This document shows, piece after piece, positions 1-14,072 of a stretch of DNA of 14,072 bases. The DNA lies in IMG/VR virus record IMGVR_UViG_2645727905_000010, positions 1-14,072 of that record; one strand, written 5' to 3'. How positions within the stretch are numbered: position 1 is the first letter of the stretch; the number at the start of each line of letters is the position of its first letter. The notes under the pieces were generated by a model. The model was not told the origin of the DNA and did not search any database. It saw only the letters and a program-made list of their open reading frames with translations. The position numbers were made by a program, and so were the translations under genes. The DNA is from a virus (Duplodnaviria; Heunggongvirae; Uroviricota; Caudoviricetes).

Positions 1-30
1 ACACCCACTCTATTTAAATACCGTCTTTTT

Positions 31-80
31 GTCACTGTGTGTCACTGGTTGTCACTCTCCGTCACGGTATGTCACCACAA
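31..80. repeat. Five direct copies of GTCAC at exactly 10-bp spacing (starts 31, 41, 51, 61, 71), immediately 3-prime of the last minus-strand ORF
   Basis: Seen directly: tGTCACtgtg tGTCACtggt tGTCACtctc cGTCACggta tGTCACcaca. Helical phasing would put all copies on one DNA face. Confidence 0.8.
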
Positions 81-81
81 G

Positions 82-375
82 TTAACGTCGTAACCGCTCC
101 GGCTTCTTCCAGTGGTAAGTAATTTTTTCTTTCTCCTGGTACATCTCCACGCGGCGACGATATGACAACAACTCCAGAACTCTGGTGCGTATATTGCGTA
201 TATCCACGCCGTTAAGCTCGATACCGTCACGGCGCATCACCTCAGCCACCACACGCGCGTAATTTTCGGCTATCACGCTGTCCGGCTGCGTGGCCTCCTG
301 TTTGCCTGCTTCCTGGCTGATTCCGGTAACGCGACGGATTATTTTTAGTAGTTCGGTTTCGCTCATTCTCGTCAT
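82..375 (-). CDS. Hypothetical 97-aa protein, translationally coupled to the large terminase (ATGA overlap at 372-375)
   Basis: ORF with ATG at 375 overlapping the terL stop at 372-374. Basic C-terminus. No family recognised by eye. Confidence 0.55.
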   Translation of the reverse strand: MTRMSETELLKIIRRVTGISQEAGKQEATQPDSVIAENYARVVAEVMRRDGIELNGVDIRNIRTRVLELLSYRRRVEMYQEKEKITYHWKKPERLRR

Positions 376-2033
376 ACCCCATCAAACGCCGCAAGCCGCT
401 CTTTGTGGCTGTCGCTTATATCAAATGCAAATTTCTCATGTTCTGCCTGGAATGTGCCAAACGCCATCAGAGCCGCAACGCTCGGGTCTATCTTGTTGGA
501 TGATTTTTTCTTGTTCGGCTTGATATTGGCGTTCGCGTCACTCTGCATCACAACATTACTCATTGACCAGGCCAGCACCGGATCGCCACGATGCACAATC
601 ACCTTCCGGTTAACAAAAACTTCGAACGATTTCGCCGCCGGACTGAAACGAAGGTATGTTTGCGGGAACGGCTCCACCTCAAATCCTGCCCCCTGTAGCT
701 GCGTCCTCAGGTGCGTGGCGTTCCATGTATCGAAGCCCACCAGCCTGATATTGAAATTCTCTGCATCCGCCATGATGTCATCACGGATACGGTCATAATC
801 AATGCAGTCACCCGGTGTTGTGCGTATCCAGCCCGCCTTTACCCACTGGCGATAGATGGCGCGGTTTTTATTGGCGGGGTTCTGTAGCTGAAATTCAGGC
901 AGATAGTGACGGGAAACCAGCATAATCTTTTTACCGACCGGAAAGGCATAGCACACGCTGGAAATATCGCTGGTTGATGATAAGTCCAGCCCCGCGTAGC
1001 ACTCCTGCCCGTATAAATCCGCCTCCGCGAACGTTCCGGCGCACTCCGCCCATGCACCGTTACCCATCCACGGCGTAGCCCCCTGACACCAGATATTGAA
1101 TCGCTTGGTGAGCATTTCCACCCACTGCGACGGAATACCCCGCGCTTTCTGGATGGTTGAGGCCAGTTTTTCACGATCGACGGAAACATCGATATTGGGA
1201 TTCGCCTTTATCCACATCGCCGGATCGTCAACCTCGCTTTCATCATCCAGCTCGTAAATCAGCACGAACATGGATTCGTTCACCTCTTCACCATCCAGTA
1301 TCTGGCAGCAATAGTCATAGTGTTGTTTACAGGCTGAAACAACGTTGCTCCCCGATGTGGTGATGGCAAATAACAGCCCCTCCGGACGCGCCCCCATTCC
1401 CAGTTCAAGCGCGGAATAAACCCCGTTGTCAGGGTGCAGGTGATATTCATCCACAATGGCAAGACTCGGGTTTGTACCTTCAATGGTTGCCGCTTTTGCT
1501 GCCAGTGGCTTTAACAGGCTGTTGGTTTTCGGGTGTATCACCTTGTGTGCCTGAATATTTACCCGCTTTCGTAACGGTCGGGATAAAAGGCACATCTGAC
1601 GCGCATCATCAAACACGATCCGCGCCTGATCACGACTCACGGCGGCGGTGTAAATATCCTGCTGCCCGTTTTCCATAACCAGAAACCAGTTAGCCAGGAT
1701 AGCGGCGACCGTGGATTTGGCATTTTTTCGCGGCACTTCAATGAATGCGCTGGTGTATTTGCGCCGTCCGGTGGCCTTAACCTTAAAGCCCAGGATGCAC
1801 GCAAAGGCGAACTGCTGCCACGGCTCCAGCTCAATGGGGCTACCGCGCATTGCGCCTTTTACGTGCGGACACACCCTGGAAAAGGCAATAAACCGCTCCA
1901 CGACCTCCGGATCGAACGTGTAAAGGGGGTTTTCAAGGTCAGAAAAATACCGTTTAACGGCCTGTTTCAGTCGTTTACAGGCCGTAATTTTGCCGTTTTT
2001 TACGCCTTCTGCGTACTCATGCCAGGCGGTCAA
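372..2033 (-). CDS. terL: Terminase large subunit
   Basis: 553-aa translation has terminase-large character: N-terminal ATPase region and a C-terminal acidic nuclease region (IVDEYH, FDTWN). The first codon at 2033 is TTG, preceded by GAGGA 5 nt upstream. The first in-frame ATG is 61 codons in and would remove conserved N-terminal sequence. Overlaps terS 3-prime end by 17 nt. Confidence 0.92.
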   Translation of the reverse strand: MTAWHEYAEGVKNGKITACKRLKQAVKRYFSDLENPLYTFDPEVVERFIAFSRVCPHVKGAMRGSPIELEPWQQFAFACILGFKVKATGRRKYTSAFIEVPRKNAKSTVAAILANWFLVMENGQQDIYTAAVSRDQARIVFDDARQMCLLSRPLRKRVNIQAHKVIHPKTNSLLKPLAAKAATIEGTNPSLAIVDEYHLHPDNGVYSALELGMGARPEGLLFAITTSGSNVVSACKQHYDYCCQILDGEEVNESMFVLIYELDDESEVDDPAMWIKANPNIDVSVDREKLASTIQKARGIPSQWVEMLTKRFNIWCQGATPWMGNGAWAECAGTFAEADLYGQECYAGLDLSSTSDISSVCYAFPVGKKIMLVSRHYLPEFQLQNPANKNRAIYRQWVKAGWIRTTPGDCIDYDRIRDDIMADAENFNIRLVGFDTWNATHLRTQLQGAGFEVEPFPQTYLRFSPAAKSFEVFVNRKVIVHRGDPVLAWSMSNVVMQSDANANIKPNKKKSSNKIDPSVAALMAFGTFQAEHEKFAFDISDSHKERLAAFDGV

Positions 2034-2373
2034 GCTCGTCCTCTTCCTCTGTTTCCGGTGGATTTCTGCGGCGACTTACCGGGTCAAAACCCAGCAAAGA
2101 AGCCATTTTGATCATTATTCTTTCAGCGTCAGCCTTTGCGCTCAGGGCGGGGTTTCTGCTCTCGCTGCCCTGACTGTTAACAATGCTGAACCCGCGCGTG
2201 GCAAGGTCTTCGACGGCTTTGCGGTATATGGAGTAGTTAACGCAATACAGCTCCAGATTGCTCCAGTCGGCGGGGGTAAGGTCTTCCCGTCCGGAAAGCT
2301 GGCGCGATTTTTCCTTCCACTGCCTGACCGCGATTTCATCCAGGTAAGCGGGGGCTTTTGGTGGTCTTGCCAT
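2017..2373 (-). CDS. terS: Terminase small subunit (P27-like), about 118 aa
   Basis: Translation from MARPPKAPAYLDEIAVRQW resembles P27-family small terminases in size and sequence style. ATG at 2371-2373. The longer ORF to 2514 adds 47 residues with no recognisable similarity, so the start is uncertain. Confidence 0.72.
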   Translation of the reverse strand: MARPPKAPAYLDEIAVRQWKEKSRQLSGREDLTPADWSNLELYCVNYSIYRKAVEDLATRGFSIVNSQGSESRNPALSAKADAERIMIKMASLLGFDPVSRRRNPPETEEEDELDRLA

Positions 2374-2661
2374 GTTCTTTTTTCGCCCAATTATTTTCAA
2401 AAAAATTCCCGTGCACAAAAATTTGAGGAGGCGGTCGGTGTCCGGCAGGGACGGTTTCGTCCTGAAAACCACCCCCACCCCCTCTGACGGCCTCACCAGC
2501 GATTGCGAAAACATTCCATGACCTCGCGGTCACGGTCGGTTAATCGCTTCGCTGTGGTGCGTTCTGTGCGCCCTGTCCTGTTGGCTTTGTGCCCTGTCTC
2601 CTGTGTCTTCCATAAGTCACGCTGCCTTATCAGTCCACGTATCAGCCTGGTTTGCTCCTGT
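2374..2661. other. Candidate cos / packaging-initiation region between the HNH endonuclease and terS
   Basis: 288-bp gap with no convincing ORF. In HK97-like cos phages, as I recall, cos lies between the HNH gene and terS. Contains an imperfect inverted repeat (cagggacg gttt cgtcctg), GC-rich tracts and direct repeats gtgcgccctgtcctg / gtgccctgtctcctg. Confidence 0.3.
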
Positions 2662-3102
2662 TCAGTCATCATCGCCATACATCCAGTCGTTACGGTGTGC
2701 TGCCCGTTCTTCCTGCTCGCGATACATGCCCGCCTTACGGTTCGCTTTCGTGGCTGGATCTTCCCGTGTCGTCTTACGGTTGTGGCACGTCTGGCACAAT
2801 GCCTGGTGGTTCCACTCAGGCCAGAAGAGAACATCACCGCCGCCATTGATGGGGATGATGTGATCCACCACAAGAGCTGGCGTATAAATCCCCTTAGCCA
2901 GACAACGCACGCATAACGGGTTTTTGCTCAGGTACAGGGCGCGGTATTTGTCCCACTGTCGGGAATACCCGCGCGCGCGGCGGTGTCCCCGTCTGGCATC
3001 CTCTGCACGCCATACAGCCCGTCTGTGCTCTTCACACTTGCCGGACTTCACGCGCTTATTACAGCCCGGCTCAGTGCATCGCCTTAATGGTTGCCACGGC
3101 AT
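2662..3102 (-). CDS. HNH endonuclease (packaging-associated)
   Basis: 146-aa translation with N-terminal Cys pairs (CTEPGC, C..C) and the HNH motif region DHIIPINGGGD ... NHQALCQTCHNRKT. ATG at 3100-3102 overlaps the stop of the upstream connector gene by 1 nt. Confidence 0.9.
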   Translation of the reverse strand: MPWQPLRRCTEPGCNKRVKSGKCEEHRRAVWRAEDARRGHRRARGYSRQWDKYRALYLSKNPLCVRCLAKGIYTPALVVDHIIPINGGGDVLFWPEWNHQALCQTCHNRKTTREDPATKANRKAGMYREQEERAAHRNDWMYGDDD

Positions 3103-3404
3103 CAGTACACCCCCACATCACGATAAACCGACCAGAGCGCAGAAATAGCCATAGGCAGTTCAGACTGCTCCACTGGTGAAACTGCTTCCCTGTTCTCGTA
3201 CAGGAAAGCGATGTACATCAGGCAACCAACACGCATTGCCGGGGTAAATTCCAGCCCGTCTTCAAAACGTTTCCCGATATGCTTCTGGCAGGCTTCCAGC
3301 GCCGCATCGGTATACATTTTCAGAAGTTCGCCTTCACCGGATAAATCATCATCAAGTCGAAGATGTGCCCTGACTTCATCAGGTGTAATTCTGGCTTCAC
3401 TCAT
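3102..3404 (-). CDS. Head-tail connector / adaptor protein (gp6-like)
   Basis: Translation from MSEARITPDEVRAHLRLDDD...EACQKHIGKRFE matches the characteristic N-terminus of gp6-like head-tail connector proteins. ATG at 3404 with GGGAG upstream. Overlaps the portal 3-prime end by 8 nt. Confidence 0.7.
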   Translation of the reverse strand: MSEARITPDEVRAHLRLDDDLSGEGELLKMYTDAALEACQKHIGKRFEDGLEFTPAMRVGCLMYIAFLYENREAVSPVEQSELPMAISALWSVYRDVGVY

Positions 3405-4611
3405 CTTTTCTCCCTTTAATTTCCACAGTCTGTTTCCATGCCTGGCTGAACTCATCACCACCTTCACGCGGCGGCATACCCTCGCGTTCGCGAGCTTCGT
3501 TCTGATTCATGATCCCGCTCTTAATCCCTTTCTCATACGTGGCATAACGTTCGGTGGGTGTGGCGCGCAGTAAATCGGCTGAATCAAACTCAACCAGATA
3601 ACGGGTACCAGGTACGGGAGAAGTCACCAGCAAAGCGGCCTTGATTTGCTGTTCGAAGTTCGCCAGCCACGGGCGCATTGTCATGGTCAGAAATGCGCGG
3701 CTCGCCTCACTGAAATTGCTGTAGGTGCTGTTGCTGTATTCCTGAAGAAAAATCGGCGACACGTTGAACATCCTGGCGATGTCTTCAATGGAGAAGCGAC
3801 GGGAGGCCAGCCATTCCGCATCCTGGTTACTCATCCCCAGCTGCCTGTAATCCATGCCCCCTTCAAGGATTGGCGTTTTTCCGGCATTTTTCGCCCCCTT
3901 GTAGCGTTCCAGTGCGTCTAATGCCTGTTTACCTTTCACGCCGTCCAGCCATTCACCTGACGTGATAATCCCTGCCGCCATCATGCCATCTTTCATAATG
4001 CTGGCTCCGTGACGCTGTTGAGCAAGGCCAAGCCCCAGCGCCTCACGGCAAATCGTGACGGGGGAACGCCCCAGAAAGCCATTATCCGAGGCATAGCGGA
4101 GATGCAGAACTTCTTCCTGTAAATACGTGCGCACCGTTCCTGTACAGGGTTCGGTGATGGTATAGCGGTATTTGTGTGTGCCTGTGCGTTCCGGTACAAC
4201 ACACCCCGGCGCATAAGGATGAAGTGATTTTGGCTGCCCGTCCCGCCCCCACTCAATAACCGCATAGGCGTTACCGTTCAGCAGGCAGTGACGCATCATT
4301 GTGCGTTTAAACTGGTAAGGTGTCAGGCACGAATTAGGCTGCTCATTCAGCAGAATATCTACCGGGTGACTGTCCAGCCATTCCCGCGCCTCTCTGCCCT
4401 TGTCATTACGTACCAGATACAGGTAACACGGCATCGTGGCCACCGCCTCAGCGATGACAGAAACCGCGTTCATCACAGCAGGCAATGATTCAGCCGTCCC
4501 GGCAGAAACATATTCTCCGGATCCGGTATTTGGTACACCAGACAACGCCAGAAAATCATCAATGGACAGGTTACGCAGATCGCTTTTTTTACGACTAAAA
4601 GGCCACCACAT
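3397..4611 (-). CDS. Portal protein (HK97 family)
   Basis: About 400-aa translation with portal-like features and an acidic C-terminus. Start chosen at ATG 4611 (MWWPF...), directly after the protease stop. The ORF could extend to 4701. Confidence 0.88.
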   Translation of the reverse strand: MWWPFSRKKSDLRNLSIDDFLALSGVPNTGSGEYVSAGTAESLPAVMNAVSVIAEAVATMPCYLYLVRNDKGREAREWLDSHPVDILLNEQPNSCLTPYQFKRTMMRHCLLNGNAYAVIEWGRDGQPKSLHPYAPGCVVPERTGTHKYRYTITEPCTGTVRTYLQEEVLHLRYASDNGFLGRSPVTICREALGLGLAQQRHGASIMKDGMMAAGIITSGEWLDGVKGKQALDALERYKGAKNAGKTPILEGGMDYRQLGMSNQDAEWLASRRFSIEDIARMFNVSPIFLQEYSNSTYSNFSEASRAFLTMTMRPWLANFEQQIKAALLVTSPVPGTRYLVEFDSADLLRATPTERYATYEKGIKSGIMNQNEAREREGMPPREGGDEFSQAWKQTVEIKGRKDE

Positions 4612-4612
4612 A

Positions 4613-5173
4613 TCACAACCCCGCCAGTTCAGCCCAGCGATGACGATTATTTCCTGCCGGGCGTAATTCAGGGTACTGTGCAAACAACGAACGGTGGGCA
4701 ATCTCCACGCCGGATTCGGGATAAGCAGGCATCGATGTTATCGTGATTTCACGGAGTTCTGCGGCGGTTACAGTACGCAGATACGGTTTTTGCGCGATAT
4801 TCCACTCCTCGCATAATGCGCGAAAGCCAAAGCTCATTCCTGTAATATCGCCACGTTCCACCAGCGTAAGCACATCTTTTCCAAGCTGGGTATTTGGCGG
4901 TGTCAGTTCAAAACGTAGCCCGGTGTTATCCTCAGTCAGTACCAGTGAGCCGGATTTGGTACGCCCCAGCAGTCGGGTATAGTCATGCTCATACAGACAG
5001 CGCACATCATTACCCGTCGCCAGATAGTCAGCAAAAGCCCCCGGCGTGAACTGTTCGCGAAACTCGTCCCAGATAATTTCTGAAAGGCTGTTCCAGCGAA
5101 CGGCATAACCCACCAGTTTTTTATCGCTGGCGGTCAGTTCAGATGTACGGATTTCAAAATCGGTGTTTTTCAT
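4613..5173 (-). CDS. Prohead maturation protease (HK97 family)
   Basis: Translation from MKNTDFEIR contains the HK97-protease-like core (LYEHD...LGR...L.LTED..GLRFE...G.DVLTLVERGDITGMSFGF). ATG at 5173 with GGAG upstream. Confidence 0.88.
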   Translation of the reverse strand: MKNTDFEIRTSELTASDKKLVGYAVRWNSLSEIIWDEFREQFTPGAFADYLATGNDVRCLYEHDYTRLLGRTKSGSLVLTEDNTGLRFELTPPNTQLGKDVLTLVERGDITGMSFGFRALCEEWNIAQKPYLRTVTAAELREITITSMPAYPESGVEIAHRSLFAQYPELRPAGNNRHRWAELAGL

Positions 5174-5191
5174 CGGTGTACTCCATAAAGC

Positions 5192-5214
5192 TGAAAAAGG
5201 AGGCCGAAGCCCCC
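5192..5214 (-). terminator. Putative intrinsic terminator/attenuator between capsid and protease genes (minus strand)
   Basis: Minus-strand RNA would read GGGGGC-UUCG-GCCUCC (6-bp stem including one G-U pair, UUCG tetraloop) followed by UUUUUCAGCUUUAU. Sits 8 nt downstream of the capsid stop. Confidence 0.5.
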
Positions 5215-5222
5215 TTTGCTCA

Positions 5223-6368
5223 TTACTTGCCAGCCTGAATTTCCAGAATCTTGATGGCGTTCGAATCCACCACACCACCGCCCAGATATTTCTGGGTATA
5301 GATGTTAATGAATCCAGGCTCGCTGAAATCCGGACGGGTACGCGTACCGGTTTTATGGTCAACGATGAAATAACCGCGCTTAAAGTCACCGACTGCAATC
5401 ACACCGTCCGGCATAAATTCCAGATATTCAACCGGAAGCCCCAGCAGAGAATCAGGATCACCAGCCTGTAAACGATCGCGCCAGATGTAATCACCAGTGG
5501 CATTTTTCAGTTTTTGTGCGGAGGCGGCTGTATTTGAGTTCATCACCCATACAGCTTTTTTGCGGTACTTATTGCGCAGCGTAAATTTCAGGTCAATCAG
5601 CATATCGGCGCTGAGACTGCCAGTCACTTTTTTCGTCTGGAGCGTACCGAAAGGACGGGTTTTGTCATTATCCGTAGTGCGCGGGAAAGTCAGGAAACCT
5701 TTGGCTTTTTTCTCGCCATCACCGGAAACCAGATCCGTTTCTTCGGTATCAACGAAAGTGTCGCCAATTTCAGAAGATAACCAGCCCATAATATCGACTT
5801 CGGAAAAATCGATAATTTCCTGAGTGGTTTTCGGGTAAGCGTAGATCGGATACAGGCGGATACTGACTTCATTCAGTTTTGGGGTTGCCGTCTGGTTACG
5901 TGCCGCACCTTCTTCGCCGTGTCCCACGACCGCGCCCCCGGCAGAAACCAGTTGCTTAAATTCATTACTGTGAATGGTTTTAACAGTACAGATTTTACGC
6001 ATCACCGACTCATCAGAAAGCTGACGCATAATTTCTCTGTTCAGTTCCGGGATAACCGTATAACCACCATCAGCCGGAACACTGCCGGACAGGTTGCGGG
6101 TTTCCCCGGTCAGAATGTAAGAGCGTAGCTCATTTTTGGTGATTTTATCTTCGACGGGAACACCAGGCTGGTTACGTTCTTCATCAGCCACAGACTCGAG
6201 GCGGGAAATTTCTGTGTCGAGGGAATCGGCTTTTGCACGCAGTTCATCAAACTGTTTGCCTTCGTCATCGTTCAGGCTGCGGTTTTCACTGTCGGCTTTT
6301 TCCAGCAGGGATCGCATCTGGTTTTTCAGGACGGTTTTTTGCTGGCGGAGTTCGATTAATTTCTTCAT
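5223..6368 (-). CDS. Major capsid protein (HK97 fold) with N-terminal scaffold-like coiled-coil domain
   Basis: 381-aa translation with charged, heptad-like N-terminal region of about 100 aa and a C-terminal region typical of HK97-family capsid proteins. ATG at 6368. Confidence 0.9.
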   Translation of the reverse strand: MKKLIELRQQKTVLKNQMRSLLEKADSENRSLNDDEGKQFDELRAKADSLDTEISRLESVADEERNQPGVPVEDKITKNELRSYILTGETRNLSGSVPADGGYTVIPELNREIMRQLSDESVMRKICTVKTIHSNEFKQLVSAGGAVVGHGEEGAARNQTATPKLNEVSIRLYPIYAYPKTTQEIIDFSEVDIMGWLSSEIGDTFVDTEETDLVSGDGEKKAKGFLTFPRTTDNDKTRPFGTLQTKKVTGSLSADMLIDLKFTLRNKYRKKAVWVMNSNTAASAQKLKNATGDYIWRDRLQAGDPDSLLGLPVEYLEFMPDGVIAVGDFKRGYFIVDHKTGTRTRPDFSEPGFINIYTQKYLGGGVVDSNAIKILEIQAGK

Positions 6369-6438
6369 GAAGGTTTTCTCGCATTGGTTAAGATTCAGGA
6401 CGTGAAACCAACACGGGGGGAGCGCCGCCCGACACTCT

Positions 6439-6513
6439 CGGCATCTCGCAGATCAACCCGGCATCGCGCAGGGGGTCAGGCGGCATTGTGGCGGCTCACG
6501 TCTGAGTGCCACA
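6439..6513. promoter_or_regulatory. Candidate regulatory sites upstream of the capsid operon: direct repeats CGGCATC(N)CGCAG at 6439 and 6459, partial third at 6481, plus dyad TGTGGC-N15-GCCACA (6487-6513)
   Basis: Seen directly in sequence. Located 70-145 bp upstream of the capsid ATG (6368) on the transcribed side. Confidence 0.3.
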
Positions 6514-6562
6514 CGCCAACATATACATAAAAATCAGTATGTAAACATCAACCAGAATCACC

Positions 6563-6590
6563 GAACAACCTGGAACAACCACGAACAAAT
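6563..6590. repeat. Three 10-bp-phased copies of GAACAAC(C) (starts 6563, 6573, 6583); reverse complement GTTGTTC matches the repeat unit of the int-alpA array
   Basis: ccGAACAACC tgGAACAACC acGAACAAat read directly. Lies between the replication-operon terminator and the capsid gene. Confidence 0.6.
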
Positions 6591-6611
6591 AATTTACAAA
6601 ACCTGAAAAAA

Positions 6612-6632
6612 GGCCCGGAAAAAATCCGGGCC
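6612..6632 (-). terminator. Strong intrinsic terminator ending the replication/ssb/FinO operon (bidirectional hairpin)
   Basis: GGCCCGG-aaaaaat-CCGGGCC perfect 7-bp stem flanked by A-run on plus (T-run for minus-strand RNA) and T-rich tract on the other side. Follows the stop of ORF 6642..6890 within 10 nt. Confidence 0.75.
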
Positions 6633-6641
6633 TTTATCGCT

Positions 6642-6890
6642 TTATTGTTTCACTGGCTCCCGCATTCTGCGTCTTATTTTCCACAAATATTCGATCATCG
6701 CTTCCACCTGCTCACGGTTGGTTGCGAAAATTTCCCCGGTCAGTGAGCTACGCAGAAAATCATGATGATCCACAAAAAATAACGCATCGGAAGAAAGCAA
6801 CCGACGATATTTTTTTGCTGTCGTGGTTTCCAGATCATCAAAACCATGAAGCTTTTTATGTTGCTGAACTTCTTCAAATGTCACTGGCAT
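6642..6890 (-). CDS. Hypothetical 82-aa protein
   Basis: ORF with ATG at 6890 overlapping the FinO-like gene stop by 10 nt (operon context). No family recognised. Confidence 0.5.
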   Translation of the reverse strand: MPVTFEEVQQHKKLHGFDDLETTTAKKYRRLLSSDALFFVDHHDFLRSSLTGEIFATNREQVEAMIEYLWKIRRRMREPVKQ

Positions 6891-7411
6891 GTATCCCCCT
6901 TTGCTGCCCGGCGCTGGCGCTTGTGCTTCTCATTCAGCACCATCAGCCGTGTTTCTGCCTCCTGCTGTTCCTGTGGTGTCACTTCCCCACATGGCTGGCC
7001 TTTCAGATCGTAACGTGCGCCACCAGCTATCAGGGCGCGGTAATAGCGCGGAGACTGCGCATAGGATGCCAGCGTCGCACGTAATACCCCCGGCCCGAAT
7101 GCCAGCCCCCTGACGGCGATATCCTGCATCAGGTCGTCGAATATCCCCACCTTAAGCGGCTTCGGTGCTTTATGGCTGAATAAGTCAGGCCACATCTCAG
7201 TGAGGCGGTTAACGCGTCGGCGGTTTTTGCGCTGCCTTTTGGTCATATGCTGCCACGGTGTCGCCCCTGTGGGCTTCTGCTGTGCGTTCTGATTGCCGGG
7301 TATCACTTTATGCGCCGATGTGGTTTTATCCTGCTCTTGCGCCGCCTGCGTCGTTTTCTGCGGCGTGCCGTAAATGCCTTTCGGCTTCCGGTTAATGGTC
7401 AGCGTTGTCAT
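6881..7411 (-). CDS. ProQ/FinO-domain RNA-binding protein
   Basis: Core region WPDLFSHKAPKPLKVGIFDDLMQDIAVRGLAFGPGVLRATLASYAQSPRYYRALIAGGARYDLKGQPCGEVTPQEQQEAE resembles the ProQ/FinO fold signature (CF..PLKIGI.DL...S...LR.AL..Y..S.RY......G..R.DL.G...G.V). Basic Lys/Arg tail. Confidence 0.8.
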   Translation of the reverse strand: MTTLTINRKPKGIYGTPQKTTQAAQEQDKTTSAHKVIPGNQNAQQKPTGATPWQHMTKRQRKNRRRVNRLTEMWPDLFSHKAPKPLKVGIFDDLMQDIAVRGLAFGPGVLRATLASYAQSPRYYRALIAGGARYDLKGQPCGEVTPQEQQEAETRLMVLNEKHKRQRRAAKGDTCQ

Positions 7412-7447
7412 GCCTTCCCCTGTAATTACTCTGTTCGCTGTTGTGAA

Positions 7448-7873
7448 TTAAAACGGTATGTTATCCCCGTACGGGTCATCGTGCTGGCTTGTCTGTTGTT
7501 TTGCCCTGTTCAGTGCGTCAGTGGCCTGGCCCTGTTGACCTTTTTTGCCGCCCGGTCGCGCCGTTCGCGCACTGATTACGCTGTCTGCAATAACCTGCCA
7601 GCCCTGCCGCGTTTCCCCGTTCTGGCCTGTCCACTGGCTCACCTGCATGTTACCCGCCACGCTCACCAGTTCGCCTTTGTGGTGTTTTGCCAGTGCGTCG
7701 GCCTGTCTGCCAAACGCCAGGACAGATAACCACATCGTCGCCGTTCCGTCATCTGCCTGGCTGCACGGCAGGGGAACCGCCATACTCGCCATCGCCATTT
7801 GTGTCCCTTTGCTGGTGGTCTTTAACTGCGGGTCAGCCACCAGCCGCCCGTAAGCCGCTATCTGTGCTGTCAT
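7448..7873 (-). CDS. ssb: Single-stranded DNA-binding protein
   Basis: 141-aa translation with OB-fold-like core aligning by eye to E. coli SSB (IAAYGRLVADPQL / WLSVLAFGRQADALAKH / QGWQVIADSV), Gly/Gln-rich linker and C-terminal acidic tip ...DDPYGDNIPF (SSB tip motif D-I-P-F). Confidence 0.85.
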   Translation of the reverse strand: MTAQIAAYGRLVADPQLKTTSKGTQMAMASMAVPLPCSQADDGTATMWLSVLAFGRQADALAKHHKGELVSVAGNMQVSQWTGQNGETRQGWQVIADSVISARTARPGGKKGQQGQATDALNRAKQQTSQHDDPYGDNIPF

Positions 7874-7936
7874 GCTGTCTGTTCTCCGGTTTTAACGTTG
7901 ATTGTTACGCTTGTTTACACCCTTACGGTGAAATTC

Positions 7937-8060
7937 TGCGGGTTATAATCGCACTTTTGCGGGTTATAACTGCCGTTTTGCGGGTTACGTGCGGGTTATT
8001 GATTTCCTTTTTATTCATACAGTTAATGCACTTACACACAGGATAACCCGCATAACCCGC
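7937..8060. repeat. Putative origin of replication: four direct iterons TGCGGGTTA(T/C) at 7937, 7958, 7979, 7990, an AT-rich spacer, then two inverted copies ATAACCCGC at 8043 and 8052
   Basis: Seen directly. Located immediately 3-prime of the replication gene (stop at 8084), the usual ori position in PICI/P4-type elements. Confidence 0.75.
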
Positions 8061-8083
8061 AACTTTTTACATCACACAGGGGG

Positions 8084-10204
8084 TTAATCTTCTGCCTCAG
8101 GCTGGAACATCAGCACGTAAAAAACATGCTGCTTCCCCCCAATTTTGCTGAGCGCCTTTTTCTTGTAACGGCGGTCGTTCCCCTTTTCCAGCATCCCCGC
8201 CGCATCAAGCGCTCTTGCAAAATGCGACGGGTTAAATCCCTGTGCGATCTCACCTTCAAACACATGCGGGAACGTGTAAAAACGGAACTCGTCATCTTCG
8301 TTTCTGATACTCCCCTTTCTGTATCCGGCAAGCTCTTTAATCGGTAAATCACGCTCGTCGGTGTTGGGCCACGGAAGGTATCTGCTGAATCCGAACGACG
8401 CTAAAAAAGCCTCTGCCTGTTCAACCATCTGTTTAAACTCCCTGTTACCCGTGCCGAATTCCTTCACCCAGGCATAAAAATTATGCTGTATGGCATCGCG
8501 GCATTCCTGCTCATCCCAGCCAGTAACATGACCGGAAAGCACAAGCGCGGCCTCCAGTATGGCAAAACGCTCACCCACGCGGTGGACCTGCTCGCCGTAG
8601 CTCTCCGGTATCAGGTTGCGCCACCGTTCACGGCATGCCCTTACCGTGTCCTTTGCTTCCTGCTGGTGGTTTGCCAGCCATTTAACCCATTCACGACCCG
8701 CCGCCCCGTGATTTTCTGTCCAGGCATCCTTTAACGCGTCTGCGTGTGCCTTTCCGGTGCTGTATTCGTGAAATTGTGTGGCTTTTTCCATTGGCACGTT
8801 AAGCAGGCGGACAAGCTGCCCCGCCTTGACTTTTATCCCTTCCGTTTTGAGGAATGTTTCAACGTCCATTTCTCCGGTACTGATTGCCACCGTGCGCCAG
8901 TGTTTGATCTCCCTGTTGCCGCCGTCCTTTGCCCCCTGTAATTTCCCGGAACCGTTAAACAGCGTATAGGCTGACGTGGACACCTCCCGCGCGTTTCCGG
9001 CCTGACCTATTTCATCCAGGGGTAACAGCCCGTCATTATGTGCTTCGGCCTCGTTGGCGATACCTAACGCCGTGCCGTACCAGGTCAGCCGTTGTGCGTC
9101 CGGCTCTCCCCATAAACTGGATGCGATGTTCTGTGTGGTGGTTTTCCCTGCCGATGACTGTTCGAAAAGATGTACCCCGAAGCCGTCAGCCCCCACCAGC
9201 CCGATTAATGGTGCGGATAACGATACCGCCACACCCAGCATCATGGACGGATTACCACCAGCCAGCCGCGCCACGGTATCGCGCCAACCCTCCGCCGTTC
9301 CTGCCACGGAATAGCCATTAACAGCAGCCGTTTTTCCGGTAAACAGGACTGGCTTTTCGCAATCACCAATGACCGAACCGTCCGGCATGATGTACGCGCC
9401 AAAATGCCAGCCCGTTGTTGTGCTTAACTGCCATTCCTCATGGCTTCCGCTTAACTGCATCCAGTCAGCCAGGATAGCCCTGTATTTGCCGTTAGTTGTT
9501 ACGTTCAGTCCGTGGTCTTTCAGCAGCCGCCAGCCGTCACGGTCGCCAATGCCACCGCACGGAACCGCCATTGTTATGACTTCATGGTTTGCTAATTTTT
9601 TCCAGCGCATCACGCGGTAATGCTCTTTACCGATTGTCCCCGTTCCCAGTAGTTCAAGCGGGGAACATAACCACGTCTCAGGCCGGATAATTTCGCCTGA
9701 CTGCTTATCCACTTTGGGCGTTACCCAGAAAACACCATCGGCGCGGCTTTCAACGCGTGGCTTTAATTCATCATCACCCTGGCTTTCTGTGATTTTTTTC
9801 TTTAAGGGCAACACCAGACTTTCCCCGCGCTCGTATTCGTCTTTCAGCCGGGCAAGCTGTGGTGTCCAGTCCTCCAGTAAATCGCCGTTCTCGTCACAAA
9901 AACAGGCTTCTTTAACACCAGCCACTGCCAGCAGGGTTTCAATCTGTAGCGCCAGTTTGTCATCCAGTTTTCCGGCACGTCTGACGATGGCGCGTGACCG
10001 ACCCTCATCCACAATACGCAGGTTTTCCAGATTACCCAGGTCACGCCGTCCGAGATAAACAGGTGGTATTTTGTCGCCGCGCTTTCTGGCTTCTCCGCCC
10101 TGCATGTAATGCTCTGCGTGGCTGTATGCGTCATCCCCCGCAAAAATCACTGCATCCTCGCCTTTATCTTTCGGTAACAGTTTTACGTTCGGTGCCAGTT
10201 TCAT
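8084..10204 (-). CDS. Replication initiator: primase/helicase-like protein with P-loop NTPase domain
   Basis: 706-aa ORF. Central P-loop-like motif FEQSSAGKTTTQ and size/architecture typical of satellite and genomic-island primase-helicase (pri-rep) proteins. ATG at 10204 overlaps the upstream gene stop (ATGA). Confidence 0.8.
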   Translation of the reverse strand: MKLAPNVKLLPKDKGEDAVIFAGDDAYSHAEHYMQGGEARKRGDKIPPVYLGRRDLGNLENLRIVDEGRSRAIVRRAGKLDDKLALQIETLLAVAGVKEACFCDENGDLLEDWTPQLARLKDEYERGESLVLPLKKKITESQGDDELKPRVESRADGVFWVTPKVDKQSGEIIRPETWLCSPLELLGTGTIGKEHYRVMRWKKLANHEVITMAVPCGGIGDRDGWRLLKDHGLNVTTNGKYRAILADWMQLSGSHEEWQLSTTTGWHFGAYIMPDGSVIGDCEKPVLFTGKTAAVNGYSVAGTAEGWRDTVARLAGGNPSMMLGVAVSLSAPLIGLVGADGFGVHLFEQSSAGKTTTQNIASSLWGEPDAQRLTWYGTALGIANEAEAHNDGLLPLDEIGQAGNAREVSTSAYTLFNGSGKLQGAKDGGNREIKHWRTVAISTGEMDVETFLKTEGIKVKAGQLVRLLNVPMEKATQFHEYSTGKAHADALKDAWTENHGAAGREWVKWLANHQQEAKDTVRACRERWRNLIPESYGEQVHRVGERFAILEAALVLSGHVTGWDEQECRDAIQHNFYAWVKEFGTGNREFKQMVEQAEAFLASFGFSRYLPWPNTDERDLPIKELAGYRKGSIRNEDDEFRFYTFPHVFEGEIAQGFNPSHFARALDAAGMLEKGNDRRYKKKALSKIGGKQHVFYVLMFQPEAED

Positions 10205-10515
10205 TTTGCCTTTCCCCGTTCACGAATAATTTCACGTACTGCCTTAATGCGTTCCATTCCTGTAACGCGCATGATTCTGTCAATGTCGCTTAAGTTCGCT
10301 GGTGGTGCTTTGCTTACCAGGGTGAACTCCCTTTCAAAGCGCATATGCGACGACACGCAGGGATGCGCATAACCTTCGCGGATATAGGTCACGCGAAAAT
10401 CATCGACGGTTTTAATCGTTATCGTGCTGCCGTATTTATCCCGGAAAATATCGCCGGGGCGGATTTCAGGCCGAGCGGGGCCGCTGGCAGTAAAGCCAGA
10501 ATTTTTCTTTTTCAT
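10201..10515 (-). CDS. Hypothetical 104-aa protein
   Basis: ORF with ATG at 10515 and GGAG upstream. Stop overlaps the replication gene start, consistent with translational coupling. No family recognised. Confidence 0.55.
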   Translation of the reverse strand: MKKKNSGFTASGPARPEIRPGDIFRDKYGSTITIKTVDDFRVTYIREGYAHPCVSSHMRFEREFTLVSKAPPANLSDIDRIMRVTGMERIKAVREIIRERGKAK

Positions 10516-10520
10516 GTTTT

Positions 10521-10739
10521 TTACTCCAGAGGCAGCTTTTTAGCGGCGAGCTCAATATCAGATGTCAGAGAAACCTGTGTATTTGCCAGGTCTAACAACA
10601 AAGAAATAAGAATTTCTTCTCTGCTATCGGATTTATCGGTGCTAAGGCTGTTCATCCACATATTGACGACTTCCCTGATTTTTTTCGCAGAGTGCAGGGC
10701 TTCAAATGCCAGGTCTTCAATATCATGTTTATTTCGCAT
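10521..10739 (-). CDS. Hypothetical 72-aa protein, predicted helical
   Basis: Start chosen at ATG 10739 (MRNKHDIEDL...) with G-rich SD-like tract upstream. The longer form to 10805 would overlap the upstream gene by 77 nt. Confidence 0.45.
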   Translation of the reverse strand: MRNKHDIEDLAFEALHSAKKIREVVNMWMNSLSTDKSDSREEILISLLLDLANTQVSLTSDIELAAKKLPLE

Positions 10740-10941
10740 AATCGCCCCCGCGTAGCTGGTCTGCACTAACACCCGATTTAGTGAGCATTTCAGAAAATCC
10801 CGCAAGAGTGCTGATAAATTCGTTTTCCATTAAACGGCACTGACATTTAACCCGGCCTTTTTCCAGATACACCAGTACGCGCCCCGTATAATCTGACGGC
10901 ACATTCAGCACTACAGGTAAGTGCGATTCATGATTATGCAT
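10729..10941 (-). CDS. Hypothetical 70-aa protein, paralog of the adjacent upstream gene
   Basis: Shares pattern TG..LV....KGRV.C...L with ORF 10934..11143. ATG at 10941 overlaps that ORF's stop by 8 nt. Confidence 0.55.
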   Translation of the reverse strand: MHNHESHLPVVLNVPSDYTGRVLVYLEKGRVKCQCRLMENEFISTLAGFSEMLTKSGVSADQLRGGDYAK

Positions 10942-11143
10942 GTCTCACCCCCTGAATATTCGCATTAATCATTCCGGCACGTTCTGCGAGTTCCTGTAAT
11001 GATTCCCTTGTTGCGACAATGGCTTCATCTGGCAGGTGGTAATTACACACCACGCGACCTTTATCCACATTGACCAGTAGCTGCCCGGTAAATTTCTCAC
11101 GAAACTGAACGCGGTTAAGGTCGGTAAGTGACAGGTTAATCAT
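10934..11143 (-). CDS. Hypothetical 69-aa protein, paralog of 10729..10941
   Basis: ATG at 11143 preceded by AGGGGGA. Conserved block FTGQLLVNVDKGRVVCNYHL aligns to YTGRVLVYLEKGRVKCQCRL of the neighbour. Confidence 0.55.
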   Translation of the reverse strand: MINLSLTDLNRVQFREKFTGQLLVNVDKGRVVCNYHLPDEAIVATRESLQELAERAGMINANIQGVRHA

Positions 11144-11339
11144 GGTGTTCCCCCTGGCGAATACGGGCAGCGAATACCATCACGCAGCCATCAGGAGATT
11201 GCTGACGCGCTTCCTGTTCGCTGGTGGCCTCAATGGTAATCACGCGCGGTTGTGCCGTGCTCAGGGCGATAAAACGCCAGATGTATTTATTCAGGTTGTA
11301 CGAGTCCCGCCCTTGCGGGTGTCTGGTATAATTTCTCAT
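11136..11339 (-). CDS. Hypothetical 67-aa protein, first gene of the leftward operon
   Basis: ATG at 11339 with GAGG 5 nt upstream. This is the plausible 3-prime part of a 370-aa track ORF whose remainder has non-protein-like composition and crosses the plus-strand genes. Confidence 0.45.
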   Translation of the reverse strand: MRNYTRHPQGRDSYNLNKYIWRFIALSTAQPRVITIEATSEQEARQQSPDGCVMVFAARIRQGEHHD

Positions 11340-11415
11340 AGCTGCCTCGATACGCTTTCTATCGTTGGTGGTTAGACGCCCTGCATGTGTGCCACCACTG
11401 CGGGGCGTTGTTGTT

Positions 11416-11511
11416 TGGTGCATCGCACCATTCGGTTTTAACCTATCAATAAGTGAATCGCACTTCAAGCCTTTCTCTGAAATTTTTTTTGTGTATACTG
11501 AATCGCACCAA
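11416..11511. promoter_or_regulatory. Divergent promoter/operator region: perfect palindrome TGGTGC-ATC-GCACCA (11416-11430) plus two further ATCGCAC-containing sites (11456-11467, 11500-11512), the last abutting a TATACT -10-like element (11494-11499)
   Basis: Seen directly. Lies between the divergently oriented 67-aa gene (start 11339) and the RHH gene (start 11530). Confidence 0.5.
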
Positions 11512-11529
11512 CTTAGAGAGGATTCAGTA

Positions 11530-11709
11530 ATGGCAACAGGTTCAACAAATAATAAGTCGCAACAGTTAAATGCCAGATTCCCGCATGATGTTGTTGCAGA
11601 CTTAGAAAAAAATTTAGATGAAGGTGAAAGCAAGGCGCAATTTATAGTTACTGCCGTTAAAGGTGAGATCAAACGCCGCCAGCGCCGCAAGGCCAAAGAG
11701 CAGGAGTAA
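11530..11709 (+). CDS. Ribbon-helix-helix (Arc/CopG-like) DNA-binding protein, 59 aa
   Basis: ATG at 11530 with AGAGGA 7 nt upstream. Translation has RHH-like layout: short N-terminal strand (LNARFPHDVV) followed by two helices (ADLEKNL...; ESKAQFIVTAVKGEIKRRQ) and a basic tail. Confidence 0.6.
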   Translation: MATGSTNNKSQQLNARFPHDVVADLEKNLDEGESKAQFIVTAVKGEIKRRQRRKAKEQE

Positions 11710-11766
11710 CCATCACCAGCGCCGTGGTGTAAGGTATTACGGCGCATTGCTATGCAGGACAACACA

Positions 11767-11940
11767 ATGACCGATAAAGAATTGACCAAAACATTATCAC
11801 CGACACGGAAAAGACGGCGCAGAAAGATAGAGCATGAATCAGAAAGATTCGCGCCATGTGCTTTTGCCCTTGAGCAATTCCTTAAAGAGTACAGGGAAAA
11901 GCGCTCATTGCAGGTATGGCAACGAACTGAACCAGACTGA
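11767..11940 (+). CDS. Hypothetical 57-aa protein with Arg/Lys-rich N-terminal segment
   Basis: ATG at 11767 with AGGA 7 nt upstream; ORF track alternative ATG at 11752 lacks an SD. Followed by an intrinsic terminator. Confidence 0.4.
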   Translation: MTDKELTKTLSPTRKRRRRKIEHESERFAPCAFALEQFLKEYREKRSLQVWQRTEPD

Positions 11941-12005
11941 TTGCATTGCCCACCAGCCGCAAATGTGGCATTGTTGGTGATGCTTTTGTTTTCCCTTGTT
12001 CCCAC

Positions 12006-12042
12006 TGGCGACCCTTTTGCGGTCGCCTTTGTTTTGCTTGTT
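12006..12042 (+). terminator. Intrinsic terminator for the plus-strand two-gene cassette
   Basis: tGGCGACC-cttttgc-GGTCGCCa stem-loop (7-8 bp stem) followed by TTTGTTTTGCTTGTT. Confidence 0.7.
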
Positions 12043-12300
12043 ATCCGGCAATAGTGGCGCTTCACCACACGGTTGATATAATTCCCCTGCACTGATCCAT
12101 TTTTTTCGCAGCAGGTTAATTGTTCAGAAAGACGGTTCCTTATCGGGGCCGCTTTTTTTATGCCTGAAAATACCCGATAACATGGCTTTTTAGTTTCACC
12201 AGGACGAACGAAGCCCCGCCCCTGTTCGGGCGTATATCCAGTATTCATGGTTAGATCTCTGTGTTAGTGGATGGGTGGCGGCGGTGCGCCGCCAGCCTGA

Positions 12301-12504
12301 TTAGTGAACTGCCTCGCGGCTGTCCTTCCATGCCAGAACTTCGGATAAAGACCAGCCAACGGAACGACCGCCGAGTTTACGCCGTGATGGGAATTGTCCA
12401 GTCTTCTCCAGGCGATACCGACATGAGCGGCTCAGGCCTGTAAGTTGCTGACATTCTTTTTCACGTATAAAGCGATCAGCGCTTAACACTATTGCCTCCG
12501 TCAT
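12301..12504 (-). CDS. alpA: AlpA-family transcriptional regulator (phage/island excision-activation regulator)
   Basis: 67-aa translation ...REKECQQLTGLSRSCRYRLEKTGQFPSRRKLGGRSVGWSLSEVLAWK matches the AlpA pattern (...TGLSRSTIYRL...G.FP....LG.RSVGW...E...W). Confidence 0.85.
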   Translation of the reverse strand: MTEAIVLSADRFIREKECQQLTGLSRSCRYRLEKTGQFPSRRKLGGRSVGWSLSEVLAWKDSREAVH

Positions 12505-12695
12505 TTCTCAAAGAGTCATTTGGTGTCTTATTGTGTCGTATTGTTCCCGCTAGAGTGATGAATGGCAAATATTGGTGACGGTCGTTTTACAGATATGGGG
12601 TAATTAGAATAAAAATACTTTTAATTCATTGTGATGTAGTAGCGTAAAATTTTGCTTTTACGCCTTTTTTACATATTTTTAAGAGTGATTCGCCA

Positions 12696-12711
12696 GTGTA
12701 TAAAAAAACAG
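12696..12711. promoter_or_regulatory. LexA-box-like element GTGTATAAAAAAACAG (one mismatch to CTGT-N8-ACAG) in the int-alpA intergenic region
   Basis: Seen directly. Differs at 2 positions from the E. coli umuDC-type box CTGTATATAAAAACAG as I recall it. The mismatch is in the normally conserved CTG. Confidence 0.3.
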
Positions 12712-12770
12712 TATACATATAAAAATCAAATGGTTATGAATGAGTTTGATTTTTAATCCGCTTGTCCCAT

Positions 12771-12820
12771 TTTGTTCCTTGTTGTTCGTCGTTGTGTCTC
12801 GTTGTTCCACGTTGTGTCCG
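12771..12820. repeat. Five 10-bp-phased repeats (T/C)GTTGT(T/G)(T/C)C between the integrase stop and alpA
   Basis: tttgttcctt gttgttcgtc gttgtgtctc gttgttccac gttgtgtccg read directly at starts 12771, 12781, 12791, 12801, 12811. Confidence 0.75.
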
Positions 12821-12842
12821 TTCTGAAAAATCACGAAAAAAA

Positions 12843-14072
12843 TTATATTTCTCTGGCTATTGGCAGTGTGGTTACGTTTTCGTGAGTACCCGCCAGTATC
12901 TCTAACCGCTCTGTCCACATGTCCAGCGCATTACGTTTCGCATCGAGATAACGGGAGTGGTTATAGACTCGCTGCATCCCTGGCATCTGGTGAGCGGTGA
13001 GTTGTTCGACAATATGCGGATCCACGCCTAAATCGTTCAGCATCGTGGTAAACGTGCGCCGTATATCGTGTAGTGACCAGTGCGGATGGTTTAATTTTTT
13101 GTGCGTGAATCTGCCGTATTGCGACACGCTGGCTTCCTGTTTCAGTTCCCCGAGTAATAGTCCTGTGTGTCGGTTCTGCTCCACCAGCCGTGTGACGAAC
13201 GGTAAAATGCTTTCCGGTATTGGCCTGAATATGGCGACCTTCGTTTTGCTGTGCTCCTTCGGTACTGTCCAGAGCATTTCCTTAAAATCCCACTCCCTGA
13301 TCTCCGACAGCCTCAGTTCTCCGGTTCGGCAACCAAACACAATCAGGAGGCGGATTAGTGCGCTGTAGTAGGGCGGGAATATTTTTTTATCCAGCGCCTG
13401 TAATAATTCGCCCAGTTCTTTGTTACTAAGCACGCGTTCGCTTATGCCTGGTTTTTTACCAACGTCCACCACGTTGAGATCATCCAGAGCGTTACTGACG
13501 ACATAGCGGCGTTTACGACAGAATTTAAGCGCCTGTTTGCACGCCTGCATCATGTGACCAGACGTTACGGGGGATTTTTTGCGTATCCGGTCAAAACAGG
13601 CCAGCCAGTGACGTAATTCGCATTTATCCAGTGGCATGTTACCGATGTGCTGTATGACGTGATTATTCAGGCGACTTTTCAGGCATACATAATCGACACG
13701 GTTTTCCTTTACGTGCGTTTCCAGCCAGTAACTGATCGCATCGCCAACCGTTACGGGTTTTAACGCTTCCTGCACAGTGTAGTTCAGTTCATGACGTGGG
13801 TTTTTCCCTTCTGCCAGCCATGCACGACACTTTGCGGCTTTTTCCCTGGCTGCTTTAAGGCTCAGATCGGGATAGTTTCCCAGCTTCAGGCGTTCCGGTG
13901 TGGTATCCCTTCCCGTTCCAGCCCTGTAGGTGAAGTACCAGGTCAATTTACCTGATGTTAAATATTTCACGCTCAGATTACCGCCATCGCTATAGAACGT
14001 ATTTTTCTCCGCTGGCTTACCATAAAGTTTTCTTAACAATGTATCGCTCAGTTTGTTAAGCGCTCTGCTCAC
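12843..14072 (-). CDS. int: Tyrosine integrase (P4/CP4-57-like), truncated by the window edge at its 5-prime end
   Basis: C-terminal catalytic region with HDIRRTF (H-x-x-R), LTAHQ and RVYNHSRY (Tyr nucleophile). N-terminal region ...YSDGGNLSVKYL...GKLTWYFTYR... typical of P4-family integrases. The ORF is open to the window end and the first translated codon is GTG, so the true start lies beyond 14072. Confidence 0.93.
   Translation of the reverse strand: MSRALNKLSDTLLRKLYGKPAEKNTFYSDGGNLSVKYLTSGKLTWYFTYRAGTGRDTTPERLKLGNYPDLSLKAAREKAAKCRAWLAEGKNPRHELNYTVQEALKPVTVGDAISYWLETHVKENRVDYVCLKSRLNNHVIQHIGNMPLDKCELRHWLACFDRIRKKSPVTSGHMMQACKQALKFCRKRRYVVSNALDDLNVVDVGKKPGISERVLSNKELGELLQALDKKIFPPYYSALIRLLIVFGCRTGELRLSEIREWDFKEMLWTVPKEHSKTKVAIFRPIPESILPFVTRLVEQNRHTGLLLGELKQEASVSQYGRFTHKKLNHPHWSLHDIRRTFTTMLNDLGVDPHIVEQLTAHQMPGMQRVYNHSRYLDAKRNALDMWTERLEILAGTHENVTTLPIAREI

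Follow-up and report, generated by a model that had tools for sequence, protein, structure and literature searches.

What kind of element places an integrase, a regulator and a replication module beside head and packaging genes of its own, with no tail genes among them? The question is raised by a 14,072-nt stretch of DNA (the window), which makes up 94% of a 14.96-kb island in the Escherichia coli chromosome. This island is a capsid-forming PICI (cf-PICI), and the kind of element is not new, since cf-PICIs have already been published (Alqurainy et al. 2022/23; He et al. 2025; SatelliteFinder 2023). It is ordinary among them save for one missing head-sealing gene, which the laboratory prototype, EcCIEDL933 of E. 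coli O157:H7 EDL933, needs. A preliminary description of the window, made from its sequence, did not recognise it as a member of a family that had already been described and given a name.

All genes named in that description, from int to TerL, were found on the minus strand and in the order given, using Pfam, PHROGs and NCBIfam (Table 1). Seven of the seven packaging proteins—capsid, protease, portal, connector, HNH, TerS and TerL—match Pfam families above the curated cut-offs. The "primase/helicase" stood in its helicase half: the DUF927 protein weakly matches a SaPI protein (8TCH) and the SCCmec Cch helicase (5DGK) in the PDB, but domain searches detected no primase domain.

Table 1. Features of the island within the window, listed from the integrase end.
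Feature	Position	Strand	Basis or remark
Tyrosine integrase, P4-type, 409 aa	12843..14072	-	Pfam Arm-DNA-bind_3, Phage_int_M, Phage_integrase
AlpA regulator	12301..12504	-	PF05930 E=3e-18
Terminator-like hairpins, downstream of antisense pair	12007-12027, 12133-12151	+	terminator scan
Antisense small-gene pair	11530..11940	+	
YlcI/YnfO-family protein	11530-11709	+	NCBIfam NF041551 E=1.5e-17
orf62	11752-11940	+	second gene of antisense pair
370-aa ORF enclosing antisense pair	11136-12248	-	probably spurious
Icd-like protein, opens long leftward operon	11136..11486	-	NCBIfam NF033153 E=2.7e-19; phrog_6196
Small ORFs, no assigned function	10201..11143	-	orf69, orf70, orf72, DUF4222 protein
DUF927 replication initiator/helicase, SaPI Rep / SCCmec Cch type	8084..10204	-	PF06048 E=6e-46
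Replication origin, iterons with AT-rich spacer	7934..8062	.	directly 3' of helicase gene
Accessory slot (next three genes)	6642..7873	-	Pfam SSB, ProQ; phrog_1957
SSB	7448-7873	-	Pfam SSB
ProQ/FinO-domain protein	6881-7411	-	Pfam ProQ
orf82	6642-6890	-	accessory slot
Major capsid protein (MCP), HK97-fold, N-terminal delta domain	5223..6368	-	PF05065 E=8e-61
Prohead serine protease (S78)	4613..5173	-	PF04586 E=6.5e-45
Portal protein	3397..4611	-	PF04860 E=1.4e-90
gp6-like head-tail connector, adaptor Ad1 class	3102..3404	-	PF05135; phrog_40 E=1.8e-28; TIGR01560
HNH endonuclease, terminase accessory factor in HK97-type cos packaging	2662..3102	-	PF01844
orf61	2493..2678	-	phrog_3173
Candidate cos site, intergenic, upstream of terS	2374..2492	-	similarity to HK97 termini
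TerS, P27 family	2017-2373	-	PF05119
TerL	372-2033	-	PF03354, PF20441
orf97, last gene of packaging operon	82..375	-	phrog_1561
Five GTGAC pentamers, phased exactly 10 bp	31..75	-	

The boundaries of the island were taken from a contig (L005) that is 100% identical to the window. The island spans 14,956 bp between 16-bp direct repeats (15/16 matching), and comparison with the uninterrupted K-12 yifB identified the att core, ATTAT[C/A]AATAGCGGAT, at both ends in the split yifB/comM. An exact 11-mer search for att repeats had returned nothing from the arms but a 17-bp repeat, which is not the true core. To the left of position 1, where tail, tape-measure or lysis genes would have pointed to an ordinary prophage, only 682 bp of island remain up to the att core inside yifB, and the 83-aa ORF found there has no Pfam match; the remainder at the other end is 186 bp. 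ORF scans of the window and of these two remainders matched no tail or lysis family.

The prototype has the same gene order from int through the ORF after terL, and 17 of 20 proteins have homologues in it, at 34–94% identity. The seven packaging proteins share 56–94% identity with their counterparts: TerL 94%, TerS 88%, HNH 84%, portal 80%, and MCP 74%, with lower values for the protease (60%) and connector (56%). AlpA (87%), Int (84%, blastp), and the DUF927 helicase (83%) are similarly close, and orf97 is conserved at 77%. The capsid also matches the solved EcCIEDL933 capsid, 9GYI (PDB, E=1.9e-184). The islands are similar in size (14.96 kb against 15.4–15.5 kb) but differ in att site, which lies between roxA and phoQ in EcCIEDL933, and in the accessory slot, where EcCIEDL933 carries a PerC-family regulator in place of the ProQ/FinO-domain protein. 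Relative to the prototype, the island has an additional ori-like cluster of iterons close to attR; the GTGAC pentamer repeat is absent at the corresponding place in EcCIEDL933 and in two further islands, L077 and L078.

The reading of a satellite without tail genes, which makes its own capsids, packages itself with its own terminase and relies on a helper for tails and lysis, agrees with the published definition of cf-PICIs as well as with the synteny to EcCIEDL933. Capsid-protease-portal-connector-HNH-TerS-TerL is the order reported for proteobacterial cf-PICIs. The integration, regulation and replication modules set out by He et al. 2025 are all present (Int, AlpA, DUF927 helicase, iteron origin), and 14,956 bp between att repeats lies within their range of about 10–18 kb (Methods); the head-tail "adaptor" that they also list, a PF05521 head-completion protein, is absent. 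Likewise, 10 of the 11 core components of the SatelliteFinder cfPICI class occur in conserved order, the head-tail adaptor being the missing one, and SatelliteFinder accepts such 10-component elements as "Type B"; forbidden tail and holin genes are absent, and size and gene number agree with the 14 kb and 19 proteins given as cfPICI medians (de Sousa et al., NAR 2023, PMC10085698). In that survey, Type B accounted for 459 of the 969 reported cfPICIs, and a very high abundance of cf-PICIs was reported for Enterobacteriaceae (13% of all genomes). Membership of this yifB/comM island in the cf-PICIs is very likely.

The HK97-fold capsid with its delta domain, the S78 protease, the portal, the gp6-type connector, the HNH-dependent TerS/TerL and an HK97-like cos architecture, collinear with the HK97 termini, are all features in common with HK97, and they would suit a defective HK97-like prophage that had lost its tail, lysis and immunity regions through deletion and rearrangement. 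Such an origin is, however, highly improbable. In HK97 the genes run terS-terL-portal-protease-capsid; here this order is inverted, the capsid gene leading and the terminase genes closing the module, as the preliminary description saw in calling it no phage layout. With its alpA, Icd-like gene, DUF927 helicase and iterons, the backbone is that of a PICI/P4-type element. The island, about one-third the size of the HK97 genome, is tightly bounded by its att repeats and, unlike HK97, lacks a gp7-type head-completion protein as well as tail, lysis and immunity genes; in agreement with what had been described, no ORF of the window falls in tail, baseplate, holin, endolysin, antiterminator or cI/cro families (Pfam, PHROGs, NCBIfam). 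Coverage of the window by any of 50,697 phage records is at most 26%, and the capsid is at most 37% identical to the nearest genuine phage capsids. The architecture is kept across dozens of species (65 loci in Enterobacterales and Pasteurellaceae), and EcCIEDL933 is experimentally a satellite.

That the island only remodels helper capsids, as a P4-like satellite or as a classical PICI of the kind that forms none, is a still more remote explanation. P4 and the classical Gram-negative PICIs (EcCICFT073 type) likewise have a P4-type integrase, AlpA and an Icd-like gene, with iterons after the replicase, and the relative L077, with the same packaging module, combines a primase-family replicase with nine copies of GGTGAACA, which we take to be the reverse complement of the P4 type I iteron. 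Those elements, however, take capsid proteins and the terminase large subunit from the helper, whereas this island has genes of its own for portal, capsid, protease, connector and TerL, which SatelliteFinder treats as cfPICI-specific and in part forbids in PICI. Classical PICIs are required to have no portal, connector or adaptor; here, portal and connector are present. No family of the P4 psu-delta-sid operon, alpha primase or epsilon was matched in Pfam, PHROGs or NCBIfam. An Rfam search of the whole window (E<=0.1) returned zero families, and hence no P4 CI/C4-like immunity RNA; a tRNA scan of the window was also empty.

Regulation of the island probably follows the prototype, in which helper-dependent induction requires AlpA (Alqurainy et al. 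10.1101/2022.09.08.507074). Between alpA and the leftward operon lies the antisense small-gene pair, which matches phrog_949 (E=3.5e-24). The 370-aa ORF enclosing it is probably spurious upstream of its Icd-like C-terminus, because its sequence is odd and Cys-rich and the opposite strand carries the YlcI/YnfO-family gene with its own terminators; Pfam gave no match for the plus-strand small ORFs or for the N-terminal 254 aa of this ORF. Downstream of the Icd-like gene, orf69 and orf70 are tandem paralogues (phrog_340), followed by orf72 and the DUF4222 protein. A promoter scan found 7 sites against 12.4 in shuffles, that is, fewer than in shuffled sequence, and promoter calls are therefore not used as evidence.

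The origin that had been proposed in the backbone is real: the iteron TGCGGGTTAT is present six times, two copies facing one way and four inverted, with an AT-rich spacer between. The iteron 8-mer (GCGGGTTA) is common to both origins, the corresponding place in EcCIEDL933 holding 11 copies of it. PADLOC matched no defence system among ten accessory proteins.

The block upstream of terS is a candidate HK97-like cos site, judged from its sequence: it is conserved across cf-PICIs, including EcCIEDL933, is collinear with the joined HK97 termini, and is laid out as a G-tract, GACCGCC(T/G)CC and then AAA|TTT about 47 nt ahead of the terS ATG. Next to it, orf61 is 80% identical to the 60-aa ORF that occupies this position in EcCIEDL933; by gene counting, that ORF is probably "gene 1792", whose loss severely reduces transfer.

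The description of the head and packaging module as complete was an overstatement: its HK97-type genes are present but the PF05521 head-completion gene, found between portal and connector in EcCIEDL933, is absent from the window. The best score of the family HMM in six frames was E 3.9; a custom HMM was built from 43 cf-PICI head-completion homologues, and EcCIEDL933 scores 9e-44. Between the portal stop and the connector start there is an 8-nt overlap, so that no such gene could fit between them. As replacements, orf97, orf61 and orf82 were rejected, all three having homologues in EcCIEDL933, which keeps its head-completion protein. In EcCIEDL933, mutants of the packaging module abolished transfer in all cases except "1792"; by strict analogy with these mutants, the island should not make infectious particles unaided.

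The loss could signify decay, with an island that excises, replicates and perhaps fills heads but can neither seal them nor join tails, and that is inherited vertically. The individual requirement for packaging-module genes in the prototype argues for this reading, as does the report that the adaptor and connector pair decides tail compatibility (He et al.). Decay is nevertheless unlikely. Every other ORF is intact, and the PF05521-less module recurs in 143 of 5426 complete E. coli genomes, where the eight full-length matches sampled were all single pieces of 398–401 bp. It sits on at least three integrase/replicase backbones and at three att sites (yifB, tRNA-Ile/nfeF and fis/yhdJ), and the gene is likewise missing from about 10 of 55 species-level loci, which are polyphyletic on both portal and connector trees—a spread that is hard to square with immobility. 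A tentative alternative, to which we give rather less than even weight, is that cf-PICIs without the PF05521 gene form a functional, recurrent sub-class whose heads would be sealed and tailed by the helper's head-completion (stopper) protein and tail. The gp6-like connector alone may instead be enough for sealing and tail joining.

Modelled on EcCIEDL933, the life cycle of the island would begin with a helper phage triggering alpA, whereupon AlpA would switch on the long leftward operon. Int would excise the island at the 16-bp att core, and the DUF927 helicase would initiate replication at the iterons just 3' of its own gene. The island capsid protein, protease and portal are predicted to build a small head of HK97 fold, probably T=4, with a capacity of about 15 kb; the TerS/TerL/HNH complex would cut the candidate cos and package only island DNA. 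The gp6-like connector would then dock a helper-made tail, with particles being freed by helper lysis. For the prototype, the literature reports alpA-dependent helper induction, island-made 42–47 nm T=4 capsids, exclusive self-packaging and a need for helper tail genes; helper-induced small capsids that are island-encoded, carry island DNA alone and use helper tails have been demonstrated in EcCIEDL933 and in few other islands. An IMG/VR scan with the connector gave 76 loci, most of them called as prophage-type in genomes of isolates, and no evidence of packaging; the one 15.5-kb metagenome contig (L122), judged from coordinates only, is unlikely to end at cos.

The window brings no new principle and only confirms membership of the cf-PICIs. 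It identifies yifB/comM as the att site of this lineage and supplies explicit candidates for its cis sites, namely the ori iterons, an HK97-like cos and the att core. An adaptor-less packaging module circulates widely in E. coli on interchangeable integrase/replicase backbones. cf-PICIs cross species by pairing tail-less capsids with foreign tails, and since the adaptor and connector set tail compatibility, head sealing and tail choice in adaptor-less islands become a testable question. If helper proteins do seal these heads, piracy would extend deeper into the head by one protein, and the strict rule reported for EcCIEDL933, that island proteins interact only with island proteins, would fail.

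The window makes up 94% of an E. coli chromosomal island of 14,956 bp, a length that follows from a 16-bp duplication of K-12 sequence in contig L005 (Logan SRR19671050_31). Searching for exact copies of the DUF927 protein returned several contigs; of these, L005 matches all 14,072 bases of the window at 100% identity, and its coordinates convert as w = 20205 - L005 position. Comparison with the uninterrupted K-12 locus (L010) places the insertion in yifB/comM, adjoining ilvL, with the duplicated att core reading ATTATCAATAGCGGAT at one end and ATTATAAATAGCGGAT at the other. A 98%-identical copy occupies a matching context in the complete genome AST217. The insertion splits yifB/comM around 57 codons from its start, and the attR-side junction makes an in-frame TTG, so that gene callers report a truncated YifB of 455 aa. 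Both arms share an imperfect direct repeat of ~76 bp (76% identity), a likely place for arm-type binding by the integrase. Over 165 bp, the attR arm matches EcCIEDL933 (E. coli O157:H7 EDL933), the prototype capsid-forming phage-inducible chromosomal island (cf-PICI), at 94.5% identity, despite the different att sites.

Beyond the window, the island extends 186 bp to the right of position 14072 and 682 bp from position 1 to the att core. The left remainder contains a second iteron cluster, arm-like repeats, and a single questionable ORF of 83 aa, which matched no family. The preliminary description held that tail, tape-measure, or lysis genes left of position 1 would mark an ordinary prophage; no tail or lysis gene was found in these 682 bp, and that objection to a satellite therefore falls away.

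All substantial ORFs of the window lie on the minus strand. Gene calls were checked by profile searches (Pfam, PHROGs, NCBIfam), which confirmed every gene that had been named from the sequence and, as had also been proposed, matched no tail, baseplate, lysis, antitermination, or cI/cro family among the window ORFs. The other ORFs encode an Icd-like protein, DUF4222, an SSB, a ProQ/FinO-domain protein, and several small members of PHROGs with no assigned function. No tRNA was found in the window, and no Rfam family matched it at E<=0.1.

Coordinates of features of the island and of related loci (window positions unless another sequence is named; identity is to the EcCIEDL933 protein)
Feature	Position	Strand	Identity (%)	Basis or remark
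Integrase, P4-type tyrosine (Int)	12843-14072	-	84	profile search
AlpA	12301-12504	-	87	profile search
DUF927 replicative helicase	8084-10204	-	83	profile search
HK97-family capsid protein (MCP)	5223-6368	-	74	profile search
S78 prohead protease	4613-5173	-	60	profile search
Portal	3397-4611	-	80	profile search
gp6-like connector	3102-3404	-	56	profile search
HNH endonuclease	2662-3102	-	84	profile search
TerS, P27-family	2017-2373	-	88	profile search
TerL	372-2033	-	94	profile search
orf61			80	
orf97			77	
SSB			69	
ProQ/FinO-domain protein	6881-7411			
69-aa and 70-aa genes	10729-11143			
370-aa ORF	11136-12248	-		
YlcI/YnfO-family gene and 62-aa ORF	11530-11940	+		opposite 370-aa ORF
Terminator hairpins	12007-12027, 12133-12151			
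Candidate cos block	2374-2492			
Portal stop/connector start overlap	3397-3404			
Iteron cluster (origin)	7934-8062			
Second iteron cluster	L005 20378-20530			
Phased GTGAC repeat	31-75	-		
att core ATTATCAATAGCGGAT	L005 5931-5946			
att core ATTATAAATAGCGGAT	L005 20887-20902			
K-12 yifB counterpart of att core	L010 3799-3814			
Arm repeats	L005 6025-6100, 20748-20823			
EcCIEDL933	L011 20329-34760			EDL933 chromosome
PF05521 gene of EcCIEDL933	L011 31103-31441			
GGTGAACA iterons	L077 16403-16689			
GTGCGGCA iterons	L078 16968-17181			

The capsid protein matches PDB 9GYI, the capsid of EcCIEDL933, with E=1.9e-184. In an all-protein comparison, 17 of the 20 window proteins have an EcCIEDL933 homologue, and their order is unchanged. 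The arrangement capsid-protease-portal-connector followed by hnh-terS-terL is that of proteobacterial cf-PICIs (Alqurainy et al. 2022/23), and a species-level scan recovered the same architecture in 65 loci of Enterobacterales and Pasteurellaceae. Assignment to the P4-like satellites fails on the absence of sid, psu, and delta genes, to the classical PICIs on the presence of portal, connector, and TerL, and to the prophages on the lack of a tail, lysis, and immunity module. The element is a cf-PICI, in agreement with the tail-less, capsid-forming satellite that had been proposed. The reasoning was sound, although this kind of element was already known and its discovery is not new: the family was published in 2022/23, around 1000 members have been catalogued by SatelliteFinder (de Sousa et al., 2023, PMC10085698), and structures followed in 2025.

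Among 50,697 phage records, coverage of the window by any one record stays at or below 26%, and the best matches include 15-16.5-kb 'phages' that resemble cf-PICIs. The nearest genuine phage capsids, from SfI, SfII, and phi467, reach at most 37% identity, in agreement with the published figure of less than 40% for phage homologues. Two cf-PICI-sized records are deposited as complete 'phages': LR881103.1 (Escherichia phage vB_KppS-Ant, an induced prophage; 16,548 bp) and OR544139.1 (Pasteurella phage Pmp8; 15,321 bp). Given this size and capsids 57-67% identical to that of the window, both are probably cf-PICIs rather than phages.

An accessory slot, filled in EcCIEDL933 by a PerC-family regulator, here holds the ProQ/FinO-domain, RNA-chaperone-like protein, which was found in none of the 65 species-level loci and has no PADLOC match. 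The adjacent and overlapping 69-aa and 70-aa genes are paralogues, both belonging to phrog_340, which has no assigned function. The 370-aa ORF, which some GenBank assemblies annotate as a gene, is probably spurious except for its Icd-like C terminus. Opposite it, an antisense module made up of a 62-aa ORF and a YlcI/YnfO-family gene lies between alpA and the main operon, with two good terminator hairpins after it, in a region described as variable and of no known function (He et al. 2025).

The proposed origin is corroborated by six TGCGGGTTAT iterons directly 3′ of the DUF927 helicase gene, four of them inverted relative to the other two across an AT-rich spacer; the EcCIEDL933 origin has 11 copies of the identical 8-mer. 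A second ori-like cluster built of the same iteron (GCGGGTTA, three direct and three inverted copies around an AT-rich spacer) lies beyond the left edge of the window, 173-325 bp from position 1 and near attR, and is 77% identical to the EcCIEDL933 origin over 153 bp. The 8-mer occurs 12 times in L005, always within one of these two clusters. EcCIEDL933 and the related islands L077 and L078 lack the second cluster, which may be a cis element resembling P4 crr or else a recombination relic. Just past the last gene, five GTGAC pentamers recur at exact 10-bp spacing (GTGACATACC GTGACGGAGA GTGACAACCA GTGACACACA GTGACAAAAA), a repeat not conserved in those three islands. L077 carries nine copies of GGTGAACA with a primase-family replicase, and L078 five copies of GTGCGGCA with a RepA-family helicase; GGTGAACA corresponds on the opposite strand to the type I iteron of P4, TGTTCACC. 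Since the same packaging module accompanies different replicons, replicon and integrase modules swap around a constant head module.

By analogy with the prototype, alpA expression triggered by the helper would induce the island, which would then excise and replicate. Its own capsid protein would form 42-47 nm T=4 heads, its own TerS, TerL, and HNH would package island DNA only, and helper tail genes would be required. At 14.96 kb, the element is of a size suited to the T=4 head described for the prototype of 15.4-15.5 kb. The orf61-terS intergenic block is conserved across divergent cf-PICIs, with a G-tract, GACCGCC(G/T)CC, and AAA|TTT ~47-49 nt before the terS ATG. Its layout is collinear with that of the HK97 termini, right joined to left; judged by this similarity, the block is a cos candidate for cf-PICIs as a group.

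The head module had been called complete, which holds for capsid, protease, portal, connector, HNH, TerS, and TerL, but not for head completion. Between portal and connector, EcCIEDL933 carries a 112-aa PF05521 head-completion gene, labelled 'phage head closure protein' in RefSeq and here taken to be the 'head-tail adaptor' of the papers. It has no tblastn match in the window, where the end of the portal gene and the start of the connector gene share 8 nt, and an HMM of 43 cf-PICI homologues gave a best E of 3.9 across six frames of the window and the whole 22-kb L005 (control: EcCIEDL933, 9e-44). Of the 11 core components in the SatelliteFinder scheme, the window has 10 and thus ranks as a Type B cfPICI.

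The absence does not look like simple decay. Of 5426 complete E. coli genomes, 143 share the portal-connector junction of the window, as single 398-401 bp pieces in all eight full-length matches sampled. The module without the PF05521 gene is carried by at least three backbones, each with its own att site: yifB with the DUF927 helicase (this island), tRNA-Ile/nfeF with the primase-family replicase (L077), and fis/yhdJ with the RepA-family helicase (L078). The gene is also missing from ~10 of 55 species-level loci, which are polyphyletic on portal and connector trees. Single-gene mutants of the putative EcCIEDL933 packaging module lost transfer in every case but '1792', where it was severely reduced, and tail compatibility is set by the adaptor and connector pair (He et al. 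2025); the absence of the PF05521 gene therefore matters functionally, and islands without it may also borrow the head-completion protein of their helper.

Follow-up and report, generated by a model that had tools for sequence, protein, structure and literature searches.

A helically phased GTCAC array as a candidate protein-binding element in the end region of Escherichia coli phage satellites

The late operon of a capsid-forming PICI of Escherichia coli is followed by five GTCAC pentamers spaced at exactly one per 10 bp, which form an array that is conserved in its cores, modular, and independent of the other modules of the island, and that shares its core, period, and copy number with sets of repeats found in phages. 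This array is probably a selected and portable element for the binding of a protein. The most specific candidate for that protein is the replisome organizer of a helper phage, captured in trans, a tentative reading. The open-access texts searched contain no description of the GTCAC array.

The PICIs and capsid-forming PICIs carry virulence and resistance genes between enterobacteria, and the ways in which they recognize and exploit their helpers are only partly known. The array is a discrete 45-bp element that is easy to mutate, and the island end region in which it lies also holds cos sites and a duplicated module of replication repeats. Should the array prove to bind a protein of the helper, it may offer a handle on helper specificity, on the timing of satellite replication, or on phage interference, and possibly a portable module for engineered satellites. 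If it is inert, it would still be a marker of a recombination-prone end module, useful for the typing of the islands.

The Island and the Position of the Array

The stretch of DNA analysed here (14,072 nucleotides, referred to as the window) is a capsid-forming PICI of E. coli in which every gene lies on the minus strand (Table 1). It contains the integrase, AlpA-like, primase/replication, capsid, protease, portal, connector, and hnh-terS-terL genes by which islands of this kind are recognized, and its gene order agrees with the Proteobacterial cf-PICI layout (bioRxiv 10.1101/2022.09.08.507074). A gap of 9 bp separates the stop codon of the 97-aa gene from the array, which lies beyond TerS and TerL, and the initial annotation was correct in placing it at the end of the packaging operon. 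The window does not reach the end of the island: in a chromosomal copy that is 99.8% identical and is inserted in yifB (L001), approximately 650 bp of the island extend further leftward to the boundary. Leftward of the array, this copy contains, in order, a terminator-like hairpin, a repeat module, a stretch similar to the cos region of phage phiP27, and the att-proximal arm. The hairpin has a weak stem and lies just downstream of the array, mostly to the left of the window (L001 6006..5992, which corresponds to window 6..-9).

Table 1. Coordinates of the array and of the annotated features of the window.
Feature	Position	Strand	Basis or remark
Right half of terminator-like hairpin, GGGTGTTTAATACCC then CCCGTTTTTT	1..6	-	consensus scan
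Conserved left flank ACCGTCTTTTT, T-tract abutting the array	20..30	+	accompanies the array into otherwise unrelated contexts
GTCAC array, five cores with divergent 5-bp spacers	31..75	+	pattern search, TRF, relatives
97-aa protein, phrog_1561	82..375 (stop codon 82-84)	-	final gene of the late operon
TerL	372-2033	-	
P27-family TerS	2017-2373	-	
HNH	2662-3102	-	
HK97-type capsid, protease, portal, and connector genes		-	
ProQ/FinO-like protein		-	
SSB gene		-	
DUF927 primase-helicase	8084-10204	-	
370-aa protein, Icd-like C-terminus		-	
AlpA-like regulator	12301-12504	-	
Integrase	12843-14072	-	

Structure and Phasing of the Array

On the plus strand, GTCAC is found at positions 31-35, 41-45, 51-55, 61-65, and 71-75, with a period of exactly 10 bp, which reads as GTGAC on the minus (gene) strand. 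The plus strand runs from ACCGTCTTTTT through the five cores, separated in turn by the spacers TGTGT, TGGTT, TCTCC, and GGTAT, no two of which are alike, to CACAAGTTAACG. A three-copy phased GTCAC pattern matches within the array and nowhere else in the window, and had no match in any of 200 dinucleotide-preserving shuffles of the window. The number of five-copy phased runs expected over both strands of 14 kb, by an approximate analytic estimate, is some 2.5e-11, and these results confirm the earlier view that the phasing of the five copies is non-random. The pentamer itself is not enriched overall, with 31 occurrences in the window against 24.6 expected, which places the signal in the phasing.

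The Tandem Repeats Finder assigned the array a period of 10, with 4.6 copies and 72% matches, and this level of matching, together with the unlike spacers, indicates conserved cores with divergent spacers rather than a simple or recent tandem duplication. The units of the array are not near-identical over their whole length, spacers included, as those of a minisatellite would be. Unrelated matches to the same phased pattern elsewhere are mostly perfect 10-bp repeats, and the bare pattern is too loose for the searching of genome and viral contigs, where many of the matches are unrelated perfect minisatellites.

A short T-tract and TATTTAAATA lie near the array on its 5' side, with no other AT-rich DNA close by. 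The initial annotation stated that no annotated feature explains the array. In some genomes, RefSeq does place a plus-strand “hypothetical protein” (WP_235777884.1) across it, although this CDS is probably spurious, because a repeat unit of 10 bp is incompatible with a coding repeat. A promoter was also considered and rejected, as the minus-strand GTGACA resembles a -35 hexamer, yet a matching -10 element is not conserved in the relatives.

Distribution and Conservation

Matches to the 75-bp region of the array occur in 207 of 5426 complete E. coli genomes (approximately 4%), in the chromosome in every case, and in none of 50,697 phage records. Loci were gathered in three ways, by the array pattern, by the 97-aa protein, and by megablast matches. 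Arrays of three to five copies are found in at least four types of PICI, at six or more integration sites. These types include two capsid-forming PICI lineages, islands with a ClpP-capsid fusion gene, and PICIs that have lambda-type E and D capsid genes with a Nu1-family TerS and no TerL. In one array-bearing island, the final gene belongs to the PerC family. The flank of the second array lineage, when compared with the phage records, returned only short and weak matches to lysis and roi regions.

A 47-bp unit (window 20-66) is 97.9% identical between lineages whose TerL genes are approximately 85% identical at the DNA level and whose outer flanks are non-homologous. Among the relatives that have no array, some are without the entire unit, and others have retained the left flank and lost the array alone, as in two loci (L306 and L309) that retain ...AAACCGTCTTT and lose exactly the array. 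The edges of the module thus coincide exactly with the ends of the array. The end region of the islands is a heavily recombined mosaic of short cassettes, and many islands that are identical in other respects, with neighbouring genes at 99-100% identity, lack the array. In every locus that has both the array and the 97-aa gene, the orientation of the array relative to the gene is the same.

Cores 1-4 are constant in all the array variants found, while spacer 1 has at least five forms (TGTGT, GGTGT, GGCGT, ATCGT, and GTCGT) and spacer 4 at least six; spacers 2 and 3 (TGGTT and TCTCC) are nearly constant. The number of copies (three, four, or five) differs by whole 10-bp units, with the phase retained. 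One set of variants has five variable positions among the 15 of spacers 1-3 and none among the 20 of cores 1-4, for which a hypergeometric estimate, calculated by hand, gives approximately 0.009, a contrast that is suggestive rather than clean, because the sample was selected in part with patterns that require GTCAC, a bias that the megablast-derived set lessens but does not remove. The constant cores, the variable spacers, and the changes in copy number by whole units nonetheless bear out the proposal that the sites occupy one face of the helix and behave as a protein-binding cluster.

The same array accompanies at least three unrelated replication proteins, and its presence does not track TerS/TerL, the Nu1-type TerS, the type of capsid or of replication protein, or the identity of the 97-aa protein. 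In an association scan of all the ORF clusters against the presence of the array, no cluster tracked it, and the ORFs recovered were all either overlapping with the array or markers of a lineage. As no variable module of the islands tracks the array, its putative binder would be either universal to the islands or supplied in trans. Covariation with terS or int in related elements had been put forward as a check: the array does recur in the relatives, and it co-varies with neither gene.

Other Repeats and Sites of the Island

The repeats of the island's replication protein have a different motif, GCGGGTTA, and are found just 3' of the primase gene (window 7937-8060), as four direct copies of TGCGGGTTAT, an AT-rich spacer, and two inverted copies of ATAACCCGCA. 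Satellite origins are usually placed here, which identifies GCGGGTTA, and not GTCAC, as the replication repeat of the island itself. The GCGGGTTA repeats recur in the terminal module of the window-type islands, which has three copies of TGCGGGTTA, an AT-rich stretch, and three copies of TAACCCGC in the yifB copy. This layout is shared with phage P4, in which the iterons of the alpha protein are found in two distant places, ori and crr, with the terminal GCGGGTTA copy being likened to crr. The GTCAC array is, by contrast, a separate element with another motif, and it accompanies unrelated replication proteins.

A 62-bp stretch to the left of the window, approximately 430 bp further left of the array, matches the region of the annotated cos-site of phage phiP27 with 89% identity. 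Between the small ORF that follows HNH and terS there is a gap (approximately 2380-2490) that also aligns with the phiP27 cos region, and that is probably, on the evidence of this alignment, the island's own cos site. The terminal cos has no real similarity to the cos of lambda. Both att arms carry two copies of ACTACACC and phased GAACAA repeats within approximately 150 bp of the junction, and it is these that represent the arm-type and accessory sites, given their presence on both arms. The array lies on one side only, roughly 250-650 bp from the att junction, as estimated from the sequences, and no GTCAC array was found on the integrase-proximal arm.

Candidate Binders and Alternative Explanations

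The initial annotation named TerS, the integrase, and the adjacent 97-aa protein as possible binders, none of which is supported by the comparison of the islands. Of the islands with a P27-type TerS and TerL, 20 of 37 have the array, as do 12 of 29 with a Nu1-type TerS (which have no TerL) and four of eight with neither. A TerS site would be expected to co-vary with the TerS family and to lie on the first-packaged side of the cleavage site, whereas the array is found 75-430 bp from the terminal cos, on its last-packaged side, or in islands where no terminal cos is present, and is independent of the type of TerS. The R sites of lambda cosB and the TerS site of HK97 are cis-acting packaging sites near cos, and the array does approach a cos core in some PICIs, but the lambda R sites are 16-bp elements of mixed orientation around an IHF site (PMC9026076), and the single 15-bp site bound by an HK97-type TerS (+15 to +29) lies across cos, on the first-packaged side (bioRxiv 10.1101/2023.07.17.549218). 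The array may instead be an accessory packaging element, which, when bound or through its stiffness, would slow the motor upstream of the terminal cos or position the terminase or HNH protein, and so favour the cleavage of cos. The array of the L040-type PICIs lies approximately 75 bp from the cos core, on the side from which the motor arrives, the phiP27-like cos of the window-type islands lies approximately 430 bp further left, and the HK97 model includes a protein roadblock at cos for termination (PMC10359639). This is nevertheless unlikely, as at least 15 distinct array-bearing flanks have no terminal cos core, several islands with a terminal cos have no array, the TerS family does not co-vary with the array, and no comparable element lies between HNH and cos in the helper phages. 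Binding by the 97-aa protein is less likely still. The array starts 9 bp past the end of its gene in the window-type and L040-type islands, but 66-410 bp of cassettes separate the two in other lineages, copies of the protein that are 100% identical (L263 and L246) occur with and without the array, one array adjoins the unrelated PerC-family gene, and the 97-aa gene is found in capsid-forming and classical PICIs alike, whether the array is present or not. A single-sequence model of this protein predicts, with moderate confidence (pLDDT 71), an all-helical bundle, for which no solved DNA-binding structure or informative match was found in the PDB; the protein has no Pfam or NCBIfam match either. 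It was also compared with PerC, to which it is not similar, and with Rpp, which would have made the array an Rpp/TerS cosB, and was rejected on the size and position of Rpp (139-154 aa, downstream of cos; PMC9026076). Integrase arm-type sites, or sites for the AlpA excisionase, are a marginally weaker proposition again. The P4-like integrase has the arm-binding domain PF13356, the orientation of the array is constant relative to the att-proximal end, and, among the arm-type sites of lambda attP (P1, P2, and P'1-P'3), the strong ones contain GTCACT, as seen in the annotated Int sites P1 and P2 and in the P'1 sequence. The lambda P' sites are adjacent direct repeats approximately one helical turn apart. 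Arm sites would, however, be expected on both arms, at a fixed short distance, and wherever the arms occur, and the array is single-sided, far from the junction at a variable distance, and absent from many islands with the same ACTACACC arms, while the islands that do bear it occupy at least six integration sites. As the arm sites of lambda also hold GTCACT, the pentamer alone cannot name the binder.

The remaining explanations do not depend on those proteins. The array may have no present function, and be a hitch-hiking remnant of an old origin or attachment arm in a recombining end module, with its conservation a result of recent descent, a reading that we also regard as unlikely, if slightly less so than a packaging role. 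It would account for the near-constancy of spacers 2 and 3, as in a young shared module, for the many islands that lack the array next to near-identical genes, and for the rampant mosaicism of the end region. The contrast between the spacers and the cores points the other way, as do the exact agreement of the array ends with the module edges, the losses of units that preserve the phase, and the persistence of the array in at least four types of island and many integration sites. Direct repeats spaced by one turn might also be read by a DNA-binding protein of the host, such as an OmpR/PhoB-type regulator or another nucleoid or regulatory protein, which would tie the island end to the physiology of the host, and this would fit with the lack of a binder encoded by any variable island module and with the geometry of the tandem sites of the response regulators. 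This reading is quite improbable, since the array is confined to these islands. The CpxR boxes are GTAAA-N5-GTAAA, and the matS site of MatP has a GTCAC half-site in an inverted repeat with a 3-bp spacer, which the array does not resemble; to our knowledge, no E. coli factor has a GTCAC-N5 direct-repeat consensus. There is little to recommend an RNA element in the 3' UTR of the late operon (GUGAC x5), read by an RNA-binding protein such as the ProQ/FinO-like protein of the island. The array does lie between a stop codon and a terminator-like hairpin, and the island encodes a ProQ-family protein, but the RNA folding is not significant (z = -0.42), seven related loci gave no match to Rfam, and several array-bearing loci, among them a near-complete island (L040), showed no ProQ homologue; the 10-nt period is the helical repeat of DNA, and hairpin cassettes separate the array from the gene in other lineages. 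Least credible of all, and largely refuted, is a second set of sites for the island's own replication protein, similar to the crr of P4. The terminal region of the window-type islands does have replication-type elements beside the array, but the iteron there, as by the primase gene, is unrelated to GTCAC, and the same array accompanies replication proteins of at least three unrelated kinds.

GTCAC Iterons in the Phage Replisome-Organizer Genes

The closest natural analogue of the array is provided by the origin iterons within the gene of the initiator (phrog_3729, named “phage replisome organizer” in RefSeq) of the E. coli phages Evi and vB_EcoS-689R5, a lambda-style design in which the origin lies inside the initiator gene. 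In these phages, GTCAC is found at 2895, 2905, 2915, 2926, and 2936 of their loci (spacings of 10, 10, 11, and 10), followed by GATAAAGATACAGATAAAG, and a second run is found at 2635-2666. The initiator gene contains both runs, and there are no other phased GTCAC runs in the 36.7-kb record of 689R5. A scan of viral contigs with four copies of GTCAC-N5 recovered 120 loci, and 57 of these 120 contigs encode a homologue of the N-domain of the initiator, with identities ranging from 93% to 26%. In all but one of the 57, the phased run lies 339-436 nt past the start of the N-domain match, while two partial N-domain matches (L111 and L066) have the run at 292 and 289 nt, and the closer relatives of the initiator have an additional run near +128. 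When phages were picked on protein similarity alone, Pseudomonas phi1 and Aeromonas pAEv1818 were found to carry the same GTCAC arrays, and the more distant homologues have four copies of GCAACGC or CGAACGC, with position and period unchanged. The motif thus changes together with the initiator, which is the covariation expected of iterons.

The array shares with these iterons the GTCAC pentamer, the direct orientation of the copies, and the divergent spacers. Such repeats can be recognized by four or more direct copies at 10-11 bp, and the array has five at exactly 10 bp; the iterons number four to six at 10-11 bp in phages of the Evi and 689R5 kind, and across the phage arrays there are 3-11 copies with a period of 9-11 bp, almost always 10-11. 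The phage iterons differ in that they extend to GTCACG(A/C), where, among 229 units, 82% have G at position +5 and 3% have T, whereas the five units of the window have T, T, T, G, and C. When only the flanks are scored, the units of the island reach -4.97, compared with -4.18 for random GTCAC sites in the window and +3.06 for the phage iterons, and this dissimilarity of the flanks leaves the replisome organizer as only a candidate binder of the array. The phage iterons are, in addition, within the initiator gene, just after the N-terminal domain and with AT-rich DNA on their 3' side, whereas the array is intergenic. Neither the window (best E-value 0.1) nor any of the related island loci yielded a homologue of the initiator N-domain, and the array is thus not accompanied by a cognate initiator on the same element.

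The packaging genes of phage 689R5 are of the HK97 type, and its tail is lambda-like; it also carries an HNH gene, and its HNH-cos-terS gap aligns over approximately 115 nt with the terminal cos of the L040-type PICIs. Of the seven E. coli phages that have the phrog_3729 initiator, four belong to the 14 phage records that match this cos. The terminal cos of the window-type islands resembles that of phiP27, a phage that lacks this initiator. The initiator and its origin, which mark a family of prophages that is very common in E. coli, are present in 2078 of 5426 E. coli genomes (38%), which makes their co-occurrence with the array scarcely informative. A plasmid-like contig of Scandinavium (L148) also contains origin-type repeats, of GGTCAC, beside a 561-aa gene, in a different motif context.

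A Possible Capture Site for a Helper Initiator

Four to five short cores on one face of the helix present a geometry suited to the cooperative, head-to-tail loading of a small DNA-binding domain, as at replication iterons. The binder would be supplied in trans, most likely by a helper or co-resident lambdoid phage, and the phrog_3729 replisome organizer is singled out by its own origin, which consists of 4-6 GTCAC cores at 10-11 bp, followed by AT-rich DNA. As the helper enters lytic growth, the array might capture its initiator, with either of two outcomes: additional helper-driven initiation or unwinding beside the terminal replication and packaging sites of the island, or the titration of the initiator, by which the replication of the helper would be damped. 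We hold the general reading of the array as a capture or decoy site for a helper-phage protein with low to moderate confidence. A capture model has to contend with the initiator and origin that the island itself already possesses. It is rather doubtful, albeit conceivable, that the array mimics the origin repeats of the helper, next to a mimic of its cos, in an end region that would serve as a “helper interface”. If the capture of an initiator does take place, the array would be a cis-acting means by which a satellite senses or exploits the replication protein of its helper.

A comparable effect is known from lambda, in which the iterons ITN3-4, when carried on a plasmid together with oop, block rep-lambda phages, without the need for the AT-rich part of the origin (PMC3349717). 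The likeness is that repeats which bind an initiator outside a working origin act in trans against the phage, while the lambda decoys differ from the array in being a laboratory construct with 18-bp palindromic iterons, for which the transcription of oop is required.

Repeats associated with replication

The coordinates of the principal features of the island and its relatives are presented in the table. The TGCGGGTTAT and ATAACCCGCA repeats that follow the DUF927 primase-helicase gene (window 7937-8060) are likely to represent the island's own origin. The same repeat recurs in a second module, located beyond the left end of the window in L001, a 99.8% identical chromosomal copy of the island, where three direct GCGGGTTA copies are separated by approximately 75 bp of AT-rich DNA from three inverted copies, with a spacing of 21-22 bp. 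This second module is confined to the terminal non-coding region of islands of the window's type, an arrangement that recalls the crr of P4.

Features of the island and related loci (L001, L002, L043, L169 and L311 are collected loci)
Feature	Location	Strand	Remarks
TGCGGGTTAT direct repeats, four copies	window 7937, 7958, 7979, 7990		Immediately 3' of DUF927 primase-helicase gene
ATAACCCGCA, two inverted copies	window 8043-8060		After AT-rich spacer beyond the four TGCGGGTTAT copies
Second GCGGGTTA repeat module	L001 5675-5828		Same repeat as window 7937-8060; ~200-350 bp beyond left end of window
Second cos-like site	L001 5564-5625, left of window		89-92% identity to phiP27 and ST64B, TerS-side A-tract included
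111-aa hypothetical protein WP_235777884.1	L001 5750-6085, covers window 1-85	+	RefSeq annotation
Variable run of short cassettes	L002 3600-4010, L043, L169, L311, many other loci		Between 97-aa gene and array or att arm
370-aa protein	window 11136-12248	-	Family matches in last ~45-90 residues

The open reading frame of WP_235777884.1 spans both the repeat module and the GTCAC array, and is probably a spurious gene call. Within the array, the fourth unit (CCGTCACGGTAT, window 59-70) is complementary at all but one of 12 nt, as an inverted repeat, to ATACCGTCACGG (window 221-232), which lies inside the 97-aa gene, 150 nt from its partner; this pairing may be due to chance.

Packaging sites

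The gap upstream of terS (window ~2380-2490, minus strand) aligns with the cos region of phiP27 (GGGGGTGGGGGTGG ... CCGACCGCCTCCTCAAATTTTTGTGCACGGG) and probably represents the cos site of the island itself, at the canonical place in the order HNH-cos-terS. The cos-like site to the left of the window is far nearer to phiP27 and ST64B than this candidate and, given the closer match, each window-type island may hold two cos sites, one of its own and one of the helper type. In the islands of the L040 type, by contrast, the terminal cos matches phages 689R5 and mEp235 instead. In these non-capsid-forming relatives, a full-length TerS of the Nu1 family (L040 1184-1768, minus strand) is encoded together with capsid genes similar to lambda E and D, and their terminal cos matches phages of the HK97/P27 type, which use an HNH protein, despite the Nu1-family TerS. 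This combination represents an unexpected mix of packaging parts.

Terminal cassettes, att arms and the 370-aa protein

Each of the short cassettes that follow the 97-aa gene contains a small hairpin, such as CCTCAAATTGAGG, GCGCAATTTTGCGC or CCCCCAATGGGGG, and an IHF-like WATCAA-N4-TTR box, and many terminate in GTTACCGCC, a repeat of the final codons and stop codon of that gene. No Rfam match was found for the hairpin cassettes. Phased (G)GAACAA repeats and ATGACTACACC-N4-ACTACACC are common to both att arms (L001 5389-5460; L356 1496-1620); these elements are probably the arm-type sites of the integrase and the sites of the excisionase, and the same arms are found in islands at many different chromosomal insertion sites.

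In the 370-aa protein, residues 322-365 match an Icd-like cell-division-inhibitor domain and residues 282-369 match a "transcriptional repressor" PHROG, while the remainder has no family match.

GTCAC repeats in prophages and other elements

The "replisome organizer" gene contains two phased GTCAC runs approximately 260 bp apart (2635-2666 and 2895-2940 in both L342 and L343, the initiator loci of phages Evi and vB_EcoS-689R5); AT-rich DNA follows the second run but not the first. This GTCAC-type gene is common in the prophages of E. coli (2078 of 5426 genomes), and its more distant homologues keep the geometry, with the motif replaced by GCAACGC or CGAACGC. In one genome, NZ_AP045771.1, the initiator gene (893628-894111) lies approximately 16 kb from an island array (909855-909899), a distance which suggests that a satellite is integrated beside or inside a prophage of the type proposed as helper.

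An origin-like region was also observed downstream of an unannotated 561-aa gene in a 14-kb high-coverage contig of Scandinavium hiltneri (L148 1270-1900), where (T)GGTCAC repeats in both orientations flank an AT-rich stretch of approximately 100 bp, accompanied by a second repeat family, GCCACT.

Follow-up and report, generated by a model that had tools for sequence, protein, structure and literature searches.

The minus strand of positions 2391 to 2482 of the window (the whole 14,072-nucleotide stretch of DNA analyzed here) very probably forms the HK97-type cos site of a capsid-forming PICI (cf-PICI) of Escherichia coli, with the direct evidence coming from relatives of the element. The predicted cohesive end is located at 2428 to 2437, the left end of the packaged DNA would run from 2427, and the right duplex end would be at 2438. 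These positions were transferred to the window from the ends of a relative through a fixed spacing.

The element and its packaging genes

The window represents an E. coli cf-PICI of the proteobacterial lineage, and all of its long open reading frames (ORFs) are on the minus strand. A RefSeq E. coli chromosome carries the same island (99.9% identical) between allC and allE. The annotated genes of this twin begin with an integrase, regulators, a primase-family protein, an SSB, and a ProQ/FinO-family protein, continue with the major capsid protein, an HK97-family prohead protease, the portal, and a head-tail connector, and end with an HNH endonuclease, a hypothetical protein, a P27-family small terminase, a large terminase, and another hypothetical protein. 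No tail or lysis genes are found in this RefSeq-annotated list. We therefore observe what defines a cf-PICI, an island of 10 to 18 kb with integrase, regulation, and primase-replication genes as well as capsid, protease, portal, connectors, HNH, TerS, and TerL in that order. The portal was assigned by Pfam (PF04860, E = 1e-90), and the protease and capsid by their RefSeq names (“HK97 family phage prohead protease” and major capsid protein). Regions homologous to the HNH-terS segment are present in 515 of 5,426 complete E. coli genomes, and they are chromosomal every time.

Three genes of the packaging module surround the site. The HNH endonuclease gene (2662 to 3102, minus strand, 146 aa) encodes a packaging nuclease similar to HK97 gp74 (36% identity, E = 6e-17), with matches to Pfam HNH (E = 9e-10), phrog_144 (E = 7e-45), and the HNH endonuclease of PDB entry 5h0m (E = 3e-15). 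The terS gene (2017 to 2373, minus strand, 118 aa) belongs to the Terminase_4/P27 family (PF05119, E = 2e-23). The terL gene (372 to 2033, minus strand, 553 aa) encodes a large terminase of the HK97 gp2 type, comprising the Pfam domains TerL_ATPase and TerL_nuclease and displaying 28% identity to gp2 over 506 aa (E = 1e-48). An HNH-cos-terS arrangement is the textbook layout of HK97. A previous reading of the DNA from sequence alone had associated the HNH-terS arrangement with HK97-like cos packaging, and this is borne out by the homology of HNH and TerL to gp74 and gp2, as well as by a layout that matches the HK97 cos.

A conserved small gene between HNH and the probable cos

The sequence-only reading described a noncoding gap of 288 bp between the HNH gene and terS. 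Both genes and the distance of 288 bp from the HNH stop to the terS start are correct, but the gap is not noncoding, because positions 2493 to 2678 (minus strand) encode a conserved, basic protein of 61 aa; this leaves 2374 to 2492, 119 bp, as the true intergenic DNA. The same reading had placed cos somewhere within 2374 to 2661. The HNH-terS interval is upheld by the ends found in relatives and by the conserved site, but only its terS-proximal 119 bp remains as the location.

The small ORF overlaps the end of the HNH gene by 17 nt and has a full-length match to phrog_3173 (E = 1e-28), and RefSeq annotates the same ORF. Of 166 related loci, 158 carry an intact copy, and these copies represent 83 distinct protein sequences sharing the C terminus ERDRE(L/V)(M/R)ECFRNR. 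In the window the ORF ends 10 nt upstream of the G-tract described below, and in 150 of the 158 relatives its end precedes the 23-nt motif by 11 or 14 nt. Within the phage collection, the protein is found in cf-PICI-derived records only. The Pasteurella cf-PICI Pmp8 does not carry the small ORF.

Two features that had been singled out as possible parts of cos fall inside this gene. The direct repeats, described as 15 bp long, are two 17-nt copies with 76% identity (2565 to 2581 and 2588 to 2604), of which the second is lost in relatives that are 85% identical. The hairpin (2516 to 2535) is terminator-like and is not conserved as a DNA feature. Neither of them is retained here as an element of cos.

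The small ORF may correspond to “hypothetical gene 1792” of EcCIEDL933, the loss of which severely lowers transfer. It is conceivable, although we consider it rather improbable, that the small protein (2493 to 2678, phrog_3173) acts as a cos-specific accessory factor that reads the adjacent G-tract and aids packaging exclusivity against HK97-like helpers. Under this speculative proposal, and no more probably than the proposal itself, the cos of cf-PICIs would be a tripartite site with a specificity that does not rest on TerS alone.

Conserved blocks at fixed spacing

Alignment of six E. coli relatives (82 to 94% identical) and one Klebsiella relative yielded an invariant 23-nt motif, GGGGTGGGGGNNGTTTTCAGGAC, at 2459 to 2481 on the gene strand. 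The G-tract motif as a whole, G-GGGGTGGGGGTGGTTTTCAGGAC (2459 to 2482, minus strand), occupies positions -55 to -32 from the inferred top-strand cut and would be the upstream element of cos, possibly a cosQ-like one. The GC-rich tracts pointed out in the gap thus include a real G-rich tract, which is unique in the window and beyond chance: none of 200 shuffles contains a match, even with three mismatches allowed. The motif occurs exactly in at least 120 IMG/VR contigs, in 70 metagenome contigs, and in seven species-representative genomes of Enterobacterales (Shigella, Klebsiella, Kluyvera, Pluralibacter, Erwinia, and Pectobacterium), and loci picked on other patterns still keep GGGGTGGGGG..GTTTT(C/A/T)A(G/A)GAC. 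A decayed copy of the island in Shigella is without the site.

Downstream of the motif on the minus strand follows a spacer of 21 nt (2438 to 2458; -31 to -11), variable in sequence and fixed in length, the last base of which marks the predicted bottom-strand nick. The predicted cohesive end (2428 to 2437, minus strand; -10 to -1) reads 5'-CGACCGCCTC-3' on the gene strand and would be the equivalent of cosN; this 10-nt segment is C-rich and moderately variable, with 18 variants. It is followed by an almost invariant block, CTCAAATTTTT (2417 to 2427, minus strand; +1 to +11), which would form the left end of the packaged DNA. Of 169 loci, 167 have a distance of 31 nt between the motif and this block. 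Finally, GTGCACGGGAA, a run of seven T's, and GAAAATAA together make up 2391 to 2416 (minus strand), the predicted TerS binding region and cosB equivalent, in which GCACGG is located at +14 to +19 and the T run at 2399 to 2405 (+23 to +29). A palindrome around GTGCAC (2403 to 2424) is specific to this subtype. The single-strand fold of the region is not significant (z = -1.27).

Position-wise entropy was calculated over 161 distinct sequences that had not been selected on the +1 to +11 block. Mean entropy is 0.04 bits in that block, 0.53 bits at +12 to +22, and 0.20 bits at +23 to +37 (the T run and GAAAATAA), compared with 0.80 bits in the spacer (-31 to -11) and 0.46 bits in the 10-nt C-rich segment (-10 to -1). 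For codon positions 1, 2, and 3 of terS the values are 0.20, 0.21, and 0.81 bits, respectively. The +1 to +11 and +23 to +37 blocks are therefore constrained like codon positions 1 and 2 of terS, and the spacer is as free as position 3: the site consists of constrained noncoding blocks that are kept at a fixed spacing by neutral filler. The codon-position values also confirm the frame and start of terS, the ATG of which is at +55 from the inferred cut, in agreement with the RefSeq annotation. A longer ORF (2017 to 2514) was considered as terS and rejected, since the start annotated in RefSeq, the entropy of the codon positions, and the place where the virion ends fall all favor the ATG at 2373.

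The same layout is observed in the Pasteurella cf-PICI Pmp8, whose TerL and TerS are 70% and 61% identical to those of the island. There, a G-tract-TTTT is followed by 21 nt, 10 C-rich nt, ATCAAATTTTTACGCAAGG, a T-run, and GAAAATAA. Where the window has CTCAAATTTTT, Pmp8 has ATCAAATTTTT, at equal spacing.

Ends of packaged DNA in relatives

Three independent Klebsiella cf-PICI assemblies, either capsid-derived or in virion form, carry the same module (terL product approximately 82 to 83% identical to that of the window), and all of their ends fall inside the interval between the small ORF and terS. In the virion-form gene order, terS and terL come first and HNH and the small ORF last, which shows that packaging in these relatives proceeds from terS toward HNH, just as the sequence-only reading had anticipated for the window. 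Virion-order contigs of relatives have fixed ends, with no sign of headful (pac) packaging in the form of permuted or terminally redundant DNA, and among the Klebsiella assemblies we observe no termini elsewhere. The placement at the nucleotide level comes from one metagenome contig, and two other records bracket the site within 69 nt and approximately 120 nt.

The metagenome contig (IMG/VR 3300022664_000095; 15,518 nt) displays the circularly permuted gene order of the virion type, with terS at 61, followed by terL, int, primase, capsid, portal, HNH, and the small ORF, which ends at 15457. It has no terminal repeat (8 to 127 nt were searched in virion-order contigs). The contig begins exactly with CTCAAATTTTT and ends with ...GGTTTTCAGGAC plus 21 nt, that is, 21 nt past the motif. 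Integrated relatives read ...GGCAC, then CACCCGCCCC, then CTCAAATTTTT..., and the contig is without exactly those 10 nt (CACCCGCCCC). Such an absence is what the removal of 10-nt 3' cohesive ends in end repair or library preparation would produce. Filled-in 5' overhangs, in contrast, would leave the 10 nt duplicated at both ends. We infer the 3' polarity of the overhang from the 10 nt absent from this one contig, and the exact nick positions in the island from the contig ends of the relative.

The first bracketing record, “Escherichia phage” vB_KppS-Ant (LR881103), is a 16,548-nt SPAdes assembly of lysate DNA. The phage was propagated on Klebsiella pneumoniae DSM 30104, its authors report more than 99% identity to the host chromosome, and no re-ordering of the assembly is described. 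vB_KppS-Ant and the cf-PICI KpCIDSM30104 are one and the same element. In the record, 22 nt precede terS, and the last bases are exactly ...GGTTTTCAGGAC. Compared with the chromosome of ATCC 13883 (= DSM 30104), in which the KpCIDSM30104 copy carries a site of the same layout, its flanks are 100% identical and 69 nt are absent between them, a gap that begins 21 nt ahead of the inferred ends and stops 38 nt beyond them. The second record, PQ569648, is a 106.5-kb “Klebsiella phage” that looks like a chimeric assembly. Its last 15.9 kb are a cf-PICI, with the start of terS at one boundary and the final codons of the small ORF at the other.

Among E. coli-type sequences, one isolate contig (L069) continues for 22 nt beyond the motif, which puts its end 1 nt away from the predicted nick; we give this end little weight, since breaks in draft assemblies have other causes. 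No E. coli-type contig in the scan begins at the inferred left end, and scans of a second Klebsiella subtype and of metagenome contigs yielded no further contig ending at the site. Contig L264 was rejected as an end-mapped contig, its boundary being a storage chunk rather than a contig end.

HK97 landmarks and the predicted position of the cut

In published work, the HK97 cut lies between the last and first bases of the HK97 record, the overhang is a 10-nt 3' extension, and the minimal TerS site spans +15 to +29 with an essential A-tract at +24 to +29. The record ends with ...GGGCAGGGGGGGGG (42 nt) and starts with GTTTGAATTTAACGCTAACCCGATTTTTTT..., with terS at +50. When the island and HK97 are anchored at the inferred cut, 53 of 130 positions (41%) are identical, compared with 32.6 ± 4.9 in shuffles, a result driven largely by two homopolymer-rich tracts; anchored identity peaks at offset 0. 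The G-tracts and T-runs are placed within 1 nt of each other, the G-tracts at -55 to -42 in the island and -56 to -43 in HK97 and the T-runs at +23 to +29 and +24 to +30, respectively. A comparison of the gap with HK97-like cos sites had been suggested by the sequence-only reading, and its outcome agrees with the packaging type proposed there. The alignment independently supports the cut position, as well as a putative TerS site at approximately 2391 to 2416, the latter transferred from HK97 by analogy. The likeness is one of architecture rather than of sequence. Compared by sequence only, the island TerS shows no BLASTP similarity to HK97 gp1 and has no hit among PDB sequences.

The most serious alternative, which we nevertheless consider unlikely, is that cos is indeed in the intergenic region but that the nicks are not at 2427/2428 and 2437/2438. 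The overhang would then differ in length, position, or polarity, and the gap in the contig would be an accident of assembly or trimming. Both ends are placed at nucleotide resolution by a single contig, and assemblies do erode ends, as seen in the loss of 21 to 60 nt per end from vB_KppS-Ant and PQ569648; moreover, one HK97 paper gives both 10 nt and, in its discussion, 12 nt for the overhang. However, the contig begins precisely where the most conserved block of the region starts (entropy, 0.04 bits), the length missing from it equals that of the HK97 overhang, the HK97 landmarks align best at offset 0, and the unrelated isolate contig (L069) ends within 1 nt of the same point. We thus retain nicks at 2427/2428 and 2437/2438 as the predicted positions.

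It is far less probable still that the blocks are mainly signals for terS-terL expression (promoter, anti-termination, or translational), with packaging initiated elsewhere or by headful: they are A/T-rich and located 20 to 55 nt upstream of the terS ATG, and the end evidence comes from relatives rather than from the window itself, but no sigma-70-like promoter is found on the gene strand of the region and no Rfam match within it, a promoter leaves the rigid 31-nt spacing to the upstream G-tract unexplained, virion-form assemblies have unique ends here without permutation or terminal redundancy, re-annealing through cohesive ends is reported for a relative, and the TerL/HNH pair is of the cos type. 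An additional role in the expression of terS is conceivable for the conserved T-rich blocks.

A model for packaging of the island

Following induction, the island replicates to give concatemers, according to the literature. In the model that we propose, the island TerS (P27/Terminase_4) would bind GCACGG...T7...GAAAATAA (+12 to +37; window 2391 to 2416), just inside the left end. TerL and the island HNH would then make two nicks 10 nt apart, at 2428/2427 on the gene strand and at 2438/2437 on the other strand, creating 10-nt 3' cohesive ends with the sequence 5'-CGACCGCCTC-3'. The DNA would enter the small capsid made by the island with terS and terL first and HNH and the small ORF last. The G-tract (2459 to 2482), located 32 to 55 nt upstream of the cut, would act as a second recognition element, probably for the next cos at the end of packaging, which would be cut with the G-tract perhaps acting like the cosQ of lambda. 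HK97 gp74, the HNH protein of that phage, stimulates cleavage of cos by terminase in vitro. We infer the enzyme roles from HK97 and from the failure of EcCIEDL933 to transfer when hnh, terS, or terL is mutated, and the pairing of proteins with blocks is deduced as well.

According to this model, only island DNA would be cut and packaged, because HK97-like helpers have another site and another TerS. It is plausible that helper DNA is discriminated against: a search of 50,697 phage records at blastn sensitivity found this DNA in cf-PICI-derived ones only, the TerS family and the sequence of the site are both distinct from those of HK97, and packaging exclusivity has been published for EcCIEDL933. 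This is in line with the suggestion of the sequence-only reading that the island's own terminase discriminates against helper DNA. The closest TerL and TerS of true phages are 37% and 40% identical, respectively, so that no experimentally mapped phage cos nearer than that of HK97 was available.

The existence of cf-PICIs, their reliance on hnh-terS-terL, and the cohesive nature of their ends were known before, and the cos described here is of the usual HK97 type, in a satellite family that is familiar as well. The arrangement is an expected one that adds useful detail without conceptual surprise and leaves the understanding of cos packaging and of cf-PICIs unchanged. The analysis contributes a cos prediction at the nucleotide level, covering approximately 92 bp with defined blocks and fixed spacing. 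cf-PICIs cross enterobacterial species in capsids of their own making, and cos is the sole cis element deciding what these capsids contain. The prediction makes it possible to design packaging tests with cos plasmids, biochemical work on TerS, HNH, and TerL, and satellite-based DNA delivery. In addition, members of this cf-PICI lineage can be searched for in genomes and viromes with the 23-nt motif GGGGTGGGGGNNGTTTTCAGGAC, and decayed, immobile copies, such as the one in Shigella, can be recognized by the loss of the site.

Comparison with known systems

The predicted site of the island shares with lambda the tripartite logic of cosQ, cosN, and cosB, in which a nicking site is flanked by an element on its upstream side and, on its downstream side, by a region for binding of the small terminase, which in both cases faces the first packaged genes. 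However, the overhangs of lambda are 5' extensions of 12 nt, its gpNu1/gpA terminase is of other families, and it has no HNH protein, whereas the Pfam domains of the island are TerL_ATPase and TerL_nuclease rather than Terminase_GpA. In addition, the contig ends of the relatives are without the terminal duplication expected from filled-in 5' overhangs.

The likeness to HK97 is closer. Both have the gene order HNH, cos, terS, terL, the cut of HK97 and the inferred cut of the island both precede the terS ATG by approximately 50 to 55 nt, a C-rich cohesive end with GACCGCC near the cut is common to HK97 and the prediction for the island, and the 10-nt overhang established for HK97 is also the one predicted for the island. 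The two differ in TerS, which is of the Terminase_4/P27 family in the island and has no Pfam match in the case of HK97 gp1, and in the sequence of the TerS site, where the critical C:G at +21 of HK97 is unmatched in the island. Furthermore, the island has the extra conserved small gene between HNH and cos, and it is a 14- to 16-kb satellite, whereas HK97 is a 40-kb phage.

The nearest systems are other cf-PICIs, for which we relied on two preprints (Alqurainy et al., 2022; He et al., 2025). The accessible literature, including the preprint version of the founding paper, assumes a cos and gives no position for it. EcCIEDL933 is the prototype of the proteobacterial cf-PICIs (Alqurainy et al., 2022, preprint); each of its hnh, terS, and terL genes is needed for transfer, and mutually exclusive packaging has been shown experimentally. 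Both EcCIEDL933 and KpCIDSM30104 are induced by helper phages and use small capsids of their own together with the tails of the helper, and KpCIDSM30104 fills capsids at very high frequency with DNA that re-anneals through cohesive ends. The island belongs to the same family as these two elements and has the same module order of capsid, protease, portal, connectors, hnh, terS, and terL. The O157-type elements are 85% identical across the region, and the same site is present in them. The window holds another allele, and its integrase site, located between allC and allE, is not the same either.

Small genes of the packaging region

Between the HNH gene and cos (the predicted packaging cut site, 2391-2482) lies a conserved gene encoding a small basic protein (phrog_3173; 2493-2678, minus strand). 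Its product measures 50-61 aa in most relatives and, within the phage collection, was found in cf-PICI-derived records only; the Pasteurella cf-PICI Pmp8 lacks it. In 150 of 158 loci, 11 or 14 nt separate the stop codon of this ORF from the 23-nt motif (2459-2481 in the window), which lies downstream. In the published cf-PICI EcCIEDL933, mutation of "hypothetical gene 1792" severely reduced transfer, and the phrog_3173 ORF may be the equivalent of that gene. A second candidate for the "hypothetical" gene of the EcCIEDL933 packaging module is the conserved 97-aa ORF assigned to phrog_1561 (E value 9e-50; 82-375, minus strand), which directly follows terL and closes the packaging operon.

Further along the window, G+C content falls sharply to 0.33 at about 12450-12900, just upstream of the integrase gene, compared with about 0.52 elsewhere. 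This stretch presumably separates int from the divergent regulator genes and serves as their regulatory region.

Related elements in database records

The 106.5-kb record PQ569648.1 (Klebsiella phage P12620-1), which contributes loci L003 and L172 and is filed as a "complete phage genome," carries a whole cf-PICI at its end (90,64x-106,503). The island follows the virion gene order, with terS first and the small ORF last, and is joined to unrelated phage sequence; most of its genes are unannotated or labeled "hypothetical." Phage and satellite DNA that had been purified together appear to have been assembled into one chimeric record. The paper on vB_KppS-Ant (LR881103.1; locus L002) presents it as a filamentous ssDNA phage of a novel genus, and its record is filed under "Escherichia phage" despite its origin in K. 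pneumoniae DSM 30104; this record is the cf-PICI KpCIDSM30104, recovered from capsids.

In Shigella flexneri SFBU1023 (CP182556.1; locus L173, about 3076-3130), the G-tract motif upstream of the predicted cut is retained, and a deletion between two CCCCGCC repeats has removed the rest of cos together with the start of terS. This copy looks like a decayed cf-PICI that would no longer be packageable.

Sequence elements within the predicted cos

The G-tract of the window (2472-2484) is complementary to the C-rich segment (2428-2440) that includes the predicted 10-nt cohesive end (2428-2437), and the two pair with each other when the region is folded in silico as a single strand. That fold is no better than that of shuffled sequences (z = -1.27), and no clear covariation was seen for this pairing when subtypes were compared. 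As for the phages used for cos comparison, PMC9410871 gives two values for the HK97 overhang, 10-nt 3' (figure legend) and 12-nt 3' (discussion), and its discussion lists lambda as 10-nt 5'; a 2024 PNAS paper gives 10-nt 3' for HK97.

Within the invariant block, the inferred left end of packaged DNA, we observe TCAAATTTTTG (2416-2426; +2 to +12 from the inferred cut, gene strand), which matches the core of the IHF consensus, TCAANNNNTTR. At the same position, the Pasteurella element (L277, about 836-848) has WATCAANNNNTTR with no mismatch (AATCAAATTTTTA). A host bending protein takes part at lambda cos, and one might also act at the predicted cos here.

Follow-up and report, generated by a model that had tools for sequence, protein, structure and literature searches.

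Helically phased TTGTTC-family arrays at alpA and at the packaging operon of a capsid-forming PICI are candidate AlpA binding sites

The window (the whole stretch of 14,072 nucleotides that was analyzed) is a capsid-forming PICI (cf-PICI) that carries phased direct repeats of one sequence family, TTGTTC/TTGTGTC, in three intergenic regions: array A between int and alpA, array C just upstream of the alpA ribosome-binding site, and array B upstream of the capsid gene. On balance, we consider it probable that these arrays are cooperative AlpA sites that couple excision, self-activation and packaging-operon expression.

Every gene of the island lies on the minus strand. As expected of a cf-PICI, a complete HK97-type head and packaging module comes after int, alpA and pri-rep, the window is free of tail and lysis genes, and the gene order is syntenic with that of an EcCIEDL933-like island. 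Pfam matches in the window comprise Int, AlpA, DUF927, SSB, capsid, S78 protease, portal, connector, HNH, TerS and TerL; after the capsid gene, the packaging operon runs through the protease, portal, connector, HNH, TerS and TerL genes and extends to position 372. The island origin consists of six copies of the iteron GCGGGTTA, all within 7938-8060, and its position just downstream of pri agrees with the literature (PMC10111431). The genes that matter most here are the following.

12843-14072, minus strand: int, encoding a tyrosine integrase with an N-terminal Arm-DNA-bind_3 domain (Pfam)
12301-12489, minus strand: alpA (62 aa, GTG start preceded by GGAGG), encoding a winged-helix excisionase/regulator, the candidate array binder
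5223-6368, minus strand: HK97-type major capsid gene, gene 1 of the packaging operon

In an unbiased scan for 10-bp periodicity, the four highest peaks of the 14 kb were four intergenic arrays (A, B, C and D). In this motif-free lag-10 autocorrelation, the top four 30-nt segments (D, 28-57; C, 12515-12544; B, 6559-6588; A, 12773-12802) scored 15-16 matches of 20, compared to a null maximum with a mean of 13 and a 95th percentile of 14, and with 50-nt windows only A (29 of 40) and D (28 of 40) stood out. The core of array D differs from that of A, B and C.

31-75: array D, five copies of GTGAC-N5

The sequence-only reading had proposed that the motif frequency be compared with chance. The exact heptamer count did not reach significance (5 observed versus 2.4 expected, with 21 of 200 shuffles reaching 5), whereas the phasing of the heptamers was significant: allowing at most one mismatch per copy, a run of at least three copies at exactly 10 bp was observed once and in none of 300 dinucleotide-preserving shuffles, and runs of at least two copies were observed twice, versus a shuffle mean of 0.07. 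Two or more direct repeats at helical (∼10 bp) phase, as seen here, are typical of the site arrays of an excisionase (recombination directionality factor, RDF).

The two arrays upstream of alpA share one orientation, opposite to that of array B and of the arrays in the att arms.

12761-12818, plus strand: array A, six units at exact 10-bp spacing between the int stop codon and alpA
12521-12547, plus strand: array C, three units (TGGTGTC, TTGTGTC, ATTGTTC) oriented as in A
12540-12568, minus strand: predicted proximal alpA promoter (TTGCCA, 17-nt spacer, AACAAT)
12710-12729, minus strand: box TGATTTTTATATGTATACT, ∼30 bp downstream of array A, read from the sequence

The units of array A on the plus strand are CTTGTCC (12761), TTTGTTC (12771), GTTGTTC (12781), GTTGTGTC (12791), GTTGTTC (12801) and GTTGTGTC (12811), which read GACACAAC/GAACAAC in the direction of the genes; 24 bp separate the end of the array and the int stop codon (12843-12845). 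Five copies had been counted here previously, and their 10-bp phase proved exact, with one additional, degenerate copy that brings the number to six. Array C, a third member of the motif family beyond the two arrays already described, is positioned 32-58 bp ahead of the alpA GTG start, and its first unit is the −10 element of the predicted proximal alpA promoter, the hexamers of which are identical in the related island L003 and in EcCICFT073. Between A and C is an AT-rich stretch of ∼210 bp. The TGATTTTTATATGTATACT box, which is conserved in EcCICFT073 and resembles TGATTTTTATGTATATGTT inside the packaging promoter (6518-6536), may serve as a distal alpA promoter that depends on an activator and has TATACT as its −10. 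Array A is conserved in L003, L004, L094, L118, L121 and EcCICFT073, and array C in L003, L004 and EcCICFT073, with 4-5 units there.

About 195 bp separate array B from the capsid ATG (6368) downstream of it; the region has the following features.

6563-6589, minus strand: array B, TTTGTTC gtg GTTGTTC cag GTTGTTC in the gene direction
6518-6545, minus strand: predicted sigma-70 packaging promoter, P_cap (TTTACA, 16-nt spacer, TATGTT)
6590-6601, minus strand: AT-rich conserved box TTTTGTAAATTA, directly upstream of array B
6609-6635, no strand assigned: perfect 11-bp inverted repeat AAAGGCCCGGA / TCCGGGCCTTT with A and T runs on its flanks

On the plus strand, array B reads GAACAAC (6563), GAACAAC (6573) and GAACAAA (6583), confirming the three copies at 10-bp phase, opposite to A, that were first noticed. 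P_cap is the sole promoter-like site within 6380-6700, and its −35 and −10 elements are conserved over 71 variants; relative to this predicted promoter, array B occupies about −52 to −78, with unit centres at ∼−75, −65 and −55 from the inferred start. The anchor-to-leader spacing was constant (77 or 78 nt) in 71 of 71 variants, the promoter being a predicted one. Among 43 distinct 77-nt capsid-promoter variants, the only sequence conserved upstream of the −35 was three 5-bp blocks at 10-bp phase (TGTTC, N5, TTC, N6, GTT); the spacers varied freely and the distance to the −35 was constant. Because the TTTTGTAAATTA box served as the search anchor for the variant set, its conservation there is by construction, and it is independently present in L003, L004, L005 and L012. 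Array B forms an island of 89-97% identity between two diverged flanks: the window and EcCIEDL933-like islands share it despite differences in promoter and leader and an identity of only 40% in the small gene next to it. The inverted repeat at 6609-6635 is terminator-like and sits between the early genes and P_cap; it was not among the sites listed by the terminator scan.

The same motif family recurs in the att arms, that is, at the island ends, which lie outside the window. In L003, L004 and EcCICFT073, a module of three TTGTTC-type units, 16 bp and two tandem copies of GGTGTAGTTAAT is found 22 bp before the int ATG, and the right ends of EcCICFT073 and of two window-like islands, L111 and L120, carry the module again, in the same orientation. 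The sequence-only reading had suggested scanning related islands for the motif, and such conservation was found for A, B and C as well as in these arms. In these islands the units stand beside probable integrase arm-type sites, and the arrays A, C and B of the window are internal. The 12-mer doublet varies with the integrase type (GGTGTAGTTAAT, TGTGTGGTCAGT, CTGTATAAACAT, CGGTGTATCACT or TGTGTATTGCA), whereas the adjoining TTGTTC-like units are retained across all five doublet/integrase types; L127, L061 and L064, for example, which have the TGTGTGGTCAGT doublet, keep GTTGTTC units. Tandem 12-mer doublets on either side of the core are annotated as attP arm repeats in the P4 record. We conclude that the tandem 12-mers are probably integrase arm sites and the TTGTTC triplets probably excisionase sites.

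AlpA has the properties of a small winged-helix RDF (∼60-90 aa, helix-turn-helix plus beta wing, PF05930). It matched PF05930 at 3.4e-18, phrog_2790 (excisionase and transcriptional regulator) and PDB 8c3t (E 5e-7), and its AF2 model (pLDDT 88, H-H-E-E-H topology) matched the GIsul2 excisionase with TM-scores of 0.80/0.86, with RdfS, TorI and BldC also matched. A recognition-helix motif, (S/C)R(S/T)xR(Y/W), is common to all AlpA clades seen with TGTTC arrays. In published work, AlpA is the master switch of Gram-negative PICIs and cf-PICIs: an AlpA model resembles TorI and Xis, and alpA by itself induces excision (PMC10803314); the EcCICFT073 protein, to which the AlpA of the window is ∼95% identical, switches on a PalpA reporter and brings about excision and replication (PMC6092414); and AlpA is needed for excision in the cases of the EcCICFT073, PICMI and EcCIMP1 proteins (PMC10803314, PMC6092414, PMC11773190). 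The EcCICFT073 Pint is reported to be unresponsive to AlpA (PMC6092414), although a triplet is present upstream of EcCICFT073 int. Where AlpA binds and how the cf-PICI capsid/terminase operon is controlled were not stated in the literature searched.

We infer that AlpA binds these arrays and that array B activates P_cap. The heptamers would be the units of cooperative, head-to-tail AlpA binding sites, with AlpA acting both as an RDF and as a transcriptional activator. The att-arm triplets, 16 bp from the tandem 12-mer arm sites, would fit the role in excision; the long array A and the short array C upstream of alpA would fit positive, and perhaps also limiting, autoregulation; and the triplet at ∼−52 to −78 would activate the packaging-operon promoter, perhaps as an upstream (class I-like) activator site. 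When a helper phage raises alpA transcription, AlpA would then trigger excision, amplify its own synthesis and turn up the capsid and terminase genes.

The earlier proposal that one protein serves both A and B gains from the finding that both are conserved, promoter-proximal elements of one family that look like protein sites, and loses from two distributions: EcCICFT073 has arrays A and C and lacks B, and a window-type array B also accompanies at least three other AlpA clades (L017/L079/L116, L052/L127 and L097), which are 48-61% identical. Array A was absent from the alpA upstream regions of those other-clade islands. Array B does not, therefore, co-vary with AlpA, so that the idea of one protein for both arrays rests on a recognition helix conserved across clades, and the AlpA model fits only if all clades read TGTTC. 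Also against the AlpA model are the orientation of A and C, opposite to that of B and of the arm arrays, the reported lack of a response of the EcCICFT073 Pint, and a class of islands with T(G/T)TAC units at array B and TTGTTC units in the att arm. In addition, cf-PICI capsids reportedly form without a helper (bioRxiv 10.1101/2025.02.11.637232) and P_cap carries a good −35 (TTTACA), so P_cap may need no activator. A single regulator is nonetheless plausible, and AlpA is the best candidate for it.

The distribution of array B raises the possibility, which we consider unlikely, that B is read by a factor other than that of A and C, either a host direct-repeat binder (e.g., of the OmpR/PhoB type) or an island protein, in which case the shared TGTTC core would reflect a common mode of reading direct repeats rather than a shared regulator. 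Besides the independence of array B type from AlpA clade and the occurrence of A and C without B in EcCICFT073, a second class of islands fits this explanation: it has T(G/T)TAC units at array B, yet TTGTTC units in the att arm, and on the other strand the former read GTAAT-N5-GTAAA-N5-GTAC, which we take to resemble a CpxR box (GTAAA-N5-GTAAA). Some arm units also read CTGTTCAT, presumably like the tor box CTGTTCATAT. However, these resemblances to host sites (CpxR, tor box) are tentative, and the TTGTTC units adjoin integrase arm sites in both att arms, the classic position of an excisionase. As for an island protein, the one candidate examined, the 82-aa product encoded upstream of B (phrog_1957), has no homologue there in many TGTTC-class islands, with none detected at all in the TGTTC-TGTTTTC-TGTTTG class, and its identity is only 40% between islands that have the same arrays. 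It is rather unlikely, too, that the arrays are targeted, solely or additionally, by the excisionase of the helper phage, with an early lambdoid Xis binding A, switching on alpA and so acting as the inducer of these islands, by analogy with the activation of P4 by P2 Cox. The lambda X1 region holds GTTGTGT, a unit of array A, and the strongest 10-bp-periodic segment of P4 is CCACTTAAAG three times, between vis and sid, which we take to match the cox-box consensus and the P2 Cox activation site of P_LL. Helper phages do raise alpA transcription via a phage factor (PMC6092414), not named in the literature searched, and cross-talk between PICIs and helper excisionases has been reported (PMC11773190). 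Against this, the likeness to lambda consists of one 7-mer, islands with the same arrays differ in helper range (lambda/phi80 for EcCICFT073 versus HK106/HK446 for EcCIEDL933), and PalpA activation and island induction need AlpA alone and no phage (PMC10803314, PMC6092414), so the arrays can be read without any phage factor. The helper-Xis and AlpA ideas could be combined, a similarly doubtful scheme, in a shared landing pad where helper Xis would fire alpA via A and AlpA would then take over the same sites, excise the island and turn on the capsid operon; if so, phage Xis would be the long-sought inducer of Gram-negative PICIs.

Two further explanations invoke proteins of the island that bind repeats at its ends or at its origin. 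The sequence-only reading had itself named integrase arm-type sites as an alternative for A, and an integrase that binds the arrays through its Arm-DNA-bind_3 domain and also acts as a regulator would account for the 24 bp between A and the int stop codon, for the TTGTTC units in both att arms and for triplets at 10-bp spacing, which resemble lambda P'1-P'3, three arm sites. We regard this as quite improbable and rejected it: the int-proximal island end (window position 14072) is 1.3 to 7.5 kb away from the three arrays (>1.25 kb for A, ∼7.5 kb for B), too distant for arms, since arm sites lie within ∼150 bp of the crossover core, and it is the doublet, laid out as in the attP arm repeats of the P4 record, and not the TTGTTC unit that changes with integrase type, as L127, L061 and L064 illustrate. 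Replication iterons bound by Pri-Rep, on the model of P4 ori and crr (4.5 kb apart), are hardly credible. Two arrays do flank the replication module, the stretch between A and C is AT-rich, and the P4 type 1 iteron TGTTCACC shares TGTTC, but the origin of the island uses the different repeat GCGGGTTA, and L004 retains all three arrays although a RepA-type helicase stands in place of DUF927 Pri-Rep, the two having in common only the N-terminal 120 aa (39% identical). Both observations contradict the iteron explanation.

AlpA as the reader of the arrays is hence the explanation carried forward here, with a cis-regulatory map of TTGTTC-type triplets beside the arm doublets at both ends, a 6-7-unit array plus a promoter-overlapping triplet at alpA, and a triplet at ∼−55/−65/−75 of the packaging promoter. 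If AlpA reads all of these sites, one 62-residue protein would time excision, self-amplification and capsid production, and such sites could be used to predict AlpA regulons in thousands of catalogued satellites. The map also separates probable integrase arm sites from probable excisionase sites, a point on which an earlier paper had left the doubled motif open.

Judged from sequence comparison, the proposed AlpA sites would extend a known kind of control. In TorI (attL of prophage KplE1/CPS-53, E. coli), a small winged-helix excisionase binds three sites at 10-bp phase, as here; these are 2 nt apart, have cores GTTCG/GTTCG/GATCG (versus TGTTCG/TGTTCC here) and abut the −35 of PintS (PMC2951348). 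Further likenesses are that the sites adjoin integrase arm sites and immediately precede a −35, and that cooperative binding to them alters transcription (PMC2951348, PMC3509656). In contrast to the activation proposed here, TorI represses the int promoter, and its sites are known only in attL, whereas the present arrays also occur deep inside the island, at alpA and the capsid operon; TorI matched PF05930 weakly (E 0.12). The X1-X1.5-X2 sites of lambda Xis are likewise phased direct repeats adjoining an integrase arm site, next to which the region reads ATGTTGTGTTTT, and the GTTGTGT of X1 is identical to array A units. Xis forms a head-to-tail protein filament on DNA; its sites are in one arm only and serve recombination, and we know of no activation of structural genes by lambda Xis.

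P4 has an integrase of the same family, and its core is flanked in the same layout by tandem 12-mer arm doublets with T/G-rich phased units adjoining them. Its Vis protein, an AlpA homologue annotated as an excisionase and transcriptional regulator, works on P_LL and P_sid and is required for excision, so that one small protein serves both excision and the control of morphogenetic genes. P4 differs in having no capsid genes, in late promoters that depend on Delta/Ogr, and in the sequences of its arm 12-mers (GGGGGCA core) and phased decamers at 9176-9205. BldC of Streptomyces, a small MerR/Xis-like regulator with the same fold as AlpA, lines up head to tail on direct repeats, in varying numbers, and controls promoters; it is a developmental regulator of the chromosome rather than the excisionase of a mobile element, and its repeat sequence is different. 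The classical Gram-negative PICI EcCICFT073, with an AlpA 95% identical to that of the window, lacks the packaging operon together with array B, and it also has the attL module, array A (7 units), array C and the right-end module.

The window is a capsid-forming phage-inducible chromosomal island (cf-PICI). It shares synteny with the EcCIEDL933-type island of E. coli O157 (bioRxiv 10.1101/2022.09.08.507074), and all of its long genes lie on the minus strand. Its genes and four arrays of 10-bp-phased units are as follows.

14072-12843, minus strand: int, tyrosine integrase with an Arm-DNA-bind_3 domain (Pfam)
12761-12818, plus strand: array A, six units (CTTGTCC, TTTGTTC, GTTGTTC, GTTGTGTC, GTTGTTC, GTTGTGTC) at exact 10-bp spacing
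12521-12547, plus strand: array C, units TGGTGTC, TTGTGTC and ATTGTTC, just upstream of the alpA ribosome-binding site; newly found here
GTG at 12489, minus strand: alpA, 62 aa (Pfam, PF05930)
minus strand: DUF4222 gene (Pfam)
10204-8084, minus strand: DUF927 primase-helicase (Pfam)
minus strand: SSB gene (Pfam)
minus strand: ProQ/FinO protein gene (Pfam)
minus strand, just upstream of array B: gene for an 82-aa protein
6563-6589, minus strand: array B, three units
6368-5223, minus strand: HK97-type capsid gene (Pfam)
minus strand: the rest of a complete HK97-type head/packaging module, with S78 protease, portal, connector, HNH, TerS and TerL (Pfam)
82-375, minus strand: last gene
26-79 (core 31-75): array D, GTGAC-N5 repeated five times in exact 10-bp phase; newly found here

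The full length of a 370-aa ORF (11136-12248) probably does not represent a gene. A family match, to phrog_6196 (named transcriptional repressor), covers just the final ~90 residues (about 11136-11405). Relatives have gene calls at the syntenic position that carry the name Icd-like cell division inhibitor, and the 850 bp separating this matching part from alpA differ from island to island and carry no functional assignment. An Rfam search of the window returned no match.

The sequence-only reading had described five phased copies of GTTGTTC after int and three, oppositely oriented, upstream of the capsid operon. Array A lies where it was described, with six copies rather than five, and array B is confirmed in place, number and orientation. 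The bare heptamer is not notably frequent (5 copies in the window vs 2.4 expected), but its 10-bp phasing exceeds chance: three-copy phased runs appeared in 0 of 300 dinucleotide-preserving shuffles. When the 14 kb were ranked by lag-10 autocorrelation, a motif-free measure, the top four segments were the intergenic arrays A, B, C and D, each above the 95th percentile of the null maximum. Because of these phasing statistics and the conservation described below, a chance origin of the arrays is excluded. Array D, whose core is unlike TTGTTC, begins directly past the stop codon of the last gene and in gene direction reads GTGACATACC, GTGACGGAGA, GTGACAACCA, GTGACACACA, GTGACAAAAA (4 phased pairs vs 0.01 expected). 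It is present in three related loci (L094, L105, L111) and absent from L120, despite a 100%-identical last gene.

Upstream of the capsid operon, the order in gene direction is a perfect, terminator-like 11-bp inverted repeat (6609-6635), an AT-rich box TTTTGTAAATTA and then array B, which lies 17 bp upstream of the predicted promoter TTTACA-16-TATGTT (6545-6518), the sole promoter-like site of the region. If transcription starts near 6511, the array B units are centred near -55, -65 and -75. The ~145-nt leader (6366-6512, minus strand) is structured (fold z-score -2.15), has no Rfam match and opens with the hairpin GTGGCACTCAGACGTGAGCCGCCAC, in place of which EcCIEDL933-like islands have a different leader.

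Conservation of this region was examined by a megablast search with 6300-7000 as query, in which 507 of 5,426 E. coli genomes gave a match. In many of these the match was limited to 6563-6619 (array B and the hairpin start), at 89-97% identity and with no annotated feature. L003 (EcCIEDL933-like) and L004 have retained arrays A, C and B, although identity of the small gene preceding B is down to 40% and the downstream promoter and leader differ. A pattern scan of viral contigs, in which the leader hairpin core GGCACTCAGACGTGAGCC was part of the search pattern, found 120 further cf-PICI loci, whose capsid promoters come in 71 distinct versions (43 of 77 nt and 28 of 78 nt); the same core occurs in L005 and L012, both found by other routes. 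A capsid-protein search of genome contigs added one useful locus, which was incomplete. Among the 43 77-nt versions, high information content was confined to positions 1-5 (TGTTC), 13-15 (TTC), 22-24 (GTT), the -35 and the -10, which indicates three blocks of 5 bp in 10-bp phase, whose spacers are free and whose distance to the promoter is constant. This pattern reads as a clean phylogenetic footprint of three phased sites. Because array B keeps a fixed distance upstream of the predicted promoter, it seems unlikely to be a small-terminase or cos site.

In the second, 78-nt class, T(G/T)TAC units replace those of the TGTTC type. In this class (L005, L016, L027, L043, L090 and others) a CCCCTG...CGGGGG inverted repeat comes after the units, and the -35 is poor. 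Its other strand reads GTAAT-N5-GTAAA-N5-GTAC, which resembles the CpxR box.

Between int and alpA, a predicted promoter, TTGCCA-17-AACAAT (12568-12540), is overlapped at its -10 by array C; transcription starts in this region are predicted near 12703 and 12533. About 30 bp downstream of array A is a box, TGATTTTTATATGTATACT (12710-12729), that resembles the capsid-promoter core and may possibly be an activator-dependent distal promoter. It belongs to a second element shared by the two regions in the same orientation, TGATTTTTATATGTATACT past array A and TGATTTTTATGTATATGTT (6518-6536) past array B, the latter covering the spacer and -10 at the capsid operon. The AT-rich stretch between arrays A and C also holds a terminator-like hairpin with a T run (12642-12663, plus strand), antisense to the island genes.

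In another AlpA clade (L026, L041, L050, L100, L127), a terminator-like hairpin, GCTCTCGAAC...CGAACGAGAGC, which includes GAAC-N6-GAAC, and a T run immediately precede the alpA ATG, and in the clade with a 94-aa AlpA a hairpin pairs CCTCCAC with the Shine-Dalgarno sequence GTGGAGG. These hairpins suggest post-initiation control of alpA in those two clades. Four islands (L016, L090, L117, L130) carry very long tandem arrays after int (GCATTCAACA repeated as many as about ten times, AATGACACGT x3, CAGCACCTAA x3), followed by five GTTCAT-type units at 10-bp phase. In CP4-57 of E. coli K-12 (L136), 10-bp periodicity within the intA-alpA region is strongest in the segment AACCAAAGTG AACCAATGAG AGGCAACAAG (3215-3244), which directly precedes the alpA ATG and has the position and orientation of array C.

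Related islands bear on what the arrays are. In L003 and L004, the int start codon is preceded at a distance of 22 bp by the module CTTGTTCC ag CTTGTTTC ac GTTGTAGCC, 16 bp, GGTGTAGTTAAT GGTGTAGTTAAT. The window-like loci L111 and L120, which extend past the window, end with a co-oriented copy of the int-side module (CTTGTGTC ta TTTGTTCC ac GTTGTTTC, 16 bp, doublet, host-DNA junction) ~560 bp beyond window position 1. EcCICFT073, a classical Gram-negative PICI, has both modules. The 12-mer doublet varies across integrase types (GGTGTAGTTAAT, TGTGTGGTCAGT, CTGTATAAACAT, CGGTGTATCACT, TGTGTATTGCA), whereas the adjoining phased units remain TTGTTC-like, and tandem 12-mer doublets flanking the attP core are annotated "attP arm sequence repeat" in the GenBank entry for the satellite phage P4. 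We therefore read the doublets as putative integrase arm-type sites and the TTGTTC units as candidate sites of a partner protein conserved across the family; a doubled motif was seen earlier in helper-embedded PICIs, its binder being left open (PMC10111431). The alternative offered by the sequence-only reading, that the arrays themselves are integrase arm sites, is disfavoured by their position and by the lack of co-variation with integrase type, and we rejected it as very improbable. A reading as replication iterons is less probable still and is contradicted by the island's own probable origin (7938-8060). This origin has a different iteron, GCGGGTTA, all six window copies of which (four plus strand, two minus strand) sit on the two sides of an AT-rich stretch that lies past the pri-rep stop codon and before ssb. 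Moreover, L004 keeps arrays A, C and B though a RepA-type helicase replaces the DUF927 initiator. In L111 a second GCGGGTTA cluster lies between the last gene and attR. In L012 (11040-11310; also L052 and L097) the P4 type 1 iteron, TGTTCACC, is present many times at the origin, downstream of a different primase.

Excisionases classically act at sites beside arm sites. TorI, the KplE1 excisionase, binds cooperatively to three sites 2 nt apart (cores GTTCG, GTTCG, GATCG) that abut the -35 of the int promoter (PMC2951348, PMC3509656), and the lambda Xis region beside an arm site reads ATGTTGTGTTTT. In the island, AlpA (PF05930) is the protein with an excisionase fold; it gave a confident H-H-wing-H model with TM 0.80/0.86 to the GIsul2 excisionase and also matched RdfS, TorI and BldC. 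Published work reports that alpA by itself induces excision (PMC10803314, PMC6092414), that EcCICFT073 AlpA activates its own promoter (PMC6092414) and that EcCIMP1 AlpA behaves likewise (PMC11773190). EcCICFT073 AlpA is 95% identical to that of the window, its island carries arrays A and C, and a recognition-helix motif, (S/C)R(S/T)xR(Y/W), is common to all AlpA clades accompanying TGTTC arrays. Several observations count against the mechanism proposed below. Array B of the window type is also found alongside three or more other AlpA clades (48-61% identical), in which array A is missing from the alpA region, and array B type does not clearly co-vary with AlpA subclade (counter-examples L097 and L102) in a way that would single out the binder. 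Islands of the T(G/T)TAC class carry TTGTTC in the arm and not at the promoter, the -35 of the predicted capsid promoter is good, EcCICFT073 Pint is reported to be unresponsive to AlpA (PMC6092414), and some helper-independent formation of cf-PICI capsids is reported (bioRxiv 10.1101/2025.02.11.637232). Among the rival readings, it is unlikely that a separate, possibly host, factor reads array B, and slightly less likely again that a helper-phage Xis reads the arrays.

The 82-aa protein was rejected as the array B binder; no known domain was recognised in it, and its identity is a mere 40% between islands whose arrays are identical. Many TGTTC-class islands lack a homologue at this place, and in one class no homologue was detected anywhere. 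The Pseudomonas aeruginosa AlpA antiterminator, which is larger, Q-like and has a single site, GGGACG, between -35 and -10, was rejected as a model. Literature searches on PDB 8C3T and on a PICI inducer yielded nothing relevant.

With AlpA as the proposed binder, a helper phage raises alpA transcription and AlpA would then polymerise head to tail on the phased units. At the att arms it would steer Int towards excision; at array A it would stimulate a weak distal promoter in positive feedback, and binding to array C may limit expression because the array overlaps the proximal -10. At array B, AlpA would bend the DNA or touch RNA polymerase from -55 to -75 and thus raise packaging-operon transcription.

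Our literature search found no mapping of phased excisionase sites in PICIs and no link of such sites to a cf-PICI packaging promoter. The outcome is a useful, directly testable regulatory map that holds no surprise for a specialist. Phased excisionase sites that double as promoter control are of a known kind (TorI, P4 Vis, P2 Cox, BldC), and P4 itself has T/G-rich phased units beside its own arm doublets, while the two GCGGGTTA clusters of L111 recall P4 ori and crr.

Follow-up and report, generated by a model that had tools for sequence, protein, structure and literature searches.

A FinO/ProQ-domain protein gene carried as an optional cassette by phage satellites of Escherichia coli, and a candidate antisense RNA as its possible partner

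FinO-domain proteins are one of the three major classes of bacterial RNA chaperones, and work on them in E. coli has centred on ProQ and plasmid FinO. The precedents closest to the locus studied here – FinO/FinP-traJ, FopA/Inc-repZ and FinO/RepX – have in common a FinO-domain protein encoded by a mobile element and a terminator-bearing cis-antisense RNA (PMC9977716, PMC7491321). ProQ protects mRNA 3' ends (PMC9977716), and its C-terminal Tudor domain matters for its regulatory activity (PMC8464044). The pocket and N-cap residues of RocC are conserved family-wide, and the roles of these residues have been described (PMC9674577).

The gene analysed here lies in a 14,072-nucleotide stretch of DNA ('the window'), which is a capsid-forming PICI (cf-PICI) satellite of E. 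coli, as judged by its gene content and by the RefSeq annotation of a 99.5%-identical island; we use the family definition given in 10.1101/2025.02.11.637232. The 99.5%-identical island sits in yifB of E. coli O169:H41 and has no tail genes between its ends. In our literature search the gene appears only as an annotation in PICIs and satellites (PMC13612085, PMC13230959), and we found no functional study of it; the RefSeq name for the protein is 'ProQ/FINO family protein'. For comparison we used ~200 related elements, 85 related loci and 77 elements picked independently of FinO, by the presence of as-icd, the candidate antisense RNA described below.

The FinO-domain protein

The ORF (Table 1; the coordinates include the stop codon) starts with ATG and encodes a 176-aa protein of 19.9 kDa with a pI of 10.3, a size and charge that fit the norm of the FinO-domain family (PMC9977716). 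It encodes a genuine FinO-domain protein. Pfam PF04352 (ProQ/FinO) matches at E=1.2e-23 (83.5 bits; cutoff 27), residues 64-168 being aligned to profile positions 5-108 of 109 (104/109 covered). Among solved structures the ProQ N-terminal domain is closest in sequence (5nb9, 1e-11, 33% identity), and FinO (1dvo, 9e-11), NMB1681 (3mw6, 2e-9) and RocC (7rgu/7rgt, ~2e-6) are matched as well. While the AF2 model made from the single sequence was useless (pLDDT 49), the model based on a 30-sequence alignment, which we used instead, has a pLDDT of 86-96 across residues ~55-170. When this model was compared with the PDB using Foldseek, all of the top 27 matches were FinO-family proteins (FinO, NMB1681, RocC, Lpp1663 and ProQ), with 1dvo being the best fold match (rmsd 2.0 Å over 102 columns) and RocC reaching a TM of up to 0.84. 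The assignment to FinO/ProQ made in the initial annotation therefore holds, as HMM, fold and pocket residues agree; PF04352 and Foldseek also dispose of the concern raised there that the resemblance might be spurious.

The AF2 model shows the FinO-domain fold, a helical bowl plus a two-stranded beta-hairpin: helices span residues 58-73, 90-101, 107-118, 121-129 and 146-172, and the two strands span 132-134 and 140-143. Residues 1-50 are disordered except for a conserved N-terminus (MTxLTINRKPKGIY); a basic helix (58-73), the FinO domain (to ~residue 145) and a long C-terminal helix (146-172) follow, and the protein ends at residue 176 with no second, Tudor-like domain in the model. As modelled, the architecture is thus FinO-like: a disordered basic N-terminal tail, a FinO domain and a long C-terminal helix, without a ProQ-type Tudor domain. 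In the alignment with 5nb9, G89, R111, Y123 and R133 correspond to ProQ G37, R58, Y70 and R80. Y123, R133 and G89 – the Tyr and Arg of the 3'-nucleotide pocket and the beta-turn Gly – are at least 90% conserved among 30 homologues, and R111, at the position of the basic residue (RocC R75, ProQ R58) that goes with the N-cap Ser in reading the hairpin backbone, is replaced by Cys or His in 4 of the 30. The position of the family N-cap Ser is taken by Gly106 (FGxG motif), with the modelled helix still beginning at residue 107. Judging by sequence and model together, RNA binding is predicted with near certainty.

The protein is neither FinO proper nor ProQ proper. Its score against the NCBIfam FinO model NF010317 is 65.5 bits (cutoff 136), all 1513 places at which the gene is found in complete E. 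coli genomes are chromosomal, and the window contains no tra genes, which rules out the former; a score of 58.4 bits against the ProQ equivalog NF003434 (cutoff 127), together with the missing linker and C-terminal Tudor-like domain, rules out the latter. It belongs to a narrow Escherichia/Salmonella/Citrobacter subfamily located on chromosomal islands, for which the cross-genus context is thin, as a scan of GTDB species representatives yielded two loci only.

Like FinO of the F-like plasmids, the protein is small and basic; both combine a flexible, basic N-terminal part with a long C-terminal helix, and both are encoded distally in a long operon of a mobile element. Unlike FinO, to which it is only ~30% identical, it is carried by a phage satellite and not by a conjugative plasmid. 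It shares with ProQ the conserved equivalents of G37, R58, Y70 and R80 as well as candidate ligands with ProQ-type terminator features, but it is island-borne and variably present, whereas ProQ is core and vertically inherited. The likeness to RocC of the Legionella RocC/RocR system (7RGU) extends to the fold and to the Tyr/Arg pair aligned to ProQ Y70/R80, which we take as the equivalents of RocC Tyr87/Arg97; the Gly at the N-cap, the lack of a RocC-type C-terminal domain and an unrelated biology (competence) set the two apart.

Host island and early operon

The early operon runs from the Icd-like gene to DUF4222, the DUF927 primase, the origin, ssb, the FinO gene, orf82 and the terminator (Table 1). 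The 370-aa ORF at 11136-12248 is an artefact of a deletion. The DUF4222 and DUF927 genes overlap by ATGA, and no terminator is predicted from DUF4222 through DUF927, the iteron origin and ssb to the FinO gene, so that the description of this unit as a 'replication operon' in the initial annotation is fair. Its placement of the FinO gene between ssb and the operon terminator is likewise correct, although orf82, which makes the FinO gene the penultimate one, had been overlooked. The 36-nt spacer between ssb and the FinO gene holds the ribosome-binding site GGGGAAGG, and ssb is co-transcribed with the FinO gene. The start of orf82 overlaps the FinO stop by 10 nt. Classical PICIs have a PerC-family gene in the position of orf82; we rejected the idea that orf82 is a diverged PerC, as there is no BLASTP similarity and no Pfam match.

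The putative origin has four TGCGGGTTAT iterons in direct orientation (7937-7999) and two inverted ones (8043-8060), with an AT-rich spacer between the two sets; an analogous field of GGGATAT iterons lies upstream of the FinO gene in another of the related loci (L004). The terminator has a dG of -25.3 in a 56-nt context (z -5.3) and carries A-U pairs below a GC-rich base; by published ligand rules (PMC12001967) it is a possible, non-specific ligand of a FinO domain.

Table 1. Positions of the features discussed, in window coordinates
Feature	Position	Strand	Basis or remark
Early-operon intrinsic terminator, AGGCCCGGAUUUUUUCCGGGCCU then U5-6	6611..6633	-	Fold
orf82 (82 aa, phrog_1957, unknown function)	6642..6890	-	Between FinO gene and terminator
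FinO/ProQ-domain protein gene	6881..7411	-	Pfam, structure matches, AF2/Foldseek
Confidently modelled FinO-domain region, residues 56-172	6896..7246	-	5nb9 alignment, conservation, AF2 model
ssb	7448..7873	-	PF00436; directly upstream of FinO gene
Putative replication origin	7937..8060	.	Between primase gene and ssb
DUF4222 (10201-10515) and DUF927 primase/helicase (8084-10204)	8084..10515	-	Replication module, same operon
Icd-like gene (67 aa), GAGG SD	11136..11339	-	First recognisable early-operon gene
Candidate cis-antisense RNA as-icd	11324..11420	+	Fold, covariation, conserved -10

Distribution of the FinO gene

Only 14 of the 77 as-icd-selected elements (18%) have the FinO gene, and in near-identical cf-PICIs that lack it ssb is joined directly to orf82. 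The gene is a presence/absence cassette inserted between ssb (or the origin) and the operon terminator and, therefore, does not serve a core replication function. This weakens the replication-control role that the initial annotation had implied. In such a role, by analogy with FopA/Inc or PcnR, the protein would aid an RNA that governs primase/helicase expression or origin priming. The FinO gene does directly follow the origin and ssb; an almost invariant 63-nt block (10463-10525) spans the start of DUF4222, the gene that overlaps that of the primase; and on the small plasmid pSYM9 a DUF927 replicase and Rop occur together with a FinO-like protein of 30% identity. However, PICIs that share the DUF4222/DUF927/ssb backbone and the invariant block also occur without FinO, which led us to reject an antisense RNA at the start of DUF4222 as a specific FinO partner. 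The block folds no better than its shuffles (z -0.2 and -1.0), no antisense promoter is predicted at it, and the replicases found alongside FinO are of several unrelated types. We regard replication or copy-number control as quite improbable. The protein does resemble FopA (YafB) of the FopA/Inc-repZ system of IncI-alpha plasmids and PcnR – compared here by description only – in being a mobile-element FinO-domain protein with a family-specific N-terminal extension; FopA and PcnR act with a cis-antisense RNA near the replication module (PMC7491321, PMC9977716), whereas the present gene is dispensable for related satellites and the search at the replicase leader yielded no antisense RNA.

In all PICI-type loci among the 85 the gene is located at the 3' end of the early operon, and in nearly all contexts a strong terminator follows it at 22-640 nt, with at most one gene in between. 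This arrangement would suit a self-contained cassette acting in cis, with the protein binding the terminator and stabilising the ssb-FinO-orf82 (or perC) mRNA from its 3' end; the GC-rich base and the A-U pairs of the terminator, which are as in ProQ ligands, and the 3'-end protection exerted by ProQ point in the same direction. Yet adjacency is little informative, as all operons need terminators, and the terminator after FinO in locus L084 is identical in sequence to the one that follows ssb, at the homologous position, in the FinO-less L087. It is thus not specific to the cassette, and we rejected co-inheritance of the FinO gene with the downstream terminator. Protection of the operon's own 3' end is, in our judgement, improbable, if somewhat less so than replication control.

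Could the gene be a decaying passenger without function? It is dispensable in nature, and some copies are shortened or split, including the 114-aa version in locus L006 and several short clusters among the ~300 recovered. Nevertheless, intact ORFs of 165-180 aa are found in hundreds of genomes, with core and pocket residues invariant at 55-95% identity; amino-acid conservation is 0.7-0.99 throughout the ORF, with variation at synonymous sites; and a good ribosome-binding site precedes the gene, whose stop overlaps the start of the next one. We consider this possibility very improbable.

A host- or helper-directed accessory gene (a 'moron') deserves more weight, although we still rate it as less probable than not. 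The protein would then be a broad, ProQ-like binder of terminator hairpins that acts on host or helper-phage RNAs, for instance as a competitor of ProQ or its substitute on type I antitoxin sRNAs, 3' UTRs or phage sRNAs, and that reprograms the cell alongside the co-translated PerC-family or orf82 protein. The presence/absence behaviour and the site at the boundary of the accessory region are consistent with this, as are the ProQ-like pocket residues. A PerC-family regulator immediately follows FinO in 54 of the 85 loci (with an ATGA overlap read in L004), and such regulators are known host-directed accessory genes of PICIs (PMC11773190). Close homologues, at 72-77% nucleotide identity, are also found on the non-PICI islands L005 and L006, without icd or as-icd and without PICI RNAs, and the gene is present in 1094 of 5426 complete E. 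coli genomes at 1-8 copies each. Against this reading, the protein has neither the linker nor the C-terminal Tudor domain of ProQ, PADLOC returned no defence-system matches, and we can name no specific host or helper RNA.

Candidate RNA partners and a possible FinOP-like role

The initial annotation had proposed an RNA-based control layer, with structured RNAs at 12041-12300 and around the 6612-6632 hairpin as candidate partners. The idea itself is reasonable, given the C4, IsrK and int-alpA RNAs of relatives of the island and as-icd in the window, but both suggested regions fail. The structure at 12041-12300 is not significant (z -1.4 and -1.95) and is conserved in only 3-29 of the 85 loci; we rejected it as a deletion scar, made up of what is left of the 5' end of an antA-like gene and of the 3' flank of alpA. 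The 6612-6632 hairpin is a generic end-of-operon terminator with the L087 counterpart described above. An antisense RNA inside the FinO coding sequence was also rejected, there being no marked dip at synonymous sites among 51 distinct homologues and no predicted + strand promoter. An Rfam scan of the whole window (E<=1) detected no known RNA family, including C4, IsrK, int-alpA and FinP. Some relatives have C4 and IsrK just upstream of icd, and there is no association of FinO with C4/IsrK (p=1). The int-alpA RNA, which is not in the window, does co-occur with FinO (4/8 against 0/54), probably reflecting one lineage.

The search yielded a further candidate, as-icd, on the strand opposite the start of the Icd-like gene. 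An extended -10 element (TGgTATAAT, 11324-11332) precedes a candidate RNA body of ~80 nt (11339-11420, + strand) with two stem-loops: SL1 (11339-11374), which has a hypervariable loop, and SL2 (11375-11409), which has a covarying stem of 13-15 bp and is followed by an interrupted U-rich tail (UUGUUGUUU, 11410-11420). The RNA would be complementary to the SD, the AUG and the 5' UTR of the Icd-like gene. In an alignment of 33 distinct sequences pairing extends to 98.5% of the cells, and double changes occur at 9 pairs; not one of 500 shuffles attains these values, and in slid controls 34-51% is paired. The RNAalifold energy is -27.1. The + strand folds better than its complement in 41 of 42 sequences (mean -24.0 vs -17.3 kcal/mol) because of recurrent G·U pairs, and the z of the fold is -3.6 in the window and -4.0 to -5.8 in relatives. 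In the hairpin region it is the base pairing that is conserved and not the encoded amino acids, and the TAT..T of the -10 element is invariant across two different Icd N-termini. We found no -35 element, the site is missing from the output of the consensus promoter scan, and as-icd is absent from Rfam 15 and from the RefSeq annotation.

SL2, with a GC-rich stem and A-U/G-U pairs beneath it, is like the ProQ-type ligands, and as-icd is the most plausible island-encoded ligand of the FinO-domain protein, a link that we infer. It is present in 69 of the 69 FinO loci that include icd, a co-presence that may reflect only the shared PICI backbone. Co-occurrence is not strict: as-icd occurs at 2155 places in 1620 of the 5426 complete E. 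coli genomes (30%), yet just 14 of the 77 elements selected by it have the FinO gene; the FinO-less PICIs L087 and L088 have as-icd as well, and the FinO relatives on L005 and L006 come without it. The Gly at the N-cap also counts against the pairing. That as-icd is the principal client of the protein is put forward only tentatively.

As the best overall explanation, held with less than even confidence and built on analogy, we propose that the protein acts on as-icd in the manner of FinO/FinP-traJ. As a product of the distal part of the operon, it would stabilise as-icd by shielding the bound RNA from 3' exonucleases, and its basic tails could aid sense-antisense pairing. Together, as-icd and the protein would reinforce translational repression of icd and possibly, through polarity from icd, repression of the downstream genes. 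The satellite would be kept quiet as a result, or the toxicity of Icd would be limited. Elements without the cassette presumably use as-icd alone or host ProQ.

The candidate RNA resembles FinP in its length and in its two stem-loops, the second of which would act as a terminator, and like FinP it would be antisense to the ribosome-binding site and the start of the operon's leading gene. In contrast to FinP/traJ, its target is an Icd-like division inhibitor and not TraJ, and SL1 and SL2 abut without a spacer; unlike FinO and FinP, the two partners are brought together by inference, and most as-icd-bearing elements lack the protein. In the C4 RNA-icd-ant immunity of phage P1 and with the CI RNA of P4 (Rfam RF01695), together with IsrK, an RNA likewise prevents the expression of an Icd-type division inhibitor whose gene leads an operon of a phage or satellite, as as-icd would, but the window has neither C4 nor IsrK, and while C4 is a processed same-strand RNA, the candidate as-icd would be a cis-antisense RNA from the opposite strand.

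A broader formulation, which we consider rather unlikely as it stands, is that the FinO cassette and as-icd form a FinOP-like switch of phage satellites. The hypervariable, type-specific loop of as-icd would gate translation of the Icd-like gene and the early operon, and the optional satellite FinO paralogue would set how tight the silencing is and how easily the element is induced.

The search for a partner thus uncovered a widespread and strongly covarying candidate antisense RNA opposite the start of an Icd-like gene; if expressed, as-icd would be, within the literature that we searched, the first cis-antisense control element for Gram-negative PICIs. Island-borne FinO-domain genes are common in E. 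coli, and in pathogenic strains they could confound ProQ regulons or add to them. As the FinO gene is a natural presence/absence polymorphism in near-identical cf-PICIs, its function is directly testable. Should the switch exist, it would constitute an RNA-based, element-specific layer of PICI immunity, with the natural FinO+ and FinO- variants representing its tuning states.

A FinO-domain protein in the replication operon

The ORF that follows ssb (see Table) matches the Pfam ProQ/FinO profile PF04352 with 83.5 bits (E=1.2e-23; gathering score 27), residues 64-168 covering 104/109 profile positions, while the NCBIfam models for FinO (65 bits vs cutoff 136) and ProQ (58 bits vs cutoff 127) were matched well under their cutoffs. 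Judged by these profiles, it is a FinO-domain protein and neither FinO nor ProQ as named. A phmmer search of PDB sequences retrieved ProQ-NTD, FinO, NMB1681, Lpp1663 and RocC (1e-11 to 1e-5). The single-sequence AF2 model was poor, and a 30-sequence alignment was used instead, yielding pLDDT values of 86-96 across residues about 55-170; the best 27 Foldseek matches in the PDB were all FinO-family structures, with an rmsd of 2.0 Å over 102 columns for FinO (1dvo) and a TM of up to 0.84 for RocC chains. When aligned to ProQ, residues G89, R111, Y123 and R133 correspond to G37, R58, Y70 and R80, respectively, and Y123, R133 and G89 are conserved at a level of at least 90% in the subfamily. In the RocC-RocR crystal structure, a conserved pocket of Tyr87, Arg97 and Gly52 holds the 3'-terminal nucleotide, and Arg75 helps to read the hairpin backbone (PMC9674577); we take these as equivalents of ProQ Y70, R80, G37 and R58, respectively. 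Gly106 stands in place of the family's N-cap Ser. Mass (19.9 kDa) and pI (10.3) are typical of the FinO family (PMC9977716), disorder is predicted for residues 1-50, although the extreme N-terminus MTxLTINRKPKGIY is almost invariant, and the 176-aa protein lacks a ProQ-type C-terminal domain. The profile, PDB-sequence, fold and pocket-residue matches agree and therefore confirm the FinO/ProQ assignment made in the initial annotation: the resemblance is genuine, far beyond chance, and the product is almost certainly an RNA-binding protein. The protein adds a new, uncharacterised member to a well-known family, and the element that carries it is of a kind already known; nor is the gene new as an annotation, being a 'ProQ/FINO family protein' in RefSeq in a 99.5%-identical island.

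By gene content, the window holds a capsid-forming PICI (for the family, see 10.1101/2025.02.11.637232), and the 99.5%-identical island of E. coli O169:H41 is inserted in yifB beside ilv. All genes lie on the minus strand, except for ylcI (phrog_949) and a 57-aa ORF (phrog_21027), and run in the order int (cut by the window end), alpA, deletion scar, Icd-like gene, three small ORFs, DUF4222, DUF927 primase/helicase, iteron origin, ssb, FinO-domain gene, orf82, terminator, capsid, protease, portal, connector, HNH, TerS and TerL. The gene had thus been correctly placed in a replication operon, after DUF4222, DUF927, the origin and ssb. The 36-nt spacer separating it from ssb holds a good ribosome-binding site, and its stop overlaps the start of orf82 by 10 nt. 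In the related locus L004, an analogous GGGATAT iteron field is located directly upstream of the FinO gene.

Several other elements of the island were noted. The end of DUF4222 and the start of the primase gene share an ATGA overlap, and a 63-nt block at the other end of DUF4222 is almost invariant, synonymous sites included, in 48 distinct sequences with highly diverged flanks; its 900 occurrences are spread over 738 genomes, FinO-less PICIs are among its carriers, and no significant fold was found in it. A GC-rich leader of ~140 nt before the capsid start codon may have a regulatory function or be a site involved in packaging. Finally, (T)TGTTC(C/G) repeats recur about every 10 nt in two clusters (exact GTTGTTCS matches: 5 observed vs 1.4 expected), which may be binding sites of a common regulator such as AlpA.

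Table. Coordinates of features in the window
Feature	Position	Strand	Remarks
FinO-domain gene	6881-7411	-	176 codons; ATG at 7411, stop at 6881
Operon terminator	6611-6633		strong; dG -25.3, z -5.3
Putative PICI origin	7937-8060		between DUF927 gene and ssb; four direct TGCGGGTTAT iterons (spacing 21, 21, 11) and two inverted copies around AT-rich spacer
63-nt block	10463-10525		last codons of upstream ORF, RBS, first ~17 codons of DUF4222
Capsid-operon promoter (predicted)	6545-6518		
GC-rich leader	6369-6520	-	between predicted capsid-operon promoter and capsid start codon
TGTTC-type repeats	6562-6590	-	just upstream of predicted capsid-operon promoter
TGTTC-type repeats	12781-12808	+	between int and alpA
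370-aa ORF (rejected)	11136-12248	-	
Candidate as-icd RNA	11339-11420	+	
as-icd extended -10	11324-11332	+	TGgTATAAT; most relatives TGgTATGAT; nearly invariant stretch
Hairpin from U-tract scan	11375-11409	+	-22.6 kcal/mol
ylcI/57-aa ORF operon	11530-12027	+	terminator 12007-12027
Terminator-like hairpin	12642-12663	+	GCGUAAAAUUUUGCUUUUACGC then CUUUUUU; int-alpA spacer

Distribution and absence of the cassette

Of 5426 complete E. coli genomes, 1094 contain matches to the FinO gene; the 1513 matches are chromosomal, none being on a plasmid, and number up to eight in one genome. Matches of 60-80% nucleotide identity were the best place in 757 genomes; some copies of this class are split or truncated. 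A protein search returned 298 clusters, mostly from Escherichia with some from Salmonella and Citrobacter. At the 50% identity level there are 9 representatives below 1e-30 as compared to 2148 FinO-domain representatives in all, and the subfamily is therefore narrow. Phage genomes contain only distant relatives (<=40% identity), and plasmids mostly FinO itself (<60% identity). A full-length, 30% identical FinO-like protein is encoded on 11-13 kb plasmids (matches from E. coli, Citrobacter and Enterobacter); in the one plasmid examined, pSYM9 (NZ_CP060068.1), a DUF927 replicase directly precedes a Rop-family RNA-binding protein.

We compared 85 related loci. IMG/VR supplied 80 of them, annotated E. 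coli genomes three, and a scan of species-representative genomes two, one of which is an unrelated contig assembled from a metagenome. In all PICI-type loci the gene is located at the 3' end of the early operon, after the origin or ssb, and the upstream replicase belongs to several different families. Downstream lies a PerC-family gene in 54 loci (in L004, 8711-9525, its ATG overlaps the FinO stop as ATGA), orf82 with the capsid module in 19, a terminator alone in L082-L085, and other sequence in the remainder. The orf82 gene of cf-PICIs (phrog_1957) holds the position of the classical-PICI PerC gene, and no sequence similarity between the two was found. In E. coli GTEN_23 (L005) and PCN033 (L006), both of the 72-77% nucleotide identity class, the gene resides in islands that are not PICIs; its neighbours are inovirus-Gp2-like, zinc-ribbon, HTH and H-NS genes, with afa/dra adhesin loci nearby. 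One IMG/VR element, L086, combines, in its regions 845-1876 and 6539-7668, IsrK and three tandem copies of the C4 antisense RNA with a pair of divergent FinO-domain paralogues that lie next to each other behind ssb.

The PICIs L087-L089 possess the DUF4222, replicase and ssb backbone and lack the FinO gene. In a FinO-independent sample, collected with an 18-mer of as-icd (the candidate antisense RNA opposite the start of the Icd-like gene; 77 loci, each with 6.5 kb or more of operon downstream), ssb was present in 66 loci and the FinO gene in 14 (18%); in FinO-less elements ssb is directly followed by perC, orf82 or a capsid gene. The cf-PICIs L135, L146 and L180 share with the window the 3' end of ssb and orf82 (80-96% identity) and lack precisely window 6901-7448, the flanks being 4-9 nt apart. 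The terminator AGCCGGAGCAAUCCGGCU-U5 is located 3' of FinO in L084 and 3' of ssb in FinO-less L087; the shared terminator and the FinO-less junctions therefore indicate that the gene was inserted behind ssb, ahead of an operon terminator that was already there. The gene is not required for persistence of cf-PICI/PICI satellites, and its dispensability argues against an essential role in replication. The control of replication implied by the initial annotation is likewise very improbable: the cassette is optional, being absent from otherwise similar satellites, and these persist.

A candidate antisense RNA opposite the Icd-like gene

A scan for hairpins followed by U-tracts returned a plus-strand hairpin within what had been taken for the 5' part of the Icd-like ORF. 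We rejected the 370-aa ORF as one gene: it is a deletion-born chimera. Its residues 1-16 match the N-terminus of the L004 AntA-like protein, the match to the Icd-like family (phrog_6196) is restricted to residues 282-369, and the middle is antisense to the two genuine plus-strand genes; the near-identical island has a RefSeq pseudogene at this position. Read in the long-ORF frame, the hairpin region encodes residues that show no relation from one variant to the next, yet the pairing is kept; the Icd-like gene proper is therefore the 67-aa version from 11339, as annotated by PGAP in L004 and L088. The plus-strand ylcI/ynfO-family gene (RHH-like) and the 57-aa ORF form a small operon convergent with alpA and conserved in about 50/85 loci; the 5' end of this operon may reach into the promoter region of the early operon, and it could be the satellite's regulatory switch.

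In an alignment of 42 distinct homologous segments, a nearly invariant stretch contains the extended -10; the segments also hold the complement of an AUG and that of a GAGG Shine-Dalgarno. The 7-nt loop of the first stem-loop (SL1) is hypervariable, and the stem of the second (SL2), 13-15 bp long, shows numerous compensatory variants and precedes a tail rich in U. RNAalifold yielded -27.1 kcal/mol with 9 compensatory pairs; in the named structure 98.5% of cells are paired and 9 pairs have changed on both sides. None of 500 shuffles reached any of five measures, and slid partners pair at 34-51%. The plus strand folds better than the minus in 41/42 sequences (mean -24.0 vs -17.3 kcal/mol), and invariant and recurrent G·U pairs would correspond to A·C mismatches on the opposite strand. 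The 82-nt window version forms two stem-loops that abut (dG -35.4, z -3.6; relatives z -4.0 to -5.8). The candidate, -10 included, spans 11324-11420 (+); its transcription would start from a site that lacks a -35 element and is absent from the list given by the consensus promoter scan. There were no matches in Rfam 15 or the phage collection, while as-icd occurs at 2155 places in 1620/5426 complete E. coli genomes, where annotation covers it solely as a portion of Icd-like or 'ash' CDSs. Like FinP, as-icd would be ~80 nt long with two stem-loops, the second serving as terminator, and complements the RBS and start of the head gene of an operon that has a FinO-domain gene at its distal end. The C4-icd logic of P1 is a functional parallel.

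RNA partners of the FinO-domain protein

We tentatively consider as-icd a possible, though not a probable, principal client of the protein. It is present in 69/69 FinO loci that include icd, and SL2 with its tail is a suitable FinO-domain ligand; FinO/FinP, FopA/Inc and FinO/RepX provide strong precedent for pairing a FinO-domain protein with an antisense RNA (PMC9977716, PMC7491321). Against this, most as-icd elements lack the FinO gene (63/77 in the FinO-independent sample), and as-icd is absent from the sampled non-PICI islands with FinO relatives (L005, L006). In F, finO is naturally inactivated while finP persists, and by analogy an optional protein is compatible with the as-icd partnership. 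The data fit equally well a host- or helper-directed accessory protein that is paired with PerC or orf82 and acts on host or helper RNAs, a reading we hold to be possible if somewhat doubtful.

Both RNA regions put forward in the initial annotation are weak as candidate partners. The 12041-12300 region, which is spanned by the rejected 370-aa ORF, does not fold better than shuffled sequence (z -1.43, -1.95) and is conserved in only 3-29/85 loci. The 6612-6632 hairpin is the operon terminator, and this kind is not cassette-specific, as seen in L084 and FinO-less L087. It does show the ProQ-type ligand features of a GC-rich base with A-U pairs beneath (PMC12001967); action of the protein on its own 3' end is nevertheless improbable.

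C4 and IsrK occur in L038, L042, L043, L051, L086 (IsrK and three tandem C4 copies alongside the two paralogues) and FinO-less L089, and we found no association with the FinO gene. The int-alpA RNA is present in 25 FinO loci; its association with the gene (4/8 against 0/54) probably marks one lineage. None of the three lies within the window. In many relatives the int-alpA spacer holds the Rfam int-alpA RNA (RF02996) on the int/alpA strand; the window's terminator-like hairpin in this spacer is on the opposite strand, and no plus-strand gene ends at it.

As a widespread and strongly supported antisense RNA candidate, as-icd renders the hypothesis of an RNA-based control layer directly testable, and the natural presence and absence of the FinO cassette provide ready-made controls.

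Follow-up and report, generated by a model that had tools for sequence, protein, structure and literature searches.

Organization of the element and of the small-gene cluster

The window, that is the whole 14,072-nt stretch of DNA that was analysed, carries int, alpA, a cluster of small genes, a DUF4222 gene, a DUF927 primase gene, SSB and ProQ in that order (ORF list, Pfam and PHROG), and continues after ProQ with the late genes for capsid, protease, portal, connector, HNH, TerS and TerL. We took the definition of a capsid-forming PICI (cf-PICI) from the cf-PICI preprint; the window has int, alpA and a replication gene together with its own set of these late genes, capsid through TerL, in about 15 kb. 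Judged by its gene content the whole window is an E. coli cf-PICI, and an E. coli island that is about 98% (98.2%) identical is annotated with matching gene content. The copy in the strain of GCA_017053945.1 is 99.75% identical. The features between alpA and the primase gene are:

12301..12504, minus strand: alpA, AlpA-family activator/excisionase-type regulator (PF05930, E = 3.4e-18; phrog_2790), upstream of the cluster
11340..12263, minus strand: stop-free frame of 308 codons continuous with ORF1, an eta-like extension (first ATG at 12248)
11521..11709, plus strand: YlcI/YnfO-family small gene (NF041551, E = 1.7e-17; phrog_949, E = 4e-24)
11412..11510, strand not applicable: three operator-like copies of GTG(C/A)ATCGCAC, spaced 35 and 45 nt apart (repeat search)
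11136..11339, minus strand: ORF1, Icd-like/P4-Kil-like first cistron, 67 aa, pI 9.1 (NF033153; phrog_6196; phrog_1743)
10934..11143, minus strand: ORF2 ('parA'), PHROG-340 protein, 69 aa (phrog_340, E = 5.1e-23), with an 8-nt overlap (ATGATTAA) with ORF1
10729..10941, minus strand: ORF3 ('parB'), diverged PHROG-340 protein, 70 aa (phrog_340, E = 3.7e-20), with an 8-nt overlap (ATGCATAA) with ORF2
10521..10739, minus strand: ORF4, acidic protein of 72 aa, pI 5.1, last cassette before DUF4222, with an 11-nt overlap with ORF3
10201..10515, minus strand: DUF4222 gene (PF13973, E = 3.4e-19), 5 nt from ORF4 and overlapping the primase gene by 4 nt
8084..10204, minus strand: DUF927 primase/helicase-type replication protein (PF06048, E = 5.7e-46; phrog_1139 DNA primase, E = 7e-175)

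An earlier note, made from the letters of the DNA, had described positions 10521-11339 as four chained ORFs of 67-72 aa with overlaps of 8-11 nt at the head of the leftward operon, between alpA and the replication gene. The ORF list and re-translation agree with this description. The minus strand of the cluster holds four ATG-started ORFs (67, 69, 70 and 72 aa) that overlap successively by 8, 8 and 11 nt, and the series goes on through the 5-nt gap to DUF4222 and the 4-nt overlap with the primase gene, where the putatively coupled chain ends. The cluster opens the early (leftward) operon of the satellite, and the DUF4222 and YlcI/YnfO genes also lie between alpA and the primase gene. The YlcI/YnfO-family gene, whose counterpart in relatives carries the same annotation, sits in the interval from alpA to the cluster; it is divergently oriented relative to the cluster and lies antisense inside the long stop-free frame. 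The GTG(C/A)ATCGCAC repeats are intergenic, between ORF1 and the YlcI-like gene, and may serve as operators.

All four ATG codons have a G-rich Shine-Dalgarno sequence 6-9 nt to their 5' side, and no terminator-like site was found on the minus strand within 10521-11339. The small genes of related islands share the junction CAGG(G/A)GG-N5-7-ATG-nn-TAA/TGA. Conservation across related islands had been proposed as a check, and it favours the genes: the frames are kept, pairwise dN/dS is 0.1-0.6 and below 1 for all four genes (in a small sample), and cassette content is variable. Exactly these four proteins are annotated in public genomes and recur across many assemblies. Two competing ORFs in the cluster (opposite strand or other frame) had no family match and a third matched phrog_4106 weakly (E = 8e-4). 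These four ORFs are real chained genes, and the chain is probably translationally coupled. That some of them are nonfunctional, having arisen by chance or from the decay of a longer fused gene, is extremely improbable. Fused (121 and 154 aa), truncated and chimeric forms do exist, and the family matches of ORF4 are weak; against this reading stand the start codons with their Shine-Dalgarno sequences, the dN/dS values, the strong family HMM matches of three of the four ORFs and the separate-gene forms, which are kept in tens to hundreds of genomes.

ORF1 belongs to an Icd/Kil-type family

The earlier note could place none of the four ORFs in a family that it could name. This does not hold for ORF1, which scored 70.4 bits against the NCBIfam model NF033153 (Icd-like; cutoff 25, E = 9.6e-20) and also matched phrog_6196 (5.7e-42) and phrog_1743 (1.1e-22). 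RefSeq proteins identical to ORF1 are named Icd-like. The P4 eta/kil ORF likewise matches phrog_1743 (7.5e-21), through its last 65 residues (73-137). Direct BLASTP of ORF1 against the P4 eta/kil ORF was not significant, and the link to P4 Kil is therefore at the profile level only. By these profile matches ORF1 is a member of the known Icd/Kil-type family, and it is expected to act as a cell-division inhibitor. Its dN/dS is 0.24-0.47. A tblastn search of 50,697 phage records with ORF1 returned one match, in a packaged 16.5-kb satellite of the same layout.

ORF1 forms the 3' end of the long stop-free frame, which starts just after alpA (the frame reaches 12263 and alpA ends at 12301). Open frames of 220-408 codons precede the ORF1 counterparts in eight of nine related loci, and the ninth, which carries an IS3 insertion, has 30 open codons only. 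Substitutions in the long frame had neither codon periodicity nor a third-position excess. For this reason we see no sign of amino-acid constraint on it, and with no codon-position bias the common descent of the compared loci could account in part for its lack of stops.

ORF2 and ORF3 are diverged copies of the PHROG-340 domain

ORFs 10729-10941 and 10934-11143 had been put forward as a tandem paralog pair, and the comparison confirmed it. BLASTP aligned ORF2 and ORF3 at 29% identity over 52 aa (E = 5e-9), both fall in phrog_340, and the motif TG..LV....KGRV.C...L is common to the two. Judged from these alignments they are true paralogs. PHROG 340 is a catalogued family of unknown function. 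The dN/dS values are 0.11-0.6 for ORF2 and 0.09-0.2 for ORF3. Searches of Pfam, NCBIfam and PADLOC with ORFs 2-4 gave no significant match. Tblastn with ORF2 against the same 50,697 phage records gave no match, and an alignment scan with ORF3 of one genome per species found no relative.

Structure prediction and remote-homology search, which had also been proposed, gave a named family for ORF1 and no match among solved structures for the PHROG-340 model. A first structure run from a shallow alignment was poor (pLDDT 61.5); the AlphaFold2 model of ORF2 has a beta-hairpin at residues 21-37 and a helix at residues 46-55, with moderate confidence (pLDDT 75.8). No structural neighbours of this model were found in the PDB or BFVD, and sequence and profile searches of the PDB gave no genuine match. 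The predicted PHROG-340 fold is unseen in solved structures.

Two candidate assignments were rejected. A PDB match to RNF4 (5e-4) is spurious; it comes from a tandem construct in which a 20-residue hairpin occurs twice. Some databases label members of the ORF2 cluster as SCO4226-like/DUF4242 (PF14026); the Pfam score is 13.8 bits, below the cutoff of 28.5, and just 2 of 70 family members match PF14026 at E <= 0.5. PF27490 is recorded for two fused homologues.

On this model, ORF2 and ORF3 represent one beta-hairpin/helix domain of about 55 residues in two diverged copies. A natural single-chain fusion of an ORF2-type (A) and an ORF3-type (B) protein is 121 aa long, and because such A+B fusions occur we expect the domain to work as a dimer or pseudo-dimer. 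In that form it would bind a host or helper-phage protein and would not be an enzyme. Protein binding is what one would assume by default for a small domain that lacks obvious catalytic residues, has no structural neighbour in the PDB or BFVD and is modelled at moderate pLDDT. An obligate A/B heterodimer is unlikely, since genes of the ORF2 type greatly outnumber those of the ORF3 type and are often present where the latter are absent.

ORF4 and its neighbours

ORF4 starts at the ATG at 10739, which has a Shine-Dalgarno sequence; the mechanical ORF extends to a TTG at 10805. Its PHROG matches are weak, to phrog_2196 (1.4e-4 over 48 residues), phrog_5796 and phrog_27579. The same slot is occupied in two related loci (L013 and L014) by a strong phrog_2196 member (1.2e-42), and BLASTP of ORF4 against that protein gave no alignment. 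No ParE-like or other toxin match was found for ORF4 in Pfam or PHROG.

These searches bear on whether a PHROG-340 protein could be the antitoxin-like partner of the next small gene (ORF3 with ORF4, or ORF2 with ORF3). Such a pairing is suggested by a Klebsiella prophage (L005), whose PHROG-340 gene at 5001-5255 overlaps a downstream gene for a 72-aa ParE-like protein (PF24732, E = 1.6e-19). We nevertheless regard it as very unlikely here. ORF4 has no toxin match and its pI of 5.1 is unlike that of typical toxins, the Salmonella relatives have no ParE-like gene, and many different families directly follow PHROG-340 genes.

Exchange of cassettes and independence from the replicase

By DNA similarity, 1630 of 5426 E. 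coli genomes (about 30% of complete genomes) match the 819-nt cluster in some part, and among the matches listed most cover the ORF1 end only. DNA relatives of the ORF2 type were found in 637 of the 5426 genomes and those of the ORF3 type in 239, 38 of them full length; ORF4 was present in 76 (at least 95% identity) and the whole four-gene array in 5. Across islands the slots are occupied by differing families (PHROG 340, 5146, 24341/2512, 1478 and 2196). A further fused form, alpha+beta, has 154 aa, and A/B chimeras also exist. ORFs 2-4 are exchangeable accessory cassettes, and they are joined by the conserved junction CAGGGGG...ATGnnTAA.

The block made up of the Icd-like gene, A, B and ORF4 is joined to three replicase types (DUF927, D5_N/Pox_D5 and RepA-helicase). 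Similarity to the elements with other replicases breaks at about 10406-10411, inside DUF4222, of which only the C-terminal part co-varies with the replicase. The cluster recombines independently of replicase type. This bears directly on the proposal that ORFs 2-4 are accessory replication factors, of an origin-binding or loader type, for the DUF4222-primase module. They do lie directly upstream of DUF4222 and the primase in one transcription unit and one overlapping chain, and all six genes were required in the ECOR61 experiment described below. We consider the proposal improbable, however, given that the three replicase types are unrelated, that DUF4222 co-varies with them only in its C-terminal part, that islands with similar replicases differ freely in their cassettes, and that the lambdoid relatives of PHROG 340 lie in the early-left accessory region, away from replication genes.

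In Klebsiella and Salmonella prophages the PHROG-340 genes (8.7e-32 and 2.7e-25, respectively) are in the early-left operon, between a CI-like repressor and int. Among the genes near them are phrog_1478-related and phrog_27579 members, the latter being the family weakly matched by ORF4. The best explanation is that ORFs 2-4 were drawn from a pool of small genes common to satellites and the early-left operons of lambdoid prophages. The PHROG-340 domain is common to satellites and lambdoid prophages across the Enterobacteriaceae, and the downstream cassettes are uncharacterised. ORF1 already belongs to a named family, and the remaining genes are replicase-independent exchangeable cassettes. The result is a tidy annotation with no surprise, and it narrows which experiments matter.

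Possible roles of the cluster

In the literature on EcCICFT073, AlpA is reported as the helper-induced activator of PICI genes, and the PICI genes downstream of it as AlpA-dependent. The reading that we prefer, with about an even chance of being correct, is a translationally coupled, AlpA-driven early operon that encodes a division inhibitor and small protein-binding accessory factors. Transcription would run leftward from the helper-induced alpA promoter, possibly with a second, local promoter in the operator-like region 11412-11510. Ribosomes would begin with ORF1, or with the long stop-free frame of which ORF1 is the end, and would then be handed from gene to gene through the ATGnnTAA overlaps down to DUF4222 and the primase, the Shine-Dalgarno sequence of each next gene being embedded in the preceding one. 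ORF1, as a small basic protein of the Icd/Kil type, would block host cell division, and, on the model of P1 icd and P4 kil/eta, translating it may license expression of the genes behind it. The cluster as a whole may have a helper- or host-directed role. The part in helper interference, derepression or defence against phages that the earlier note proposed would agree with the slot of P4 epsilon, with the ECOR61 suppressors described next and with the absence of any match to known defence models. In P4 and P1, the small early genes beside the Icd/Kil gene hold helper- and host-manipulating functions (Kil, epsilon, Ant).

One screen suggests that an equivalent gene block is needed when a phage protein sets off cell death. 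In E. coli ECOR61 the phage accessory gene orf24 triggers cell death, and transposon suppressors of this death fell in an Icd-like gene and two overlapping downstream small genes (QOYT01000045.1: 9309-9675, 9131-9317 and 8940-9132); the effect was reconstituted only with six linked genes including the primase (Silas et al., bioRxiv 10.1101/2023.04.06.535777). This 'superinfection exclusion' locus resembles the window: its Icd-like gene is extended at the N-terminus and is followed by overlapping small hypothetical genes and a primase gene. Its coordinates imply an 8-nt overlap after the Icd-like gene, the same as in the window. The two small genes encode 61 and 63 aa and are likened to the window ORFs by slot and coordinates.

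These data would fit a phage-triggered abortive-infection or superinfection-exclusion module, formed by the small proteins together with ORF1, in which a protein of the incoming phage would switch on the early operon or its products and the cell would stop dividing or die. Besides the suppressor insertions and the requirement for all six genes, EcCIMP1 offers a parallel, since it confers superinfection immunity and no known defence system was found in it. Even so, such a module is an unlikely account of the cluster. The four ORFs, DUF4222 and the YlcI-like protein had no match at E <= 1 among the PADLOC-DB v2 defence models, so that none of the four cluster proteins fits a PADLOC model. Furthermore, the ECOR61 insertions may be polar, the comparison of the small genes is one of slot and coordinates, and the phenotype could simply result when the satellite is induced and then replicates without control, a process that is toxic for EcCICFT073.

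A wider reading is also unlikely. Here the variable small-gene array behind the Icd/Kil gene would be a dedicated accessory hotspot of enterobacterial satellites, the cassettes, among them the PHROG-340 domain, would bind specific proteins of helper or rival phages as sensors or effectors, and the CAGGGGG...ATGnnTAA junctions would be sites of exchange between islands and lambdoid prophages. The effect might differ between cassettes, being manipulation of the helper in some and growth arrest in others, as suggested by the ECOR61 phenotype.

Comparison with known systems

The cluster is best explained as the front end of a cf-PICI early operon whose construction follows that of the left operon in satellite phage P4 (vis - eta/kil - epsilon - orf151 - orf106 - alpha). 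P4 and the window share the order of an AlpA/Vis-family gene, a long frame ending in a Kil/Icd-type segment of about 65 codons, small genes and a primase gene, and in both, start/stop overlaps of 8 nt connect the small genes. The slot equivalent to ORF2 is taken in P4 by epsilon, the helper derepressor, which has the same 8-nt overlap after kil. The small genes after ORF1 are nevertheless unrelated to P4 epsilon, orf151 and orf106. In an hhalign comparison the PHROG-340 alignment had no similarity to P4 epsilon (probability 0.05%), and the PHROGs of epsilon (10016/3688) differ from 340. The window also has DUF4222 where P4 has DUF5375, and differs from P4 in the YlcI/YnfO-family gene antisense in the long frame. 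An Rfam search found no C4/CI or isrK-type RNA in the window at gathering score or E <= 5 and no C4/isrK-type RNA in 8 PICI loci related to it; the positive control, P4, gave C4 at 74.9 bits and isrK at 60.8 bits. The analogy with P4 is incomplete in that the window has no CI/C4 or isrK-type immunity RNA.

The P1 immI operon (c4 - icd - ant) compares with the window through the Icd-like family profile NF033153, against which ORF1 scores above the cutoff. P1 icd is a small first cistron that overlaps ant, as ORF1 overlaps the gene that follows it. The window differs in having neither a C4 RNA nor an antirepressor gene downstream.

The early-left (PL-type) region of lambdoid prophages has PHROG-340, phrog_1478-related and phrog_27579 genes chained by overlaps between the repressor and int. 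These are full prophages, and unlike in the window no Icd-like or primase gene lies beside the genes concerned. At 76-84 aa the PHROG-340 members of prophages are also longer, and they have an additional strand region at the N-terminus and the motif 'AGW.V.P' at the C-terminus.

For Gram-negative PICIs, PMC10111431 describes the P4 eta/kil mechanism and treats the PICI genes of this zone as its relatives. In the passages retrieved from that paper and from the cf-PICI literature, the small genes that separate the Icd/eta-type gene from DUF4222/primase are neither discussed nor tested. The general layout as set out in PMC10111431 consists of integration, Bro, replication and late zones. The window fits this Gram-negative layout and has a full packaging module, as do cf-PICIs such as EcCIEDL933.

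Gene order of the island

The minus strand of the window carries, in order, the integrase, alpA, the cluster of four small genes (ORF1-ORF4), a DUF4222 gene, a DUF927 primase, the SSB and ProQ/FinO genes, and then the late genes (major capsid, prohead protease, portal, head-tail connector, HNH, TerS and TerL). The coordinates and lengths of ORF1-ORF4 were established from the ORF list and by re-translation.

12843-14072, minus strand: integrase
12301-12504, minus strand: alpA (PF05930)
11136-11339, minus strand: ORF1, 67 aa
10934-11143, minus strand: ORF2, 69 aa
10729-10941, minus strand: ORF3, 70 aa
10521-10739, minus strand: ORF4, 72 aa
10201-10515, minus strand: DUF4222 gene
8084-10204, minus strand: DUF927 primase
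6881-7411 and 7448-7873, minus strand: ProQ/FinO-family RNA-chaperone gene and the island's own SSB, following the primase and preceding the capsid module

The same annotations were found in E. coli chromosomal islands that are 98% identical over 94% of the window and are located in yifB, adjoining ilvL; one assembly contig is 99.75% identical to the window over 5.6 kb. In gene content the window matches a capsid-forming PICI (cf-PICI) as defined for EcCIEDL933.

Several related elements were observed. A PerC-family regulator occurs near the SSB/ProQ position in related islands. The island at NZ_AP043644.1 1269497-1278315, whose cluster copy is 99.9% identical to that of the window, is flanked by a phage tail-tip gpJ gene, directly next to its DUF4222 gene, and at the opposite end by portal and head-tail genes. 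It resembles a satellite inserted among the late genes of a prophage, as in described helper-embedded PICIs. LR881103.1 ('Escherichia phage vB_KppS-Ant', 16.5 kb) was deposited as an induced phage and has a satellite layout (int, a regulator, a 324-aa ORF with an Icd-like domain at its end, two small overlapping genes, primase and capsid gene). The record probably represents a cf-PICI that was packaged, not a phage.

Anatomy and coding status of the four small genes

The earlier note had described four chained ORFs with 8-11 nt overlaps, and these were confirmed, the overlaps measuring 8 nt for ORF1/ORF2 (ATGATTAA), 8 nt for ORF2/ORF3 (ATGCATAA) and 11 nt for ORF3/ORF4 (ATGCGAAATAA). All four genes start with ATG, and a G-rich Shine-Dalgarno sequence lies 6-9 nt 5' of each, within the end of the preceding gene. 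Pairwise dN/dS against related islands was below 1 for every ORF (ORF1, 0.24-0.47; ORF2, 0.11-0.6; ORF3, 0.09-0.2; ORF4, 0.3-0.5, with few substitutions behind the ORF4 values), in a small number of mutually non-independent comparisons. Of the ORFs read from the other strand or from a different frame, two had no family match and one had only a weak match (phrog_4106, E = 8e-4). That the four ORFs might be non-genes is countered by their Shine-Dalgarno sequences, dN/dS values, recurrence and HMM matches, and the gene anatomy of the cluster is solid.

ORF1 is an Icd/Kil-type gene at the end of a long open frame

The statement that no family could be named was wrong for ORF1 and incomplete for ORF2 and ORF3. 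RefSeq names the protein identical to ORF1 as Icd-like, and ORF1 matched the profiles phrog_6196 (5.7e-42) and phrog_1743 (1.1e-22); from its family membership it is expected to inhibit cell division. The last 65 residues of the P4 ORF annotated 'cI gene product (AA 1-137)' (8168-8584 of the P4 locus) also match phrog_1743 (7.5e-21). This stretch corresponds to P4 kil, which PMC10111431 places as the terminal part of eta. The 'transcriptional repressor' label of phrog_6196 and phrog_1743 appears to be a legacy of the old P4 annotation. Immunity in P4 is RNA-based, and the 'cI gene product' ORF is not its agent. For this reason, and because the Rfam C4 match is located inside that ORF, the PHROG label for the Icd/Kil-like families is probably misleading.

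The ORF1 frame is stop-free for 308 codons upstream (11340-12263, minus strand), reaching back to a point just after alpA, despite two plus-strand genes embedded in this interval. Of 9 related loci, 8 have a matching frame without stops for 220-408 codons, the exception carrying an IS3 insertion. Since substitutions in the upstream part of the frame show no third-position excess, the frame seems to be kept open rather than conserved as protein; as the compared loci have common ancestry, this reading is no more than suggestive.

The features between alpA and ORF1 are as follows.

11521-11709, plus strand: YlcI/YnfO-family gene (NF041551, phrog_949), antisense within the ORF1 long frame
11752-11940, plus strand: 62-aa phrog_21027 member, antisense to the ORF1 long frame
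12007-12027 and 12133-12151, plus strand: terminator-like hairpins 3' of these two small genes
11412-11510: three copies of GTG(C/A)ATCGCAC, spaced 35 and 45 nt

All three repeat copies lie in the divergent 180-nt space from the YlcI/YnfO-family gene to ORF1, and a 9-nt inverted repeat spans the start of the YlcI-like gene. These repeats may serve as binding sites (operators) of a protein repressor acting in place of a P4-type immunity RNA.

ORF2 and ORF3 are PHROG-340 paralogs

The proposed paralogy of ORF2 and ORF3 held: they are 29% identical over 52 residues (BLASTP E = 5e-9), both match phrog_340 (ORF2, 5e-23; ORF3, 4e-20) and both contain the previously quoted motif TG..LV....KGRV.C...L. 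The family is compact: a profile search of 1.84 billion proteins gave 92 representatives (E <= 0.001), and a word-indexed search gave 434 clusters, every one named 'hypothetical', from Escherichia, Salmonella, Klebsiella, Citrobacter, Enterobacter and relatives. Its conserved core is ..(D/N)FTGR(V/I)(L/V)(V/L)x(V/L)ENG(R/K)V...L.D.E.V.TL..F.ELA..AG... In naturally occurring proteins of 121 aa, the ORF2 type (A) and the ORF3 type (B) are fused head to tail, and proteins of 66-67 aa are chimeras in which A and B meet at the FTGR motif. From these we infer that ORF2 and ORF3 act like domains in a tandem array, whose copy number is altered by recombination. The A+B fusions also suggest a dimeric or pseudo-dimeric unit; an obligate ORF2-ORF3 heterodimer is unlikely because ORF2-type genes are often found without an ORF3-type gene.

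Lambdoid prophages of Klebsiella and Salmonella carry family members in the early-left accessory region, between a CI-like repressor and int, chained with genes among which are phrog_27579 and a relative of phrog_1478, a cassette family of other islands. One Klebsiella prophage has a PHROG-340 gene (5001-5255) overlapping a downstream 72-aa ParE-like toxin-domain gene (5227-5445; PF24732, E = 1.6e-19), a neighbour that would fit a toxin-antitoxin pair among the small genes. This pairing is absent in the Salmonella relatives, and ORF4 argues against such a pair, being acidic (pI 5.1) and without a toxin match. ORF4 lacks a long apolar run and has weak matches to phrog_2196 (1.4e-4), phrog_5796 (1e-3) and phrog_27579 (0.012). 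The slot just before DUF4222 in other islands holds a strong phrog_2196 member with no BLASTP similarity to ORF4.

The small genes form an exchangeable cassette array

E. coli islands carry 3 or 4 small genes between the Icd-like gene and DUF4222, drawn from PHROG families 340, 5146, 24341/2512, 1478 and 2196 in varying order and at times fused. Nearly all joints read (A/T)TTCAGG(G/A)GG-N5-7-ATG-nn-TAA/TGA, with a Shine-Dalgarno sequence inside the upstream gene and, after it, start and stop codons that overlap. This layout would couple translation and supply short homologies for cassette exchange. Besides the 121-aa A+B fusions, there are alpha+beta fusions of 154 aa, fitting the 154-position phrog_2512 (fused or chimeric examples: L012 3826-4191 and L013 3545-4009, two comparison loci, and homologous proteins P0018, P0060 and P0063). 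The fused cassettes and the chimeras at FTGR indicate frequent recombination within the array. By DNA similarity, 1630 of 5426 complete E. coli genomes have some part of the cluster, 637 an ORF2-type gene, 239 an ORF3-type gene (38 at full length), 76 ORF4 and 5 the whole four-gene array; the exact ORF4 protein is on at least 1000 contigs.

The Icd-A-B-ORF4 block and the initial ~35 codons of DUF4222 are found together at three sites in the chromosome, joined to DUF927, D5_N/Pox_D5 or RepA-type helicase, which are unrelated replicases. Similarity to islands with other replicases ends at ~10406-10411, inside DUF4222, and the rest of that gene travels with the replicase, which suggests that its C-terminal part works with the replicase. 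Gene position would allow ORF2-ORF4 to be replication accessory factors, but the three replicase types and the early-left context of the prophage relatives argue against this. The three partners and the breakpoint inside DUF4222 point to the small genes as part of the regulatory and accessory side of the island, and to DUF4222, at least its C-terminal part, as belonging to the replication module.

Proposed working and comparison with known systems

alpA is switched on by helper phages, according to the literature. The cluster would be transcribed from alpA and perhaps also from a promoter in the region of the repeats, 11412-11510; no minus-strand terminator-like site was found within it. Ribosomes that translate ORF1, or the long frame ending in it, would then pass across the overlaps into ORF2, ORF3 and ORF4, and from there into DUF4222 and the primase. 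As with P4 kil/eta (PMC10111431), ORF1 translation would be expected to shield the transcript from premature termination. ORF2-ORF4 are small and soluble, lack obvious catalytic residues and are distributed like cassettes; the most economical reading is binding to proteins of the host or the helper.

As in P4 eta/kil, ORF1 is nested at the end of a long open frame. Unlike P4, which as a positive control scored for both, the window and 8 related PICI loci lack a C4/CI or isrK-type RNA (Rfam), and the window has the YlcI/YnfO-family gene antisense in the frame instead. In P4 the gene after kil is epsilon, the helper derepressor, and the two overlap by 8 nt, as ORF1 and ORF2 do; the epsilon sequence is unrelated to the small genes here. 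In E. coli ECOR61, a T7-group accessory protein triggers cell death, and insertions that hit an Icd-like gene and the two small genes overlapping downstream of it suppress this death (Silas et al., bioRxiv 10.1101/2023.04.06.535777). These suppressors would also suit an abortive-infection module; however, the insertions are possibly polar, the cluster has no defence-model match (PADLOC), and the comparison with ECOR61 is one of gene layout. The epsilon slot and the ECOR61 suppressors are consistent with a helper- or phage-directed role of the small genes, and the earlier suggestion of helper-directed or anti-phage functions is a reasonable hypothesis. The cluster is the front end of a P4-like early operon in a cf-PICI, in which the Icd/Kil-type ORF1 is known and the cassette families are already catalogued, though uncharacterised.

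Follow-up and report, generated by a model that had tools for sequence, protein, structure and literature searches.

A YlcI/YnfO-family protein as candidate immunity repressor of a capsid-forming PICI, encoded antisense to an eta-like frame

We propose that a 59-aa protein of the YlcI/YnfO family acts as an Arc-like ribbon-helix-helix (RHH) repressor, and that positions 11370-11633 of the DNA analysed here form the immunity cassette of the phage satellite that carries it. We regard this as probable, though by no means assured. The proposal is based on the enrichment and fixed geometry of three candidate operators, the co-variation of these sites with the protein, a natural swap of the cassette, covariation in a structured RNA, a conserved open frame, and homology to the eta/kil region of P4, all of which can be seen directly in the window and its relatives.

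The window (the whole stretch of 14,072 nucleotides that was analysed) encodes by Pfam int, alpA, a DUF927 primase, capsid, portal and TerL, and its annotated twin in E. coli E500002 (99.5% identical) additionally has a prohead protease, a head-tail connector, HNH and TerS; tail genes are present in neither. The window is a capsid-forming PICI (cf-PICI) phage satellite, a family that has been described before (bioRxiv 10.1101/2022.09.08.507074). In the E. coli E500002 copy of the element, the ylcI-like gene and a 57-aa ORF (orf57) are the sole plus-strand genes, in agreement with the original prediction. Of 5426 complete E. coli genomes, 1654 have a match to part of this 1.2-kb region, and there are O157:H7 strains whose cassette is identical. 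The architecture recurs, with its positions fixed, in 35 related loci drawn from about 12 enterobacterial genera. Of the two roles first suggested for the region, master switch or cargo, the second is not borne out, and we regard the region as a core module. The ylcI gene is divergent from the Icd-like/primase operon in 29 loci outside the window (in Citrobacter, Morganella, Proteus, Pectobacterium, Dickeya, Xenorhabdus, Cedecea, Serratia, Enterobacter, and Photorhabdus) and in 5 further E. coli PICI types, and in most of those loci it is also convergent with alpA/int. In the Pectobacterium and Dickeya loci, int/alpA lie on the other side, and the three operator sites are still kept. The window further encodes a ProQ/FinO-family protein (6881-7411); genes of this family are present in some but not all of the related islands. 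Some relatives have AntA/Rha-like genes, and the ant gene is absent from the window.

The ylcI-like gene occupies 11530-11709 on the plus strand, its ATG at 11530 being preceded by AGAGAGGA (11515-11522), and its Shine-Dalgarno (SD) sequence is conserved in relatives. The 59-aa product matches the NCBIfam model NF041551 (YlcI_YnfO_N) over profile positions 1-42 of 42 with 63.3 bits (cut-off 30; E 1.5e-17), and an identical protein, WP_000190566.1, is listed in RefSeq as a YlcI/YnfO family protein. It therefore belongs to the YlcI/YnfO family (NF041551; DUF3950). It also falls in phrog_949 and has 134 homologues across Enterobacterales, although a tblastn search of 50,697 phage records gave no match even with relatives present in PHROG 949. 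Nucleotide differences among the ylcI genes number 1203/1132/2629 by codon position. Because overlapping frames share the wobble position, such counts cannot separate one frame from the other, and we therefore turned to BLOSUM62 substitution quality: read in the YlcI frame, changes are conservative, with a mean score of -0.13, and in the antisense frame they are more radical (-0.95). Third-position bias and conservative substitution together mark ylcI as a coding gene. A literature search found no paper linking PICIs with RHH proteins or with a YlcI function.

We infer the RHH fold of this protein from the evidence that follows, and do not take it from a database match. In an AF2 model of the monomer, whose pLDDT of 67 is modest, residues 1-18 are extended and residues 19-30 and 35-58 are helical; the model is of a single chain, and the strand would form only in a dimer. 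Foldseek of this monomer against the PDB gave no meaningful match, a PDB sequence search with the family profile gave 0 matches at E<=10, and a Pfam scan returned nothing for the 59-aa protein, RHH models included. Among the relatives, weak Pfam matches were found to PSK_trans_fac (PF07704; 7/28, best E 0.0011) and CB_ParB_C (PF18064; 6/28, best E 0.013), both of which we take to be RHH-fold families. An hhalign comparison gave no alignment to Mnt; that to Arc (E 8e-4, with a probability of only 24%) covers the strand and helix A and places Q12, N14 and R16 opposite Arc Q9, N11 and R13.

The candidate operators are 13-15-bp pseudo-palindromes of the form GGTG-N5-CACC. O1 (11416-11430) is the perfect palindrome TGGTGC-ATC-GCACCA (TGGTGCATCGCACCA) noted in the original prediction, and lies at about +4 to +18 of a predicted leftward promoter, P_L. 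The two related sites noted with it are also present: O2 (AAGTGAATCGCACTT, 11451-11465) overlaps the -35 of P_L and fills the upstream part of its spacer, and O3 (ACTGAATCGCACCA, 11497-11510), the one said to abut the rightward -10, begins on the final T of that hexamer and covers the expected start site. The 14-kb window has 4 copies of TGMATCGCAC where 0.09 are expected, 0/200 shuffles reached 4, and three of the four copies are within 90 bp upstream of ylcI, all on the plus strand. The exact core is confined to the region in 16/18 loci, with the window and locus L001 having one extra site each; the extra copy in the window (10921-10930) was considered as a further control point and set aside, as it has no equivalent in other loci. 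In relatives, a site with a class-specific core is present at the O1 position, O2 starts at -76 from the ylcI ATG in nearly all loci, and O3 starts at -31 in all.

The promoters on which these sites would act are predicted from their conserved positions, since a generic sigma-70 consensus scan flagged neither of them. The rightward promoter P_R has the -10 TATACT (11494-11499, plus strand), no recognisable -35, and a T-rich upstream stretch; in 24 loci GTATA(C/A)T stands at one set distance from the ATG, and across these loci O3, O2 and the leftward -35 also keep constant distances. P_L (11440-11468, minus strand) would consist of the -35 TTGAAG (11463-11468), a 17-nt spacer and the -10 TAGGTT (11440-11445). 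The best sigma-70-like match is at this same position in 20/22 loci, with scores of 7-11 of 12; the window copy scores only 7/12, and that of L024 reads TTGACA-17-TAAAGT. In these 20/22 loci, O2 stands directly against a conserved -35, TTGA(A/C/G)(G/A), with TAnnnT 17-18 nt away. The rightward unit ends in a one-directional Rho-independent terminator (12007-12037, plus strand), whose hairpin (12007-12027) has a 7-bp stem with 6 GC pairs and the tail TTTGTTTTGC; read on the minus strand, the hairpin is followed by AGUGGGAAC, without a U-run. The cassette's own terminator, as first noted, is present in the sequence as this terminator-like hairpin with its T-run, and its own promoter is put forward on conserved position.

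If the protein binds these sites, the bases that it reads should follow its predicted beta-strand, and this is what the relatives suggest. Operator cores co-vary with strand residues 12 and 14 in about 8 classes: QQLNARF goes with TGAATCGCAC, QKLQARA (the class of L031) with TGGATTCCAG, QMTTVRI with TGAAATACAC, QL(F/T)TVRV with TGAAACACAC, QS(V/I)TVRV with TGTCTTACAC, and RQKTARV with TGACTCCCAC. Summed mismatches average 1.9 for sites of a protein's own locus vs 5.9 across classes. The variable residues align with the base-contacting Q9 and N11 of Arc, and R16 (equivalent to Arc R13) is invariant. Co-variation between adjacent features could in part reflect linkage; the swaps among the loci argue against AlpA or the Icd-like protein as the binder. 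L036 and L032 have AlpA proteins 94% alike and Icd-like proteins 93% alike, yet their YlcI proteins are only 64% alike and their operators differ. L031 and L033, by contrast, share their operators and a 100% identical YlcI, with Icd-like proteins 51% and AlpA proteins 21% alike. Along the alignment of the window with L031, identity is 93-100% in the Icd-like gene, falls to 43-63% over 11370-11633, and rises afterwards to 77-93%, as would result from a cassette swap. These natural recombinants show that the putative operators are tied to YlcI, and to neither AlpA nor the Icd-like protein. The earlier proposal of a repressor-operator switch on the leftward operon is hence indirectly but strongly supported by the conserved architecture, the co-variation, the recombinants and the two sites on P_L.

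How might such a switch work? The 59-aa protein would bind all three sites. On O3, over the -10 and start of its own promoter, it would exert negative autoregulation; on O2 and O1, over the -35/spacer and the first 20 transcribed bases of P_L, it would keep P_L off in the quiescent island. P_L, when free, would express the Icd-like/kil gene and the primase operon.

The Icd-like gene (11136-11339, minus strand; 67 aa; NF033153, E 9.6e-20) is the counterpart of P4 kil and the first gene of the leftward replication operon. It is nested in frame at the end of an eta-like ORF of 370 codons (11136-12248, minus strand), whose frame is stop-free from 11139 to 12263, and the whole switch lies on the antisense strand of this ORF. 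The stretch 11340-11530 had been taken as plain intergenic DNA; it is instead inside this frame, and also encodes a structured plus-strand RNA (see below). In 27/27 loci tested, no stop interrupts this minus-strand frame across the operator region and ylcI, the other two minus-strand frames extending for only 2-67 codons there. Against dinucleotide shuffles, in 10/14 loci such openness has P 0.01-0.04 over the intergenic part and P <=0.001 over the downstream part. Indels in the frame are in phase (multiples of 3), and the leftward ATG and the ylcI ATG are separated by a distance of 1 mod 3 in 26/28 loci, counting those with a correctly identified Icd-like start; seven of the eight Pectobacterium/Dickeya loci (all but L006) lacked a correct automatic start and were assessed frame by frame. 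In Pectobacterium/Dickeya, the Icd-like gene is not continuous with the open frame. The NF033153 model (phage_ICD_like) covers residues 322-365 of the window ORF and residues 161-208 of P4 ORF 8168-8812, the C-terminus of P4 eta/kil matching with E 1.4e-20, and in BLASTP, P4 eta aligns with E 7e-13 to a relative of the window's Icd-like protein. The eta-like ORF with its nested Icd-like gene is thus a P4-type nested eta/kil arrangement. When the window's Icd-like protein was compared by BLASTP directly with the old P4 'cI' CDS, the alignment was weak and spurious; it took the full eta ORF and the NCBIfam domain to make the homology clear.

Upstream of this frame is alpA (12301-12504, minus strand; PF05930, E 3.4e-18), a homologue of P4 vis and the proposed source of leftward read-through transcription. 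AlpA is the activator of PICI induction, and whether Gram-negative PICIs have a global repressor has been called unclear (Fillol-Salom et al. 2018, PMC6092414). In published work, the helper phage activates alpA transcription in EcCICFT073 and EcCIMP1 (for EcCIMP1, with an isolated promoter fragment on a reporter plasmid), EcCICFT073 is induced without phage by over-expression of AlpA, and induction fails in alpA mutants of EcCICFT073 and EcCIEDL933. The P4 control region comprises vis, eta with nested kil, the internal promoter P_LE, the upstream late promoter P_LL, and the CI RNA. In the summary of Forti 1999 given in PMC10111431, translation of eta from the upstream promoter prevents termination and so bypasses immunity. 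By analogy, the eta-like frame, which begins just below alpA, ends as the Icd-like protein and holds the switch antisense, may serve the same end: the helper phage would turn on alpA, and the alpA transcript would be translated straight through the switch. This read-through translation would protect the transcript from termination and bypass the blocked Icd-like start, so that the replication genes could come on despite the repressor. It had been thought that a repressor here would be odd if induction were AlpA-driven. We see no conflict, since P4 gets round its immunity-controlled internal promoter with a read-through transcript that starts at the vis/alpA promoter and is translated. As AlpA over-expression alone induces a related PICI and alpA is required, a repressor is not needed to explain induction, and the effect of losing it may be mild. 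Furthermore, given the frame and the int/alpA layout of the Pectobacterium/Dickeya loci, the bypass cannot be universal.

Between the operators and the Icd-like gene, the plus strand is predicted to encode a structured RNA (11339-11418) that runs antisense to the Icd-like/kil gene over its leader, SD and start codon, and that would be about 80 nt long if it begins near 11339. In it, a nested stem whose loop is anti-Shine-Dalgarno is joined by the linker GGUUAGA to a terminator-like hairpin, which is followed by a U-rich tail. Folding of 23 loci with RNAalifold yields 24 pairs, with compensatory changes in 15, and the observed value was reached by 0/500 shuffles on all five measures. The structure belongs to the plus strand: paired cells amount to 97.3% there vs 85.5% on the minus strand, G.U cells outnumber A.C cells by 67 to 2, and the MFE is -35.4 (z -4.6) on the plus strand and -23.7 (z -2.3) on the minus strand. 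A covariance model of the RNA finds one match per locus and no relative on either strand of P4. A search of the whole window against Rfam at gathering score returned nothing relevant, and one of 11100-12350 at E<=10 returned no immunity RNA of the C4/isrK/CI type. The RNA probably adds a post-transcriptional lock on the P_L leader and ribosome-binding site.

Taken together, these elements may amount to a three-layer immunity system of Gram-negative PICIs and cf-PICIs, packed into about 400 bp antisense to a translated eta-like gene, which we offer as a tentative idea, somewhat less secure than an even chance. One layer would be the Arc-like repressor, whose recognition strand and operators could be swapped to give at least eight immunity classes. 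Another would be a FinP-like two-hairpin antisense RNA, a candidate for a previously undescribed RNA, directed at the kil/Icd leader and possibly served by the island's ProQ/FinO protein. Lastly, translation-coupled read-through from alpA would override both the repressor and the RNA when a helper phage appears.

The same sites could be read in other ways. The protein may regulate only its own small operon (ylcI and orf57 in E. coli) as a self-contained accessory cassette, with O1 and O2 as auxiliary sites for cooperative binding or looping. Many RHH proteins (CopG, Arc, antitoxins) are primarily autoregulators, the site on the rightward -10 is the clearest of the three, and the weak match of P_L to consensus in the window, which the scan passed over, points the same way. 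We nevertheless think this unlikely: the module sits between alpA and the Icd-like/primase operon in about 12 genera with the downstream ORF mostly absent, a purely self-regulating cassette would have no obvious reason to be retained, and O2 lies exactly against a P_L -35 that is conserved among loci scoring up to 11/12. It is quite unlikely that the sites serve mainly as a roadblock, bound repressor and convergent transcription from P_R acting on polymerase that arrives from alpA and so setting the threshold for AlpA read-through, even if such an effect can coexist with our main model. Here, the alpA transcript does have to cross the three sites, alpA and ylcI are convergent, and the stop-free frame suggests that ribosome-coupled polymerase must pass this stretch; the conserved leftward -35/-10 around O2 would, however, be left unexplained, and the Pectobacterium/Dickeya loci keep the three sites without an upstream alpA. 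As for the Stl-like logic originally suggested, in which the RHH protein is the primary block, a helper-phage protein removes it and AlpA is secondary, a small divergent repressor gene by int and a regulator does resemble the stl/rpr region of Gram-positive PICIs, and the helper-encoded inducer of Gram-negative PICIs was still to be named in 2018 (PMC6092414). We hold it to be very unlikely, in that the published activation of alpA by the helper, phage-free induction by AlpA and the uninducible alpA mutants all speak against it, as does the small surface that a 59-aa RHH protein could offer to an anti-repressor; the logic finds no support in our analysis, for which P4 is the closer precedent.

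A type II toxin-antitoxin pair, with the RHH protein as antitoxin and the basic 57-aa protein as toxin, had also been suggested on gene order, small size, and an RHH gene with a palindromic operator on its own promoter. The partner, orf57 (11767-11940, plus strand; 57 aa counted from an internal ATG; phrog_21027, E 1.2e-15), proves to be an accessory gene of E. coli and Shigella, to which 32/32 homologues belong. Its core, ERFAPCAFALExFLKEY, is conserved, its termini vary, and its C-terminus is frame-variable. Other E. coli PICIs have different ORFs of 58-78 aa downstream of ylcI, sharing an (R)FALExFL motif, and in most other genera an ORF of this type is absent and ylcI is monocistronic. With orf57 thus outside the conserved module, and with no Pfam, NCBIfam or PADLOC match or recognisable toxin family for it, such a pair is scarcely credible. 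An anti-helper module, also raised initially, was rejected in the absence of a conserved partner or a defence-family match, the PADLOC defence-system models having matched neither plus-strand protein. We give almost no credence to ylcI being no functional element at all, with the long minus-strand ORF as the real gene and the repeats serving as iterons or being bound by AlpA, integrase, the Icd-like protein or a replication initiator. The 370-codon ORF is indeed conserved as an open frame, and one gene caller predicts such an ORF in L035, but the BLOSUM62 scores favour the YlcI frame over its antisense, the SD and -10 are conserved, the operators go with YlcI, the AlpA, Icd-like and primase types varying independently, and most loci have no further copy of the exact operator core outside the region.

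The immunity cassette proposed here shares features with several known systems and coincides with none of them. P4 has the alpA/vis homologue, long ORF and primase operon in the same order, a C-terminal part of the long ORF that is separately translatable as an Icd-like/kil protein (both matching NF033153), and an internal promoter (predicted in the case of the window) and immunity determinants inside that ORF; the window's corresponding frame is stop-free in all loci tested. The P4 immunity factor, however, is a processed same-strand RNA (CI) acting by premature termination, and P4 annotation has no gene on the opposite strand of eta. The window differs in lacking a C4/isrK-type RNA and in having a divergent putative repressor gene, three operators and an opposite-strand structured RNA, all embedded antisense in the ORF.

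The immI region of P22 encodes the RHH repressors Arc and Mnt, divergent promoters P_ant and P_mnt, and the sar antisense RNA, and that of P1 is ordered c4 RNA - icd - ant. Like P22, the window would have a small Arc-type RHH repressor (a prediction here) with the Q-N-R base-contact triad of Arc conserved, operators over closely spaced divergent promoters, and a small antisense RNA in the same region; as in P1 immI, an Icd-family gene is the first regulated gene. The link of the window protein to Arc/Mnt is only a weak profile match, and P22, which is a phage and not a satellite, has one operator where the window has three, and an ant gene that the window lacks. Stl proteins are larger HTH proteins. 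SaPI Stl and Gram-positive Rpr resemble our candidate in that a small repressor gene, whose product would hold the island quiescent, is divergent from the excision-replication operon next to int (PMC6092414), and differ in their unrelated fold and in that induction of Gram-negative islands runs through AlpA. The K-12 proteins YlcI (DLP12) and YnfO (Qin), the founding members of the family, have the NF041551 N-terminal domain and the strand-helix-helix pattern of the window protein and are similar to it in size; identity is only 23% over 31 residues, and the setting of ylcI in K-12 is a lambdoid late region, where its divergent neighbour is the small-terminase gene nohD, and not a place between alpA and a primase operon. 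Cis-antisense control is exerted by FinP/FinO in F-like plasmids and by SymR/SymE. In common with such systems, the window RNA has two predicted stem-loops and can pair with the leader and ribosome-binding site of an operon's first gene, a ProQ/FinO-family protein is encoded in the window, and the target is a likely toxic small protein (of the Icd/kil family). Neither FinP nor SymR has a sequence relation to the window RNA, which has no Rfam match, and ProQ/FinO is restricted to some islands.

The three-layer system, if true, would supply the global repressor left unclear by Fillol-Salom et al. (2018), and would explain how AlpA can induce without its removal. A large share of Enterobacterales harbour Gram-negative PICIs or cf-PICIs; these islands transfer virulence and defence genes among strains, and their control has so far been described as activator-only (AlpA). 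A conserved repressor-operator cassette of exchangeable specificity would explain the silence of the toxic Icd/kil gene and the replicon, and would link PICI control mechanistically to P4. The islands would gain immunity groups, predicting mutual exclusion or tolerance between them, and the uncharacterised YlcI/YnfO family would gain its first testable function. A candidate new cis-antisense RNA would be added, along with a rare case of a regulatory gene nested antisense in a frame kept open by selection. The orthogonal repressor-operator pairs could also be of use in engineering PICI-based delivery vehicles.

A smaller feature of the cassette is a predicted stem-loop in the 5' leader of ylcI (11496-11529, plus strand; MFE -10.2, z -3.4), in which the left half of O3 would pair with the bases just before the AUG and leave the SD in the loop or the 3' arm. 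In other loci, this 3' arm changes with the operator class.

Here, we propose that the 59-aa protein encoded by ylcI (11530-11709, plus strand) is a candidate ribbon-helix-helix (RHH) repressor controlling this phage satellite, which is of the capsid-forming PICI type. The protein would bind three operators, O1 (11416-11430), O2 (11451-11465) and O3 (11497-11510), autoregulate its rightward promoter P_R and repress the internal leftward promoter P_L; together with an antisense RNA, it would keep a kil-like gene and the replicon silent, both in the integrated state and after establishment. Once a helper activates alpA, transcripts from the alpA promoter would be translated through a long eta-like frame, and this translated read-through would reach the replication genes, as in P4. 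We consider recognition of O1, O2 and O3 very likely and repression of P_L fairly likely, and we lean towards the full model of repressor, antisense RNA and alpA read-through. The types of part (RHH repressor-operator switch, P4-type nested genes and cis-antisense RNA) are already known; what is new is how they are combined, and the role of that combination in Gram-negative PICIs. In the searchable literature we found no function given for YlcI/YnfO and nothing linking PICIs to an RHH repressor; a 2026 survey goes no further than naming "YlcI/YnfO, prophage-associated protein" among the accessory genes of cf-PICIs.

The minus strand of the island carries the integrase (12843-14072), alpA (12301-12504), an Icd-like gene (11136-11339), a DUF927 primase (8084-10204), a ProQ/FinO-family protein (6881-7411; PF04352, E 1.2e-23) and further genes for two phrog_340 paralogues, a DUF4222 protein, SSB, capsid, portal and large terminase. 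The phrog_340 paralogues (69 and 70 aa; 10729-11143), annotated as of unknown function, adjoin and overlap one another after the Icd-like gene. Region 11141-12300 has a twin of 99.5% identity in E. coli E500002; the element that contains it is inserted in yifB, adjacent to ilv, and leftward of about 11141 it differs from the window. RefSeq names the twin's two plus-strand genes "YlcI/YnfO family protein" and "hypothetical protein", and all remaining genes of that element lie on the minus strand. In addition, an identical 59-aa protein occurs in an E. coli O157:H7 element next to roxA, and 1654 of 5426 complete E. coli genomes match parts of the 1.2-kb region.

The features named in the original prediction are all present: the 59-aa frame, which has a good Shine-Dalgarno sequence (SD), a second plus-strand gene of 57 aa (orf57, 11767-11940), their own terminator (12007-12027, plus strand), the perfect palindrome TGGTGCATCGCACCA at O1 and the two related sites O2 and O3, of which O3, described as abutting the rightward -10, begins on the final base of TATACT (11494-11499). 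The window contains four copies of the motif TGMATCGCAC, where 0.09 would be expected, and three of them fall inside 90 bp. Of 18 loci, 16 have the exact operator core in the switch region only; L001 and the window have one extra site each. In the window this fourth core, AAGTGCGATTCA on the plus strand (10917-10931), stands where the second phrog_340 gene starts, directly after CATAAT on the minus strand; since no equivalent was found in other loci, it may be due to chance (about 0.09 copies are expected per window).

One genome per species was scanned, yielding 29 loci in ten genera, and an exact-protein look-up supplied five further, differing E. coli PICI types. In every locus ylcI is divergent from the leftward operon, which leads with the Icd-like or DUF4222 gene followed by the primase, and in most it is also convergent with alpA/int. 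When the upstream 125 nt are aligned without gaps from the ylcI ATG, the SD, a -10 of the form GTATA(C/A)T, O3 immediately after it, O2 at -76 and O1 all hold fixed positions. A conserved TCAA corresponds to a -35 TTGA on the opposite strand, and the best sigma-70-like minus-strand match falls at one shared position in 20 of 22 loci (TTGA(A/C/G)(G/A), 17-18 nt, TAnnnT; scores up to 11/12), with the predicted P_L of the window (11468-11440) scoring 7/12. At this predicted promoter, O2 adjoins the -35 and occupies the spacer, with O1 at about +4 to +18. The assignments of P_R and P_L rest on comparative evidence, because a generic promoter scan of the window flagged neither. In addition, the left half of O3 can pair with the bases that directly precede the ylcI AUG, forming a 9-bp stem (11496-11529, plus strand; MFE -10.2, z -3.4) whose 3' arm varies with operator class in other loci; this may be either a leader hairpin limiting ylcI translation or a fourth half-site.

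That ylcI is a genuine coding gene is certain, with nucleotide differences among 14 diverse loci of 1203/1132/2629 at codon positions 1/2/3 and conservative replacements (mean BLOSUM62 -0.13). The protein belongs to the NCBIfam family YlcI/YnfO (63.3 bits, cut-off 30) and matches phrog_949, annotated as of unknown function; a Pfam search with it gave no match. Its 134 homologues come from Enterobacterales without exception, and their alignment is invariant at N7, K9, S10, R16, P18, E33, A36 and F38 and in an E-I-x-R-R-Q motif. In the AF2 monomer the N-terminus is extended and followed by helices 19-30 and 35-58 (pLDDT 67), a modelled shape that is that of an RHH protomer without its partner. 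Profile comparison places residues 8-50 on residues 5-40 of P22 Arc (E 8e-4, probability 24%), so that Q12, N14 and R16 fall on Arc Q9, N11 and R13, the strand residues that contact bases. A minority of relatives weakly match two Pfam families, which we take to be of RHH fold. Comparison with Mnt, a PDB sequence search and Foldseek returned no match, and the RHH fold is thus probable but not proven. Some YlcI-like proteins (L024, L026-L030, P0079, P0080 and P0088) are longer, at 98-103 aa, with a C-terminal extension (...NPLLSSLDALARVEEIG...QRRKAK) missing from the window protein, which may be an added oligomerisation or partner-binding domain.

The three sites of one locus agree with each other, and between lineages the core shifts along with the predicted strand: QQLNARF goes with TGAATCGCAC, QKLQARA with TGGATTCCAG, QMTTVRI with TGAAATACAC, QL(F/T)TVRV with TGAAACACAC, QS(V/I)TVRV with TGTCTTACAC, RQKTARV with TGACTCCCAC and VQLASRV with TGCTAAGCAC. 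When O3 is compared with the two best-matching upstream sites, summed mismatches average 1.9 for sites of one locus and 5.9 between classes. This co-variation is not accounted for by linkage alone, since in recombinants the neighbours come apart: L036 and L032 share AlpA (94%) and the Icd-like protein (93%), yet their YlcI proteins are 64% identical and their operators differ, whereas L031 and L033 have identical YlcI and operators, yet Icd-like proteins of 51% and AlpA of 21% identity. Between the window and L031, identity is 93-100% through the Icd-like gene, 43-63% over 11370-11633 and 77-93% from 11634, a drop that delimits a cassette of about 270 bp. Within it lie one hairpin, all three operators, the two promoters and the part of ylcI for DNA binding, and it behaves like the immunity regions of lambdoid phages.

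Antisense to orf57, ylcI and the operators runs a 370-aa ORF (11136-12248, minus strand; stop-free for 375 codons, to 12263), the final 67 codons of which are the Icd-like gene. Upstream of the Icd-like ATG, this eta-like frame is open for 308 codons in the window, and it is open through the operators and ylcI in 27 of 27 loci tested, as against 2-67 codons for the other two minus-strand frames. In the 111 nt that precede the ylcI ATG, the eta-like frame of 14 loci contains 0 stops, versus 59 and 44 in the others; with dinucleotide shuffles, P is 0.01-0.04 per locus for the intergenic part and, beyond ylcI, <=0.001 in 10 of 14 loci tested. The leftward ATG and the ylcI ATG are spaced 184, 187, 190, 193, 196 or 202 nt apart, and among the 28 loci with a correctly identified Icd-like start this spacing is 1 mod 3 in 26; indels in the frame are multiples of three. 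In L031 and L032 the frame is closed by the alpA stop codon alone. Amino-acid replacements are more radical in the eta-like frame (BLOSUM62 -0.95), which suggests that selection acts mainly on its openness.

In P4, translation of the long ORF eta is coupled to that of vis, an alpA homologue; P_LE, a constitutive promoter, and the CI immunity RNA both lie inside eta, kil is nested in the same frame at its end, and eta is translated from the upstream late promoter only, this translation preventing termination (Mageeney et al., PMC10111431). A 214-aa ORF of P4 (8168-8812) ends in the Icd-like domain NF033153 (E 1.4e-20), as does the 370-aa ORF (E 1.5e-18); by this shared ending, the region is homologous to the vis-eta/kil control region. 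Whereas the P4 immunity module is RNA-based, the window has in its place a candidate protein repressor module on the opposite strand. Between the alpA stop and the eta-like ATG lies GGGTGGCGGCG/CGCCGCCAGCC (12273-12297), an inverted repeat rich in GC, and a second plus-strand hairpin with a T-run (12133-12151) lies within the eta-like ORF, a T-rich stretch following on the minus strand too; this hairpin (12133-12160) and the repeat may act on the alpA transcript as signals for termination or coupling.

In L036 (E. coli O157:H7 strain 2571, about 3400-3780), the eta-like ORF has, relative to the window, a 168-nt in-frame insertion whose translation resembles a degenerate Bro-N domain (...NMSIISESGFYKLIKTKSAP...), and in L033 the frame opens with an AntA-like domain; both fit the "Bro zone" described for Gram-negative PICIs. 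In L005-L012 (Pectobacterium, Dickeya), int and alpA have switched sides and follow downstream of the Icd-like gene, and the open frame spans the operators and ylcI only (110-115 codons), not joined to the Icd-like gene; the three operators and a structured RNA are retained all the same.

This RNA corresponds to a block, conserved in every locus, between the Icd-like start and O1 (11339-11418, plus strand). From 23 loci, RNAalifold predicts a nested stem with the complement of the Icd-like SD in its loop, a nearly invariant GGUUAGA linker, a GC-rich hairpin and a T-rich tail, with compensatory changes in 15 of 24 pairs; no shuffle reached the observed value on any measure. The structure belongs to the plus strand, because pairing (97.3% versus 85.5%), G.U cells (67 versus 2 A.C), with G.U pairs on that strand only, and MFE (-35.4, z -4.6, versus -23.7, z -2.3) all favour it. 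Searches with a covariance model gave a single copy in each locus, apart from two in L035, and none in P4, and Rfam has no corresponding family. Relative to the Icd-like gene, this RNA is antisense and covers its leader, SD and start codon; TGGTATAAT, an extended -10 at 11324-11332, is a candidate for its promoter but lies inside coding sequence. The layout is similar to FinP/FinO and SymR/SymE, and the ProQ/FinO protein of the island is a possible partner; this RNA part of the model is a lead rather than a conclusion. The ProQ/FinO gene is present in some related islands only.

Could ylcI and orf57 instead form a toxin-antitoxin pair, as the original prediction allowed? The two genes are neighbours on one strand, but homologues of orf57 are confined to E. 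coli and Shigella (conserved core ERFAPCAFALExFLKEY, variable ends), most other genera have no ORF at this position, and family and defence models gave no match, all of which argues against such a pair. Other E. coli PICIs have different 58-78-aa ORFs there, with only the (R)FALExFL motif in common; by this distribution orf57 is a lineage-specific accessory gene. The RNA-plus-repressor module, for its part, also occurs with another repressor family, as seen in the E. coli PICI L035, where a second, tandem module (6540-6865) consists of the same structured RNA (79 bits with the covariance model), then a TGTGTATATACACA palindrome, then a 59-aa RHH-like gene other than ylcI (VSTHKNERRGNPPFQFRLDPDLREKMEKA...).
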